DNA of 64,000 nucleotides, from contig JBLDXI010000017.1 of assembly GCA_047495785.1 (NCBI GenBank), positions 1,426,001-1,490,000 of the forward strand, written 5' to 3'. A program made the position numbers and the translations under genes. This stretch comes from Lepidodermella squamata (Eukaryota > Animalia > Gastrotricha). The notes beneath the pieces are model-generated. The model made no database searches and was not told the origin of the DNA. It saw only the letters and a program-made list of their open reading frames with translations. Numbering within the stretch: the stretch's first letter is position 1; every line of letters starts with the position of its first letter. Positions 1 to 64,000 of the stretch are shown here, in pieces.

Positions 1-1125
1 AAGTTGTTGTGAACCCCCAGCAAAGGTCCTTTAAGATCAATCCGGCCCTGTTGAACTAGGGTCACTGAATCTGTTGCGTATAGATAGAAATAGCCGAATT
101 TTGTGAGAACGCAGAACCAAGACACCTCTTCGAAAAATTGATACTGTGTGCTGAACTAATTAGAAAAACATTTATTAGAAAAATGAAAAATAACAACGGA
201 GCAATACCTGAATAGCGACCGGATAATCTTTCGCTTGAGAGATGCTATCAAACGCGATACGATTATGGGATGTCTCTTCAACCAGCATTCGAGGGCCTCC
301 AAGACGGATCGTGCTTATTCGACCGAGACCAGAACGATTCCTAGCAGCAATCGCCAAGTATTTATCCAATTTCAGAGTGCTCGGCCGGAAAAAGGCAGCA
401 ACTTGACCCTGCATGGTCACAACATGTTGGCTAAATTGGAACAATTGAATATGGCCTAGCTTATGGTGTCCGAAATTGTCAGGATTAGGTTCGATGCCAA
501 TTAGAGCTCTCCATTGTCTTTTACTCGAATCAATCAAATAATCCACGATTTCAACATGATCGATATCGAAATTCGGATCATCAACCGGTCGCTGAAGTTC
601 TTCCTTCTGAGAGCTGTAATATTTCGACTTCAACATATCAGGGTCTATCGAAATGTGGAAAACAGATCGTTTTGTGACTACTGCCAGAGTTTTCGGCAGC
701 CATTTCACGAAAACAACGCTATCTCGCCCGAACTCAATGCTTCGAACTTTGCTATCCTCCATTTTTTCAGTCAGCCATACTTGGACATTGTTCGAATTGT
801 TGCTTGTTTTCTCGATTAGGGCAATGTATTGACCATCTGGACTGACCGTGGCGAGGTCGGCGCAGATTGGCCCGCGGCGTTTCATCTGCTTGAAAGATCG
901 ATCGATATCGTCGCATAGGGCCAAGTCGCCTAACAGAACTTGGGAACTTCCAACTAAGGTCTCAGAGGCTGCTTGAATGCAAAGATGGGTGTTTTCATAG
1001 CCACGATCGATGTCGGAAGGGACTGATAGCAAAGACGTAGCTCTGATATCTTTCACGTCGATGCCGTAGTCGGACAAAGAAGGCAGTTCGTAAGCTTCGA
1101 AAGGATTCGAAGAAAGAGAAAACAT
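1..1125 (-). CDS. Divergent clathrin heavy chain N-terminal (terminal domain, beta-propeller)-like protein; 3' end runs off the window
   Basis: ORF 175..1194 matches clathrin TD motifs: ICADLATVSPDGQYIAL (cf. ISADSAIMNP..VIAL), VVFVKWLPKTLAVVTKRSVFH (cf. VTFWKWIS..VALVTDNAVYH), GHIQLF, QGQVAAF, DYPVAIQ. A further exon below ~140 reads CVLTKFGYFYLY (cf. FLITKYGYIHLY). First ATG at 1125. Confidence 0.7.
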
Positions 1126-1634
1126 TTTCGAGTTCTGCTTCGCTGAATGATGTACAGCCCCTATAAATACTGCTCTCAAGTCCTGAAGGTTCAAAAATAT
1201 GTTTTGTGTTTACGAAGTTGCTTGAAATCACTAGGCTTTTTCGCAAACCGTGGTAAAAATCGATATTGTTTTATTCATCTGAGGGTGTAATTGACCACCT
1301 TTTCAATTCTTCATCAATTTTTCATGTAATAATGGTTGTTTTGTTGTTTTGAATGTTTCGGAACGCCTCTGAACTGAAAAGAGCCACACATGATGTGGAC
1401 AATTCTTGAAGGCTTGATTGCAGGATGCGAATATTTGCTGCTTTATGCATTCATCTCATTCTCCATTCATATGCATTTTTGTTCGCGTCTAGACGGAAAA
1501 TGTTGTGAACAAATGTTCGCAATGTCCAGAAAACAGGAAGGCATATTCTTCCACATCGCCATTCCATAAAAACTTCGCTGACGGTAGCTTGCTTGGGGTC
1601 TAAAAATTTGTGCCACTATAAAACTGAAGTTTCA

Positions 1635-1768
1635 GCCATAGAGATCAGATTAACGTGATTTTTAACATCTTGATGGAATTCAGCTTAAGCTGGCCTCATC
1701 GTTTTTCCAAGAAAAACAGCGGAAATTCTTCTGAGTGGGGCAGTCAACCTTGATCAAACCTGGTTCCC
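1635..1768 (+). pseudogene. 5' part of a decayed Cys-loop ligand-gated ion channel (nAChR-like) gene, interrupted by the Polinton
   Basis: Reads DQINVIFNILMEFSLSW, then after a frameshift VNLDQTWFP. Removing the element and one TSD joins this to FINHLNAA, resembling the IWxPDIxLxN motif. Confidence 0.45.
1763..1768 (+). repeat. 6-bp target-site duplication GTTCCC (left copy)
   Basis: GTTCCC immediately precedes AGGAGGATTCG; an identical copy follows the right end at 19659-19664. Confidence 0.95.
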
Positions 1769-1990
1769 AGGAGGATTCGTAACCGCGGATAAAAATTTAA
1801 ACGAAGACAAGGCTGACCTCGACATTTAAAAATATTAATTTTTTAAGTTCGATACCAATAGCTTAATATCATTTCCTTCCCTAATCCTAAGTCCTAAGTC
1901 TCAAGTCCTACTAGTCGTAGCAGGGGATAAAAAATTAAAACTAGGTCAAGGTCGACCTGGACATTTTTTAAGGCGGATACCACTGGGGTC
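1769..1990 (+). repeat. Left terminal inverted repeat (first 42 bp perfect, ~220 bp degenerate)
   Basis: aggaggattcgtaaccgcggataaaaatttaaacgaagacaa is the exact reverse complement of 19617-19658. Inner blocks (tctcaagtccta, gtcgtag, ggataccact) also match the right end. Confidence 0.9.
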
Positions 1991-2028
1991 TTTTCTAACA
2001 GGATCTACAACATTTATTAGTGTTAGAA

Positions 2029-2667
2029 CTATACAGGGAACAAAGCATCCAGATCTAGGTCGGTTAAAATCAGGTCAGTCAGTTCTTTCTCATAAACATC
2101 AGCGCAAAGTTTTACAAACGCACGTACAACAGAGAATCCATGATCTAGGCTGATCACTCCCATGACGTTGAATTTGTATGAACTAGGGAAAAAACTGAGT
2201 TTTATGTTGTTAATAGTAAATCTCATGGCGCTAAATGATTCAGGAATGTAAACTACTCGGAATCCTGGCATGTGTAACGAAGCGAAAGCTCTAAATAATG
2301 CAGATGCGTGAGAAAATCTAAAAGGTAACTGACCAGTGATAACAATATTTCGGATTTTAAAGTGACTGAAACTCAAATGTGGAATGTTAGTCCATTGTCT
2401 GAGTTTAAAAACGATTGATAATACTTTAGACTCGAACTCAGCAATGTCACGAAATCCCTTCCCACCAATAACAATAACATATCCAGTGGAGTAAACCATA
2501 GCAGTTATACGCACTACAAACCGAATTCGAGTAGTTACAGGGACTTGCCTGCTATCAAAATAGGTATTGACACCGTGATTAGCAAGGTGATGTAAATCAA
2601 TAGAGCATCCAAGGCTGAAAGTCGCAACAATGTTGGACACAGAAACATCGATATCATACGTTTGCAT
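2029..2667 (-). CDS. TATA-binding protein (TBP/TRF2)-like protein, element-encoded
   Basis: Two TBP repeats: SNIVATFSLGCSIDLHHLA...RITAMVYSTGYVIVIGGK and FKIRNIVITGQLPF...YIPESFSAMRF. Intronless, 212 aa. Confidence 0.85.
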   Translation of the reverse strand: MQTYDIDVSVSNIVATFSLGCSIDLHHLANHGVNTYFDSRQVPVTTRIRFVVRITAMVYSTGYVIVIGGKGFRDIAEFESKVLSIVFKLRQWTNIPHLSFSHFKIRNIVITGQLPFRFSHASALFRAFASLHMPGFRVVYIPESFSAMRFTINNIKLSFFPSSYKFNVMGVISLDHGFSVVRAFVKLCADVYEKELTDLILTDLDLDALFPV

Positions 2668-3581
2668 TTAACAAAACTAGGGATTGCTGGGCAGAAGGTC
2701 GGGAGTTCGGATCGTGAGCAAACAAAAGTAATAGGAAATCGAGCAAAGGCTTGTACTCGGCGATAGAAAAATGAGTTAAGTTCTCTAATGATCTAAAGAA
2801 AACATCAGGACATGAAGTTTTAAAGTTGACATCATCAAACAAAGTCACAGGGTTACAAGCAGTGAAAAACGGAGTTAAGGTAACAAGTTCGATGATAGAT
2901 GCAGCCAGAGACCAAATGTCAATCTTGTTAGTGTAGTTTGGTTTCGGGAAAACAATTTCAATCGCTCGATAGTGGAATGTGGTTACAGTGCCGGTCATTT
3001 CTCCGGAACAACCGGGATCGACTTGCTGACGTGCGATGCCAAAGTCGCCAAGGGAAACATCCAGCCAGCTGGTTTGAAGTAGAATGTTCTGCAGAAATCG
3101 CTTAGGGATAAGAAAACAAAGGTTGAAAATATCAAACCTGTGGGCAAACATCGCGGTGAATGATACCAATAGCGTGGACGTATGCTAACGCCTTCAACAA
3201 CTGACGCAACCATCGACGAACAAATGTCAGAGGCCAAGGACAGGAAATTAATCCCAATAGGCGTTTCATGTCCATGAGATGGCATTCTAACACAATAAAC
3301 GCACACTTGCCAGTAAAAATGAACTCGTGCATTCTAGACAGGAAAAAAAACATGTCAAGGGAATGCTGTAAGTCTGTAATGGCAACATACTTGACAACAT
3401 TAGGCGCGTCTTGCAAAAGCTGCAGACACTCAATTTCTCGATTGGCTGATTCCTGGCAAACGTGTTTGGTAATGTTAATCATCTTCACCGCAAATACTCG
3501 GTTGAGCCAATTGTTCCGCTGCAAACTCACACTGCCGAAGGATCCAGACCCTATAGGTCGAATGTAGTCGTAATTTTCCAT
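2654..3581 (-). CDS. CDK-like Ser/Thr kinase, 3 exons (3581-3391, 3333-3138, 3088-2654), ~273 aa
   Basis: MENYDYIRPIGSGSFGSV, FAVK, ESANRE, spliced HRDVCPQ^NILL, DFGIAR, TTFHYRAIE, IDIWSLA. GT-AG introns at 3334-3390 (57 nt) and 3089-3137 (49 nt) give one continuous frame. Confidence 0.88.
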
Positions 3582-3602
3582 ATTTAAACCAACTCACTAG
3601 AA

Positions 3603-4862
3603 ATGAGCGAACACAAGAAAATGGTAGATGAAATCGACGAGAAACTTCGGCCAATCTACTTCAACCCGGCAGAAAAGGGCAGTCTCGGCAGCGTTGCAGC
3701 TCTCTACAGATCGTACAAGGCTAAATACCCCGATGGAAAGATAAGGTTGCAGCAAGTACGGAAATGGCTTGGCGAACAACGAGCATGGAGCGTATACAAG
3801 CAGGTAGCGACCCGGAATCGGATCACGAGGAAGGTTGCATGCTTCAGCAGAAGGAGTTTGTTCGCAATGGATTTGATGGACACGCGGAACGTAAAAGAGG
3901 AAAACGACAATGTTCAGTATCTTTTAACAGCCAAAGATACGTACAGTCGATATGCCTGGGTGCAAACGATGCGTAACAAGACCGGGCCTGAAACTTTGAG
4001 AGCTTTAAAAATAGTCATGAGGGAAGCGAAACAGAAACCTTATGCTGTAGTATTCGATCGAGGCTCGGAATTTTTCAATAAGCATGTCGAATCGTACCTG
4101 AAATCTGAATCAATTCATTATTATGCCACAAATTCAGAAAAGAAAGTCCCTCAAATTGAATCGTTCAACAAACTATTGAGGATGAGGCTGGCTAAACTGG
4201 CAATAGCACGAAATGACACACGATTCATCGATGATTTGCAGGATATAGTTAAGGTTTACAATAACAGTATTCACTCGTCAACAAAATTCACACCATCAGA
4301 GCTGTATAATGACGACGAAACAGGGAGAAAGATCGCAAGCGAGAAAGAGTTGAATCTCGAGATTTTCGAGGATAGCCCTAGGCAGTTCGTAGCATATGAA
4401 AACGTATTCGGCAAGGTGAAGCGTGGAAGAGAGAAAACACAGCCGCCTGCATTTAAGTTGGGCGACGTAGTTCGGATATCATCAGAGAGGGGAGTGTTTG
4501 ATCGCGCTCGCCATTTCACATACACGGACGAATATTTTAAAATAGCGCGAGTGATTAGACCAGACAAGTACGGACCATACACATATAAACTGTACGAATG
4601 GGATAAGGAAAAGGGCGATTACACTGAACCGGTGGCTGGTGTATTTTATCGCCACGAGCTTCAGAAAGTAAAACTTCCAGACGAATATTTGATAGATGAA
4701 GTGGGTAAAGAAAAGCGTAAATTCAAAGACGGAACAACTCGAGTTTTAGTCAGTTGGGTTGGGTTTCCAAAATCACAGAGTTCGTGGGAACCAATAGATC
4801 AAATTAAATCGGTCAAAAATGCATATATAAAGCGGTCAAAACCACAGCGGAAACGAGAATAA
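3603..4862 (+). CDS. Retroviral-like (c-int) DDE integrase with C-terminal chromodomain
   Basis: DDE residues in AMDLMD, VFDRGSEF and IESFNK; YNNSIHSS; FKLGDVVRI; chromo-like VLVSWVGFPKSQSSWEP. Confidence 0.93.
   Translation: MSEHKKMVDEIDEKLRPIYFNPAEKGSLGSVAALYRSYKAKYPDGKIRLQQVRKWLGEQRAWSVYKQVATRNRITRKVACFSRRSLFAMDLMDTRNVKEENDNVQYLLTAKDTYSRYAWVQTMRNKTGPETLRALKIVMREAKQKPYAVVFDRGSEFFNKHVESYLKSESIHYYATNSEKKVPQIESFNKLLRMRLAKLAIARNDTRFIDDLQDIVKVYNNSIHSSTKFTPSELYNDDETGRKIASEKELNLEIFEDSPRQFVAYENVFGKVKRGREKTQPPAFKLGDVVRISSERGVFDRARHFTYTDEYFKIARVIRPDKYGPYTYKLYEWDKEKGDYTEPVAGVFYRHELQKVKLPDEYLIDEVGKEKRKFKDGTTRVLVSWVGFPKSQSSWEPIDQIKSVKNAYIKRSKPQRKRE
4824..4832 (+). promoter_or_regulatory. TATA box (TATATAAAG) upstream of the Arg-rich peptide
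   Basis: Exact TATATAAAG ~30 nt before the ATG at 4862; the same motif recurs before other structural genes. Confidence 0.5.
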
Positions 4863-4942
4863 TGTCTGGTCCAAGACGAGCAGTCCGTAAACGAAAATAC
4901 ACCGCACGGCGCAAGCGACACACACGGCGGCATCGGCGATAA
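4862..4942 (+). CDS. Protamine-like 26-aa Arg/Lys-rich peptide (MSGPRRAVRKRKYTARRKRHTRRHRR)
   Basis: ATG overlaps the integrase stop (TAATG) and the stop abuts the next ATG. 15 of 26 residues are R/K. Confidence 0.6.
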   Translation: MSGPRRAVRKRKYTARRKRHTRRHRR

Positions 4943-5212
4943 ATGCGCGCAACCACATCGCTCCCAAGCCGTATTGCTTGTGCAATAGAGCATCAAGAAT
5001 CAAGAGGAGAGCTGAAGCGGGCAAATAGTCCGGAATCCAGCACAATTAGTAGTAGAATAGCAGCAAGCATCAAAAGAAGACGGAAAGGCTTCGGAATCTT
5101 GACGCTATTAGCGCTGTTTGTTACATATTTCTCAATTGAAATATACTGGTCTTGGAGCGACAGACTAATTCATTGCATCGCACTAACAGCAGGTCGTAAT
5201 AAAACAGTATGA
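4943..5212 (+). CDS. Small predicted single-pass membrane protein (89 aa)
   Basis: KRRRKG followed by hydrophobic FGILTLLALFVTYFSIEIYW. Exactly fills the gap and overlaps the penton start (ATGA). Confidence 0.5.
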   Translation: MRATTSLPSRIACAIEHQESRGELKRANSPESSTISSRIAASIKRRRKGFGILTLLALFVTYFSIEIYWSWSDRLIHCIALTAGRNKTV

Positions 5213-7007
5213 ACACACAGCAAGAATTCCTGCTATACTTGCCTTCGAATGCGTCAAATGACCTATTTCCCGACAACACGCCCTCGTCGTACCGAGTGAA
5301 GTTGGCTAATGACATTGATCTCGGCACAGTTGGTAAGATAGTAAATTTAAAAGTTTGTTGTATAGAATGCATAAATTGAGCGTAATAGGTCAGTGGGAAA
5401 TGGGATTAGTAGAATTCAATGGGCCTTCGGCGTGGGAATCGCTGGAGCCGACGAAATTCTACGTGTTCGATTGCGGTTGGCTGGAAGGAGACAAGACCTC
5501 TGACCCGTTCGAATCGAAGCAAATGTTTGAGTGCAAAGTCGGAGGGGTGTATTACTCGAACATTGAGGAACTGCTGGAACACATGGTAAAGGAAATCAAA
5601 TCGATCACATTGGACATCAAGTTAGATTATACGAGTTTATCGAATCGTGTATCGATCAAGGTGGTGAAAGGTCACTGGGGAGTGTTCATACCAAGAGATC
5701 TCGCCCAAGTCTTGGGATTTCCAGACGCGTTCATAGTGTATCACATGTATCCTGATGGCTCGTCAGACGAAGTTGAACGGATAGGGAGGGTGTTCAGATA
5801 CATGCTAGGCTATGTCGTTCACGGGTACCGACAGGAAATACCATATCGACCGCAACCTGACAACCTTATTACTGGGAACAAGGTTACATATATTGGTCAG
5901 TTGTTTAAGAAGGGAACGGTCCGAGTCCGCCGATCAGCTGATGACGGAGACTGGGAATTAACACCACAACTGTCACCGAAGAGGCAGAAAAACAGTGAAA
6001 CCAGAAGCGCAGTGCCAGATGGCGCAAATGCGATAGATGAATGGGGGATCAGTGAGCCAGAAAACCCAGAGGATAATCAGGATATAGAACAGCATGAAGA
6101 CGCGGCTGCTGAATTGGCTACTAAGCCACCCAATCAAGTAGCAGCGGCTTCCCAGCCGGCAACCTCCCAGTCTTCGAGTCAGGGCTATGACGCTGCAGAT
6201 GAAACCAAACCGTCAACACAGAACCCTGTTCATACAACCTCACAGCCGACCGGTCAGAGCGTCGATGCTCCAGTTGAGACTAAATCGACATCTCAGAACG
6301 CTAATCAAGCTGCAGCTTCCCTGCCGGCGGGTCAGCCCACGAAGCAGTTATCGCAGAACGCTAGTGATCAGACACCCCCCTCGGGACAGAGCTCCTCTGC
6401 TGCAGTTGCTACCAAGCCGACAACACAGAACCCTGATCAGGTCGCTGCTGTTGCCAAGAAGCAAGCATCAAAGAACGTTGATGCTCAGGTGGCCTCCGCG
6501 AGACAAACCTCCACCGCTGCAGCTGCCTCCAAGCAAGCAGAAAATCAGAACCAAGCAGCTACAAGTGGCAAACCGACAACGCAGAACGCTGCTCCAGTTG
6601 CTAGCAAGCCGACTAGCTCAAAGGCAACAATGTCAGAATCGGAACCTGTAGAACGTGTCATAGCAGTCGTCGATTACACATACACATTTCATCATGAACA
6701 AAGGACGGCAACATTTTCGCCACAGTTGGATTACGGCATGCCGTTCCTATTTCTGTATACAGATGTTATTGATGATGTGTATGTCGGGAATACTCGAACG
6801 CCCCTGCTGCGTGTAATACCGACAGAAAAAGCGAGTGACAAGAGCAGTTTCTTCTCTAAAACATTTGAAAAACCCATATTTGTTCCGATTAAGCGTCGTG
6901 TGTTATCCGTAATTGAAATTCAGATATATAAAGACTCAGGGTTACCTGTAAAATTCGTCAGTGGTAAAGCAGTCATCTTAGTGCAAATTAGACCTATAGC
7001 TAAATAA
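5209..7007 (+). CDS. Minor capsid protein (penton) with a large low-complexity insertion; intron 5333-5388
   Basis: Spliced N-terminus MNTQQEFLLYLPSNASNDLFPDNTPSSYRVKLANDIDLGTVG^QWEMGLVE and C-terminal FLYTDVIDDVYVGNTRTPLLRVIP are typical Polinton penton motifs. Confidence 0.88.
6925..6933 (+). promoter_or_regulatory. TATA box (TATATAAAG) upstream of the core-protein gene
   Basis: Exact motif ~85 nt before the ATG at 7018. Confidence 0.4.
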
Positions 7008-7017
7008 AGAATAAATC

Positions 7018-7485
7018 ATGCAATCAGCTGATGCATACGAAGCCTTTTTGTTACAGCAAAGTGGTTATGGCATAGAACCTTTTCGCGGCCAGTCCATTGT
7101 TTTTCCCACATATCAGGTATGAAAGATGACGAGTACCTACCAAATGAAGCTGTATTGCGTATGTCGCTAATAGACAGGGAATGGTTTCGGGAGTGTTGCA
7201 GCTGGGTTTTTCCGAAACCACATAATTCCACTTCTCGGCCCCATATTTCGCAACTTATCCCATACGACGGCGAATATTGCTACCGACCTGTTGGAAAACA
7301 ATAACGCGAATCCAAGGGAAATACTGAAAAAGAGAGCTGTAGAAGGACTGAAAGGAGTTGCCAAAGACGTAATAACCAAAGTTGGGTCTCAAATCGGGAG
7401 CGGCAAGCGTCATCGCCGTCGGCAAAAGAAGAAGCCAGCGGTGAATAGGAAGAAGAAGAAGACCGCGAAACGGGTCTATTTTTGA
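7018..7485 (+). CDS. Polinton basic core-protein precursor (136 aa; intron 7117-7173) with QxGxG motifs
   Basis: MQSADAYEAFLLQQSGYG...YQ^TGNGFGSVAAGFFRNHIIPLL...QIGSGKRHRRRQKKK. Three QxGxG sites and a basic tail. Confidence 0.75.
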
Positions 7486-7492
7486 AAAAAAG

Positions 7493-7501
7493 TATATAAA
7501 G
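7493..7501 (+). promoter_or_regulatory. TATA box (TATATAAAG) upstream of the major capsid gene
   Basis: Intergenic exact motif 37 nt before the MCP ATG at 7538. Confidence 0.6.
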
Positions 7502-7537
7502 GGTGCCGAACACTTGTAGAATAAACATCCATTAGCC

Positions 7538-8827
7538 ATGTACGTCCATCCGTCATCGGAGAATGCCATACGCGCCGAGCTCAACGTGTTCACGTTAAAC
7601 CCGACGCAAGTGGAAATAGAGAGTAATTACATTACAGAATACGGCCCCGTGTCAGCAATAGCCAATCAGTCGCGAATCGATTTTGACGTCCCACCCAGCA
7701 ATGATTGGACCGATCTCAGTCGGTCGTACGTTGAAATAACGTGCAAAATCACGCACGTTGACACAGCCAAAGCGTCTGAGGAGATCAAATGTGGCCCAAT
7801 AAATCTGCTGTTGCACAGTATGTTCAGCCAGATCGATATGAGCATCAACAATACACAGATTAGCGAACCGGCTCCGACTTACAACTACAAGGCCTTCATT
7901 TCGACCTTACTGAGCTATGACCTTGCTGTAAAAGACAGCTATTTGGCGCTGCAAGGATACTATGCTGACGAGGCCGGCAAAGTCAGCGATCCTGCTGGGA
8001 AAGGTCACACAAATCGACTTGCATGGGCCAAAAAGGGTGAAATGGTTCTTATCGGCAAGCCGCATTTGGAGCTATTCTCTCAACCAAAATTCCTAATTCC
8101 AAACACGCCATTCAAGCTAACGTTTGTGCGAGCATCGGATGCGTTTGTTCTAATGCAAGCCGAGGCTGAAAAAAACAAGTACACGTTGACTGTCACCGAT
8201 GCCAAACTCAAGCTGCGGCGTGTTCGCGTTTCACCGCAATTCACGCTGGCACTGAACCGCACCCTGACAAAAACAACAGCGAAATACGGTGTTAACAGGT
8301 CTTTTATAAAGATCCTAAACTTGCAGAAGGGATCCTTGAACTATAACCTGGGCCATGTTATTCTGGGGAAAATTCCTAGGCGATTAGTAATGTGCTTTGT
8401 AAGCGATAAAGATTTCAAAGGCCATTCGAACAGCAGTCCTTACAATTTCAAAAATCCTGGCGTTCAACGAGTCTCCGTTACGATTGACAGTGAGCATGTC
8501 CCGAATAGTCCCCTTGAAATCGGCGAAAGTGAAAATAATGCAGCCCGTGCATTAAACGCCCTCCGAGAGACAATTTTTCCATATTCGAGCAAAACTAACG
8601 GCATCAAGTTGTCGGAATATGCCAAGGACGGATTTTCGTTCCTAGGGTTCGACTTGTCACCAGATTCGAGCCGTAGCGCTTACAGTCTAGTAAAAAGCGG
8701 AGTCTTGAACATTGACATTCTACTTAAATCAGCACTGGAAGACAATCTCATTCTATTGTGTTACTTTGAAACCGATCAAGTGATCGAATTGAATTTCGCA
8801 AGAAACGTTTTGGTGGACTTTACATGA
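7538..8827 (+). CDS. Major capsid protein (double jelly-roll)
   Basis: RAELNVFTLNPTQVEI, DLSRSY, PINLLLHSMFSQID, GKIPRRLVMCFV, SPYNF, FDLSPD. 429 aa, intronless. Confidence 0.92.
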   Translation: MYVHPSSENAIRAELNVFTLNPTQVEIESNYITEYGPVSAIANQSRIDFDVPPSNDWTDLSRSYVEITCKITHVDTAKASEEIKCGPINLLLHSMFSQIDMSINNTQISEPAPTYNYKAFISTLLSYDLAVKDSYLALQGYYADEAGKVSDPAGKGHTNRLAWAKKGEMVLIGKPHLELFSQPKFLIPNTPFKLTFVRASDAFVLMQAEAEKNKYTLTVTDAKLKLRRVRVSPQFTLALNRTLTKTTAKYGVNRSFIKILNLQKGSLNYNLGHVILGKIPRRLVMCFVSDKDFKGHSNSSPYNFKNPGVQRVSVTIDSEHVPNSPLEIGESENNAARALNALRETIFPYSSKTNGIKLSEYAKDGFSFLGFDLSPDSSRSAYSLVKSGVLNIDILLKSALEDNLILLCYFETDQVIELNFARNVLVDFT

Positions 8828-9402
8828 ATCTTCAACTGAATACCCTTCAATTGGACTGTCTAATGTCTTGTGACAAAGTCATTAGTAAACTTGCTGTAAG
8901 AAAGACTATTCCCTGGGACTATTTACCGCAATATCAGAAAATGAGCGAGCGACCGATGGCGCTGATAGTAAATACCGACGCAGCTGGCCAGCCTGGAAGT
9001 CACTGGCTATCAATATACATCCCGCATACGTTGGAACCAGCGTCGCTATTTGACAGCTATGGACAGCGAGGATTTTTCTACAATGAAGCGATTGAAAAAT
9101 TCTTGAACGAGATCAATGGACATGGTTATTACAACTACAATGGGCGAAAATATCAAAGCGAAAACACAGCGGTCTGTGGCTATTACGCTTATTGGAGCTT
9201 GCACTGGCTATCTCGTGGCGCAACGCTGGAAAAACTAGCATCAATGTTGAATCAGCAACACGTTTCGGATACGTTTGTTGTCCAACAAGTGACGAAGCTA
9301 TTTAAAGTGAGCAAAGCTGAAAACATGTCGCGTTATTTTGGCAACTGCAAGGGACATCAGTCATGTCAAGCAATGTGCCGGCAGAAACTGACTTTTCGCT
9401 AA
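8824..9402 (+). CDS. Adenain-like (C5/Ulp1 clan) cysteine maturation protease
   Basis: IVNTD..GQPGSHWLSI (His), FDSYG (Asp), YQSENTAVCGYY (Gln/Cys). Confidence 0.92.
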   Translation: MNLQLNTLQLDCLMSCDKVISKLAVRKTIPWDYLPQYQKMSERPMALIVNTDAAGQPGSHWLSIYIPHTLEPASLFDSYGQRGFFYNEAIEKFLNEINGHGYYNYNGRKYQSENTAVCGYYAYWSLHWLSRGATLEKLASMLNQQHVSDTFVVQQVTKLFKVSKAENMSRYFGNCKGHQSCQAMCRQKLTFR

Positions 9403-10055
9403 GCTTGGAGGCGCCGTTTTGTTCACTTGTCATCGGTCCGAGCGGCGCCGGAAAGTCATGGCTTATCAGACAAATGTTGAATGATCCTGAATCTATATCC
9501 CCGCCGCCGAAAGCTATTCTATGGTTCTATGGCGTTGAGACAAAAATGCACGCGGAGGTCAGGGAAGAAGTGGAGAAAAGTCGAGGCATAACGATTGAAT
9601 TTAGAAAAGGCTTGGAAAACCTCAATTTTGACGAATTTGAATCGAGCGCAAATGCAGGCGATCATACGCTGCTCATCATAGACGACTTGTATGATACTGG
9701 AAGAAATGACCCTAAAATTCATCAATTATTCTATCGGTATTCGCATCACATGCAGCTGTCCGTGTTTTTCACGCAACAAGCAATATTCAGCAAAGGAAAA
9801 GTTTCCAAGGAGATGACCTTGAACGCCAAATACTTGTTCATTTTCCGCCATCGGGCAGATCTTACGGCATTTCGCTATCTTGCAATGCAGTTGGAACCGT
9901 TGCGCTGGCGTTTTCTAGTTGAAAGCTTCGAAATAGAAACTAGTAAAGGCGGACATCACTACTTGTTAATCGATCTGAGCCCAAACTGCCCTGAATATAT
10001 GAGATACAGGACTGGCGTAGGGAGCTATCCGGGAGTTGTTTATGTGCCGAAATGA
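9363..10055 (+). CDS. A32/FtsK-like genome packaging ATPase
   Basis: Walker A GPSGAGKS, Walker B LLIIDD, YSHHMQLSVFFTQQ, YLLIDLSP...RYRT. Confidence 0.93.
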   Translation: MSSNVPAETDFSLSLEAPFCSLVIGPSGAGKSWLIRQMLNDPESISPPPKAILWFYGVETKMHAEVREEVEKSRGITIEFRKGLENLNFDEFESSANAGDHTLLIIDDLYDTGRNDPKIHQLFYRYSHHMQLSVFFTQQAIFSKGKVSKEMTLNAKYLFIFRHRADLTAFRYLAMQLEPLRWRFLVESFEIETSKGGHHYLLIDLSPNCPEYMRYRTGVGSYPGVVYVPK

Positions 10056-10070
10056 ACCAATAAAAATGTA

Positions 10071-10079
10071 TATATAAAT
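10071..10079 (+). promoter_or_regulatory. TATA box (TATATAAAT) upstream of the small virion-protein gene
   Basis: Intergenic, ~30 nt before the ATG at 10110. Confidence 0.5.
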
Positions 10080-10109
10080 AAGGAGTTTTTTTTTATCTAA
10101 TGCTTGATC

Positions 10110-10531
10110 ATGCGAAGTATGCGTAAAAAGCTTGACAAGTCACACAGAATTTTAGGTTTCATCAAGGAGATTCTCAGAGCAAAGACTTACGACAGACGTC
10201 GGCAACTCTTATCAATAGCCCCGGATAGCGTGATAAAATTAATTTGCGAGATTTGTCTCAACCTCGCCAATAAAAACCTGCCGATACCGCCAAACCAGGC
10301 GAGGAAATTGCGTAAATTTAGAAAATCAATCGAGAAATTGAGCAAAACCGATACGACAGTCAACGGTAATCGGGAATATATTGTTCAAAAAGGCGGTGCA
10401 GCGTTTGTAGTGCCTCTACTGACAGCCGCAGCTGGTTAGTGTTTTTTCTTTATGACCACTAGTTTCCAAGCGCAAATTTAGGTTTGTTGCCCACCGTTGT
10501 TGAATCCATCATCAAAGCAGCGCGCAAATGA
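10110..10531 (+). CDS. Small basic Polinton protein with a QKGG site and amphipathic C-terminal helix (intron 10435-10481)
   Basis: LICEICLNL...LRKFRKSIEKL...IVQKGGAAFVVPLLTAAAG^LLPTVVESIIKAARK. Stop overlaps the next ATG (ATGA at 10528-10531). Confidence 0.7.
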
Positions 10532-11484
10532 TCAAATCAACCTCATCAACATCAGGTCAGTACGCTAAGCGGTACAGTTTGGTGCCTGGGACACTAGTTG
10601 ATGGATCGAAATCAACCGTTGAAACGGAAAGCAAGCGGATAATTAAGGAGGCTTCTGAACCGACACAGAAAGGACAACTTAAGCGTAACGCAATGCAAAT
10701 GTTAAATGCGTTATCGGACAGTAATGAAGATGACGCGCGCGAAAAGTTGTATAAATTTAACTCGGCTTTTCGCGACTTCAAGCGAGCAGTAAGAGAGTTG
10801 AAAATTGCTGAATCGACCAAACCTGAGGAAGATGAGGACGAGGAGGAAGATGAAGATGAGGAAGTGGAAGCAGAAGAAAATCAGGTCCCAAGTCCTAAGG
10901 AATCCTCAACACCTATTTTGCGGAGGGCAACAAAGCTTAGTTTCATCAAAACAAGTCCGAAACCGGAACAGTTGAACGGAAACGGCGATGGAAATGAAGA
11001 TGAAATTCCAGTTAAAATTCCTAGAGTAGAAAATGAGAATAAGAAAATTGTACTAGAGAAACTCGCGGATCAGACAATTATTGATCAATTCCCAACAGAA
11101 CAACGTCGAAAAGAAGTAGCTAGGATTTTGAACCATTTGAGGGGACAAGACAAACCAAAAAATGTATTCATTACGGACGACAATGCTAAAATTGTGCTTA
11201 TGAACAACACTGGAACCTTGTCAGATTCCTGGGACTTGGTCGATTTTCTGGACAAAGCCACAAACAAGAAGATGAATATGAGCGAAACAACAAAAGGAAG
11301 AATCCGTAATTTTGTACGAGTTGGACAGCTGAACGCGACTAATCCGTTAGTTTCCGCATCTCCTCGTGACATCCGAAGCCGCAATGATACAAAGCAAAAG
11401 AAGAATAAGGCTCCTCATCCAACAAACAGTCAACCCGGCCAACAGAAGGGAGGTAAATGGTTAGCATGGACTCCTAAAATTTGA
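10528..11484 (+). CDS. Polinton hypothetical protein with an acidic tract and terminal QKGGKW
   Basis: 318-aa open ORF, poly-E/D tract, C-terminal QQKGGKWLAW. Confidence 0.7.
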   Translation: MIKSTSSTSGQYAKRYSLVPGTLVDGSKSTVETESKRIIKEASEPTQKGQLKRNAMQMLNALSDSNEDDAREKLYKFNSAFRDFKRAVRELKIAESTKPEEDEDEEEDEDEEVEAEENQVPSPKESSTPILRRATKLSFIKTSPKPEQLNGNGDGNEDEIPVKIPRVENENKKIVLEKLADQTIIDQFPTEQRRKEVARILNHLRGQDKPKNVFITDDNAKIVLMNNTGTLSDSWDLVDFLDKATNKKMNMSETTKGRIRNFVRVGQLNATNPLVSASPRDIRSRNDTKQKKNKAPHPTNSQPGQQKGGKWLAWTPKI

Positions 11485-12395
11485 AATCGATCAAAATCGG
11501 ACTAAACTTCAGCTTGTTCTGACTGTCACACATGCTAGCGTTGATGAACTGTGTGGTTTCCGATCCCGTTTCTCCGTGACCTAAATAAAGAGACCTGAAC
11601 AGGAAATAATTAGCCTTTTCGAAATATTTACTATCGTGGCAATGTCCAAAAACATGAACTTTTGGTTTGACTCGGGACAGAACGTGATTAGTCAGGGCCA
11701 GGCATCCCATTCGATCTCCAGCAAGAGTTTTGTCCAGGATTCCCAACGGAGGGCAATGTGTTACCAGTACATCGGTGTCGGCTGGAATCATGCGCCATTG
11801 TTCATCAATATCATTGCCGCGATTTCGCGTGAACGCTGAATGCCAGCTTTCCACGGTTGGAGTCCTACGGCACTGATCTCAGTTTCAGGGTTAAGTTTGT
11901 ATGAATGTGTTTCTTACCATGGAGAACCGTAAATCTTCACATCGTCAACCGTAATCGAGTTGTCTTGAAGATAAGTGCAGTTTTTGAAATCATATTGCCG
12001 ATCTTGAAGACAACGATCGTGGTTTCCAGCAATCGCGATAATTGCTCGAAAGGATGCCTTGATTTCGGACAATTGGGCATCAAAAGCTTTCATTTCTTGC
12101 ACGGTTCCAAATTTAGAAATATCACCAGCATGAACCAAAACATCAGCAGTCGCAGCAGCTCGTACCAACGGCAAAAAGTTCGCGTTGTGTGAGTCCGACA
12201 TGCACAGTAGGCGAAGAGACTTAGCCCCATCGAATATGAGGCGTGGCTTTTCCAGCTGGACAAAAGGCTAAAACGCGTGTTATTATTATTACGATTTGAC
12301 ATTTTTCTGTGATAAAAGATCCAACTTACTTCAAATGATTTCACTATTCCCCACGCAAAATTTGGATGCATTGGCGACGTAAAGCTAATCTTCAT
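11474..12395 (-). CDS. Calcineurin-like metallophosphoesterase (MPPED-like), 4 exons
   Basis: LRLLCMSDSH, VHAGD, IAGNHD, YGSPW^TP, VLVTHCPP, HVFGHCH, FINAS. Introns at about 12268-12329, 11865-11917 and 11581-11631. Confidence 0.88.
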
Positions 12396-12456
12396 TGCAT
12401 AAAATAGCCTAAAATAGATTGGTACAAGAAAGCATTAATTGCATCTTTTTAATTGG

Positions 12457-13554
12457 TCAAAAATCTGCATCGACAGAAAAAGTGCGATCGCCAGAAGTTT
12501 TCGCGCTCATCACGCCCATCTTCTGATACTCGCCGACTCGTTTCTCGAAAAAGTTGGATTTTCCCTCGAGCGAAATGTTTTCCATAAAGTCAAAGGGATT
12601 CAAAGTATTGAAAACCATCGGACATCCAAGCTCGCCAAGAAGACGGTCAGCAACAAACTCAATATACTGTTTCATCAGAGTACAATTAATACCAATTAGA
12701 GCACAAGGTAAAGCATCTACAAGGAATTCTTGTTCAATTAGGACAGCCTCGCGAATTATATTAGTGATACGCTCGGCACTAGGTCGATTCATCAAATGAC
12801 GGAACATTAGACAGGCAAAGTCGGTGTGTAAACCCTAGGTTCGGAGACAATTGAGAACGTAGAATCGAGAGTGAATAAATCAACATACCTCGTCGCGGCT
12901 AATGAGTTCGTTACTGAAAGTCAAACCCGGCATAAGCCCGCGCTTCTTTAGCCAGAATATGGAAGCGAATGAACCGCTGAAGAAGACGCCTTCGACAGCG
13001 GCGAAGGCGACAATTCGTTCTCCAAAAGTAGACGACTTATCCCCTATCCATTGCAGAGCCCAGTCAGCCTTTTTCCTTACACATGGCAATGTCTCGATAG
13101 CATTGAAAAGTAAATCCCTGAAGAAGTGAAAATTTAAAAAGCGAAAACCAAGACAGACTACGAACCGTTCCGAAGGATCTCTGATATAAGTGTCAATTAG
13201 AAGGCTATACATTTCAGAATGTATATTTTCTATAGCAATTTGAAAACCATAGAAACATCTCGCCTCAGGAATCTGAACCTCTTGAGCGAATCTTCCCACG
13301 AGGTTCTCATTCACTATTCCATCACTTGCAGCAAAAAATGCGAGGACGCGTGAGATGAAATAGCGTTCGTCAGGCTTCAACTTCTCCCAGTCAGTCCGAT
13401 CATCAGATAAATCAACCTCCTCAGTGGTCCAAAAAGACGCCACTGCCTTTTTGTACATCTCCCAAATAGCGGGGTAGCGAATAGGTAGAATAACGAAACG
13501 TCGAGAGTTATTTCGGAGCAGGGGCTCGTCAACAAAGATGGGGACACTCATCAT
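12457..13554 (-). CDS. RRM2: Ribonucleotide reductase small subunit (class Ia R2), 3 exons
   Basis: [48 protein letters not shown]^[15 protein letters not shown]-terminal FSVDADF. Introns at 13118-13165 and 12835-12888. Confidence 0.95.
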
Positions 13555-13628
13555 TGATTATGCTAACTGCTCTAAAGTTTGAGAAAATCCAAGTTATCAG
13601 TCAACTGCAGTTTTCATTCAAAACGCCT

Positions 13629-13985
13629 TCAAATCACTCCGATAAAAAACTCCAAACGCGATTTATCGAGACTAAGCTGTCTGAGATACGGGTGGGAAAA
13701 ACGAAGTGACTTGGACAGGCAATATTTACCGTTACTCAATACCAATCTCCCAGGAATGGAGGGCTTACCAGGCATAAATCCGGGCCAGTCAAACCAAAGC
13801 CAATTCAAGAACTCGCCGACTGTTTCCGCCCGGCTGTTGATTGGCCAATGTACTCTCTCGCCGCTCACCAATATCAAACCTATTCGCAGTTGTCGCGATT
13901 TGTATGTATCGCTCAATACATCGAAAGGTTGCAGCGTTTCATTGCTGCCGCGGCTGCTAGCGAGAGAAGGTGGTGGCGCGTTCAT
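13629..13985 (-). CDS. UBL3/MUB-like ubiquitin-fold protein, copy C (intronless, most divergent)
   Basis: LRIGLILVSGE (cf. UBL3 NLRLILVSGK), ETVGEFLNWLWFDWP (cf. HVYDNWP), RLVLSNGKY. No CAAX or di-Gly end. Confidence 0.6.
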   Translation of the reverse strand: MNAPPPSLASSRGSNETLQPFDVLSDTYKSRQLRIGLILVSGERVHWPINSRAETVGEFLNWLWFDWPGFMPGKPSIPGRLVLSNGKYCLSKSLRFSHPYLRQLSLDKSRLEFFIGVI

Positions 13986-14053
13986 TAAATAATGGTTACT
14001 CTAAAATCACTAATTTTTGAAAGAAACCCAAACATTCAGGCATATTTTATAGT

Positions 14054-14306
14054 TTAGGATTTAGGATAGAAACAAATTGCAGTTTCCCTCTCAGATAGAC
14101 GATAAATAATAGCGTCGGTTGAACCCGAAGTGAAAACGCAGGCTTTGCATGTGCTGTTGCGGATGAACATTATCTAGAAAATAGAAACGTAAGGCGTGAT
14201 CATTTCGTCGAAACTAACTCACGCGTAGGTTCCCGACTTCTCTGATTAATAGTTTTGGCTTGAGACCCTTTGGCAATCTGAGTTTCAATCTCCACTTTTG
14301 AGGCAT
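14054..14306 (-). CDS. Small two-exon hypothetical protein (67 aa; intron 14174-14222)
   Basis: MPQKWRLKLRLPKGLKPKLLIREVGNLR^IMFIRNSTCKACVFTSGSTDAIIYRLSERETAICFYPKS. Canonical GTGAGT donor and TTTTCTAG acceptor. Confidence 0.5.
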
Positions 14307-14359
14307 TATTTTTTTTATCGTCCTAATAAATGATCTAAGATGTAAAACAACTCAGAAAA

Positions 14360-14738
14360 TTATACCAGCCAATTATATTTGTTCAAAGATTCCTTGACTT
14401 GGATAAAATCAATGCAATCCAGTTCGACTGCTCCTGAATCCCAATATCCTGCAAGAATCCCCTATACAAGTTTTTTTTTCATGAGAATTTCGCCCTTGGC
14501 AAGAAAACTTACTTATAGGAGCAAAATTGCGCTTCAACGGTAAGCCCTTGTGGAGCAGGCGAAGGTTCATGATATGCGGCTTCAATCCCCAGCTTTCAGG
14601 CCATTCGTGGTACAATTGGTAGATAATGTCCTGTACCGTATAGGATTCGGAACAGTGCATTATGATCTGGTCTCCGTTCCGCCAATTGAGCTTGACCACA
14701 AATCCAGTATTAGGTGATCCGCTCGCTGAAACTTTCAT
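14360..14738 (-). CDS. UBL3/MUB-like ubiquitin-fold protein, copy B (intron donor 14512; acceptor 14449 or 14462, so end 14360 or 14409)
   Basis: YTVQDIIYQLYHEWPESW...NLRLLHKGLPL (cf. UBL3 DIAKHVYDNWPMDW...ILRLIYQGRFL). Confidence 0.7.
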
Positions 14739-14789
14739 TCTTCAATTTCTAAAAATAACAAAAGGAAAGAACGATTAATTAACAGCATT

Positions 14790-15153
14790 TTACTTGCGGA
14801 GACGGTCAGGACGAAAATCAGATTGAAGCTTTACTAAATAAGTACATATTTTCATTGTTGGACTTGGAATACGACGACTCAATCCTGGAAATTAGAGAAT
14901 GTTAGCAAAGCAAGGCTATAGGTTTCATCCAGTTTTTGATCAACTAACCTTTCATCAGTACCGTTTTCCGAACAGGCCGACCTTTGCATTGTAGTCGCAA
15001 TTGCTGAAAACCAGGCTTTGGCCCCCAATTTGACGGCCACGCGGCCTTCATCTCTTTGACGCAATCAGTAATTGTCGCAGATTCATCAAAAGATGAGCAA
15101 AAGGATGATCCGTCCGCTAGTACAATCCGACAAACGTAATCGGCCTTTATCAT
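14790..15153 (-). CDS. UBL3/MUB-like ubiquitin-fold protein, copy A (99 aa; intron 14885-14948)
   Basis: CRIVLADG...FDESATITDCVKEMKAAWPSNW...QLRLQCKGR. The intron is at the same position and phase as in copy B. Confidence 0.72.
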
Positions 15154-15241
15154 CTTAAGAAACCTAAACTAAAAATTGAAAAAAACGATAATTTAATATG
15201 CACATTTAATATTTACAATTGTACATCAACTTTTGCGGTAT

Positions 15242-15724
15242 TCAGGGAAAATTCGCATCGGAATTTGGAGAGGGCAAAAAGGTACATTTACAGTTCAACT
15301 TGACCTTCTTAGGTATCTCCGGTCTCTTGTCACATTGAGCCTGGTGTAGCAAAACGGTGGAAAACTCCAGTTTAGCTGAACAGCCGTACTTTTCAAAAGC
15401 GCAAGTGAATATTAGGCGTGAGATCAATCGTTCAACAACTGCAGGACCTGGAACAAGATCGATGCACATGAAGTCAGCTCGGCATATCGGACATGAAGCT
15501 GGCGTGAAAATGTTGACTCGGTATTGTCCACGACAACATCGATCCCCCCATCGACAAATGCAAAGCTCACAAAACACGTGCTGACAGCCGACTATGTAGA
15601 CTGGAGAGTTCATCACTCCAAGACAAATGCTGCAGGTAATTTCCTTTTCGATGAATTCGAACTGAGTTTTGAAATCAGGTGCAACTTGTTCGGGCGGAAC
15701 GCTGGCTGAATTTTTTTCTAACAT
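15242..15724 (-). CDS. RING (C3HC4) plus TRAF/SIAH-type zinc finger protein, putative E3 ubiquitin ligase
   Basis: CSIC...CQHVFCELC...CPICR followed by CAFEKYGC...HQAQC. The ATG directly follows the pPolB stop. A small 3' intron is possible. Confidence 0.85.
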   Translation of the reverse strand: MLEKNSASVPPEQVAPDFKTQFEFIEKEITCSICLGVMNSPVYIVGCQHVFCELCICRWGDRCCRGQYRVNIFTPASCPICRADFMCIDLVPGPAVVERLISRLIFTCAFEKYGCSAKLEFSTVLLHQAQCDKRPEIPKKVKLNCKCTFLPSPNSDANFP

Positions 15725-18700
15725 CTAAGGAAGAAGATTTGTACATTTAGACCTGTAGCCATATGGGACAGATGTGAAGGTTTTAGGATCAAAAACGCGC
15801 TTGTCATTGAGATGCGGGGAAACTCGCTTATCAAGTTTTTCCAAGCTGACCGATGCCGGGACGTGTCGCCTGCGGAACATTGATTGCTCTATTGACATGC
15901 AAGCCCCAGTTGATGATTCATTCAAATAATTGAGTAGCAGATCAACCAAAGACTCGTGCGACATTGCTGTCCCTGCCACGCTTTGGCTGATGCCTTTGAA
16001 CTTGAGTTCCGTCCTGAAATTTGACCTGAAAAGTAGTAACTAGGCTACGCTGTATATCGATTTTCTAACCTGAGATTTGTGACGAATGAATAGGATTTTG
16101 GCGATATACAAACCCAGGATTTGATGTACTCTCCATCCTGTAGCTCCGATTTATACTGCCCTAGATATGGCCCATTCGGTATTCTATACTCGCCTTCTCG
16201 ATATGTGTAAATCAAGGAATCGGCTAAAAAAGAGTGAGGGATTACTTTTTTTTCGCGATATTTTTAATTCTCGGCAACTTACTATCACAGTATACGAGGC
16301 GGGGGCCCAACCGAGCCATCTGCGAGTTAAAGGTGTAGCGTTTGCGTAATTTTAGCGCAAGTTGAGCTTGCTTACCTCTTCGTAAATCATAATACGCGCG
16401 TAGGATGTTATGAAGGACGCTATAATTTCCGAATTTGTCGCGCAAATTTGTTCGTAATCCGGTGCGTCTGAATACGACACTCGGACTGTCTGAAACTCGT
16501 CATCAGGCCCTACAGGCTGGATTGAATGGACGATCTTGTTCGGCGATTCCAGCAACTCAATCAATTGAGTTGGCGAACTGAGATAAACGACCGTTGAGTT
16601 GGTGCTTTTGAGGCAGAAGCGGCCGTAGAAACTGACATCCCAAGCTTGGTAAGAGATAACTATGGTCAATCCGAGAACTTACCTATTTTGCAATGTCTTG
16701 GAAATCTGTCGGATTGCTGGGTTAGGAATAGCTTGCCGATCGAGATCTATTCCATACCTTTCGCGGCATTCAGAGATGTACTGTTCCAAATCTATCGTCG
16801 GGTCTAGTTTTGTGTGTTCCAGCTTAAGTTTCTGCAACGAGATGATGAATTCTTTGAACTGAAGATTGCTCTTCTTTTCAAACTCCCAAATCTCGTAAAT
16901 TTCAAGCAGTTGATAGCCGTATTTGGAAACAGCCAGTCTTAGTTCTTCGCTAGTCCAAACCGAAGTTATAGCGCGCTGATCTAGGCTATGATTGCATGGG
17001 GCTGATCTATTCTTCTCCAGGTAACACGTCTTACAAGAAATAAAAACCAGCCTAGAGTCATCCGGCGATTTCCATGGCAAACATGGAATTAAAAGTTCGG
17101 GATTCGGAGCGACTTTTGCCGACACTAGACCGAACGAGGGCTGAGTTGGATGAAGGAACCTGGCCCTGAGCTTGGAATCGTTTAGTCGCCACCTTAAAAC
17201 ACGAGGTGAGACATCGCCGCAAGGAAATAATTGCGTATATAAAATGTATGGATACATGGAGTTAATGTCGGCATATAGCAAGCTGGTTTCTGAATCTTTT
17301 TCGAAAAAGCAACGAAAGTTTTCGCACCTCCCACCCTGTTGTCATAATTTTTCGGAGACTTAATGTGATTAAGGCGGTTACAGCGAGCTTACCAATAGCG
17401 CGGATCTTGGTTTTATCGGAGGAACAACGTTAACAACTTGCTGCAATGTTCTATCTATATCCGGGTTCTCAGCTAGAAATGCGTTGAATTCGCAAGAATA
17501 AACTGTCGTAAGCTGATATCCGCTCTGCCTAATTTTCGCTTCCCTTGCTGCTGTCTCATTTGATAGCTCACCGAACGTTCGTCTCAATACGACATTGAAC
17601 TTGTTTTCCGGACAACAAGTAGGATGGCCGTGTATGGTGCAACCTATTTTTGCGATTTACAAGCTATACTATAGTTCAAGTCGAAGGGTTGACAGCACTC
17701 ACCGTGATATTCGAGGACGTGTTCTACATTGCCTGTCGACTTGTTTCGGATTACACCGTCCGCTTTTATCACGGATTTATCATGCATGACTAACCGGCAT
17801 TCAGACCCGTTGAGCGCTGACTCAATTTCTACGTTGTGGGTTTTGCTGTAGTAGAGAAGCCATTTCAAGCTCTCTTGACTTGTGATGTCCTTCAGCGCAA
17901 GACCCGCTGGGCTGATGATGGAAATCGTTTTTGGCTGCATGTACTTTATCTACGCAAGTAAAACCGGAGAATTTCCTGTAATTTTTCTAATAGCAAGCCT
18001 TACGCGGTATATTATATGCGAAATCGATGAGAGGGTTAGATAATGAAAACAATCTATCCCGTTTGGAGCGTATTCGCAAATCGAAAGCTTGGCGATTAGC
18101 TTTTTGAATCTACCTGTCGCTATTCGCAATATAACGACATCTTGAACGCAGTATGTATAAGTCTCATTTTTCACGATGTATTGTGCTTGGAGAGAGCGTT
18201 TTTGACTAATGAATTCTTCCAACTCAGATATTTCGCGTTGAGACATGTTGCCCGTATCATAGCTTTCAATCCCAGGCCAAATCGTAAATATTTTTGTTAA
18301 ATTTTCGCGAGTGTGCAGCTTATGAGGATACGTTAGCTTTTCGATACCGTCGATCCCAAATGCAGCGGGAAGATTGGCTAATTTAGTCTGGAAATAATTG
18401 AAGCTGTCGATAAATCTTAAATTGGACTCATTTTCACATTTGGAATGCTTCTAGGTTGGAAAATATTACCTAGGGCCGCCTTTGATTTTAAGCTCAAGTA
18501 TCCTCCCTGCCCTCTCTATTGTAGTGAACTTCAAGTTCTGGTCCTGTACGTATCGCAACACAAATATTGTGTCGAATTTCCCTAATAAAAAGAATTATCA
18601 AATAAAAAATTGAATTAAATCGTCATAAATTTTGCGCGATGAAACTTGTTACCTCCATAATGTGAAATGCAGGTGAGGTTTTTGAATTCATCGCGGCAAA

Positions 18701-19369
18701 TGAATTCCATGAACTCAGCCATTGCACGAGTCTCATGATAAAAGAAAAGTTGGCTACAACCGTTCTTGCAAATTGGATTGCCGTTTTCAGGATAGCGCCG
18801 AATTTCAAGGCCACAGCACTCATTGCATGCGAACTCGCCAACGACGGTAGTCGGATAGAACTCGCCGTTTTCTGTTAGAACGCATTCGAGATCGAAGTAT
18901 AGGACTTTTCCTGGCTCAGGTGTTGTTTTCAATTTAGGTTTTGACCAATAGCATCGATGACCGGGTTCTAGTAAGGTTTTACAGACTACGCATTTACGGC
19001 CGGGGCAGTTATGTTTCAGCAATTTGTTGCGGGTCTTGACTTCGCCGCAACCTCGACATCGGACATACTTATCGCAAATCTTAGCCCTTACATGCGACTC
19101 ATAACACTGCGCACCGAAAAAGAACCGATTGCATCTAGAGCAACAAACAGTCGCGGCTTCGGAGCATCGGTTTAACCTTTTTGGCCTAATTATTGTCCCA
19201 CTCCCAGTCTTTTCAGCCGATGAAGGATTGACCCTCAATCGGTATTGCCCAGGTATTCATCGAGTGGCCGCTGTTTTCACCTAAGAAAAATTCACGACGT
19301 GTTAAATTCATTTTGTTTATATTCCAAATAGAAAACGTCATTTCCTTGAAGAATAGGACTCTGCGCCAT
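15725..19369 (-). CDS. Protein-primed family B DNA polymerase with Cys-rich N-terminus and inserted VSR-like nuclease; at least 9 introns; 5' end uncertain
   Basis: ExoI YFDLE, ExoII HYGG^KFD, FIDS, ExoIII YCVQDV, EYHG^CTIHG, motif A ADINSMYP, motif B KTLQNS^FYGRF, motif C YCDT^DS, KFKG, terminal PYGY. Removing nine GT-AG introns from 19238-15725 leaves 3009 nt in one frame. Confidence 0.92.
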
Positions 19370-19432
19370 GCTAGGATTGGAAAGAATTTGACCGTTACTG
19401 ATAGGATATAGGACTTTGTTTTGGAATTGAAC

Positions 19433-19658
19433 GGCCCTAGTGGTATCCAGCTTCAAAAATAATTAAATTCAATTATTTCCTTACCCTACGACATATTAGG
19501 ACTTGAGAGTCTTCAAGGACAGTGGGAAACTCTAGTAAGGAATGATCCTAGTGATACTCGCTTTAAAAAATGATTTAATGATTTAAATTTAAAGAAATTA
19601 AATGTTAAGGCCGACTTTGTCTTCGTTTAAATTTTTATCCGCGGTTACGAATCCTCCT
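19433..19658 (-). repeat. Right terminal inverted repeat
   Basis: 19617-19658 is the exact reverse complement of 1769-1810; degenerate similarity extends inward to ~19433. Confidence 0.9.
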
Positions 19659-19664
19659 GTTCCC
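19659..19664 (+). repeat. 6-bp target-site duplication GTTCCC (right copy)
   Basis: Immediately follows ...GAATCCTCCT. Confidence 0.95.
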
Positions 19665-20330
19665 ATTTATCAATCATTTGAATGCAGCTTTGGACGTAAA
19701 CACAATTTTAAAATCTACTCGCCCGAGAAACAAAGTATATTTGGACCTGGCGGTACAGCTATATATACGCCGGCCCTGAAATATTGAGTCAACATGCAAC
19801 TTGCGAGTCAAAAATGTCCCTTTCGACTCTCAATACTGCGAAATTCATATTGAATCTTGGGCAAGCACAAGAACTGTATTTTTTGCACTTCGGCAAAAAT
19901 CCTTTGGCGATATCAGCTCGTCGACAAGCCCAAAAGGTCTATGGAATGTGGTTGATATTACTGGAGAGGACAGAAACTCGAGCTATGTGAGTTACAAAGG
20001 CTGTTTCTACCACCGAATAGCGCTTGATGTTCACTTCGAAAGGCGTTCGAATTCGTATTTGGTCAACATTGTCCTGCCGTGTTTCTTTCTGTCTTGTCGC
20101 AATGCTTCTTTTGGCGGCTTTTTGCCACTAAAATCAGTCATAAGACCGGCTTTTTGTTGATCATCTGTTTTGGCATTCACTTTCTACCACGCGTCCATTA
20201 CGTTTAAGCTACCAACATCGGAGTCGCCTCTAATCGCAGCTTTCTTAGGGTTCCATAGAGCTATTGGGACCACTGGTCTTTGTATACAATGTCGCCGAAA
20301 TGTCGCAAAAAAATGGCCACTAAATGGATA
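19665..20330 (+). pseudogene. 3' part of the decayed Cys-loop ligand-gated ion channel gene
   Basis: Frameshifted pieces GGTAIYTPALK / IESTCNLRVKNVPFDSQYCEIHIESW (Cys-loop CxxxxxxxPFDxQxC) and FERRSNSYLVNIVLPCFFLS (pre-M1/M1). Confidence 0.65.
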
Positions 20331-20502
20331 TACCCAAAAAACTTGATGCCAACGAGTTTTCTTCGATTTTTTTACGCTGCGTGTTTTTCAAAGCTGTATT
20401 CTTCTATTTGACTTTTTTATTCAATGTATCTGTTTCATTTTATTTTTATAAAACCGGTGCGTAAAAAGAAGGAAAAACAAGACAACTTTTACGGGTTTGA
20501 AA

Positions 20503-23500
20503 TCACTGTTTGCTGCTTGAACTAGCCCCACTCGACACTTGTTCGGTCCAGTTATACTTGGCGTACATTTTCTGAAGGCGGCAAGATTTGTCGAGCTGAT
20601 TTTCGATCGAATCTTTCTTCGGTTTCAGCCACAGGCCGGGTTCGCAGTCAATCATTCCACCGATCACTTCCTTGCCGAAATAAACCGGGAATTTCTGCTC
20701 GTTTTCGATAATATGCGCATAGCCTTGTTGGCCACTGAAGCCGAATTCAACCGCAAAATATGAGAAAGCCGACGGAATCTGGGTAAAAAATTCAAAATTC
20801 AATGTTTTTAAACAGTTTTAAACAGTCAAAACTTACAGTTTTCTTGATGTTGTTATCCTTTATATCAATAACTTTTTTGTTGTCTGACCACATGCCTTCG
20901 CTCTCTAAAAGTGCTTTCTGGAAAAAAAGAATGAAATTTGAGGAACAATGTTGAAATTCATGAGGCCGTAATGATTTAGTCTAAATTTGAAACACCCACC
21001 TTAAAAAATATTGGCGCATCTCCGGCCGCTTCGTCCTCGAGCGGGAAACACTCGATAACAGTGTGACTTAGATTTTTCGATGGCATACACGTTTCCAAGA
21101 AGACAACATCTTTGCCCTGATCGGCAAACATTCGAAAGACCGATTTTTTGAACAGCTGCACCTCCTCCCACGTGTCGTCTTCGAGTTGCGTCGCCGACCT
21201 GACGTGATCACGCGGGATAATCAGGCATTGGTCCGGAACTAAATTCACCTCGCTAGGCACAGCCAGGTAAGATTTCTCGCCAAATGCGACGACGAGGTGT
21301 TTCACGACCCGGTCCAGGCAGAAATGGCACGAAGATAACGCTTTTGAAGTATTTTTGTGTTCGGCGACTGCTCGCCGTTTTTCCGCAGCTTCGTACTTCT
21401 CGATTGTTCGGCGTTTCGACGCTTTGTCAACGTAAGCATCGTCGAGATCAAAATCGTCATTGAGCTTTTCCTAAAGAAAATATCAAGAGAAATTTATCTG
21501 GTTCAAGTCAAAATTTTACCCTTGGTTGTTAACCCCAAACATTCCCAAATTCCGATCATTTCCGTGATCACGAGTCAATTATATATCATCAGAGAACGAT
21601 GCAACTGTCCCCGTCTACAAGGTGGTTGCGGGCTTAAAAGTCATCCTCCAAGCCATTCCACCCTTTCTACAACCACTTTACAACTACTTCGAAGAATTCT
21701 ACACCGGTGTTCGTAGCGCTAACAGTTCACGATTCGGTTATGGAAAGTCGCAGGTAGCGTTCGCAAACAAACGAACGATTTGTGGTTTCAAAATTTATAG
21801 CTGCTATGAAAACGAGAATCTCTTAGAACCACCACTTAGAATCGGCGTTACCAAGGCAACTCGAATGTGCTTAGCCAATAACTGCGAAACCAAAGAATAT
21901 TCAGTAATTAATTTATACGCGTTGGACACGATTGTTAGTACATTCATTCAAGTTCGTTCCATCAACTGACTCAAAACAGCTGATCAAAGTATTAGAGACG
22001 ACAACAAGTGTGGAATCTTGCCAAGGCGCAAGAATGGCCTTCCTTCGAAATAGCAGCATCCGCAGAAAAATAAATTTTGTAAACCGATGTGGCAAGCAGC
22101 GAGACGAGTAGAACACTTTTACGGGCAAATTTTTCAACGCGAAAAGAAAATTCAACAACTTTAAAGAGTTTTGCCCGGCGATTCACTTCACAGATCGACG
22201 ATCGACGCTTCCCATATCTATTAACAAATACCGACGCCCGCTGCGACAACGACAGCACAACCGGTAACAACCTAGACATCTGCGCTGTGGCTGCCAATTA
22301 TTATTGCTGTTGTCGGATTTTTTTAATATCAGCTCTAAATTACCTTTTCAAGAAATGTCGGAACTATTCGAAAAAGCTCATTCGCAAAGTGGCTCATTAT
22401 TTGCAACAGCGCCAATGCTCTATACCATTGCGAGGTCCGGCTCAACTAGTCCCTTCACCGATATTTCCAGCTCAATTGTCAATTTTTACCCGCTCAAATG
22501 CCTCAGATGCCTCTAGCTTTTTCAATTCGCGAATACTTAGTTCCAGTCATCGTTGCTTTTGGCGTCATCAGGCCTTACCGACGGGTTCAGATCGATCCGG
22601 GTACCTGCACTCAAGTCTCAACTCTTGATAATAAATAATCTCGTAATCTAAAACACTACCAAGCATTTTTTTTATACTTGCTGAAAGCTATCACTCTTTT
22701 ATTTCCCAAATCGCAGTAATGCGACCAATTTTCGAATTGTGTTTTGGGGTTGCAGTAAAATCGCAATTATTGATGAACCATTTACAAATATTGTCTCTCA
22801 TGTAGAGCATTGCGCCCTAAATTCGGGCACTTATTGGGAATTTTCTTCTTTCCCACCAAGGTGAATATTTAGGAAAAAATTGGCTAAAAGCCAAAATTAT
22901 AGGAGAATTCTCGGGCTATCGAATATCGAATGCTGATTTCAAGAAGATTTTACCTTGATTCATGGCTAATTAAGTACAGTGAAAGTTGTCTAAACCGGAC
23001 CGGTCTAAACCGGACTTTCTCTAAACCGGACGTTTTCGGGTGGCTCGATCCAAAAGTGTGGACTTTACATTATAATTTTACTGTCTAAACCGGACTCTCT
23101 AAACCGGACTAGTGGTATAAACCGGACGGATTTTGGGGTCTGAGTCCGGTTTACGCATAAAAAATCCCAATTTTGTAGGGGACTTGGGGGAAAAGCAGGC
23201 ACCTGCCTGTCATGAGTCACCTCGGAAAATTTTAGAATTTTTTAATCGGCCAATCATCCCGGATCTAGCATCTAGAATCTATGTATTTCAATTATTTATA
23301 TGGAAAGGTATAGCTTAAATGACTTTGAAGTTCGTAAAATGTGAAAAATCCTAGGGTTTACGTTATATTTCCCTCATATTTCCCATTTCTAAACCGGACT
23401 TCGTCTAAACCGGACCATTTCGACTGGTGCGACCCGAGTCCGGTTTAGACAACTTTCACTGTAGTAACCTAGACTGAACTAAAAACTTTCCTAATTTTCT

Positions 23501-26500
23501 TGAATTTTGCAGTAATATCTTGTAATATTAATGTCTCGTGACCAAATATTAGCTTGACTAGTTAAAATGAAAATTTTCGGCTTTTTTGGTTTTATTGAAA
23601 CCGTGGCATTGTCGAAGAAATCATTTTGGAAAAAATTCTATTATCTCCCGATGTAATGAATGATAAAAGGTAATGATAAAAATGCAAACCTTGCCCGAAA
23701 ATCGCATGTAAAGCTGATTTTGCTGCCGAGCATCGGTCGCCTTCTCCATAGCCATCATATCAGTAACCGACAGATGATCTTCCCCAGGCAGAAATCTAAG
23801 CCGCTGCCCTGATGACGTGTGCGTTTCGAATTTTCGCCGCGTTCCAGGCGCCACATCAGCCCCGCTACAACTCGCTGCAACATACGGCATCGCGGTGCCA
23901 GATTTCGAAGTCCGCATAACGACCTCAGCATTCGCCGGGACCTCCTCATTCCCGCTATCATCGTCGTCTTCACTTTTCGGTTTCTTGCCCGAACTTTGAG
24001 GCGGCTGCGTCGATGTGGCAGCTCCTCCGAATAACTGCGCCCGCAAAGCTGCGGCCGCTGCTCGGTTTTGTTCGCCGCTACTTTTCGGTTTCGCAACTTC
24101 AACCTCCATTTCTTCATGTTTCTCCCGCGATTTCGGTTTCGAATTCGAGGAAGGGAAGGTTAGTTGAGCCCGCAAAGCAGCTGCGGCTGATTGGTTTGAA
24201 TTCGGCCGCCGATCTGGCTTGGGAGCCGGGCCGATATCCCTAGGTTTCTGGCGGTCTCGATCTTCCGATTCAGACCGGTCGCTGCGATCGCTGCTTCCGC
24301 TGTCTGAACGAGGCTTTCGAACGGGTAAATGACTTTTTCGGTCGTAGTCTTGCCGGCTGGGCCGCTCGTCACGATTTCGATCGCGGTCACGCCGATCACG
24401 GTCGTCGTCGTCATATCGCCGCCTGTCGTCATCTCGCCGAGGTCGATCACGGTCGTAGTCTCGCCTATCAGCATTTCGATCTCGATTGCTGTCGCGATCT
24501 CGATCACGATTATCTCTGAGATGTAGAATTAAAATTGATAGTTAAATCAGAATTATAGACAGAAATCAAAATATGTTTTGTTCAATCTTGATGGCCAATT
24601 AAATGGAACTCTAGTCACGTGCCTCTCCAATGATTAGAAAAATCATAAACTGAGCATTTCTACCCAGCAATTATTCACGTCTTCTAGGAATAGTTGATAC
24701 AGAAGATTTCATAAGGATTCATCATAAATTGTCACTTCATATTTGAAATATAGGAAAAGAATTGAAAAAATCAAAATTAAAGGATGTTTAATTTGACTAC
24801 TCGGCAGCTTCAAGGCAGATTGTGTTTTCGCAATAAAACTACTCAGGCGAGTTTATTTCTACGCAAATTTTTCAAAAATTTCAAATTTTAATTTTTAAAC
24901 GAATTTCTCATATTACGATCATTTTGGTACTTTTTCTGCACTAGTACCGAAAAAGTACCGCAGGAATATCGCAAAGAAATTCTCGAAAAAGCTGAAAAAA
25001 TTATCAGCGGCAAACATCCAAACTTCTGATAAATATTTACAGTATCGCAAATTTACGGTATAATTCAAAAATGAAAATAGGAAATATTGTTCTTTTCAAG
25101 GTCGCGCGGTAAACTCTCGCGCAGCTACAACTTCTCCGAGGCTGTTTGAAGGCTTCTCCTGTCTCTCTTCTCTTTTCTCCAAGTTCGGTTCTATCACCTT
25201 TCCTCTAGGTACGTTTAGAAGCACTTGGCAAAGATATTCGGCGTCATTTATCCTGATGGCTGGAGGCGCGGTTGAGTGGTCCAGTCGTCGTCAAAGCGTC
25301 GTCGCAAAGTCGACGATGGAAGCTGAACTGATTTCACTTGATTCAGCCGTGATGGCCGGCGCCTGGTAGTCGCGCTTACTCAGCGAATTGCTCCCGAGTC
25401 GTGTCGCCTTCCCGTTTGCTTGCGACAATCAAGCGGCGATTGCGGTGGCAAAAGATGCGATTTCGAACCGTCGCACTGAGCATATCCGCCTCCGACTGCA
25501 TTACATCAGGGACCAAATCGAGGACGGATGGATGGTGATCGGTTGGGTCGAGGGTTATCTTAATGCATAAAGCCACGTCAGGGCAGTTTTACTACGATGC
25601 GAGATTCACCTTTCTTTTCTTGGTTTACCGTACATACCGAATACCGAAATACTAGGCATCGCCCATATAGAAGGCAGAACCGAAATATAAGGCAGACCCT
25701 ATTTACAAGGCAAGAATTTTTGGGCGTTCAAAAATATTAGAAGGCAGTGCCTAAAAATTCGGTATTTACGGTAGTTAATTCTCATTCATTAGCTTTATTC
25801 TTTAGTTAAACGACAAACCCGATGTGCTTATTGGAACCGACGACTGCATTAAGCGGATGGTCGAGATGCATTTATCGTTTCGTCCTATTGAAGTTGCTCA
25901 TCTTTATCTAGTTCCTACACCAACTAGCACCGAGGAAAACACTAAACTCCTTCAACTTCCACCTCAACCAGGAGCGCTAGTTTGAGTGCGAGCTTCAACC
26001 TTGGGCCTGCGAAAGCGAGGGAGGCCGCCTAAGCTTAAAAATTGCGTATCGGGCCCAACGGCTGGCAAACCAAGAGCCAAGCCGAGCTCTAGCCGTAGCT
26101 CAGAAATTTTGATTGCGAGCTCCGAAAACAGCAAGAAGACCGGACCAGCTCATTTTCGATATCCATTAGAGTCGAGTCGACAATCCGCAGAGTCGCTGCC
26201 TCGTCTCTTGCTAGGGCCTGCATTTCCTTGACTGCGCATTTTCTCATCACCGCTTGTGACCACTCAGTGGAACAACTGATGAACCAGCTCCGTTTGCTTC
26301 TTGTAGGATTTATGTTGAACATCGAGTTGGACGATCTAGTAACTGCTCCTTTGGCTGACAGCGAACTAACTGAAGCCTCATTCGTAATGCCCAGCAAGAA
26401 GAGTTGCTGCTGTTGCTCATGGCGGGGGACGCTGCGATTGGTTGGACTGTGGTTGGCGACGGTAGTTGTCGGGTCAATACTAACATCATTGATGATGAGC

Positions 26501-28265
26501 TTGGTGTGGAGGTTTTCGTAATGATATCTTGCATCAAATTGAAGAGTGCCAAATAAATGCGTGCCAGCTCCAAGAAGCTCGGGTGTTGAAGGTAAAGACT
26601 GACTACATCAAACACTTCAAGTTGATTCATTCATTCATTAAGCGAATTTGAGAGTTTGAAAATTTAATGGAAGATGAAGTTCGGAGGATGCTTTAATGAT
26701 TTTAGAACTCGAGTAAAAAACGTATTTTTACTTCCAAGAACAGTGTTTACTCTACCGTAGTAGTTTTTTCGGTATTTGTACCGTAAAAGTAGAATTTGGC
26801 ATGGTAGCGTATACTTTCGCAGCGAACCCAAAACTGCTGGAAATGCTCGACCAGGTACAAGACAGATTCGTGAAAGCAACGGGGGTTCAGCTTCAGTCCC
26901 TCTCGCAACGCCGATTCGTCGGCGTCATGACCTACATTTACAAGATTGTGGTCGCAGGTCGAGGAACTGCTCAAATCCGGTCGAAATTCGTCAAGATCAA
27001 CAAACAAACCATCAGAACCAAATCGAGAAGATGGGAAAACCTACACCACCACCAGATCCGGCTGGCAGCGAAGAGCTCAACAAAGGACACTGCTCCCTTC
27101 ACGCGCATGGCGGCCATCATCCAGCGCTGGAATGACCTGCCCAAGACCGTGTTTCCTGACATTATTGATCCTAATTTATTCATAATATCTGTGAACGATC
27201 TAGGCCTAGTTTTTTAACATCCGAAAACTGACCGAAAATTATCCGTAAATAAAAAAAAAAGTACCGAAAAAGTACCGCAGGAATCGGCAAAAGAATTACA
27301 ATTTTAGAATTTCCAATTCTTCAAAAATAAATAAAAAACTTATATACCTCCTTGAATTTCGATCTTTTGACGGATCCATGAAAGATCGTCCACTAGGTCC
27401 CCTTCGACTTGGTTCTTCTCGGGAATTTCGGTCTTGATAATCGCGGGCCGAAATGCTGGTTCCAATTTTCCGTTCCGCATCTTCTATCTGCTTTTGAAGC
27501 TGAAAATTAAAATTCAGTAGAAAAAAATGAATCAATTGTTTTTATTAAAATTCAAACCTCCTCCAAAGATCCGTAACGTTCAGCAACAACTTCCTCCAAA
27601 TCTCGGCCCTCATCCTTCGCAAGCTGCTCGCATCTCAACAGCGCCCGTTTCAACCACTTGACATCAGTGCTGGCCGAAGATTGAGCCGGTGCTTGGCTAG
27701 TTTTCGCCTGTTCCTTCTGCTCCTCAGGCAAACCAGAACCACCCTCCTTCCAAAACGGGTTCAATTCCTTAGGATGAGACCCGGGTTGCTCGATAGTGTT
27801 CAGCTGATCCAGCTCGGCGCGATTAGCCCCGAGAAGTTTCGCCAGCCCGATCTGAGACATATTTTTCTCGAGTTCTCCTCGAGTTTTTGTCTTTTTCTCC
27901 CGGGCAGAACTAGCGCCTTCGATTAAAGCCGTTAATTCCTTGTCTTCCGGTAAAATCGCATTGCTAACAGTGGCTGAAGACGATTTAGCGACAGGTTTTT
28001 CGCCCCATTCTGATTCGGACTCTTCAGAACTCGACGGCACTTTCATATTCATCAGATCATCTTCGTCTATATCACTGTCATTTTTCGACGAAACATCCGG
28101 ATATTCGGCAGCTTTCGGCGCCGATTTTATACTTGGACCGGCAAAAACTGCGGCCGGCGTTTCATACTGCTTCTGCAAATTTTTCAGCTTCTTCAACCGG
28201 TCTATCGCCGCTTCATCTTTCGCTGTCTGAATTGTTTCAGCATTGACAAATTTCTTATTAAACAT
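20503..28265 (-). CDS. CWF19L2: CWF19-like protein 2 (CwfJ C-terminal domains), multi-exon with TE-filled introns
   Basis: PGSHPKELNPFWKEGGSGLP, KWLKRALLRC..AERYGSLE, KHLVVAFG..CLIIP..H, VVFLET..HTVIECFP, YFAVEFG..GYAHIIE..FPVYFGKEVIGGMI, YNWT. Confidence 0.9.
21560..22050 (+). mobile_element. Possible decayed MULE-type transposase remnant in a CWF19L2 intron
   Basis: LQPLYNYFEEFYTG...ANNCE loosely resembles the MULE C-terminal YFExxWIG...TNNxxE pattern; broken by stops. Confidence 0.3.
22977..23461. mobile_element. Tc1/mariner-pogo-type MITE (485 bp)
   Basis: 24-bp perfect TIR cagtgaaagttgtctaaaccggac, flanking TA dinucleotides, and about ten internal (c/a)taaaccggac sub-repeats in both orientations. 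Confidence 0.85.
25230..25570 (+). mobile_element. Ty1/copia RNase H remnant
   Basis: WSSRRQSVVAKSTMEAELISL and CDNQAAIAVAKDAISNRRTEHIRLRLHYIRD; internal stop. Confidence 0.8.
25628..25771. mobile_element. Short MITE with CCGTA termini
   Basis: ta-ccgtacataccgaa ... ttcggtatttacgg-ta inverted ends, with internal aaggcag repeats. Confidence 0.6.
26780..27259 (+). mobile_element. 5'-truncated non-LTR retrotransposon (CR1/L2-like) 3' end with poly-A
   Basis: LDQVQDRFVKA..LQSLSQRR..YKIV..FTRMAAIIQRWNDLPKTV, followed by an A-run at 27251-27260. Confidence 0.7.
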
Positions 28266-28512
28266 CGCCTATTAAATCAAATTACGAGTCGAATAAAACA
28301 GAACACCTTATTTTATAATTGTATTTTTTCTACAAATTTCAGATTTCTTTATCGTATGATACAAATCACTGATTTTCTTGAAGCAGGATTATTAGAATGA
28401 CAAAATTTGTTCAGTTCAATCTTTGTCGCCCCGCCGGCCTCTATCGTCTCGATCACGTCCTCGCCTATGGAAAGAAATGTCATGAAATCCACCTTAATAA
28501 TTCAATTTTTCG

Positions 28513-31425
28513 TTACCGTCTATCTGGGCTTCGCTCTCGTCGATCGCGGTCACTTCGGCTTCGACTGTCACCGCCTCGACTCCACGAATCGCCACCGCGG
28601 CGGTCAGAGTAATCTCGCCGACCGCCGCCTCCTCCACCACCTCCACCGCCGCCCAAAACGCCGATTCGACGCGCGCCTTGGTCGTCGTTTCGACTACCCC
28701 GGGGTGGGGACCGGCTGCGGCGACGACTGCCGCTATCGTCATGGCTGCTTCGCTCCGGCTGCTCGCGGCCAGCGTCGCGTTCAGGACTAGAACTTGGGGT
28801 GCTACCACCGGACGGAGTTCGGCCGCCCTTATCGTCACCCGCCGAACTTTGTTGCATGGTACCCAGGGTCATCGGGCCACCGACAATGCCCATTGGTGGC
28901 CGCACGCCAGACAGACTCAACAGCTAATTAATTCACAAAAATTCAATTATTTTCAATAAATTTCACCAAAAAATCGCGATTTTATCTCTTCCTTAAAACT
29001 TAATTTTTCATCATCATGCTCAAGTCCTATCGAGACTTTAGCGCTATCGACCTTCACTTTACGAATAATCAGGCCGATGTTTATTTCAGCTATCGATTTT
29101 ACAAATTTTTTCCTTCTTGCAGAACCAAATTTTTAAATGAAAAATTTGCTCAAAAATGCATTTTCATAATTTTCGAAAAATTACAAGATCTAAATTCCGC
29201 GCGGTTTTCAATTCAGCATTTTATCATCACTTTGAGTCCTTTTGGTTCCAGCAAACTAATATTCTGTATTACAAAGCAGTGATTTTCCCGATATCGGATA
29301 TCTGGGAGGTGATTTTTGTTATAAATTTTACGTAGCTAAATTAAAAATAACAGGGTATAACATTACCGATTACAATACGAAAAAGACAAAATATTAAAAC
29401 TCTTATTTTCTAGCTATTTAGTGCTGAAGTCTCAATTTTAGCACTCCTTTAGACCCATTTGTATTTTTGCGGAGATTATTTACGCTGACAGTTGCTTGGC
29501 ATCAAATTAAATTATCCATCGATTTTGTGGCATAAATTCATGTAATTAACATGCAATTTTTGACATGTTTTGACCGACCTGGCTAGCGAGTGCAGGATTG
29601 CTCTGCATCAGGCGAATGAGATCAGCCGGAGGTTGGTTCGGCCCGCCGCCGCCACCGCCTGGCATCATGCCCGGAAGGCGAGCCCCGCCGGCCATTGCGG
29701 CGAGCAGCGCAGCTGGCCCGGCCGCTGCAGGGTTGAAAAAGCGCGGCGGTGGTTGACTGAAATCTTGCCCGGGCGCACCACCGCCTGACCCGCCGCCGCC
29801 GCCACTGGGTGCGCCGCCGAACGGTGCGTTGAACTGGCCGCCTGTAATTATTCACACAAAAACGATTGTTACACGTTTGCATTCATTATTTTAATACGTA
29901 TATGTCGACTATAATCCCCGTGACGCACACATATTTACGCAGGTTCAAATAGAATGCACCGAGGGAACGTGCCAAAAAACTTTTTCAGCAAAAAAATCGC
30001 CGTCACCAAAGAAAACTACCAAGCTCAAGTTTCAAGAGCTAAATCTGACATGTAGAAATAACGAAAGAAATTCAGGTACCATTTAAATGCAATTTTTTTA
30101 TCAATTTAATATCAGAATTCTATAATTAGGCTGAGAGAACCAAAATGAGATGGAATATTAGGCTGATTCTAAATATTAGACCAATTTGGGATTTCAAGTT
30201 TCTGTGAGGCCCAAGAATTAAATTAGATGAAAATAAGGAACTTCAATGGAAAAAATATTTATTTTCGATTTTTGTGATAATTCTAGGCTAGAATATATGA
30301 AAAATCAATTTAGTTTTTTTCCAAATTTCATAAGCCATAAAAAGTTCGTTCAACCAGGATAAATTGCATATCAAAGAAAAAGCCCCTTAACCAATCAACT
30401 CTACCGATTAATAATAGAGGAGCTCCGGAAAATTTGTCGTCACTTGAATCTTCATCATTCGAAATCGAAGACAAAAATACATGCAGAATAATTCTGATAA
30501 TGTAAATAATTTTTAACGAACCAGGAAAACCAAACGGAGGGAAGCCAAACGGCACATTACCACCAGCCGCTGCGTTTCCTGGTTGGTTCGACTGTTGACT
30601 AGGCGATTGTTGCTGCGGAGCTCCAGTAGCTGGCGGTTGCGGCTCTTGTTTCCGCCCGCCACCTATCGTTCCAATCGTCCCGATAACACTGATCGAGTTC
30701 GATTGCTTCTGACCCGGCGGGCCGCGTTGGAAATGCGGCGGCGGTTGGTTGAAATTCATCATAGGCGTGACTTGCTGCATGTTCGACCCGTCATCACGCT
30801 CTGATCCGTTCATATCATCGCCGTGATCTTGACCCCCGGATAAATTCGGAGCATTCGACGGTACAACAGACGGGATTGAACGCGGCATATTAACACCCAT
30901 CGGCATTCGGCCTGAGGTCAGCATTTTCATAGCTGATTGGCCGTCGCCGAATAAAGCGCGCAAAGACCGCTGCCGATCGCAGTAAATTCGCCACGTATCT
31001 TCATTGAACCCGTAATTGAAGTAATCCGTGATATCAGCACCAGGTTTGCGCCACGGTTTATCCTCATCGGCGACTGAGTCAACGTTGTACTCGAAAACGG
31101 GTACGTTGCCGATAAAAGCAGGCGCGTCTAGATCGATTTTATTGCCCGATTGAGCGTTCGATTGCGTTTGAGCAGCACCGCCAGGTTGAGCACCGGCAGC
31201 TTTTTGAGCATTGGCGCGTTGAGCAGCTGCTTTAGACAGGTCAAAAGTCGCCGTAGGCTTGATGTCACCGATAGTCACCTGAAAGCCGTCGTCGTCTTCG
31301 TCATCGTCGTATTCTTCTTCTTTAGCTTCTTCATCACCAGCTGGCGCGTCTTTTTCACCCTCCGGTCCTTCGGCCCAATCAAAACCGGCGTCGCCTTCTT
31401 GGCCCTGCGGCTCTACCTCAGACAT
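28513..31425 (-). CDS. FIP1L1: Pre-mRNA 3'-end-processing factor FIP1
   Basis: Fip1 motif [28 protein letters not shown], acidic N-terminus, Pro-rich middle exon (~29580-29843) and RS/RD-rich last exon. Confidence 0.93.
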
Positions 31426-31763
31426 TTCGAAGTTATAAACCCTAAAAACACAACATAGACCACTTAGCAACTACGTTTTATTTATCGTACAAAGCATTGT
31501 GCATTTTCTACAAATGGAATAGGAAGATTCCCTTTCTCATGATATTGAAGCAAATGTTATAATATGGCCTTTGAGAACAATGCACAGTCAAACTGCTCAA
31601 ACTTCATCACAACTTTGTGATTCATCTAAAATCAACTCTCATAATAGTAATAACAATATATTATCAGCTCGATGAAGAATCATGATACAACGACAATAAA
31701 GCTGAGGCTCATAATCGATGGTTTGTACAAAACGCTTTAAGGCTATGCATCAATGTCAAAAAT

Positions 31764-32915
31764 TCAACAATTTGGCTTATCGTGGTTTGCACCATTTGGC
31801 AAGATTGCGGGCTCAGGCACTTCTGCAATGGTTCGGTTAGCGTAAATTTCAGGATTCTCAGCGTACTCCATTATCCTAGCTTCGACCTGCTTGCTTCGCG
31901 CCGCTGCAGCACTGGCAGCCGCGGCTGTCAGTCCATGTGCGCCTCGAATAGAAGACAGATGAGGCGCGTAACCCATACCTTGGAAGAAGAGAACAAATGC
32001 TTCCGCTACTTTGGCCGGGCTTTCGAGCAGAGGCATTCCACCAGTGTCTGACAGCTTGACAAACTGAGTTTTGCTGGGGTCGAGGCGGCTATTCAGCTCA
32101 GTTACTTCATCTACATTAGGTGCGAAGTCGCCACAAACAAGAAGCGTCTGGCACTTGATCTGATTGATTGGTGTCGGAGCAAGCGCTGAAATATCAGTAC
32201 GCCGTCCGTACGATTCCAACAGCTTTGCCAAATTCTTCCGGTTGATAAGAGCAGGGCTGTTTAACTGGTCAGCGCAGATTTGCAGTAAATCGTGGTTTAT
32301 TTCACGGCTCCAATCGCCAAGCCAGTGCCAAAGGAAATACTGCTCAGTAGACTCTGGCAACAAATCGGAGGCTAGCTGCCAAATGTGATACTTGATACGA
32401 GCCCATTCAACCCAGCCACATGCAGTAACAGATCCATTAATAAGGGTCAGCGATAGAAGAGAATTACTCATGAAAGTGGCGTATCTCAGCAAAATATTAG
32501 CACCAATGCCAACGCCAACTCCATGGAAAAACTTAATCGATAGCATATCGAGAACTGATGAAAAATGGCGGGCTAGTTCGTCGAGAGAAGGCATAACATA
32601 CATGACAGGCAAGTCTTCAGCCCGTTCCCACTGTCCTGGTAGGTCAATGTGATAAATTCTGAACAATCGAAGGAATGGCTGAAGCTCTTGACAGCTGAAA
32701 AACGTGTCATAACACATGCTTGAGCTCAAGCCGATGTCAGACAGAGTGACAATTGCTGGTTTTGATGGGTCACCCCTCACAGAAATACGAAACTCGCCAC
32801 CTTGCGTCGAAATCGTACGAACTTCGGATGGCTCAATTACTATTTCTTTACGTGCCAAACCGCGCCCGTCATCGAGCAAAACCGAAGTAAGTTCAATGTC
32901 TGTTGTAGTTTCCAT
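31764..32915 (-). CDS. NDRG: NDRG-family alpha/beta-hydrolase-fold protein
   Basis: PAIVTLSDIGL, YHIDLPGQ, GVGIGANIL, GWVEWA, SRLDPSKT, LESPAKVAEAFVLFFQGMGY. Single coding exon. Confidence 0.9.
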   Translation of the reverse strand: METTTDIELTSVLLDDGRGLARKEIVIEPSEVRTISTQGGEFRISVRGDPSKPAIVTLSDIGLSSSMCYDTFFSCQELQPFLRLFRIYHIDLPGQWERAEDLPVMYVMPSLDELARHFSSVLDMLSIKFFHGVGVGIGANILLRYATFMSNSLLSLTLINGSVTACGWVEWARIKYHIWQLASDLLPESTEQYFLWHWLGDWSREINHDLLQICADQLNSPALINRKNLAKLLESYGRRTDISALAPTPINQIKCQTLLVCGDFAPNVDEVTELNSRLDPSKTQFVKLSDTGGMPLLESPAKVAEAFVLFFQGMGYAPHLSSIRGAHGLTAAAASAAAARSKQVEARIMEYAENPEIYANRTIAEVPEPAILPNGANHDKPNC

Positions 32916-35141
32916 CAATTTGTTTTAGTAATTACTAGATATGATAAACGTTGCACAAATATGAAAGCGTTGCACAGAGAATTCAGATTCGACTTTCTCG
33001 ATGGCGAATCTAGACTCTGCTTTGTGGTTAACTTGGGATTCGATGAGAGATGTTTCGAAATTCAAAAATAAGATTGATAATCAACATTACATCATTGATT
33101 AGTGATTAGCGATTCAAGCTGCATGACTAAGCCAAATCTAGAATCTAGGCATCTTGCCAAATAACAAAGGAGAACAAAAATATTAGTCTTGCAGTAAAGA
33201 GTCATAGCCTATCAAACGTATGAAGCCTACTAAAATTCAGAGACGGCAACTAATCTATGATTATTTTGCTCAGGAACGCGGGACACAATGGTGTGAATCG
33301 AAATGAACCATCATGAATCGCCTAGCGGAGCGAATAAGGCACAGCAAAAGCTACCACGAATTAAGACCATATCTCAGCAGAATCAATGCTGTGAAGCTAA
33401 ATCAAGCTTTATCGATCACATGACATTACGTGAAGGTTAATTTGTAAATATCAGAATCAGTATCAAAACTTATATTTAAATTTATTTGAAAGATGATATG
33501 CAATATTGAAGCGACTTATGTTAGCAGGTTATTTTAGCTGCGGATTGTCTTTCGTGGCGAAATGGGCAGGTCCTTTGGCAATTTGAATTGAATAACAGAG
33601 GAAAGTGGGGCGACCAATCTCAAAGGTCATCGGGGGCGGGACGTATTAGATTGTGATCTTAGGCCTTTTGTCTCAATTTCGACCTTAGACAGACTGTCGA
33701 CGTCACTCTTTTCGCCTGGATCCCTTGAAAAGCCAGCGACCAGCTTGAAATATCTGATCTCCCATTAACAACAGTCAAGCGTTCAGATGTTCGTGGCATT
33801 TAGCGAGCCACCTAGCCCTAGCTAGACGATCAGAGCATGCAGTCAGCGTGACCATGCGTTCTCCATGTGGTTCACTGCATGACGTCAGCGAGAATCGGCG
33901 CGTTCGATCCGCGCCGTTCCCACAGCTCATTTTTACAGCTTTCACAAGCTCTCATCGGAATTCTTCATTCAGTTTTATTGTGCTCAGTTAAGTATCTCAA
34001 TTTGTCCGTGGAGGTATGATTTATCTGCGCCGTCAAGCAAAAAATATCTTAGTTTTGGTACAGACCACGTTGACGTTGATTGAATTTATTTGAATTGAAT
34101 TTATAACTTCGAACTCGCACGACCGCTGACAATTACGTAACCACAGTGGCCATCTGTAATAATCCAATCAACACGTTAGAAGTGTTACCAGTGATTCAGA
34201 GCCAACACTTTTTTTAGCAAGCAAGCAACTTGAGAGCATAGAGAACGCAACTTATGCCTCTGTGCTTATCATGGCGCCTTTCTGTGCTTGAGTTTAAATG
34301 CTCAGGTAAAGATTGCGCTTATCGACGATTCTGAACTCCGAATTTCTTTCGGTTCCATCACTCTTCTAACAAAAAAATATGTCAACTTAAATTCAAAATT
34401 GGAAGCACAACAGCGCTCAATAGATTAATCTCCCAAGAATTCAGCCGGTAAATTTCTGAGATCTAGAAGATTTCCAGAGGAATAAAAGTAACACAAACTA
34501 AATGGATTGTGACTGAACGCTGATGTCAATATTATTCCATTTGCGAAGACCTCTCAGGGTAGCTTCATCTCTCAGCATTATGCTTCTGCTCTCTTTAGAT
34601 GCGTATCATGGTTAGATCTCGGAATGCGTACCTTTAGAGGAATTAGCACTATCACAAGTTGCTTTCTCTCTATGCTCTCAAGTTGCTTGCTTTTGCTAAA
34701 TATTCGATCCACCGGGATTGATTTTCCTTCATTTTGCCTGACATATTTTACTGAACATTTTGAAAATAATGCTGATTTTTCGATTTATCTCAAAATAAAT
34801 CCTCATGGACATAAGACTATTGGCGGCACGCAGGACTAAATCATTGCGGATTTCGGCTGCGGCTGATCGAGGCATGGTTCGAGGTCTTTGCGGCTTGTTG
34901 CTTCATGGCCATCACCCCGTCTACGTACTACGTAGAAGTGTCAACCAAGGAAATATGCTATGACAGCGGTGGCCGATGATGGCATATATCATAGAGAAAT
35001 TTCCGATTTCTTCATTCAAAAAGGCTTCTTAATCCATAGTCAAACATCGATTGTTTCTGCTGAGTAGTATAACGAATATTTTAAAAAGCGAGATAATAAA
35101 CCATTGAGTGACATTTTATTCTTCATTGTAAAATATTGTGG

Positions 35142-37324
35142 CTAGACTTTGGCCCCGGCGACCCAATTTTCGTAGCAAAACACTGTTTGTACCCAGGCGT
35201 AGGATCCAAGGACGTAAATCCAACAATTAATTGTCGCTGAAAACATGAGCAAAATTTAAGGAAGAAACAACGATTTTCACGGGAACTTACTTGGTAGGAA
35301 AGCTCGTATAACAACTATAACAGCCGGATCCCAGCCCATGAGGAAAAACGCGATGGCAAAGCATGAGAAGGTGAAAGAAATAGCGCCACCCAACGCTTCT
35401 AACCGCCTCCAACCTTGCGGCGACAAATTTTGCCGAATTTTCGCGTAAATGAACGACTTAGGGTTGTTGCAAGCTTGGCGCAACAGTCCTTCGACAACTA
35501 TCTGGGAGAAATTGCACGCCGTCCACAGAGCCATTGTCCGGTTAGTACCATGCCACGCCCAGATGAAGAAGAACGTAACAGCACCGCCAAGTTGTTTGCC
35601 GACTTTTTTACCGACTGGCACGTAGATGTAGCTTTTGAGGAAGTCGTAAAGACCCGTGTCGAAGTATTTCCACATGTTCGAGTAAAGGTAGACGCGAGAA
35701 ATGCATATTGGAAGCGGCGTCAGTTCGACGCCGTGATCGAGGTAGGCAAAAATCAGCGACAAGCCATAAATTACCATGTATTTCGCCTGGAAATATTGAC
35801 CATGTGACCAAGCTGAAAAAAAACAAAAATAGATAATCGTCTGAAAAATTGAATTAATTAAATCACTAACTGATAATTCCGATTCCATACGAATCAAGGT
35901 TGTCCAAAACATCATGAAAATGTTCCACTGTGTAGTGCATGAAAAGCTCGCCCCAGATCATGGCGAAGAAGAGCCAAAAAACAACGAGTGCCACTTTACG
36001 AATAAAAGGCACAAGGTGAAATTGCCTCGATTCTGGCTTGTTTGAGGCGAAAGGTAATACAACATGGTCGTGGTAATGACGGTAAGTGATGATTGAAGCG
36101 ACAATGGTGGGTGTGTACCAGAAATAGGCGAAAAAATCCAAAAGGCCAAAAGATGGCTTTGGTCCATCTGAATTCGTACAGTCGTCAATTTTATCCCGAA
36201 TTTCCTTGATAATTTCTCCTGTAGCCTCCGCTGCTTTCAATGGCTCACCGTCAAGCAATCGATTTCTTTTAATCGAATTTTCTGAATCTTGACCAGGCTC
36301 AGTTGACTTCTGGGATTCATCGCAATTCTTCAGTTTAGCTTTGGTTTTTAGATGCCATTGCCATTCGCTTCCGAAACTGACTAAAATCGAAGAAGTTATC
36401 GAAATCGTTACGAGGGCATAATTATCGCTCGAATAGGAACAAGTAAAAATCGCAAAAAATCGAATAGAATGCTTTGATTTCCGTTTTAAGAACCTTTTCA
36501 AAAGTTCAAACAGCTCCAAATTTAAAGGAAATTTCAAAAAAACTACTCCAAAAAATAATACTGAATCTAATAAAAAAATCTCAATTAGGTAAATTTTTCA
36601 ATCATACCATATCTCATTACGTTCCACATGCAAAACCACATGGCGAAGATGTTGGCATGTGCATTGCCTGAGTACCAATACTCCCCAGCTTTGAAAATGT
36701 TTGAAAACTGGTGGGAAACAACAATATGACCGATTCCGACCAGCCATCCGAAAACGATTGGAAATTTGCTAATTCTCATGCAGAAATAAACGACAAACAT
36801 TTCCGCAGCTTGGATCGACGTGTTGTAGAAGCCCAGCGTAGCAATCATATTGGCGAAACCAATGATCAAATTTGACCAGCGACGTAAATGATAGAGTTTG
36901 AAATAACAGATAAGTTGAGTAGCCGCGGCATTGATACAGCCGCAAATTGAAAATCTGAGCCAATGTGAAAGAAACGCCGACCATTCTACATCTGCAACAT
37001 CCTTGATAATTCGGGGAAAAAATCGGTAAAATGTTCATAGAAAATTGCTTTCTCACCTGATAATGGCCTGGAATGAAATGTCCTAGGTGTTCTTCATCAG
37101 CCCATTCATTGATGGTTAAAGTATCAGACGCCTCTAGCAAAATAATTTGAGCTGATTTCAGCTGATTTTCACATGGGTTTCAACTCACTTGTTGCACCAT
37201 GATAAAGATTTCGGAGGCCAGATCCAACGCAAAATGACATGACTAGGAAATTGATCAACAGTTCCACTTTGTTAATCGGAGCATGAATCGACGCAACTGC
37301 AGGCTTCACCTCGACCGCAGTCAT
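35142..37324 (-). CDS. HHAT: Hedgehog acyltransferase-like MBOAT (HHAT/rasp), multi-exon
   Basis: GQYFQAKYMVIYG, PICISRVYLYSNMWKYFDTGLYDFLKSYIYVP, FIWAWHG (catalytic His). Confidence 0.85.
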
Positions 37325-38831
37325 TTTTTTCTCCTTCTAAAATCTAAAATAAGTGAAAATCAAGGTGAGCCTTTATAGGATGCGATGAAGTTAGACAACG
37401 GGAAAATTGATCAATTTTCTCTGAGCAGGAAATTCGATACGAGAAGCTGTCTCGTCTCATCACAACACGCGGCTATAAGTAACCAGAGTCGAGGACAAAT
37501 TTATTAAATATAATGTTAAAAAGAGCACGCGACTAGATTTTTCAGCAACGATAGCACCAGCTGGCCAGGCGGAGTCATTTTTTTCACTGCCACTAATGGA
37601 ATCCGCGAGGCAGAATAATGAAGCAGCAGCAGCTGATGTGGGAGCTGCTGTTTTCGTTCGCATAAATTAAGCCGAAAAAGCCAACCCAGGTATTCAGATT
37701 ACAACAGTTCATCACTTCACCGCCAGCTCATCGTTGAAATTTTCCAATTTTTCATTCCAATTTTTCCAATTTTGCGGCTATTCCAGGCCGCAAAATTTTC
37801 GAAGTTGAAATGGATCCAAGTTGCGCACACGTTGAATAATCCGCAGACCAATAATGGCCGCCAGAAGGTAAGAAAATGATTCCACTCATGGTCGTCAATG
37901 TCCTATTCAGACGGGCAAAAAATGGAAGTGTTAGGATTCAGAAAAATTTATATTGATTTCGAACTTTAAGGTGGTTTGCGATTATATGAAGTAAGGTTCC
38001 GCTTGAGCAGCTTCTTCAGGATACGCTTTTTTGAAACGAGCAACATCGGCTACAAATTTCAAGGCACATCATTCATTCTGAGTTTGAAATCGAATTTTTA
38101 CCTGTAACGTTTAAAAAGATATTTCGAAGACCCAGATAAACGAAGGTGAAAAATAGCATAAAGAAAATAGTTGAACTTTTGAGATGGGTGAGTGGATTTG
38201 GACAGACATTGCCTTTAATTTTAGTATCACATTTTCTCATGTTAATGACTCAACATGAATCCGAGCTAAACCAACGTGCTCTGAACGACCGTATAGCGAG
38301 ATAAGATTATGAGGTTATGGCGCATCAAATAGCCCTGTTATAGCTCTTATATATCGCTCTTATACACGCGCATTAATGGGATTTAGAAATGGATGAATTA
38401 ACAATTAACGACTTCCCTAAATCCCTATAAGATAGCTAGAAAACTTATTAAATTTAAAAATTTGAATTGTCGTTCAGGGTTCGGAATGGGACAACATATT
38501 TGCACCCCTATAATTTAGATTACTCCAGCCAATTTTTACGATTATTTGAGATTTTGATGTTTCCATATTGTACTGAAGCCCTCGATCATCACGGGATTAT
38601 TCATTCTAGAAACCTGTTATGCCATCAGATAGGCAGAACCTTTATTAATTTTGGCTCTGATATCGTAATCACTGATTTGTAAAATCGATACCTGGAATCG
38701 ATATCGGGTTTGCAGATGATGAAAGCCCATATTTTTGGGGAGTCTGAACGCTGGAACCCTAAAATTGAAGCACATCTCCAATTTAAAAAAAAAATCAATA
38801 GAAAATGTACGCAGAATAACTCTTTTATTAA

Positions 38832-40159
38832 TCATTTATCAATATTCATTGAAATCACATTTCCTCGACGATCAACGCCGATAATATTTCCATTGTCATG
38901 AAAGTGTATATGTGAACTCATGAGAGGCTCATTCGAAACTCGACCTTGTCGAACGAGTTTGCAACTTTCAAAATCGATGACTAGGAAATAGCCATCTTTG
39001 GTAAGCACGTGAAGCTCTTTCATCTTCTGATCAAACTGTAACACAAATAATTATTAAAATTAATCAATAACATTCAATCAATGGCTTGAAAACCTGAATT
39101 GTGATCGGGAAATCATATCCAGTTGGATGCTGCTTTGCAAATTGAACCTTACAAGATTTTTCCTGGCCCAACTTCTCTTCTTGTTCATTCAATTCCATCA
39201 CATGTACAACCCCCTCGCCATTGTTGGTAATCCCAGATGACGCCGTTGCTAGGTAGCTTAAATCTCCGATTTTGAAAAAGTTCACCGCCTGACCTTGAAG
39301 GGTGGCTACAAAACGAGAGCCGTGAAAAATTTGAAGCTGCCCAACAGAACTTTGTTTGAACGTTTGCATGCTCATTAGGACACCCCATTTCAACGTTGGG
39401 TCGACTTGATAATCGTACAATTTGAAGCTTTTCTCGTGAATTTTCCAGCATTTCGCGCCCCGTCTTGAACAAATCAATTCAGCCTCAGCGTCGTCGGAGT
39501 TGTTGCCAGTTGTCGAGGCGTGATAGATTGAATGATGAGTTACAACCCCTAACACGGTTGGGGTTAGCCATTTCATCAAAGAAATGCGATCATCGGTGAA
39601 TTTCAGATACTTCAACTTGCAGTTGTCAAACAAATTCCACAGTTGAATTTCATCGCTGTCTTTGATGGCAGCAATATCGCCGGTTGGGTTGACGAGGATA
39701 AGATCGCCGAAGAAGCTGCGACGAGCTACGGATGCGGCTGTTGGGCTAGCCAAGTCGATGATTCGAAGTTCCAAGGTCTTGGCAAATTCGCTTAGTTCTC
39801 TCGATCGAGTTTGAAGGCATAGCGTCTTTTGGGTTACACTAGACGCCACCACTTCATCATATTCGATATCGAGATCTTTGAGCTGAAAACATTAGAAGTA
39901 ATTAGCTTGGAAAATGAAGTTTCCGATGTTGGAAAAATTTCCAAATTTCGCTAAGCATCGGAAATTTCAAGTTTTTTTTCATTTTTTAGAGCCGAAAATC
40001 AGTCTTTTCCTACAACTTAGACCGGAATTTCGAAAAATGATCAATTTAAGTTAATCGGTCGATAATTTAGCTTGTTTAGAGACTTGAAATTGTGTTAATG
40101 GTTATAAAATTTACCTTGAACAGTAAACTCAAGTTGAAACTTCTTTTTTCACCAGCCAT
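38832..40159 (-). CDS. Stand-alone clathrin terminal-domain-like protein (3 exons)
   Basis: MAGEKRSFNLSLLFK^LKDLDI, DLILVNPTGDIAAIK, MKWLTPTVLGVVTHHSIYH, DFPITIQ^, HVLTKDGYFLVIDFES, GIIGV-like GNIIGVDRRGNVISMNIDK then stop. Confidence 0.72.
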
Positions 40160-40498
40160 CTCTTGAATAAGCATGAAAAAATTGTGTAAATCAATAAGCG
40201 CTCTTTCTTGCGATATCTCTGCTTAAAAAACCGCTATAACCCGCCTAAATCTTGAAGCGCAGGTTGTCCCGTACAACAACAATGCCTGCTACGACTCATT
40301 AATAATGCCACTTGTGAATGGCGCCGTAAACCCGGTCCAGGCAATAAAGACCTGAGGCATCGATCAATGTTTAAAAATATACCTCATTGTTTACATTTGC
40401 AAGACGTTTCTGTTTAATTTTTAAACAAATCATTAAGAGAATCTTTAAAAAATGTTAGTCTGATTATTTTTTGTCCATCATTCGGCTGGTGACATTTC

Positions 40499-41304
40499 TT
40501 ACTGGACTTGGCGGCACGCATCAGCGCATTGGGCTGAAGTTGTGTGAGAAACACTCTGCGTGAATAAATGCAATATAAAAGAAAGAAAATTAAAAAAAAT
40601 CGAAAGAATATACCGTCATCGAACAGCTTTCGCTAGCGTCGATGCACTGACAGGCTCCGGCTGTATTCGGCACGTAGCATTGTTGGGTCTTGTCGCCGCA
40701 AAACGCATTGCACGTCTCCATGTCGTGCTTCTTCGACGACAGCTTGAAGCTACACTTCTTGCTGTCTTCCGACAACGGCATGCATGAGCAATAGCCATCT
40801 TCGGGATCGTTACAGCTCTGAAGAAATGAATTATAATTGCGAATTTATTATTATCAAATTTGAAACTCACCACAGCAGTTGCATTGGCGCTGCCGTGTTT
40901 GTTTTTGCGACCTGAGAAAATGAAATAATAATAATAATAGAAAAGTGTTATTAATTTACCTTCGCCATGCTTTTTCTTGCCTGAATACGGAAAATTAATG
41001 TAACGGCAATGTTAAATTTAGGCTAGGATTTACCTTCATGATCTTTGCCCTTCTTGGAATCGTGATCCTTGCCTTTGTTCTTGTCGTGATCTTTTCCCTT
41101 CCGCTCGTGATCGCCACCGTGCTTCTTGCTCTTCGTCTCGCCAGACTTATTGCGATCCTCTCCGCTGTTACTGTTGTCATCTCCGGATTCAGATCCATGC
41201 CGGCCAATCGAGCCACCAGATGAACCCCAGCTGCAAGCGTACGTGACGTAGCAAGCGACGGTGAGGACAACCAAGGTTACAAGAATAACTTTGTTAAGAG
41301 CCAT
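40499..41304 (-). CDS. Small secreted protein with K/D/H-rich repeats and a Cys-rich C-terminal domain, with micro-exons
   Basis: Signal peptide MALNKVILVTLVVLTVACYVTYA, KGKDH repeats, Cys-rich exon 40615-40817, last exon SVSHTTSAQCADACRQVQ. TATATAAG lies ~70 nt upstream. Confidence 0.7.
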
Positions 41305-41658
41305 TATAGTGAAAATAATCGGTTGATTGAATGTGAATTTAGTCCATGAAGAATGCCGCTAATCGCAGCCCCTTATATAGGCCGCATTCAACCTAACCCG
41401 GTACAGAGACAACCCATTGATAGGCTCCAACGATCGGAACCTGAATAACAATTAGGATGATACTGCGCAGCAGTCAAACTAAATAACAATAACGAGTTCG
41501 TGTCCTGAAACCAGACAGGTTTTCATGGCGCAAAGTTTTATTGCCCGACATGAAAAAAATGTTGCAAGGGTACAAAACTAATACAACTGTAACAAGGTGG
41601 GTATGTAACAATCAGTGTCCATTAATTGGTTTATATTCTACAAAGATCGGTTGCGCTA

Positions 41659-42631
41659 TCACACCTGCGAAAAAAACCACTTTAATTTGTTCAAAGAATT
41701 ATTCAATAAAAAATTACCTTGACATTGGTGCGCTTGTAATTTTGAGATCAGCTGAGGCCCGCAGCATAAGAGCGAGGCGGCGATAGCAATGTCGGTATGG
41801 TATCGATTAGGACGACCTTCGCATCGAATCAAGATGCCAGCATCATTGTAGTTGACGAGATTCAGTTGTCGCTGAGGCGATGCATATGGATTGGGACTAA
41901 GCTCCATCATATTCATCCGTTGCGAGGTTCCAATCGGGGCAACCCGTTCGTTATTAATACACTCTTCCCGTTCAAATTGGAATGCCTAGATAGGTAAAGT
42001 TTTGAATATTTTCGAAGAAAAATCAGGTTTAGAGTACCTTGCTCCCGCAACAGGCTGTCCGTTCCAAATCCATTGGATTGTTAACAAAATACGATTTGCC
42101 GTTACATCGCACGACCGGCCTGGTAACACCGTAACGATCCACCATAAAAGTTGAATCAATTACAAGCGGCTGGCTTTCGAAAAACGAATCTTCCTCGCTG
42201 GTTTCCGTAAAATGATCCGATTCCCCTGTCAGAATTTCAGTAGTTGTGGTACTAGTTGTTGCGATGGGGGTTGTCGAGGCTTGGCCTTTGAGGGCAAGTT
42301 CAAGGAGCAGCTTAGCGAACGCCTTCCGACTCAGCGCGGTTTTAACAGAACTTCTATGCGAAGGTCGGATGGCCGATAGAGAATTTTCTGGGGATCCTAA
42401 TTCACGCCTATTTGCTCTATTAGGATATTCCGTGGTCGGCTGACGGTAGGATATTTCCAGCCGGTTCGGTCGCGATAGGTAAAGCGTCCACCTTCGCGGG
42501 GGTAAGGCGTCAGACAAACTGATTGACGGCGGCCCGTTGTAGCTGGCTGAATCATGGCCCTGAGGGTAGGATATGACCGCAGAGATTGTCCCGAAAACAG
42601 ATAAAACGAGGTAAGGATGCATTTTTTTCAT
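41659..42631 (-). CDS. Secreted hypothetical protein (2 exons)
   Basis: Signal peptide MKKMHPYLVLSVFGTISAVIS, Thr-rich tract, CNG..ACCGSK, then a GT-AG intron joining the 41659..41916 frame. Confidence 0.55.
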
Positions 42632-43679
42632 TAACTTTCAATGCAGCCTATTGTTCGTTAATTAAACTCGAACCGCTGAAGTGAACTAAATTTGAGGACT
42701 CGGCATTGCTGAGACAGTGTTTTGAGGCGGCGCATACGTGAGTCGAGTGCGAGACTCGCTTTAACACTTTTTAATGTCTTTGTGTGTGTGTTCAACTTTC
42801 GGGAAAAACCGCGAGACATCAACAATAATAGCGTGAGCGGCTACCATGCAGATGTTCCACGCAGAGAAGATGATTTCGTTTTACACTGCTACTACAACTA
42901 CTTTGTTTTCGGTATTATCTATGAAAACAAACGTCGCGCGCAAACAGTTTATACATTCAGTGTGCCGGTTTTTCGTCGTGAAATTTTGCCTCAAGTCAGA
43001 CGTAATTTATAGAAAGAGTTGAATAAAAATGATACCAGCTTTACGTATTAGCCTTCAAGACATTCAACCTAGCAATTAGTATCAGCTACGCTGCTGTAAA
43101 CATTGCTTTGAACAAATTTTACGCTTTATTTAATGATAACGACCTGCTTTTTAGCCGTCAATTATCTGCATAAAGGCCATTAAAACTGGCCCATTTAAAC
43201 TTGCCTTTTATAATTCTACTCTGGTATCGTAATAAGTCAACAATATTTATAGCTGATATTATCGTCTGCTTTATTAACAACTCAACATGTTCAAATTTTT
43301 TCAAAATTTTCGCGCATGGTGGCTTGTGAACGAAAAACATAACTTTGTATGGAAAAAACTAAAAACAAGTCGAAAACAGGGGAGATATATTCAATAATAT
43401 ATAATTAGGCACAATGTTGCGCTTGAGAAAATAAAATGTGATCGTAGCATTAGAGAGATCTAGGCTGGTTTTTATAGACAGTAATATATTACCGACATTT
43501 TCTCTTTTTTTTAAGCTGGGTTTTCAAACAAAGGCGATAAAAATGTAAAATTATATAAAACGTCTATTGAACATCGGACTTTCCAATGTCGGTTATTGAT
43601 AAAGAAGTGCTTGCTTCGTAGCTTTTCCGCCTGGTCGTTGCTGGTGAAAGTGGCGCTAATAGATTGCTATCTTGAAGGT

Positions 43680-45356
43680 CTATAAAATGTCCTCATTAGA
43701 TGACGCGAAATTCGGGAAAAAATCACAAAGCTCACTTATACAACTGAAAGAATCGCGCATGGTTTCTTCGTTCGCATCGCCGACTACATCGGCTTCATCC
43801 GCAGCAGCAGTCTGGTCCGGGTTGTTGAACTTCCACTCGCCGTTTTTACCTTTGTGAACCGCAAAGCCAGCTTTTTCCATCACTTTTTGTGTCGATTCAC
43901 CTGTTGGTAGTAAAACGAGAAAATGTATCGAAATTCTGTTAAAATACCGTCAGACTTTGGGGCGGTGAGGGTCACTTTGACAAGCCGAAATAGGGTGAGT
44001 TGGGCCTATCAAAAACTGAAGGTGAACAAGGTAGATACCCCATGAGTGGCGTACCTTGCATAGCCCAAGAAAACATCAATACAACTCATTTCCGAAAATG
44101 GCAGAACAGGTAAAGGTATGTAAAAATTATGGAAATGGGAATTTTCGGTGGCTGCGCAACAGAGGCCTCTTCCTCATAATGGAAATGATTTGGCATTTTC
44201 AGACTGCCCTTTCTCCAGGCAATCCAAGGGTACCCCACTCGTGTAGTCTTTACCTAACCACCTTCGATTTTTGATAGACCAAAGTCACCCCATTTCGGAA
44301 TCTCAAAAAGACCACATTAGAGATTTTACAACTTGGCACGTTCACATTACATTATCGATATTTCTTGCGTCCTGTTTATGGAAGAAACGCTGATGAAGGA
44401 TGAAAACAAAGTACGCCAGAAATAAACCTCACTCCCAGGTTTCTGCCATAGTCAATTTTAGCTTTATTTAAATTTACAAAAGTAATGTGTAAAAAAATTG
44501 AAAAATCTCAAATTTCAGATTTTTTCAAAATTAAAAAAATTGGAAAATAATTTCATTTTATTCACATATAAATTTAAAAATGAATGATTTAAAAATTAAA
44601 AATTCATAAATTATATTAAAATTAAATTTTATACTTCTTTACTTATTATCTAAATTTTTATTTTTTTTCTAAAAATTTGAATGACTTACCAGTCGACAAC
44701 ATGATATCAAGCGATGCTTTTCCGCTGTTGATCAGAAGTGAAATAATATGTGCACTTTTGTTGGTCGTCGCCAGCGACAACGCCGTTTCGCCGCTATTGT
44801 TCTTCAAATCCACCTTAAGGGCGCCGAAGCGATGGAAAGACCTGACGAGTAGGCGAACGGCAAGGTCGTTGCCGCTTTTCACCGCATAAATCAGCGGCGT
44901 ATTGCCTTGTTTATCCGCAATGTTCGGGTCGATTTTCGAGCACGCTATGAGCACTTGAATGACATCGAGCAAATTCATGGTTACAGCGTGACTCAACGCT
45001 GTTCGCCCGTCGTTATCTGTCACGTTCGCGTCGGCGTGGTGGCGAAGTAGCATGTCAACCATGCGCTGCCGAATAACAGGCTCCTTCACCCAACACGCTT
45101 GCATCAACGGCGTCCGGCCGTTGGCAGCCGGGTCTTTTGCATTGACAACACTTGGCAGTTCGGCGGCGTCGATCGAACTCAGTAAAATTTTCAGCTTTTT
45201 CAAGCTCTCTTCCATGATGGCTTGAACTACTTTTTTCGCCGTTTGAGTTGATATTGCATCGCCGATTTCAGGTCGATAGGTTACGCCTTTCCCGAAACCT
45301 GGCCCTACGAGGGCCTCGGCAAGGGACACTGAAGGTTTGTTCCAAGAGAAAGCCAT
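43680..45356 (-). CDS. Ankyrin-repeat protein (ANKRD63/ANKRD34-like)
   Basis: GRTPLMQAC, GRTALSHAV, GNTPLIYAV and GETALSLA ankyrin repeats; second exon ~43900-43680. Confidence 0.8.
43970..44312. mobile_element. Degenerate foldback/MITE-like inverted repeat in the ankyrin-gene intron
   Basis: ccgaaatagggtgagttgggcctatcaaaaactgaaggtg is an imperfect reverse complement of caccttcgatttttgatagaccaaagtcaccccatttcgg; arms extend ~90 bp. Confidence 0.55.
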
Positions 45357-47658
45357 AGGTATTCAAAAAATAGACACTACGATTTCAAATCGTAATATTT
45401 CTCTGATTAAAAAAGTGAGTCAATGCAACAAATTTGACTCCCACTTCCCTAATTAGTTTCTAAGCTGTCTCTAAATATTATTTAATCACAAATAGAAATC
45501 TGCCCCTATTTTATTAAACTTAAAAAAATCTAACACTCTAATCAGAAGAAAAAATTGAAAAATTTTAATTAGAGCAAAAATCTTGTAATTAATGAATGAA
45601 GGTATAGGCGAATAGAACAACTCGTTAAAGGGGGTTTTCGAGCTCCAATATGACAGGTGCTTCAATAATGGTCGATAAGTTTAGCCGAAGGCAATTTTAG
45701 TAGTCGAGTCTTTTGTAAAAAATCCACTCGAAAAGTACTTTTCGCCCACGAGAAGAGCTATTGCCGCTCTTAAAGTATCTCAATAATAACAATATCTAAG
45801 AACAATAAGTAGCAGCGATGCGTTGCGATCTCCGTTCTATTTCGGGTGTCGATGATAGAAGTAAGGAAGATGGTCTATAATAGCACTATAAACGGCTGGA
45901 CAGGGGCATCGAGCCAAAATTTGAATACTATTATGTGCTATGAAATAAAACGCTTTTCGAATTATATTAAGTGCGCAGCGAGAATTCCGATGCGATTAAA
46001 TTGGGACGTGTAAGATTCATGGCCATGTGATCAATTTCCGTGATTCAATGTATTTAAGCAACACGAAAAACGAAATTTAATACTTTTAAACTATAAATGC
46101 GTATAATATATAGAACGTTGCATTTTGCATTATCTATTTTAACAGGAAAAAAATTGTCTCTCGTGATAGCTGGCGGGCATTTTCGGTATACATTGCGACT
46201 GACTGATCTTAGATGAACGCGAATTGAATGAAATTATGCGCGATAGAAATGTGCGAAGCCGCTCATTCGGTTTTTTTTTGGCTAGGCGCATAATGTCATC
46301 TAAGCTGTGATACTCACGTATATAACGCGCACTGGTATATATACGTGCATATATATGTATTTCATTTACGCGCGCTCACACCATCGGCGACACGGCGACG
46401 CGTCGCAGGATCAAATCATTAGGCGATCGATTTGATGCTCGAAAAAATATCATTACATTACCGCACGGTCATGATGCCGGGTATTTCGCGCTGCTCGTCA
46501 TCATCGTCTCAAGTATGGTGCTCAATCGCTCCGAGGCCGTAAATATTTTCGCATCATATCATGCGCAACGTGTGGTATCGCGCGAATTATCGAGCTGAGA
46601 TGCAAGCGCAGAAGCTCACGGCCGCCGCCTATAAATTACTGACGCGTCTTAAAAAAAAAGGAGCGCGAACAAATTATATTATTTATATAACACATTTTCT
46701 TCTCTGCGCCTATCCTGCACTCGGGTGACGCGAAAAACGAAAAGAAAAGCCGACAAAATCACTAATATGTCGCACGTAACACCCTATTACCGAGGTGCTG
46801 GTGAGGAATGCGTAATATCGAAAATCAGCGACAAGAACCACTACACCCATGTGACGCTATTATAGGTACATAATATAACACGAATTTTAAATTATTTTTA
46901 TTTCATTATAAAGCCTGCTTTAAAAATTCAATGTTTTTTGCGCTCGATTCATTTCCTGAACTACAATTCAAGTTTAAAAAGTGTTAGACCGAAGAATAAA
47001 ACATCCGACCTCAAACGTCATGTGGCGATATTATAGAGGACACTCTACTGAACGCAAAAAAAATGTATTCATCGTTCGCTTTTTTCTGCTTTACCGCAAT
47101 CGAAACAAAAGAGACGCAATATTTTTTCAATTATATTATAGATTTATTTGAACATACACGGCGGTAATTGAATATTGATGAAAAAACATTTCACAATTTT
47201 TGATCCAGTATACACACATGCACATATTATGTGCGCACGTATAATGAAGTTATGATACATTATTTTATTCAAAAAAAAGAAGCACGATACGATTTTTCTT
47301 GAGAAACGCGGATGCCAATACTCTTTTTTGTTATCAAAACAATAGAAAAACAGGCGGAATCTAGGGACCAGCTGGCTTTGACAGTCGCCGAACCGAACTA
47401 TTTTACAGATCATGCTGGTGAACGTCCATTCTGAATTAGAAAAAATGTCGGAGAAATGATGTTAGTCCGGAATATTTTTCTCTGTGATACAGAAAAAAAT
47501 GGTCTATAAAATGCCGCGTTTTAAATGCGAAGCTAACCTAAATTGGATATCGCGGCCTTTCTATTTTTTGCAATTATACGCTTAACGGCCGAGCGAAACA
47601 CTTGGGAATGGAAAAAAATTAATTTAACCTAATTTTGTACATTGTACTGAAAGAATTT

Positions 47659-48499
47659 TCAAGATATCTTACACCTTGGCCATTGTTTTTCTTTCGATGT
47701 CAATGGAACGTAGATAACGTCGAGTAGATCTTGCTTCGAAATTGACCCATCAGCGTTTTTATCGATTTGCTGCAAAATTTGGTTTTCGCCCTCTGGACCA
47801 ACCGGAATCACAAGTCGGCCGCCTGGCGCCAATTGATCAATCAGGGCCTAAATAATAAGATTGAAAAAAAATATTAAAAAATAATCAAATTTAGGCCCAC
47901 CTTTGGAATCTCAGGTGCAGCAGCTCCGACATGAATAGCGTTAAAAGGAGCCGCTTCAGGGTATCCTAGTCGCCCATCGCCCTGCAAGAGCTTCATGTTA
48001 CCCGACTCGAGGAGGGCGTGCAATTTCGGGTCTTTTCGAACGTTAGCATGTGACTCATCTACGAGTTGTTTGATGTGTTCGATGCCTACAACGTGGCCTG
48101 TTGGGCCAACCATGAGGGTCATGGCACAAGTCAAGTAGCCCGAACCCGAGCCGACATCTAAGGCTCTCATGCCTGGTTGAAGGTGGTTCTTCAAAACCTC
48201 CAAGACGTGGCCATGCTGTATGAAAAAAAATAAAAGATTTAGATAAGAAATGACGGAGGAGTCTACCATATGAGGGGCACTAATCGTTGCGGCGTAACCA
48301 ATAGGCTGTGGCGAGTCCATGTAAGGGTGATTTTTGGCGAAAAGGCCGCGATCAACAGCTGACATGGCCTCGATAACCCGCTGTTCACGAATAACCCCAC
48401 TTTCTATCAGAAAATTCGCTAGATTATAAAAAATTCAATCAATTCAATAAAGCAACTTTTCAAGTGGTTGATCAGTTCAAGGTTCTGAGACCGGCTCAT
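47659..48499 (-). CDS. PCMT1: Protein-L-isoaspartate O-methyltransferase
   Basis: [20 protein letters not shown]^[54 protein letters not shown]. The N-terminus may extend upstream. Confidence 0.92.
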
Positions 48500-48852
48500 T
48501 GTTGACAACTTGCAGGATGCCAGCAAAACGCACAGATAAACAGGAACCAACTGAAAGAGAATGATTCAAGATCATTCCGTTGATATTAAAATCCCACCTT
48601 TTTCGGACTTGAGGCTAATCTAGCCCACAGATAGGCGACGGATTTCGGCAGGAGCAACGTTTTCAGCCCGAAAAAACCTATCAAACTATAAGAAAATTCT
48701 GAAATGATAAATAATAATACTTTATTCTTTGATTCGCATTTCAGGTATAAAATAACATTTTTTGTCGGTTTATAATCATCATCACTGAAATGGTCGATGT
48801 GGAAGCAGTTTTCGAGCATTTTCGAGATTTTATTCTCGTGGAAAGCAACATT

Positions 48853-49660
48853 TCAACACTGGTCAACATCTGCGTCAGAAGTCGGCGATGGCACAGAGGC
48901 AATTCTCGGCTTTTTTAAGGCAGCTCGTTTCGTGAGTATGTGAACGCTTATAGCTAACAGCGAAGATAGGAATCCAATTAAGGTGGCTGATTTAGCTCCA
49001 ATTGGGCTTTTACAACCAGCTGGTCTCGGCAACCAGTGGTAGGCAAGAATGGCGTCAAGCGTGTACCGTAACGTTGCAGCCCATAAAATCGACTGCTTTT
49101 CTCGCTCGGCAGTTCCGCGTCTCAGCGATATTAAATTGGATGTGATTTCAACCAAACATGAAACCAGCCAGGACAGCATTGAAACCTGAAATGTTCATTT
49201 TATTCACTCAACCCATTCCATTCGATAATGAATTACCGTTAATAGGCCATTTTGTAAGGCACTGGCTGGTTTCAGGATACCATGATCGAACAGGAATAAC
49301 ACGTGATCGATCGGGAAAAATATTTGAGCACTAATTGTGCTTATCGAGTTCAAAATCGATGGAAGCGGGTCGTTTCTATCATATTGGATCATTCCGTTTT
49401 GAATATTGCTATAAAATTCGCCTGATATTTAGAAAAAAATTCGCGAAATGCAACTTGGACTACCTCATCATGAAAGGCACGTTGTCGAATACGCGAAGCA
49501 GCGTTCTCGTCGCTGAAATTTGTTGAGCAAGCGGTTTCAAATTTTGTCCAGCAGCACCACGAGACATTAGAAACGAAATCAAATTCTGAGTAAGCCGCAT
49601 AACTCGGTCCCTGCCATCAGTTGTTTGGCACAAATCGACAATAACTTCCATTGCTGCCAT
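48853..49660 (-). CDS. PEX11: Peroxisomal biogenesis factor 11 (PEX11 gamma-like)
   Basis: TTDGRDRVMRLTQ, ISATRTLLRVFDNVP, QIFFPIDHV, DAILAYHWLP, GFLSSL. Confidence 0.8.
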
Positions 49661-50235
49661 GTTAAAAGAGCTTATCAACAATTCACTAGAAAAATCCAAA
49701 TTTCAACCAAAAAAATTAACAACACCTGATATTTTATTTTAGCTGATTTAATCCTTATATTAATAGAATATCTGTTTTTATATTTTCCCGATTTTTATAT
49801 TAGCCCGTGCATAGCGATGAGTTATAAGTTTGTTCACAGAAGATTACATGTTCACAAATGATAATTTTTGCACGTAACCTCTGTTTTACGGTGATGCAGA
49901 TTCAAACCTTGAGCAATTTAAAAAATATTACATACAAATCAAACAGAAAAACAAACACCACAATGAGCAGTATAAAAAAATTACAACAATATTATGATTC
50001 AATGCCACTGATTATTGCATCGATTGAGACATACGTGTTATTATTTTTTGGAAATGTTTTTGAGGCAAATATCATACAAAACGATTGTCACGTTATTGCC
50101 GAGTTAAAAACGAAGCATTAGTTTTAGCAAGATTATTCGGCGAGCTTTGTGAGATTTAATTATAGCGTTCTGAGAACAATTTATACTACTTTTTATATAC
50201 AACAACAAACTTAAAACAAAGCAATTGAGAAAATG

Positions 50236-51015
50236 TCAGGCGCAGTCAAAAAACTCGCCGGCATTGTGAGCGTCGTACCAGTCGTTGGTGATTCTTTGCG
50301 AGGTCGGATTAGCTCGGACCGAAGTCAGAACAGTCAAATTTTGCTTTCTCACAGACCCATCCAGCAGTTTGTCAACCTGTTGCAAAGTGTGACCAGATTC
50401 GTCGAATTTGACTGGGAACAGCAGCTTTCCACCAGGTCTCAATTGATCGATCAACAGCTGCAAGAACAGTTAAGGTGGGTGTGATAATGCGAGTTAATAC
50501 CTTATTACCTGAGGTATGTAAGGAACCAAAATGTCGACGTAAATAGCGTCGAAGGGGCTTCGATCAAACTGGCCGAGGCGACCATCGCCAGTCGTAAATC
50601 GAAGTCGACCAGTTTCGTGGAGTGCAACAAGACGGCGATCTTTGTGAATATTCGCAATCGAGAGATCGACTCGAGACTTGGCTGTGTCGATTGCTACGAC
50701 TTCGCCAGTCTCCCCGACAAGTAAACCCATCACGGCCGGGACGTATCCCGCGCCTATGCCTACGACAAGAACTCTTTGACCAGGTCTAAGATGGCTTTTG
50801 AGCGTTTCCAGCGCGAATCCATGCATAATATGAAGGACTGTATCGCTTGAAGTATTCGTAAAAACACTGTACAGATGCGAATCTGCGAAATGAGAGCGTT
50901 CCAGAGAAGACACGGCATCAATAACACGATTGTCCTTCAGAACACCCGCCCGAATCAATCGACGGGCGAAGTCGTTTTTCTCACATCTCGGACGCTCAAT
51001 ATCCATTTTAATCAT
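50236..51015 (-). CDS. Divergent PCMT-like methyltransferase paralog
   Basis: LRPGQRVLVVGIGAGY, GDGRLG..SPFDAIYV, LIDQLRPGGKLLFPV. SAM motif I Asp is replaced by Val. Confidence 0.75.
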
Positions 51016-51104
51016 GTCAGTTGTTATAAACGTCTAAATAGGATGAGACAATATTCCATAAAAATCAGTCGAAAATTGAGAAAATTCGTATAGAGATCTA
51101 ACAA

Positions 51105-52216
51105 TCAAATACAATGAATAAACGCAGCAGAAATTACTGGAATCGCAAGCCTCTTTCCATTTACCGGCTCGCCGCATGGTAACAATGAAATAACTTGCCA
51201 AGGCGGATAAATTCGAAATATATGCTTTTGATGTTTTACCATCGCATTTTGAATGCGCTTGAAGCTTTCGCTTCTTAACATCAGGTACAATCGTTCGTCG
51301 ACGTTGGTAAAATGATCATCATTCGACCATGGCTCGTTGAATGAATCAAAATCATCAGGTAGCGTAACAAAGGTAGATGAGCAAATAACAGTATCAGGTT
51401 TCAAAACAGGGCTGTGGCACGAAACTGGGTCGATGTAGATATTAAAGCATAGCTTGCTGTCTGAAAAATCACGCCATGATTTCCTGCAAAAATTAGAAAG
51501 AAATACTCACCGCAACGTGTTAGCCTACGGCTGTGAGCAAATGACACGACATCAACATTGCCGCCTTCCTCCCTCAAAAGGCGCTGGAATACCTCCGTTA
51601 AGGGACCTTTCGGTTTACCACTGCGTCTCCTCTTGGAAACCCGCCGCGAAGCGGGAGAATGTAGGCCTAAACTGTCTGATCCCAGCCCAGCAACCTCCGG
51701 GCCGAATTCCACAGTTGTCGCTCGTTGACGAGCGTTATGCGCCAGCAACTCGGTAACAAAGCTTTTTAATGGCTGAACGTCGCTCCGGTCTTCTGATATG
51801 GATGGAGGAATAGCATCGGGAAAGCTTAATATGTCTGAGTCGAAATATTCATGTATTTGAATAGCATCATCGTCACTATCAGAAGCTTCGACAATATCCT
51901 GAGTAAGAGGTTTAGGCGGAGGAAAGCTAGCAATTTCGGGCAGTGGGCGTTTGCGAGAGCGAATAATTGGTGATGTAGCCTCGATTCGGATTTCGTTATT
52001 GAAACTGCTTGGTAAACTGTCGTCCTCTATCATACATTCAGGTCTTTTAGGTGAGACGACTTCCACATGTGAAGTTGGATTTAAAGATTGAGACATTTCT
52101 TCCGAATCTTGAATCGCGTTCGAGAATCCGTTGACGCGTGGTTCATATTTTCCATCTTCATCAGAGTCATCAGAGTCAACAACAAAATAATCGCTATTAA
52201 CGATTTTGAGCGTCAT
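51105..52216 (-). CDS. SPIDR N-terminal-like (DUF4502-type) protein
   Basis: Acidic/Ser-rich N-terminus, KGPLTEVFQRLLREE (cf. GLAERLxxLxxRE), IFRIYPPWQVISL..PV. Confidence 0.55.
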
Positions 52217-53472
52217 CTACATAAAAAATTAAATTATCAATAAAATAAAACCGAATGCTTTTGCGTTAGGGTAATGCTGAGAATGGCACAAACTGGGTGC
52301 GAGAATAGAACAAATTCTGAAAACAGTGTAAATTCAAACATCAAATCGCAACAGAATTAAGAAATTATGTTACTAGCGACAATTCTTGAAGCCCACAGAT
52401 CTCAAATGGCTGCAGTCGGTCAGTCAGTCTAGTCAGCGGTCAAGACCTAAAGTTGCCAAAAGTGTAAGTGATACATGACCAGTGGCCACAAAACCGGCGA
52501 GTGGCGAGTGGCCGGCAGCCAAGAGCCAAGAATCGTTTCTCGACGCTTCTCTGACGCAAGCTGATGAAAGGCAGTTTCAAAATTTCCCTCGCAACTTACT
52601 ACTTTTTAGATTTCACACTTATAAACATAAAGTTCACTACTACATGAAAATATGTCTATTAATTATTTTATCAACAAATTAAAATTACGTAGCAACAACG
52701 CTTTTTCCTAGCAACATTTCCCGATGGACGTTGTTGATCGTTGATTTTTTTAATCGCTTCGAAGGTTTTACTTGAAACCTTTTATTGTACCTTTTATAAA
52801 CGATGGCTCTCGATCCCTTGAATTAACATTCCGTTATGTCTTTGACGTGTTGCTATATTAATGTGATCTTTCCTCTTCCCAGGAAACTGGGTGGTTGGAA
52901 GTAAATTACCATTATGTTTCCATGATGGACACTGATATTTGAATTCGTCAGCGTCAACTCACTGACCTTGTAATCAGCACTGTGGGAGGTGTATCTTTCC
53001 TGTTATTGATCTATCTTTAGCTGATATTTAACTAGTTTCAAGTCCTCTTTTTCGCTTAGCGAGCTCGTTAAGTGTCTAGAATAACTTTCCTTTGAATATC
53101 AGGCAGATGCAATTTTCTCAGAATCTTTGTTAGGTTGACGCTCAATCAAATGAACAATTTTCTAAGGTCTAACTAAATTATAACTATGGGCTATTAGCTG
53201 CTAATCGAAACGAAGTTCCCGGGGAAATAGCGGGATGCTTTCTTATCTTGGATGATCGACAAAATCAGAGCAAATTATTGAGGGAAATAAACCAAAGATA
53301 TAGCGGTGCATTTCTGTGCCTTCTTCAAATTCCCATTTCTTCATAATTTATTTTTTATGTGATGCTTTGGGGGAATCATTCGAAGCCCATTTCCGCACAA
53401 ATATATTTTCACCATTCTTTGATATTTTTTCACTGTGATATATTGACGTCATAATTCATAATAGATTCGTCG

Positions 53473-54287
53473 ATGGATCACAATCTTTTACCGAGAGAAC
53501 TGCTGAAATGGATCCATGGGTTGAATATGCAAGTTCGGGTCCGCAACGCGAAATGGTTAGCTCATATTTAATATTTTTCACTCAACTTTAGTTTAATACT
53601 CTTGATTACAGGGATTCGGTCAATGGGTTTTTGGTTGCCGAAATTCTCTACTCCTATTTTCCTAATGACCTGGATTTAATGCAGTTCTATGATCGTGGAG
53701 AGTCTTTAGATCTCCGGCTACGCAATTGGGGACTTATAAAGCAGGTAATATATTAAATTTCCTAGTTACAAGACTCTATGAATTGACATTTTTCGCATTA
53801 GTTCATGGCGAAAAAGAAGATATCCATTCCTACCGGTCTATGTGATGCAACTATGCATGCCAAAGACGGAGCTGCCGTAATTCTTCTTAGTCAGCTGTTC
53901 GAAATACTCACCAATAGAAAGCTAAGGCACCCTCGACCTCAGCCCCCTCTCGACTTTTCCGATGCCGCATATCAAAATTTGTTACCGCTTCACGCCAGAA
54001 GTAACACTGTCTCAGCGATTCGATCAAACTTACGGCTCACGGAAACCATCGCTACAAAGAACGAAAATATGCAAAGAGACATGATCGCTCGTGTAATCGG
54101 CCGGCAAATCGTCGATCGATACGATCAACGTGAGACAGAGCCTAAAAGATTCGGTATTTTGCCAAGCATCGGACAAAGGTGCCCTCGACGTGAACCTCGC
54201 CCTGGTGAGATGGTCCTCAAGAGCGGCATTCACAGCGCGGATCAAAGCGCCGAGAGAATGTCATCGCTCGTCACAGACCTTGCTTAA
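53473..54287 (+). CDS. SPATA4: SPATA4/SPEF1-type calponin-homology protein (3 exons)
   Basis: LPRELLKWIHGL..RNAKW^DSVNGFLVAEI..YFP, RNWGLIKQ^F, MHAKDGAA..LFEILTNR, YQNLLPLHARS. Confidence 0.8.
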
Positions 54288-54507
54288 ACCATCGATAGAT
54301 TGTTTTTAAATGCCTAAGTTCAACTAATATAATACTGAAAAATTCCCGTTATATTTGAAAACTATTTTTCATGTTCTTTGAAATTGCCATAGTACTTGTT
54401 GCATCTATTTTTATTTGGGATTCGGAGGAATAAATATTGTGAAATTCAATGACGTCAATCTCTAATTGCTATAACAAAAACAACACCACAAAATTGCCCA
54501 GGCAATG

Positions 54508-56302
<1,795 letters not shown>

Positions 56303-58392
56303 CTGACCTGCTTTTTACTCTGACCTCCTAAAGTGAACGTATGGCAGAGGTTGAATACTTGCGATTCTCACCGAGGACAACGCAATGTCGCTCTCGAGTT
56401 GCTAGGTTTTAGTAATGTCGCTTCTAAAATTGATAAGAAAAATGTGTCACCCGCGGCCTTTCATCTATAATTGGGCGCTGTTTTTTTCTAAGTAAATTGC
56501 ATTTTTCGGCGGTAATAGAGGGTGTAAAAGTGCTAAATCGACACACTCATTTGAGGTAATGAAATAAACTAGAAAGGCTGTAGCAAAATTTGGCTGTCTT
56601 GCTTTGTCGAGAAAATATTATTTTAGCGTTTTTTCTCACTTTCTCGGCGGAACGAGGTCACTTATTTAAATGACGCGTTAAAAAACTTGCCGAATCTTCA
56701 AAAGCGCAGCAATTATAGTTCCTTTCATTGCCACCGTGATACGTCGACAACCCTTGACAAATTTCAATGGAGCGATTTTTCAATAGATGTAAAGCGTGCT
56801 CTACGTCATAGCTTTCGTGCTCAAATTAAAGGCACATGATCGACAATATAATAGCTGTAGACTAGATTCAGTCACTACTTAATTAAAATATTGAAATAAA
56901 ATGTCATCTTTTGAGGACGAAAAAATTTGCCAGAAACTATCACTCCGTGTTTAATATTTAAGCTGCATTGGTCTCTTGAAGGAATTTATATTGAAATGGT
57001 GGATTCGTCTGCAACAATATGTATTACAGAGTTATATTAGATGGATCTTATTCACGGCAGGTGGTTGCGGTAAATTGGGTAATGAAAATAATACCGCACG
57101 TTTCTAGTCGATAGAAGCATTCATATTGAATTCTTTCCATTGTGAAACCATTCGATTTGTGGCTATAAATAGATAATTATATGCAGACGCACCGACACCC
57201 GAAAAAATTCTGACCTTACACTCGCCAAGCTTTATATCAAAACAGTGCGTTTATATCCGAGTTTTAATTCACGTTTCAATGCAATCTCGTATTCCGATAT
57301 ACTCTTATTATTAGCTTCGTTAGCAACTGCAACCTGCGACAATATCATATATTGGTAATATCAATTGAGCTCTTCCATTGCACGGTCACATTTCGTGTAT
57401 CAGCTAGGCGTTCCAAATATAGCTGAATGCTGAAATGAAATACCTAAGCGCTTTTCACCGAAGCGAGAAGTCATCGAAAGAATGTTTGATACAACATCAT
57501 AACGCCGTACCTACAAAAATCAAGGCAGCTGAAAATCAGGGCGTATCGGTGGTATATACCTATAATCAGCCGGAAAATAAACAAATAACAACGTTCGTCT
57601 GCTCTATTTTCATCGATGTGTCTACGTACAATCGCAGACAAAACAACGGAAGCGGAAATGTGTACCGCAACCAACGAATTATCGCCGAAGTATTATTTTT
57701 CCAAAATAGCCTTATTCTTCCCTCAGGTGAAAAAATAGCAGGTCAAGAAAAACGCCGGTATTTTGTCGTCAACAGCCAATTTTACTGCGAGTTTCACAAG
57801 AAAAAATAGCCGGGAATTTGAATGAAACATTTGTTTACGCTTTCTTTTCTTCAAATAATAATAGTAATAGTAGCTTCGATATATATATATATATTATTAA
57901 CAATCGTAGTATAATTTGGATTTGAAATTAATACGAACAACGCAACATTAGAACGTCAACTATTCTCTCTCACAGCAGTCAACTATTCTGATATGCGCGT
58001 TTGCAACCGAAAAACTGAAATACAAACCGTCATCGTCATCATACTGCAAAAGTTATTTACGCATTCGTAACTTCAGTTTCCATCAATGATTCAAACATCC
58101 GCTGGGCTGCACACACGCACAAACACGAATTGAATTTTCGCCGAAATAAATACGTGTAGCCAGGAGGTGGATGCGAGGTGTTTTCATTCTCAGTTTCCAT
58201 TAAAAAAAACTTTTTTTATACACGTTTGCCGATTTCGTAGCAACAAGGGATTTGGGGATTAAAAAAACAGAAACTCGAGACAAGACTATAACAACGTTAT
58301 ACAACGAAAATTGTACTTTTTTGTACACGATTTTTCGTGAGGATTAAGTATTGAAAAAAATGAACTATTATTATCGAATAATATTAGCGATG

Positions 58393-58505
58393 AACGAATG
58401 AATGAATGAATGAATGAAATATAACAAAACAGAATATGCGATTCGAGAAGAAGAAATCAGAAACAAAGCTCAAGAGTGCTCATCATCATCATCATCATCA
58501 TCATC
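58393..58505. repeat. (GAAT)n and (CAT)n microsatellites
   Basis: gaatgaatgaat... at ~58393-58418 and catcatcat... at ~58479-58505. Confidence 0.9.
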
Positions 58506-59877
58506 AGATTTTTGATATAGATTAAGAACAATTTCAACAAACTAAATAATATAAGTTCACTAAATCATATCACGACAATTCCGTAATAATTATTACCATG
58601 TAACTTGGGCTACACGCTACACAACGCATTATGTCCTCTTATTCTCTCATTCGGCAACAAGATGAAACACAAATATTGAGCCTAGATAGATAGAAAAGAC
58701 CCTGCTGAGCTAATGAAAATAAATCGTAGAACAACATTGTGGCCAGTATTTTCGAAGATAACTACGAGTGACCTAAGCGGTAAAACGTTTTCATTGTTTT
58801 CGTAATAAATATATAGAACCATGCAACCGATGGGGAGAGACATCTTAACACCTTAACACCTGAGATCGGCTCAACCATTCAATATAAGTAAACGATGAAT
58901 ATAAGGTTATATAGCAGTTTTCAGTATCAATCAATCAATGATTCAACAACAACTTTCAAGAAAAATAATGGAAGCCATAATGGTTCATGATGATAGATAA
59001 TAAAATCTTCAACACTTCGATTTCTTCATATGATTAGCCGTTGATGAAGACGAAATTTGAATGAAAAAGCGCGAGTTTTCAAACGACGACATCACCTAAT
59101 TCAAATTGACCAAGATAAATGATAGGTAATATAAGACAAACAGCCAGTCCTGACTAGGTAAAGAAACAAATAATAAGGTGGCTGGATTTTCTTCGGTTCT
59201 CGCTAATTTAATTTAATACTCACCATGAGTCGGGTGAGTGAAGGAGAAATGCAAATTACACGCAAAGACGCACTCAAAGTCGCCTGGGTTTCGCTCAAGA
59301 AGGTGACGAGGAGGAGAAATAATTTGCGTGAGCAAACACTTTATAAGTACTTCGTTGGCTGGCGTCTACGAAAACAGCCTCGAGGAGTAAATTAGGGCGG
59401 GTTTGTCGCGGATATAAGAGCCTCTCACAACTACAGCGGACGTTATACTAATCAATCTGAGTTAATTTCAATGTGTTTCGCGCTTGTTTCCGCAAAAAAA
59501 TGGCAAAAACTAACTAACAACTCAAATAGCAAAATTGATAATTTCAAACGTGAATGACATTGAATGAAATGAATGAGGGGTTATATGACTATTTACATTA
59601 TTTTTGTTATATATTATTATCATCATCATTAATCATCGTCGCGAAAAATGGGATTGTTTGAATTAACCTGAAAAAAGTAATAAATTTACATTTTAATCCA
59701 GCTTAAATTTTTCAGGCCATTTCAAAGCGAAAACGCATTTAAGCGGCGATGGAGTTGCACGTATTGGCCGCATTGTAAAAGGATGTACAAATAAGATATA
59801 TCGAAACGAAATTTCCTCGCAATACGGGTCGGTGTGATCGCAGCTAGATTTTACATTTGTCCTAATAAGATAATGTC

Positions 59878-63283
<3,406 letters not shown>

Positions 63284-64000
63284 TCAATATATTATCAATC
63301 GTAATTTCTGGAAGAAAAAATTAAAACATAGTAAACGATGACGCGACAAGTTGTCGGTTATAAAATCATATTAGTATCAATAACCGAACCGTAAGCGTGC
63401 CGCAACTACAGTGTGAAATAACCTAATCATCAACATAACGGCCATTCTTGGGCGTACAATCAAATCAGCTTAGCAAAAATCGATTAGAGCGTACACATGC
63501 TCACATTGGAAAATACTGCGAAGAGCTTCTACCAAATTTGTCCACTGGAGCGCGACGCATAAAGGCATAATGGGAGTTTTTATCGAAGATGGGTATAATC
63601 AAATTGACCATAGTCGAAATAATATTTATCTAAAATGTTATCAGTTCGGCGGCGCCATGTCATTTGAAAAAAACATGTCACTGAACGCTAAGAAGGTTTC
63701 TGACGTCAGCCGAATCAAATATATGTGGATCAGTAACAACTTGGAGCACCAGTAAAATTAGCAGTGAAATTGACCTACTTAGGGATCCGTCGACATTGAT
63801 GATTCATTGTCGGGAATTCGATTTGATTATTGAAGTCCGAAGAATTTAAAAGGAAAATCTGCAGAGCTAAAGTCTATTTTCAAGAGTCCAACTGGGCCAT
63901 ATTGAAGGAATAGATAAATCTAAAATCCTACAGTAAAACCCTGCTTTCCCACTTGGAAAAAACATCATCCGGTTTATATAGCGCTGCCAGCTTTCAATTG

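Follow-up and report, generated by a model that had tools for sequence, protein, structure and literature searches.

The element and its boundaries

The window, by which we mean the whole 64,000-nucleotide stretch of Lepidodermella squamata DNA analysed here, contains a Maverick/Polinton insertion that spans positions 1769–19658 (17,890 bp) with exact boundaries. A search of the window detected inverted termini at 1768–1842 and 19585–19659, and the same 6 bp flank both ends of the element:

1763–1768, no strand: left target-site duplication, GTTCCC, read directly and equal to 19659–19664
1769–1842, plus strand: left terminal inverted repeat, starting 5'-AG, with 1769–1810 (42 nt) perfect against the right end
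19585–19658, minus strand: right terminal inverted repeat, with its perfect part at 19617–19658
19659–19664, no strand: right target-site duplication, GTTCCC

The AG...CT ends (5'-AG...CT-3') and the 6-bp duplication are those of Polintons/Mavericks, and two given sites would share the same 6 bp by chance with a probability of 1/4096. The termini had been described as perfect in the first-pass annotation, which is true of the first 42 nt, but identity is about 84% out to nucleotide 75 and patchy beyond. The identification as a Maverick/Polinton between termini and a target-site duplication is borne out by the inverted repeats, the GTTCCC duplication and the capsid gene described below. Matched termini together with a 6-bp target duplication imply that the whole interior arrived in one integration. 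Genes are tightly packed, with ORFs that overlap or abut (e.g. TBP/kinase, capsid/protease/ATPase and the convergent ORF318/esterase pair), and core, cargo and host genes are not distinguished by codon usage. Inside the element we found neither nested repeats nor insertions nor a demonstrable gene break, and the window contains no further copy of it.

Capsid module, integrase and other plus-strand genes

The plus strand carries the integrase, the capsid module, the ATPase and several small ORFs:

3603–4862, plus strand: integrase, 419 aa, rve core with a C-terminal chromodomain (Pfam rve 34.5 bits, Chromo 26.3 bits, both above cut-off)
4862–4942, plus strand: arginine-rich mini-ORF, 26 aa, between the integrase and ORF89
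4943–5212, plus strand: ORF89, small, with a single hydrophobic stretch and no assigned function
5367–7007, plus strand: ORF546, penton (minor capsid) candidate, judged only from its place ahead of the capsid gene
7291–7485, plus strand: ORF of 64 aa, strongly basic at its C-terminal end, in the gap of 530 nt ahead of the capsid gene
7538–8827, plus strand: ORF429, double jelly-roll major capsid protein, 429 aa (homologues, AF2, Foldseek)
8824–9402, plus strand: ORF192, candidate adenain-type cysteine protease (His...Gln...Cys motifs, size, position between the capsid and ATPase genes)
9363–10055, plus strand: P-loop packaging-type ATPase, 230 aa (Pfam, Walker A/B)
10110–10439, plus strand: ORF109, basic protein with no assigned function
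10528–11484, plus strand: ORF318, with an acidic Glu/Asp run and no assigned function

ORF429 belongs to a family of 6200 representative homologues, the best of which is 42% identical; members lie in a thrips genome (33% identity) and in a Cotesia bracovirus (29%). Its AF2 model (pLDDT 94.7, pTM 0.92) matches the capsid proteins of iridovirus, Sputnik, mavirus and PBCV-1 in the PDB by Foldseek (E about 1e-15), and the best match in BFVD is the bracovirus protein. The element thus has the double jelly-roll major capsid protein and the retrovirus-like (rve) integrase of a Polinton/Maverick. A TATA box (TATATAAAGG) stands about 45 nt ahead of the capsid ATG. Walker A and B are visible in the ATPase, and its Pfam matches to AAA_22 (E 2.4e-5) and Adeno_IVa2 (E 3.7e-4) have significant E-values, both just below the Pfam cut-offs; it is a candidate for the FtsK/A32-type packaging ATPase.

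ORF192 is probably an adenain-type (adenovirus-type, C5) cysteine protease; it has no match in Pfam and no sequence match in the PDB. ORF546, a candidate single jelly-roll penton, has N- and C-terminal parts that are strand-rich by eye and that flank a repetitive linker of about 230 aa rich in Q/S/T/A/P, the repeats of which are degenerate. A sequence search found no homologue of it and Pfam no match, and its single-sequence AF2 model was unusable (pLDDT 37). The 26-aa arginine-rich mini-ORF may possibly encode a DNA-condensing core peptide. No ORF in the element has the size or the membrane-spanning stretches of a herpesvirus gB-like fusogen, nor was such a Pfam match obtained.

The polymerase and its introns

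Next to the right terminus, on the opposite strand, lie the polymerase and a small ORF:

15725–15979, minus strand: ORF84, either a small gene of its own or a leader to RING (no Pfam match)
16045–19369, minus strand: protein-primed PolB, split by about nine short introns (DNA_pol_B_2 on two exons, catalytic motifs)

An unbroken splice path of nine intervals (38–71 nt) runs from the ATG to the stop of PolB, and six of the first seven donors read GTRA. DNA_pol_B_2 matches two exons; exons contain ExoI, ExoIII, motif A and KxY, while the GT-AG intervals must be bridged to complete ExoII, motif B and motif C. The PolB of a Polinton/Maverick is present, with uncertainty over its first exon and one or two junctions, where models of seven and nine intervals differ. 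The first-translated, N-terminal exon matched no Pfam family at all, even with E relaxed to 10; the OTU-like domain that marks the PolB N-terminus in the proposed Adintoviridae was detected there by structure-based methods (PMC8502044). The core had been called complete in the first-pass annotation, which stands for integrase, PolB, capsid protein and P-loop ATPase, but the protease is a candidate from motifs, size and position and the penton a candidate from position.

In all, 13 short GT-AG intervals of about 50–70 nt interrupt PolB, the ribonucleotide reductase small subunit (R2), the kinase and the phosphoesterase. Every one is on the minus strand, with none in 2332 plus-strand codons, a distribution that has a probability of about 1.6e-4 under random decay by our own calculation. 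They resemble the short GT-AG introns of the neighbouring host genes, which are compact and have introns of roughly 50 nt. The splice models come from a simple in-house dynamic programme, and a GT-AG bridge over one interruption is easily obtained by chance, so the case for introns rests on the arguments from motifs, donors and distribution. On these grounds the fragmented look of the four genes is explained by short GT-AG introns and not by decay, and the earlier description of the element as near-intact was if anything too cautious, since each counted interruption fits such an intron. Host-like acceptor sites (TTTTAG-type) also stand just ahead of cargo start codons, and an acceptor-like pyrimidine tract with TAG lies directly ahead of the RING ATG.

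Cargo genes

Eight cargo genes had been named on the minus strand, and all are present inside the element bounds by Pfam, PDB or pairwise matches. They form two blocks and take up 34% of the element. The first block lies between the left terminus and the integrase:

2029–2667, minus strand: cargo 1, divergent TBP-like protein, 212 aa, a single uninterrupted ORF (Pfam TBP, E 4e-15)
2654–3581, minus strand: cargo 2, Ser/Thr kinase, likely of CMGC type (CDK/MAPK-like), two exons and one intron (Pkinase on both pieces)

The second lies between the capsid module and PolB:

11474–12201, minus strand: cargo 3, MPPED2-like metallophosphoesterase, two exons and one intron (Pfam on exon 1, PDB)
12457–13554, minus strand: cargo 4, R2, three exons, introns of 48 and 54 nt (Ribonuc_red_sm)
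13629–13985, minus strand: cargo 5, ubiquitin-like paralogue c, the weakest of three (weak pairwise match to paralogue a)
14409–14738, minus strand: cargo 6, ubiquitin-like paralogue a (Rad60-SLD_2, E 0.002, below cut-off)
14879–15153, minus strand: cargo 7, ubiquitin-like paralogue b, possibly two exons (Rad60-SLD_2, E 0.001, below cut-off)
15242–15724, minus strand: cargo 8, RING finger with a Sina/TRAF-type zinc finger, 160 aa (several RING Pfam families, Sina_ZnF)

Repeat 1 of the TBP-like protein scores 55.8 bits against a Pfam cut-off of 22.9, and its best PDB matches are yeast TBP (42 bits). The alignment reaches the start of repeat 2, the rest of which is undetectable, and the protein gives no internal repeat signal. 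In the kinase, Pkinase profile positions 1–126 and 127–258 fall on separate exons, between which the splice model places one GT-AG interval of 61 nt. By eye the protein has the G-loop, VAIK Lys, HRD and DFG, with Cys in place of the catalytic-loop Lys of Ser/Thr kinases. CDK2 is the best PDB match of the N-terminal half, with Chk1 and CK2 within 3 bits, and the best matches of the C-terminal half are PK6, MAPK and KIN28. The gene had been called CDK-like; CMGC-like is the better term, for a kinase that likely belongs to the CMGC group and only possibly to the CDKs.

Exon 1 of the phosphoesterase matches Metallophos_2 above the cut-off (30.2 bits), and Metallophos as well. The DxH, GD, GNHD, THxPP and GHxH motifs of calcineurin-like enzymes are present by eye and the PDB matches are to MPPED2 only, which makes MPPED the closest subgroup; our protein lacks an equivalent of about 60 residues at the N-terminus of MPPED2. 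The gene converges on ORF318 with an overlap of 11 nt. R2 matches Ribonuc_red_sm (E 2e-78 and 1.6e-18), has a best PDB score of 354 bits, and is 75–78% identical to the R2 of many animal phyla, none of which is closer. Its tblastn alignment is full-length, with two GT-AG insertions that are absent from all homologues. Near-invariant columns are kept in 130 of 136 cases, and the E..H...Y and EG.FF motifs, the Glu/His either side of the second intron and the ..DADF tail give it the di-iron ligands (the first-ligand Asp aside), radical tyrosine and R1-binding tail of a class Ia R2.

The three ubiquitin-like genes had been read as UBL3-like. Ubiquitin-like paralogues they appear to be, weakly: a and b are 31% identical and score 18.7 and 19.6 bits with Rad60-SLD_2 against a cut-off of 23, paralogue c has no Pfam match, and none of the ORFs has a PDB match. 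The C-terminal CAAX prenylation box of UBL3/MUB is absent from all three ORFs as they stand, and Cys-ending mini-segments near them occur at chance frequency. PDB matches of the RING gene are to the RING domains of TRIM, BRCA1/BARD1 and TRAF6.

Origin and role of the cargo

The cargo looks functional, to judge from the R2 invariants, the kinase and esterase motifs and the score of TBP repeat 1. Best PDB scores are about 37–44 bits for TBP, kinase and esterase and 31 for RING, as against 354 for R2. That all cargo but R2 is strongly diverged from its cellular counterparts suggests a long stay in a fast-evolving viral lineage, as opposed to recent accidental pick-up; R2, at 75–78% identity to animals, may just as well have been copied recently from the host's own gene. 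We consider it probable that positions 1769–19658 are a single, complete-looking polintovirus insertion in an animal genome, and that its cargo conditions the host cell for the element.

Under this reading the element would be transcribed in the nucleus by host Pol II and its transcripts processed by the host spliceosome, possibly with trans-splicing of a polycistronic transcript at the TTTTAG acceptor-like sites by the start codons. Integrase and PolB would move and copy it as in other Polintons, while the cargo would prepare the cell. R2 may pair with host R1 via its conserved tail and raise dNTP supply, the TBP-like protein may act on TATA promoters such as that ahead of the capsid gene, and the CMGC kinase on targets in the cell cycle or in transcription. 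Ubiquitin-type conjugation may be redirected by the RING and ubiquitin-like proteins, and the MPPED-like esterase possibly hydrolyses cyclic-nucleotide signals. The coordinated host-takeover programme of an actively replicating virus, as proposed in the first-pass annotation, stays a hypothesis drawn from one copy.

The strongest alternative is an intact Maverick without a viral replication programme that ferries picked-up host genes, horizontally transferred or selfish and host-directed, as nematode Mavericks do with protease and kinase cargo. The slot of the TBP-like and kinase genes between terminus and integrase, the cargo introns and the ubiquitin-like folds all match those elements (10.1101/2022.07.12.499685). 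The cargo genes have host-type introns and acceptor-like sites, and the divergence of R2 is no greater than is possible for a host orthologue of an unsampled phylum. However, PolB bears introns of the same kind, so they are no marker of host origin here, and for five of the six cargo gene types the distance to cellular homologues is far greater than expected of host housekeeping genes. R2, TBP, kinase and RING are moreover a set that large DNA viruses have repeatedly retained. On balance we regard ferried cargo as unlikely, though worth keeping in view.

A less probable alternative, which we doubt, is a recently endogenised and inert insertion, in which open frames reflect youth and some PolB interruptions are real damage that a GT-AG pair happens to bridge. 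The ease of chance bridging makes the splice path a weak argument by itself, and the uncertain PolB exon and junctions, termini alike over 42 nt only and a penton that is a candidate only are all compatible with such a relic. Against it, three PolB catalytic motifs are completed exactly across intervals with donors biased to GTRA, the plus-strand codons are uninterrupted, the R2 invariants are retained, and nested repeats or insertions are absent. A composite, with the central block as host DNA trapped between two partial elements or as an assembly join, was considered for the high share of cargo and not for any evidence from the tools, and is very improbable given the 42-nt termini and identical 6-bp duplication exactly at the outer ends, the 11-nt ORF318/esterase overlap, the close spacing through both junctions and the lack of a composition step there.

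The conditioning of the host cell by a complete polintovirus can be carried one step further, tentatively. The copy may represent an animal polintovirus lineage with a stably accreted cell-control module (R2, TBP-like, CMGC kinase, RING and ubiquitin-like proteins, possibly a cyclic-nucleotide esterase), expressed via host-type introns and perhaps trans-splicing, and thus a living intermediate in gene content between Polintons of 15–20 kb and large nuclear or nucleocytoplasmic DNA viruses.

Significance

Many scenarios for how adenoviruses, virophages and giant viruses arose have Polintons at their root. To our knowledge, described animal Polintons have few genes beyond those for replication, integration and capsid formation. 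An intact copy with one-third cargo would show that elements of Polinton size already gather gene classes of much larger DNA viruses, and a polymerase and cargo interrupted by short introns of host style would tie expression to the host nucleus. The locus lends itself to the question of whether such cargo equips the virus or consists of host genes that are ferried along, for which sequence comparison and transcript data suffice.

Comparison with known systems

The element shares its size of about 18 kb, AG...CT inverted termini and 6-bp target-site duplication with animal Polintons/Mavericks, as it does the protein-primed PolB, rve integrase, double jelly-roll capsid protein and ATPase (Kapitonov & Jurka 2006; Pritham 2007; Krupovic et al. 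2014, PMC4028283). It differs in that one third of it is cell-type cargo (eight genes), PolB has about nine short introns, the nearest capsid relative is 42% identical, and the penton and protease are unrecognisable by sequence.

Nematode Mavericks have intron-bearing cargo of host type between terminus and integrase, and ubiquitin-like cargo domains (Widen et al., 10.1101/2022.07.12.499685). The same slot is occupied here, at 2029–3581, by the TBP-like gene and a kinase with one intron, and kinase cargo and ubiquitin-like folds are likewise shared. In contrast, the gastrotrich element is without a gB-like fusogen and without protease cargo of the WASP family described in that preprint, its kinase is of eukaryotic CMGC type and not of the HipA/CtkA-like KRMA type, and it has a second, larger cargo block by PolB (R2, esterase, RING and free-standing ubiquitin-like genes).

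Adintoviruses and MELD viruses have the same combination of Polinton-class PolB, integrase and capsid module, and some MELD viruses with adinto-like PolB, in non-animal datasets, carry TBP- and TRAF-like accessory genes (Starrett et al. 2021, PMC8502044). The small basic peptides found here recall the pX-like domains of that study. The study does not report R2, a CMGC kinase or an MPPED-like esterase. Pfam scans of our element gave no OTU on the PolB N-terminus and no PLA2, gasdermin or similar hallmark accessories.

Ribonucleotide reductase is found in 51 aquatic polinton-like virus genomes, where it is read as supporting nucleotide supply (10.64898/2026.05.28.728513), so that small viruses of this realm with such a gene are already known. 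Polinton-like viruses are treated as a group apart from Polintons, which by definition encode PolB and integrase (PMC5499653). The genomes with a reductase are protist-associated and metagenomic, whereas R2 here is of animal type (75–78%) with spliceosomal introns. The first-pass annotation knew of no described Polinton with this combination but could not confirm its novelty; we did not find it described for one animal Polinton, but each piece has a precedent (10.1101/2022.07.12.499685, PMC8502044, 10.64898/2026.05.28.728513). The cargo is unusually rich for this kind of element, and each gene type is precedented in related viruses.

R2, TBP-like proteins, kinases and RING proteins are also encoded by large DNA viruses (Nucleocytoviricota, herpesviruses). 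The element resembles them in its mix of functions (nucleotide supply, a transcription factor, a Ser/Thr kinase and the ubiquitin system). Unlike these viruses, the element is 10–100 times smaller, is without its own RNA polymerase or RNR large subunit, has genes with host-type introns, and integrates by a retrovirus-type integrase.

Boundaries and integration of the element

A repeat scan of the 64-kb window found one long-range inverted pair, 1768-1842 against 19585-19659, and no further long-range pair of that kind. With both ends read and aligned, the element starts at 1769 and ends at 19658, with termini that read 5'-AG...CT-3', are identical over 42 nt, fall to ~84% identity by nt 75 and are patchy past that. 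The hexamer GTTCCC flanks the element immediately on either side (1763-1768 and 19659-19664). A 6-bp duplication together with AG/CT ends was reportedly recognised by Kapitonov and Jurka in 2006, and by Pritham in 2007, as the integration signature of Polintons/Mavericks. The first-pass annotation had placed a polintovirus with perfect termini and a target duplication at 1769-19658. Because the duplication and the AG/CT ends match this signature, the termini and the duplication stand, and the coordinates are borne out by the paired termini and the GTTCCC on both sides, but "perfect" describes the first 42 nt only.

The element is the product of a single integration. The idea that its block of cell-type cargo genes is trapped host DNA is rejected in view of the target duplication and the termini, which lie at the outer ends. 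An intact Maverick of which the eight cargo genes are an integral part is very probably what the window holds.

Core genes

The core genes and candidates are as follows.

3603-4862, plus strand: integrase, with rve and chromo domains both above their Pfam cut-offs
5367-7007, plus strand: penton candidate ORF546, upstream of the capsid gene, with strand-rich-looking ends
7538-8827, plus strand: capsid protein ORF429, assigned from HMMER homologues, an AlphaFold model and structure matches
8824-9402, plus strand: protease candidate ORF192, between the capsid and ATPase genes, with an adenain-like His...Gln...Cys pattern
9363-10055, plus strand: P-loop ATPase, in which Walker motifs can be seen and which weakly matches AAA_22 and adenovirus IVa2
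16045-19369 (outer bounds), minus strand: PolB region, many ORF pieces in three frames, two of which match DNA_pol_B_2

ORF429 is the capsid protein of an animal-type Maverick. It has no Pfam match. An all-against-all HMMER search found 6200 representative homologues that equal it in length, of which 663 reach E 1e-30 or better; the closest is 42% identical. Of the ten closest, just one is named, and it comes from the thrips Frankliniella fusca. An AlphaFold model built from an alignment of 125 homologues (pLDDT 94.7, pTM 0.92) resembles the double-jelly-roll capsid proteins of iridovirus, Sputnik, mavirus and PBCV-1 (E about 1e-15, TM about 0.6), and in a viral structure library the top match was a Cotesia bracovirus protein (29% identity), followed by adomavirus, adintovirus and MELD-virus capsid proteins.

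The protease candidate matched nothing in Pfam or the PDB at E values up to 10. Penton genes are often encoded upstream of the capsid gene (PMC4028283), the position that ORF546 occupies. Its interior (6170-6620, plus strand) consists of degenerate repeats on a 25-aa scale, rich in Q/S/T/A/P, which form a linker of ~230 aa between the strand-rich-looking ends. No Pfam match and, at E 1e-5, no homologues were found for ORF546, where the low-complexity linker probably swamped the word filter, and single-sequence AF2 gave no usable fold (pLDDT 37). Of the complete core that had been claimed, therefore, four of the six hallmark genes are established (integrase, PolB, capsid protein and ATPase), while the protease and the penton are only plausible.

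Two small, very basic ORFs also lie on the plus strand of the element, at 4862-4942 (26 aa, arginine-rich) and 7291-7485. The former shares one base with the integrase stop and directly adjoins the reading frame ORF89. Both arginine-rich ORFs are reminiscent of adenovirus-type DNA-condensing peptides and may be candidates for such a role.

Introns in the polymerase and cargo genes

The gene for R2, the ribonucleotide reductase small subunit, offers the clearest view of how minus-strand genes are interrupted. One single-frame tblastn alignment runs the full length of animal R2 proteins, broken only by two insertions of 48 and 54 nt, the second of which contains the only stops. Judged by this alignment, the insertions are introns, since both have GT...AG ends and are missing from every homologue.

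Genes in pieces were searched exon by exon rather than as spliced products, and our own splice search admitted only GT-AG intervals of 38-95 nt with a weak codon score. It proposed one intron in the kinase, one in the esterase and, for PolB, an ATG-to-stop path without breaks that uses seven to nine intervals of 38-71 nt. On its own, a path of this kind is weak evidence, since chance easily bridges a single interruption. Further evidence comes from the intervals themselves. Six of the first seven PolB donors are GTRA, and the ExoII, motif B and motif C sequences, each incomplete within separate pieces, are completed exactly across an interval, in the case of motif C a 59-nt interval GTAAGT...TTTTAG; ExoI, ExoIII, motif A and KxY lie inside exons. 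All 13 interruptions (nine in PolB, two in R2, one each in the kinase and the esterase) fall on the minus strand, with none in 2332 plus-strand codons, a distribution that by our own calculation has a probability of about 1.6e-4 under random decay. The donors, the completed motifs and the strand distribution together make a strong case for reading the PolB intervals as introns, and a PolB broken by decay is rejected on these grounds. No stop, frameshift, insertion or deletion can be demonstrated in any gene of the element, the first PolB exon and one or two junctions being uncertain.

Cargo genes

All eight cargo genes that had been proposed were found, on the minus strand. They form two blocks with a combined length of 6.1 kb, which is 34% of the element. 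Block 1 (TBP-like gene and kinase) lies between the left terminus and the integrase, and block 2 (esterase, R2, three ubiquitin-like genes, RING and ORF84) between the reading frame ORF318 and PolB.

2029-2667, minus strand: TBP-like protein, Pfam E 4e-15
2654-3581, minus strand: protein kinase, whose halves match CDK2 and PK6/MAPK/KIN28 at about 44 bits
Block 2, minus strand: ORF84

The cargo genes are intact, contain introns and lie tightly packed. Codon usage and GC3 do not separate core, cargo and host genes. The TBP-like protein is far from cellular TBP, scoring 42 bits to yeast TBP in an alignment that covers the first repeat and the start of the second only. The kinase retains the glycine loop, VAIK lysine, HRD and DFG, and a cysteine replaces the catalytic-loop lysine. 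It had been called CDK-like; a CMGC-like character holds, but a CDK is not proven, as Chk1 and CK2 score almost as high as its best PDB matches, CDK2 and PK6/MAPK/KIN28. The only PDB relatives of the metallophosphoesterase are MPPED2. R2 is the exception among the cargo in its conservation: it is 75-78% identical to vertebrate, insect, starfish and sponge R2 alike, with none closer. Of 136 near-invariant columns it keeps 130, along with the iron/radical motifs and the C-terminal tail through which R2 binds the large subunit. Two of the three ubiquitin-like ORFs, 31% identical to each other, independently match Rad60-SLD_2 just below the cut-off, and the third is linked only weakly. None of the three ends in a CAAX box, with a CAAX scan at chance level, and against the PDB they gave chance matches only. 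The RING gene combines a RING with a Sina/TRAF-type zinc finger.

Flanking host genes and expression signals

The flanks hold a Cys-loop receptor exon and genes for CwfJ, Fip1, Ndr-family, MBOAT and ankyrin-repeat proteins, two PCMT proteins and a kinase.

19801-20160, plus strand: Cys-loop receptor ligand-binding exon, 142 nt outside the element's right end, covering positions 128-215 of 216 of the Pfam profile

This exon encodes the C-terminal part of the ligand-binding domain of a Cys-loop neurotransmitter-gated channel. The earlier part of that domain was not among left-flank ORFs of at least 35 aa. The element may have inserted into the channel gene or next to it. The left flank also carries a 339-aa ORF lacking a Pfam match (175-1194, minus strand), and Rfam and tRNA scans found no RNA genes. 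A 35-nt inverted pair with its arms 437 nt apart (22966-23472), containing repeated GTCCGGTTTAGAC-type motifs, could be a small non-autonomous transposon. Two neighbouring PCMT-domain (protein-L-isoaspartate O-methyltransferase) genes, at 47874-48365 and 50494-51015 on the minus strand, look like a local duplication. The host kinase (59878-60561) proved unrelated to the cargo kinase on comparison.

Host genes are closely spaced, and the MBOAT gene is in pieces, as cargo genes are. The Fip1 and Ndr-family genes (30328-32918, minus strand) stand head to tail about 300 nt apart, each one an uninterrupted ORF, with a TTTTTAG acceptor-like site about 15 nt upstream of the Fip1 ATG. This arrangement resembles an operon of the kind seen in animals that use spliced-leader trans-splicing. 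A homology search with the Ndr protein found one metagenomic match at 67% identity and nemertean proteins at 35-38%; exact matches in public collections were found for none of eleven window proteins (ten and Ndr). The host, which is not human, thus belongs to an unsampled animal lineage.

A TTTTAG-type acceptor lies within about 30 nt upstream of the start codon in several host genes, R2, the ubiquitin-like genes, RING and PolB, which suggests that 5' leaders may be spliced or trans-spliced there. A canonical TATA box precedes the capsid start by about 45 nt, and a k-mer search of upstream regions found no common promoter motif besides TATA-like and acceptor-like strings. Only 21 nt (3581-3603) separate the start codon of the minus-strand kinase from that of the plus-strand integrase, so the promoter or leader of each must lie inside the other gene.

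Proposed mode of action

Going by what is known of the family, the element would replicate by protein priming from its termini, insert by means of its integrase, and assemble capsids with a maturation protease and a packaging ATPase. Transcription would be nuclear and by Pol II, the capsid side being read from the TATA box and PolB and the cargo from the opposite strand, with host splicing processing the latter transcripts. R2 could pair with host R1 and raise dNTP pools, while the TBP-like factor, the kinase and the RING/ubiquitin-like set may act on the control of transcription, the cell cycle and protein turnover. MPPED proteins have cyclic-nucleotide hydrolysing activity, and the esterase here may share it; a tie to signalling would be speculation. 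That the cargo serves as the element's own cell-conditioning module is a tentative proposal, with chances a little short of even. The overall reading, of an intact Maverick with eight integral cargo genes that serve it as such a module, we consider reasonably likely. What the first-pass annotation observed is confirmed, and its interpretation is supported in part.

Comparison with known elements

In nematode Mavericks, host-type cargo genes with introns occupy a slot between terminus and integrase, and ubiquitin-like domains often stand at the start of the cargo proteins (10.1101/2022.07.12.499685). Among MELD viruses from non-animal datasets whose PolB is adinto-like, Starrett et al. listed TBP- and TRAF-like genes (PMC8502044), and a 2026 preprint describes ribonucleotide reductase in 51 aquatic polinton-like viruses (10.64898/2026.05.28.728513). 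In coral polintoviruses accessory genes are patchy, and none of the cargo set described here is listed. Given these reports, precedent exists for each ingredient singly; a search of the open literature found no single animal element that combines them, encodes both an integrase and PolB and has host-style introns in its polymerase. Set against the nematode Mavericks, the present element is missing their fusogen, protease cargo and KRMA-type kinase, whereas the layout of block 1 matches their cargo slot.

Follow-up and report, generated by a model that had tools for sequence, protein, structure and literature searches.

A RING ligase gene and UBL3-like genes in an integrated Maverick/Polinton-like element: a plausible ubiquitin-control module

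Does an integrated virus-like element carry its own means of controlling ubiquitylation? The question is raised by a run of small genes in the window (the whole 64,000-nucleotide stretch of DNA that was analysed), in which an earlier note had proposed three tandem UBL3/MUB-like copies beside a RING ligase gene. A ubiquitin-control module in a Maverick/Polinton is a plausible answer, and its parts are considered here with differing strength.

The host element and its accessory genes

The element that houses the RING-UBL genes is virus-like: it is an integrated Maverick/Polinton bounded by TIRs and flanked by a TSD. The viral setting proposed in the earlier note is borne out by these termini together with the rve and chromodomain integrase, the Adeno_IVa2-like ATPase and DNA_pol_B_2. 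The features of the element are as follows.

1769..19658, no strand: integrated Maverick/Polinton-like element, 17,890 bp, identified by TIR, TSD and core genes; encloses the whole RING-UBL region
1763..1768, no strand: left TSD, GTTCCC
19659..19664, no strand: right TSD, GTTCCC
3603..4862, plus strand: integrase with rve core and chromodomain (Pfam)
9363..10055, plus strand: packaging-type ATPase (weak Adeno_IVa2 and AAA_22 matches, each slightly below cut-off)
15725..19238, minus strand: DNA_pol_B_2 region (Pfam match on two ORF pieces)

The TIR is perfect over 42 nt, counted from both termini, and the 6-bp TSD flanks the element on both sides. Both integrase domains score above their Pfam cut-offs (rve 34.5 bits, Chromo 26.3 bits), the two DNA_pol_B_2 pieces are matched with E=3.2e-11 and 2.6e-07, and the ATPase reaches 19.9 against an Adeno_IVa2 cut-off of 21. 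The large ORFs at 5355-9402 are without Pfam or PDB sequence match, and one of them has a weak CE-clan protease match (E about 0.4). A kinase and further cargo are also present in this element. Neither the element nor the UBL genes occur a second time within the window, and an Rfam search of the whole window gave no match.

The accessory genes lie on the same strand in the order RING E3, UBL A, UBL B, ORF C, ribonucleotide reductase (RNR) small subunit. The four minus-strand ORFs at 13629-15724 are thus found in the order given previously, with the RING gene directly upstream of the UBL genes.

15242..15724, minus strand: RING (C3HC4) protein, 160 aa, single exon, with a possible TRAF/Sina-type zinc finger (Pfam, PDB)
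14790..15153, minus strand: UBL gene A (Rad60-SLD_2 match, paralogy with B, splice reading, codon usage)
14360..14738, minus strand: UBL gene B (Rad60-SLD_2 match, AF2 exon 1 model, codon usage)
13629..13985, minus strand: ORF C, 118 aa, a doubtful third and far more diverged copy (similarity to B)
12457..13554, minus strand: RNR small subunit, next downstream (Pfam Ribonuc_red_sm)

The RING had been described as joined to a TRAF-type zinc finger. The RING itself scores above the Pfam cut-offs (zf-RING_UBOX 28.0 against 25.2 bits, zf-C3HC4 23.7 against 21), and in the PDB it matches the RINGs of TRIM, BRCA1/BARD1 and TRAF6 proteins, with E down to 2e-06 for TRIM/BRCA1. The finger, however, is sub-threshold as Sina_ZnF (19.4 bits against 32); TRAF6 aligns over residues 24-132 with E=0.0016. 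The likeness to the N-terminal parts of TRAF6, TRIM and SIAH proteins consists of a C3HC4 RING with a Cys-x6-Cys-x11-His-x3-Cys finger after it, whereas the protein is only 160 aa long and lacks any TRAF-C/MATH, coiled-coil or substrate-binding domain. No close relative of it was found by a word-based protein search, in which the window's own proteins are also unmatched. The RNR gene is matched on its two ORF pieces (Ribonuc_red_sm, E=2e-78 and 1.6e-18), which are separated by a 54-nt GT..AG intron (12888-12835). The sequence ATGTACAA was considered as a common upstream motif and is not convincing, with six found against two expected and one of them inside the RNR coding sequence.

Paralogy and family of the UBL genes

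Genes A and B have the same architecture. The first exon of A (15153-14949) is separated from the second (14884-14790, stop included) by a 64-nt phase-1 intron at 14948-14885 (GTTAGT..TTCCAG), and the first exon of B (14738-14513) from the second (14448-14360, stop included) by a 64-nt phase-1 intron at 14512-14449 (GTAAGT..TTGCAG). Both introns are GT-AG and lie exactly 10 codons past the KG, as had been noticed before, and the frame is open to the stop in exon 2. The motifs IVLADG, WPSNW and LRLQCKG in A, WPESW and LRLLHKG in B, and the splice signals were all located where they had been reported. The two genes have their own start and stop codons and end about 30 codons past the intron, with no catalytic domain following in frame. 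As tandem paralogues of about 100 aa each, they are 31% identical (E=2e-13, a score reached by none of 5000 shuffles), and the exon 2 pieces show neither detectable similarity to each other nor a family match. Judged from the sequences, A and B arose through duplication, with intron position, phase and length common to both; the duplication proposed in the earlier note therefore stands. The codon-usage score is positive for B, and for A it is positive in its own frame only. That open frames and splice signals are kept at only 31% identity, together with positive codon scores, argues for long selection.

The third copy is another matter. ORF C has the motifs LILVSG and WP, with no intron at the site equivalent to that of A and B. 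Its similarity to B alone is marginal (E=0.003, p=0.003; hhalign E=0.041), and against the A+B profile, with all ORF pieces of the window scored, it is at noise level (E=18). There is no Pfam or PDB match to it, its AF2 model has a pLDDT of 35, and its codon score is hardly above that of the antisense ORF 13579-13992, so that the coding signal is ambiguous. Decay or strong divergence of a third copy may have given rise to ORF C. The count of three UBL3-like copies once proposed is not supported, as C fails every family test. The stretch 14306-14054, between B and C, was considered as a fourth, truncated copy and rejected; BLAST does not align it to either gene, the A+B profile matches it at E=6.7 only, and Pfam gives no match.

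A reading on which the genes are decaying passengers bears directly on these observations. A host UBL3-like gene would have been captured with its intron and duplicated, and its copies would now be drifting without function, with ORF C and the sequence that separates it from B as later stages of decay. The lack of relatives, the loss of both the anchor and the lap-bar motif (see below), the unrelated exon 2 pieces, the ambiguous coding signal of C and the intron in the adjoining RNR cargo gene are all consistent with this. However, at an identity of 31%, A and B have both kept a start codon, an open frame and canonical donor and acceptor sites, and they retain identical intron phase and length, WPxxW and LRLxxKG. 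Neutral drift that far should have destroyed one or more of these features, and decay of this kind appears rather unlikely for A and B.

To which family A and B belong is suggested by their first exons. Sequence searches and fold prediction were carried out exon by exon, and the Rad60-SLD_2 scores accordingly refer to the first half of the domain. Exon 1 scores 19.6-19.7 bits for A (E=0.001) and 18.7-20.0 bits for B (E=8e-4 to 2e-3) against a cut-off of 23, and Rad60-SLD_2 is the sole ubiquitin family in Pfam that is matched by either. The alignments run along the first 55-58 positions of the family, beyond the motif alone, and exon 1 of both genes carries the UBL3/MUB-type signature of two strands, a helix ending in WPxxW and then LRLxxKG. 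A PDB search with the joint A+B profile places the UBL3 structures 1wgh and 2gow at the top (E=0.1). On these two grounds, UBL3/MUB is the only ubiquitin-fold family that A and B resemble. For exon 1 of B, AF2 gives a model (pLDDT 64.5) with a strand-strand-helix-strand-strand order, and this predicted order fits the first five beta-grasp elements. Foldseek with the same model against PDB and BFVD returned no match at E<=0.001, and UBL3 was at rank 37. The UBL3 likeness of A and B is suggestive, with all family scores below the Pfam gathering score.

More distant searches returned little. No relatives of these proteins were found among 1.84 billion representative proteins. A large profile search returned two proteins only, both false positives: one is a bacterial protein of Cna_B repeats, and the other, of 6116 aa, has no matched stretch. 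The word-based protein search with B and C found nothing; the window's own proteins are also unmatched there, and the collection probably does not include the source genome. An exact look-up with an ankyrin ORF of the host likewise gave no match.

It is unlikely that A and B are not UBL3-derived at all, and instead form a lineage-specific small accessory family whose sub-threshold matches arise by chance from a short tryptophan-proline motif. The scores of 18.7-20.0 bits against a cut-off of 23, the absence of a significant Foldseek match and the false Cna_B-repeat matches, which were all that the large search gave, would accord with such an origin. Against it, two sequences only 31% identical both align along the first 55-58 Rad60-SLD_2 positions and to no other family, and the predicted order of strands and helix matches the first five elements of the beta-grasp.

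Anchor, lap-bar loop and proposed mode of action

The proteins end in RLRK (A), NWLV (B) and IGVI (C). Neither a CaaX box nor a C-terminal di-Gly is present at any of the three ends, in agreement with what had been stated of them. The MUB block of E2 charging depends on a lap-bar loop between helix 2 and strand 5, (K/R)xPFG, in which the Pro is invariant and the Phe conserved; when the loop is mutated, E2 binding is retained and inhibition is gone (PMC4996978). This pattern is found in no exon piece of A or B, nor in ORF C, and the residues flanking the splice junctions do not form it.

The earlier note had cast A, B and C as de-anchored MUB mimics, which would bind to UBC8/UbcH5-type E2s of the host and hinder E1 from charging them, the pathway meanwhile being exploited by the RING. 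UBL3/MUB is the sole family resembled, and MUBs do inhibit E2~Ub formation (PMC4996978). However, the lap-bar that such inhibition requires is missing from all pieces of A, B and C, and family membership of C is not demonstrable. The charging-inhibitor reading loses its key feature because the lap-bar Pro-Phe-Gly is absent, and it is now very unlikely; MUB-style inhibition of E2 charging is not upheld for these proteins.

The preferred reading, which is held tentatively and at less than even confidence, is that A and B are soluble UBL3-derived binders of the E2 backside that work with the neighbouring RING. In its favour are the setting in the element, the paralogy and common intron of A and B, their Rad60-SLD_2 and UBL3 matches, the strand and helix order of exon 1 of B, the signs of long selection and the recurrence of ubiquitin-like domains in nematode Maverick cargo. 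Counting against it are the sub-threshold family scores, the PDB match of E=0.1, the lack of a significant Foldseek match, the unmatched exon 2 pieces and the absence of relatives in the protein searches. A UBL3-type ubiquitin-fold gene may have been acquired together with its intron and duplicated within the element to give A and B, which would then have lost the CaaX anchor and which lack the lap-bar Pro-Phe-Gly motif. Without anchor and lap-bar, A and B would be soluble and would leave the charging of E2 by E1 unblocked. Most likely they would bind non-covalently to the backside of a host UBE2D/UBC4-5-type E2, which is the face used by MUB and ubiquitin, and the neighbouring RING would engage the front of the same E2. 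With A or B behind and the RING in front of one E2, the UBL proteins would serve the ligase of the element as cofactors or tuners. The fuller claim, that the Maverick/Polinton encodes a ubiquitylation-control set in which a short RING ligase is joined by two soluble proteins of UBL3 descent docking on the backside of host E2, is doubtful as a whole.

By analogy, a precedent for cooperation of A and B with the RING is offered by cellular UBL3, a specific cofactor of the RING-CH ligase MARCH1 whose help requires prenylation (PMC9001657). Against the analogy, A and B cannot have the prenylation that is required there.

If the module reading is true, this would be the first UBL3/MUB-type protein from a virus-like element, and a natural MUB without anchor and without inhibitory loop. 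Cellular UBL3/MUB proteins are among the least understood of ubiquitin-fold proteins. If A and B are UBL3-derived, they would be a natural separation-of-function variant, in which the fold is kept and the anchor and the block of E2 charging are lost, with a ligase adjoining. They would then help to show which role the backside-binding surface of UBL3 plays by itself, and how integrated virus-like elements and host ubiquitylation interact. Should the resemblance prove spurious, what is left is one more group of orphan accessory genes.

Comparison with known systems

Large DNA viruses encode ubiquitin genes whose products closely copy ubiquitin, its di-Gly end included. The element resembles these viruses in having a ubiquitin-fold gene in a viral genome, whereas A and B cannot be conjugated, and their likeness is to UBL3.

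Ubiquitin-like domains in Maverick cargo are already known, recurrent and unexplained. In nematode Mavericks they recur as modular, N-terminal domains of WASP proteases and KRMA kinases (bioRxiv 10.1101/2022.07.12.499685). The likeness to A and B lies in ubiquitin-fold modules as Maverick accessory content. The domains there are fused to protease or kinase, whereas A and B are stand-alone genes adjoining a RING, and no sequence similarity between the two sets was detected. A and B might be free-standing equivalents of these domains that influence protein abundance or serve as modules for recombination, unconnected in any special way with the RING. In favour of this, modular domains of the kind are common in Maverick cargo (bioRxiv 10.1101/2022.07.12.499685), and this element does contain a kinase and other cargo. 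However, each of A and B is a gene in its own right, with a start and a stop and no catalytic domain after it, and the search for sequence relatives found none, whatever their length; an equivalence of this kind is highly improbable.

The preferred reading of A and B as partners of the RING has a counterpart in UBL3 and MARCH1, where a UBL3-type protein is functionally paired with a RING-type E3. MARCH1, however, is a membrane ligase for which prenylation is needed, whereas a membrane signal is absent from both proteins here, and their RING partner belongs to the C3HC4 type.

With UBL3/MUB itself (PF13881), A and B have in common a length of about 100-120 aa, the absence of a C-terminal di-Gly, and an N-terminal part with WPxxW and LRLxxKG. 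They differ in being without CaaX box and without lap-bar (K/R)xPFG, in scoring below the Pfam cut-off, and in that their genes are tandem paralogues carried by a virus-like transposon.

The element and its cargo

The small genes lie within an element of 17,890 bp (window 1769-19658), with 42-nt perfect inverted repeats at both termini and the direct repeat GTTCCC flanking it on either side. Its core genes are an integrase with rve and chromodomain (Pfam), a protein-primed family B polymerase (Pfam) and an Adeno_IVa2-like ATPase (weak Pfam match). These terminal repeats, direct repeat and core gene set together are the pattern of a Maverick/Polinton. All four ORFs of the small-gene run are inside the element, and hence are not host DNA. 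Accessory genes are unusually many: kinase/TBP-like, metallophosphoesterase, ribonucleotide reductase (RNR) small subunit, RING and the small ORFs.

Cargo genes and an unassigned ORF of the element
2029-3581, minus strand: protein kinase domain (two ORF pieces), then TBP-like domain, beside the element's left end
5355-7007, plus strand: 550-aa ORF with no Pfam match; three degenerate 59-nt direct repeats at 6174-6439
11474-13554, minus strand: metallophosphoesterase and RNR small subunit

The genes are compact, with introns of 50-65 nt, and several of them fall into more than one ORF piece (roughly eight in the polymerase region, three for kinase/TBP and two for the phosphoesterase). Introns in nucleotide-metabolism cargo suggest that cellular genes were acquired as DNA. 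The kinase and TBP-like domain are unusual cargo for a Maverick. Residues 80-175 of the 550-aa ORF have a very weak match to a CE-clan deubiquitinase/deneddylase (E about 0.4), and this ORF is a possible counterpart of the maturation protease, adenain/Ulp1-like, that a Maverick would be expected to encode. A few kb right of the element, at 22988-23435, there are short arrays and a 48-nt direct repeat, both made from the unit TCTAAACCGGAC. Ordinary cellular genes are found right of about 30 kb (Fip1, NDRG, MBOAT, ankyrin, PCMT and an Akt-like kinase), among which protein-L-isoaspartate O-methyltransferase is matched by two adjacent minus-strand ORFs (47874-48365 and 50494-51015), by appearance a tandem host pair.

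Layout and introns of the small-gene run

Four serial minus-strand ORFs occupy 15724-13629, and ORF reading located every motif that an earlier note had listed for the three small genes, here called A, B and C.

Genes of the run, with motifs
15724-15242, minus strand: RING protein, 160 aa
15153-14790, minus strand: A, two exons; IVLADG, WPSNW, LRLQCKG
14738-14360, minus strand: B, two exons; WPESW, LRLLHKG
13985-13629, minus strand: C, 118 aa; LILVSG, WP

The phase-1 intron proposed for A and B ten codons after the KG agrees with both the splice signals and the open frame of exon 2. Canonical donors (GTTAGT in A, GTAAGT in B) stand exactly ten codons past the KG, pyrimidine-rich acceptors (TTCCAG in A, TTGCAG in B) follow sixty-four bases on, and the frame then stays open to a stop for 30 codons in A and 28 in B. 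The element does contain genuine short GT..AG introns: the neighbouring RNR gene has one of 54 nt, and the Pfam model matches the coding parts on either side of it.

A T-rich stretch ending in AG is seen 0-30 nt before the start codons of RING, A, B, C and the RNR gene (13986-15800, minus strand), where same-strand genes are spaced by only 50-90 nt. These AG sites and the tight spacing are reminiscent of trans-spliced operons, an arrangement that they might reflect. Taken with the compact genes and the 50-65-nt introns, the acceptor-like sites would suit an invertebrate host with a small genome, perhaps a nematode. The octamer ATGTACAA occurs six times in the window (two expected), with three minus-strand copies within the module (13451, 15219 and 15739), two of them upstream of RING and of A.

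Relationships of A, B and C

A and B are related to each other by sequence, with 31% identity over 59 gapless residues (E=2e-13), a score reached by none of 5000 shuffles. The kinship of C to this pair is marginal. C resembles B in pairwise comparison (E=0.003, shuffle p=0.003) and the A+B profile in hhalign (E=0.041 over 28 columns); no similarity to A was found pairwise, and among the window's 2051 six-frame ORF pieces, all of them scored with the A+B profile, C appeared amid noise at E=18. The codon-usage score of C (0.048 per codon) is hardly above that of an antisense ORF (13579-13992, plus strand, 137 aa) that overlaps it almost completely, so that either strand may be the coding one here. 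Between the exon 2 pieces of the two paralogues, and between either piece and the tail of C, there is no similarity.

The spliced models of A and B were searched exon by exon. In Pfam, exon 1 of each matches one ubiquitin-fold family only, Rad60-SLD_2 (UBL3/MUB), over profile positions 4-61 of 111; E-values are 8e-4 to 2e-3, and scores of 18.7 to 20.0 bits are below the curated 23. The generic ubiquitin families in Pfam are not matched by either exon 1. Against PDB, the A+B profile places both UBL3 structures, 1wgh and 2gow, first at E=0.097. C, whole or in pieces, has no match in Pfam or PDB. Thus, of the three UBL3-like copies proposed, the sub-threshold Pfam matches and PDB rank favor A and B, and C drops out.

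The fold was modelled for exon 1 of B. AlphaFold2, run on an alignment whose one further row was A, gives strand-strand-helix-strand-strand at pLDDT 64.5; a beta-grasp has its first five elements in this order. A model of C is unusable (pLDDT 35). Foldseek with the exon 1 model of B, a truncated domain, returned nothing significant in PDB (UBL3 at rank 37) or BFVD, and resemblance to UBL3 by chance is a rival reading of these scores.

Among 1.84 billion representative proteins the A+B profile had two matches, both rejected as false: one protein consists of Cna_B repeats, and the other, of 6116 aa, shows no stretch that matches. Word-based protein searches with B, C and RING found nothing, and the literature searched held no UBL3/Rad60-SLD_2-type protein in a virus or Maverick.

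Comparison with MUBs and with Maverick cargo

MUBs are ubiquitin folds of about 120 aa with no di-Gly end and a prenylated CaaX box; their lap-bar loop, consensus (K/R)xPFG, bars E1 access to E2, and a loop-mutated MUB keeps E2 binding and loses inhibition (Lu et al. 2016, PMC4996978). In A, B and C, with every exon piece and the splice junctions checked, di-Gly, CaaX and (K/R)xPFG are all absent, as the earlier note had stated for the first two. The missing di-Gly end is common to MUBs and these proteins; in contrast, they have neither CaaX box nor lap-bar motif, and therefore are not bona fide MUBs. MUB-type inhibition of E2 charging, by which the module was proposed to block host enzymes, thereby loses its defining element in all three. 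The same absences could be read as captured genes in decay, a rival to be set beside the open exon 2 frames and canonical splice signals of A and B.

If the UBL3 kinship is real, what is left in A and B would be a putative E2 backside-binding surface. An arrangement of RING, E2 and UBL would then be the most economical hypothesis, one that is possible rather than probable, because the RING gene is the next one upstream and has their orientation, the RING-CH ligase MARCH1 has cellular UBL3 as a specific cofactor, although prenylation is required there (PMC9001657), and ubiquitin-like domains are recurrent in Maverick cargo (bioRxiv 10.1101/2022.07.12.499685). This recurrence bears also on a further rival, that A and B are free-standing versions of such cargo modules. 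As ubiquitin-like cargo domains in Mavericks are already known, a UBL3-type version would be at most a variant of them.
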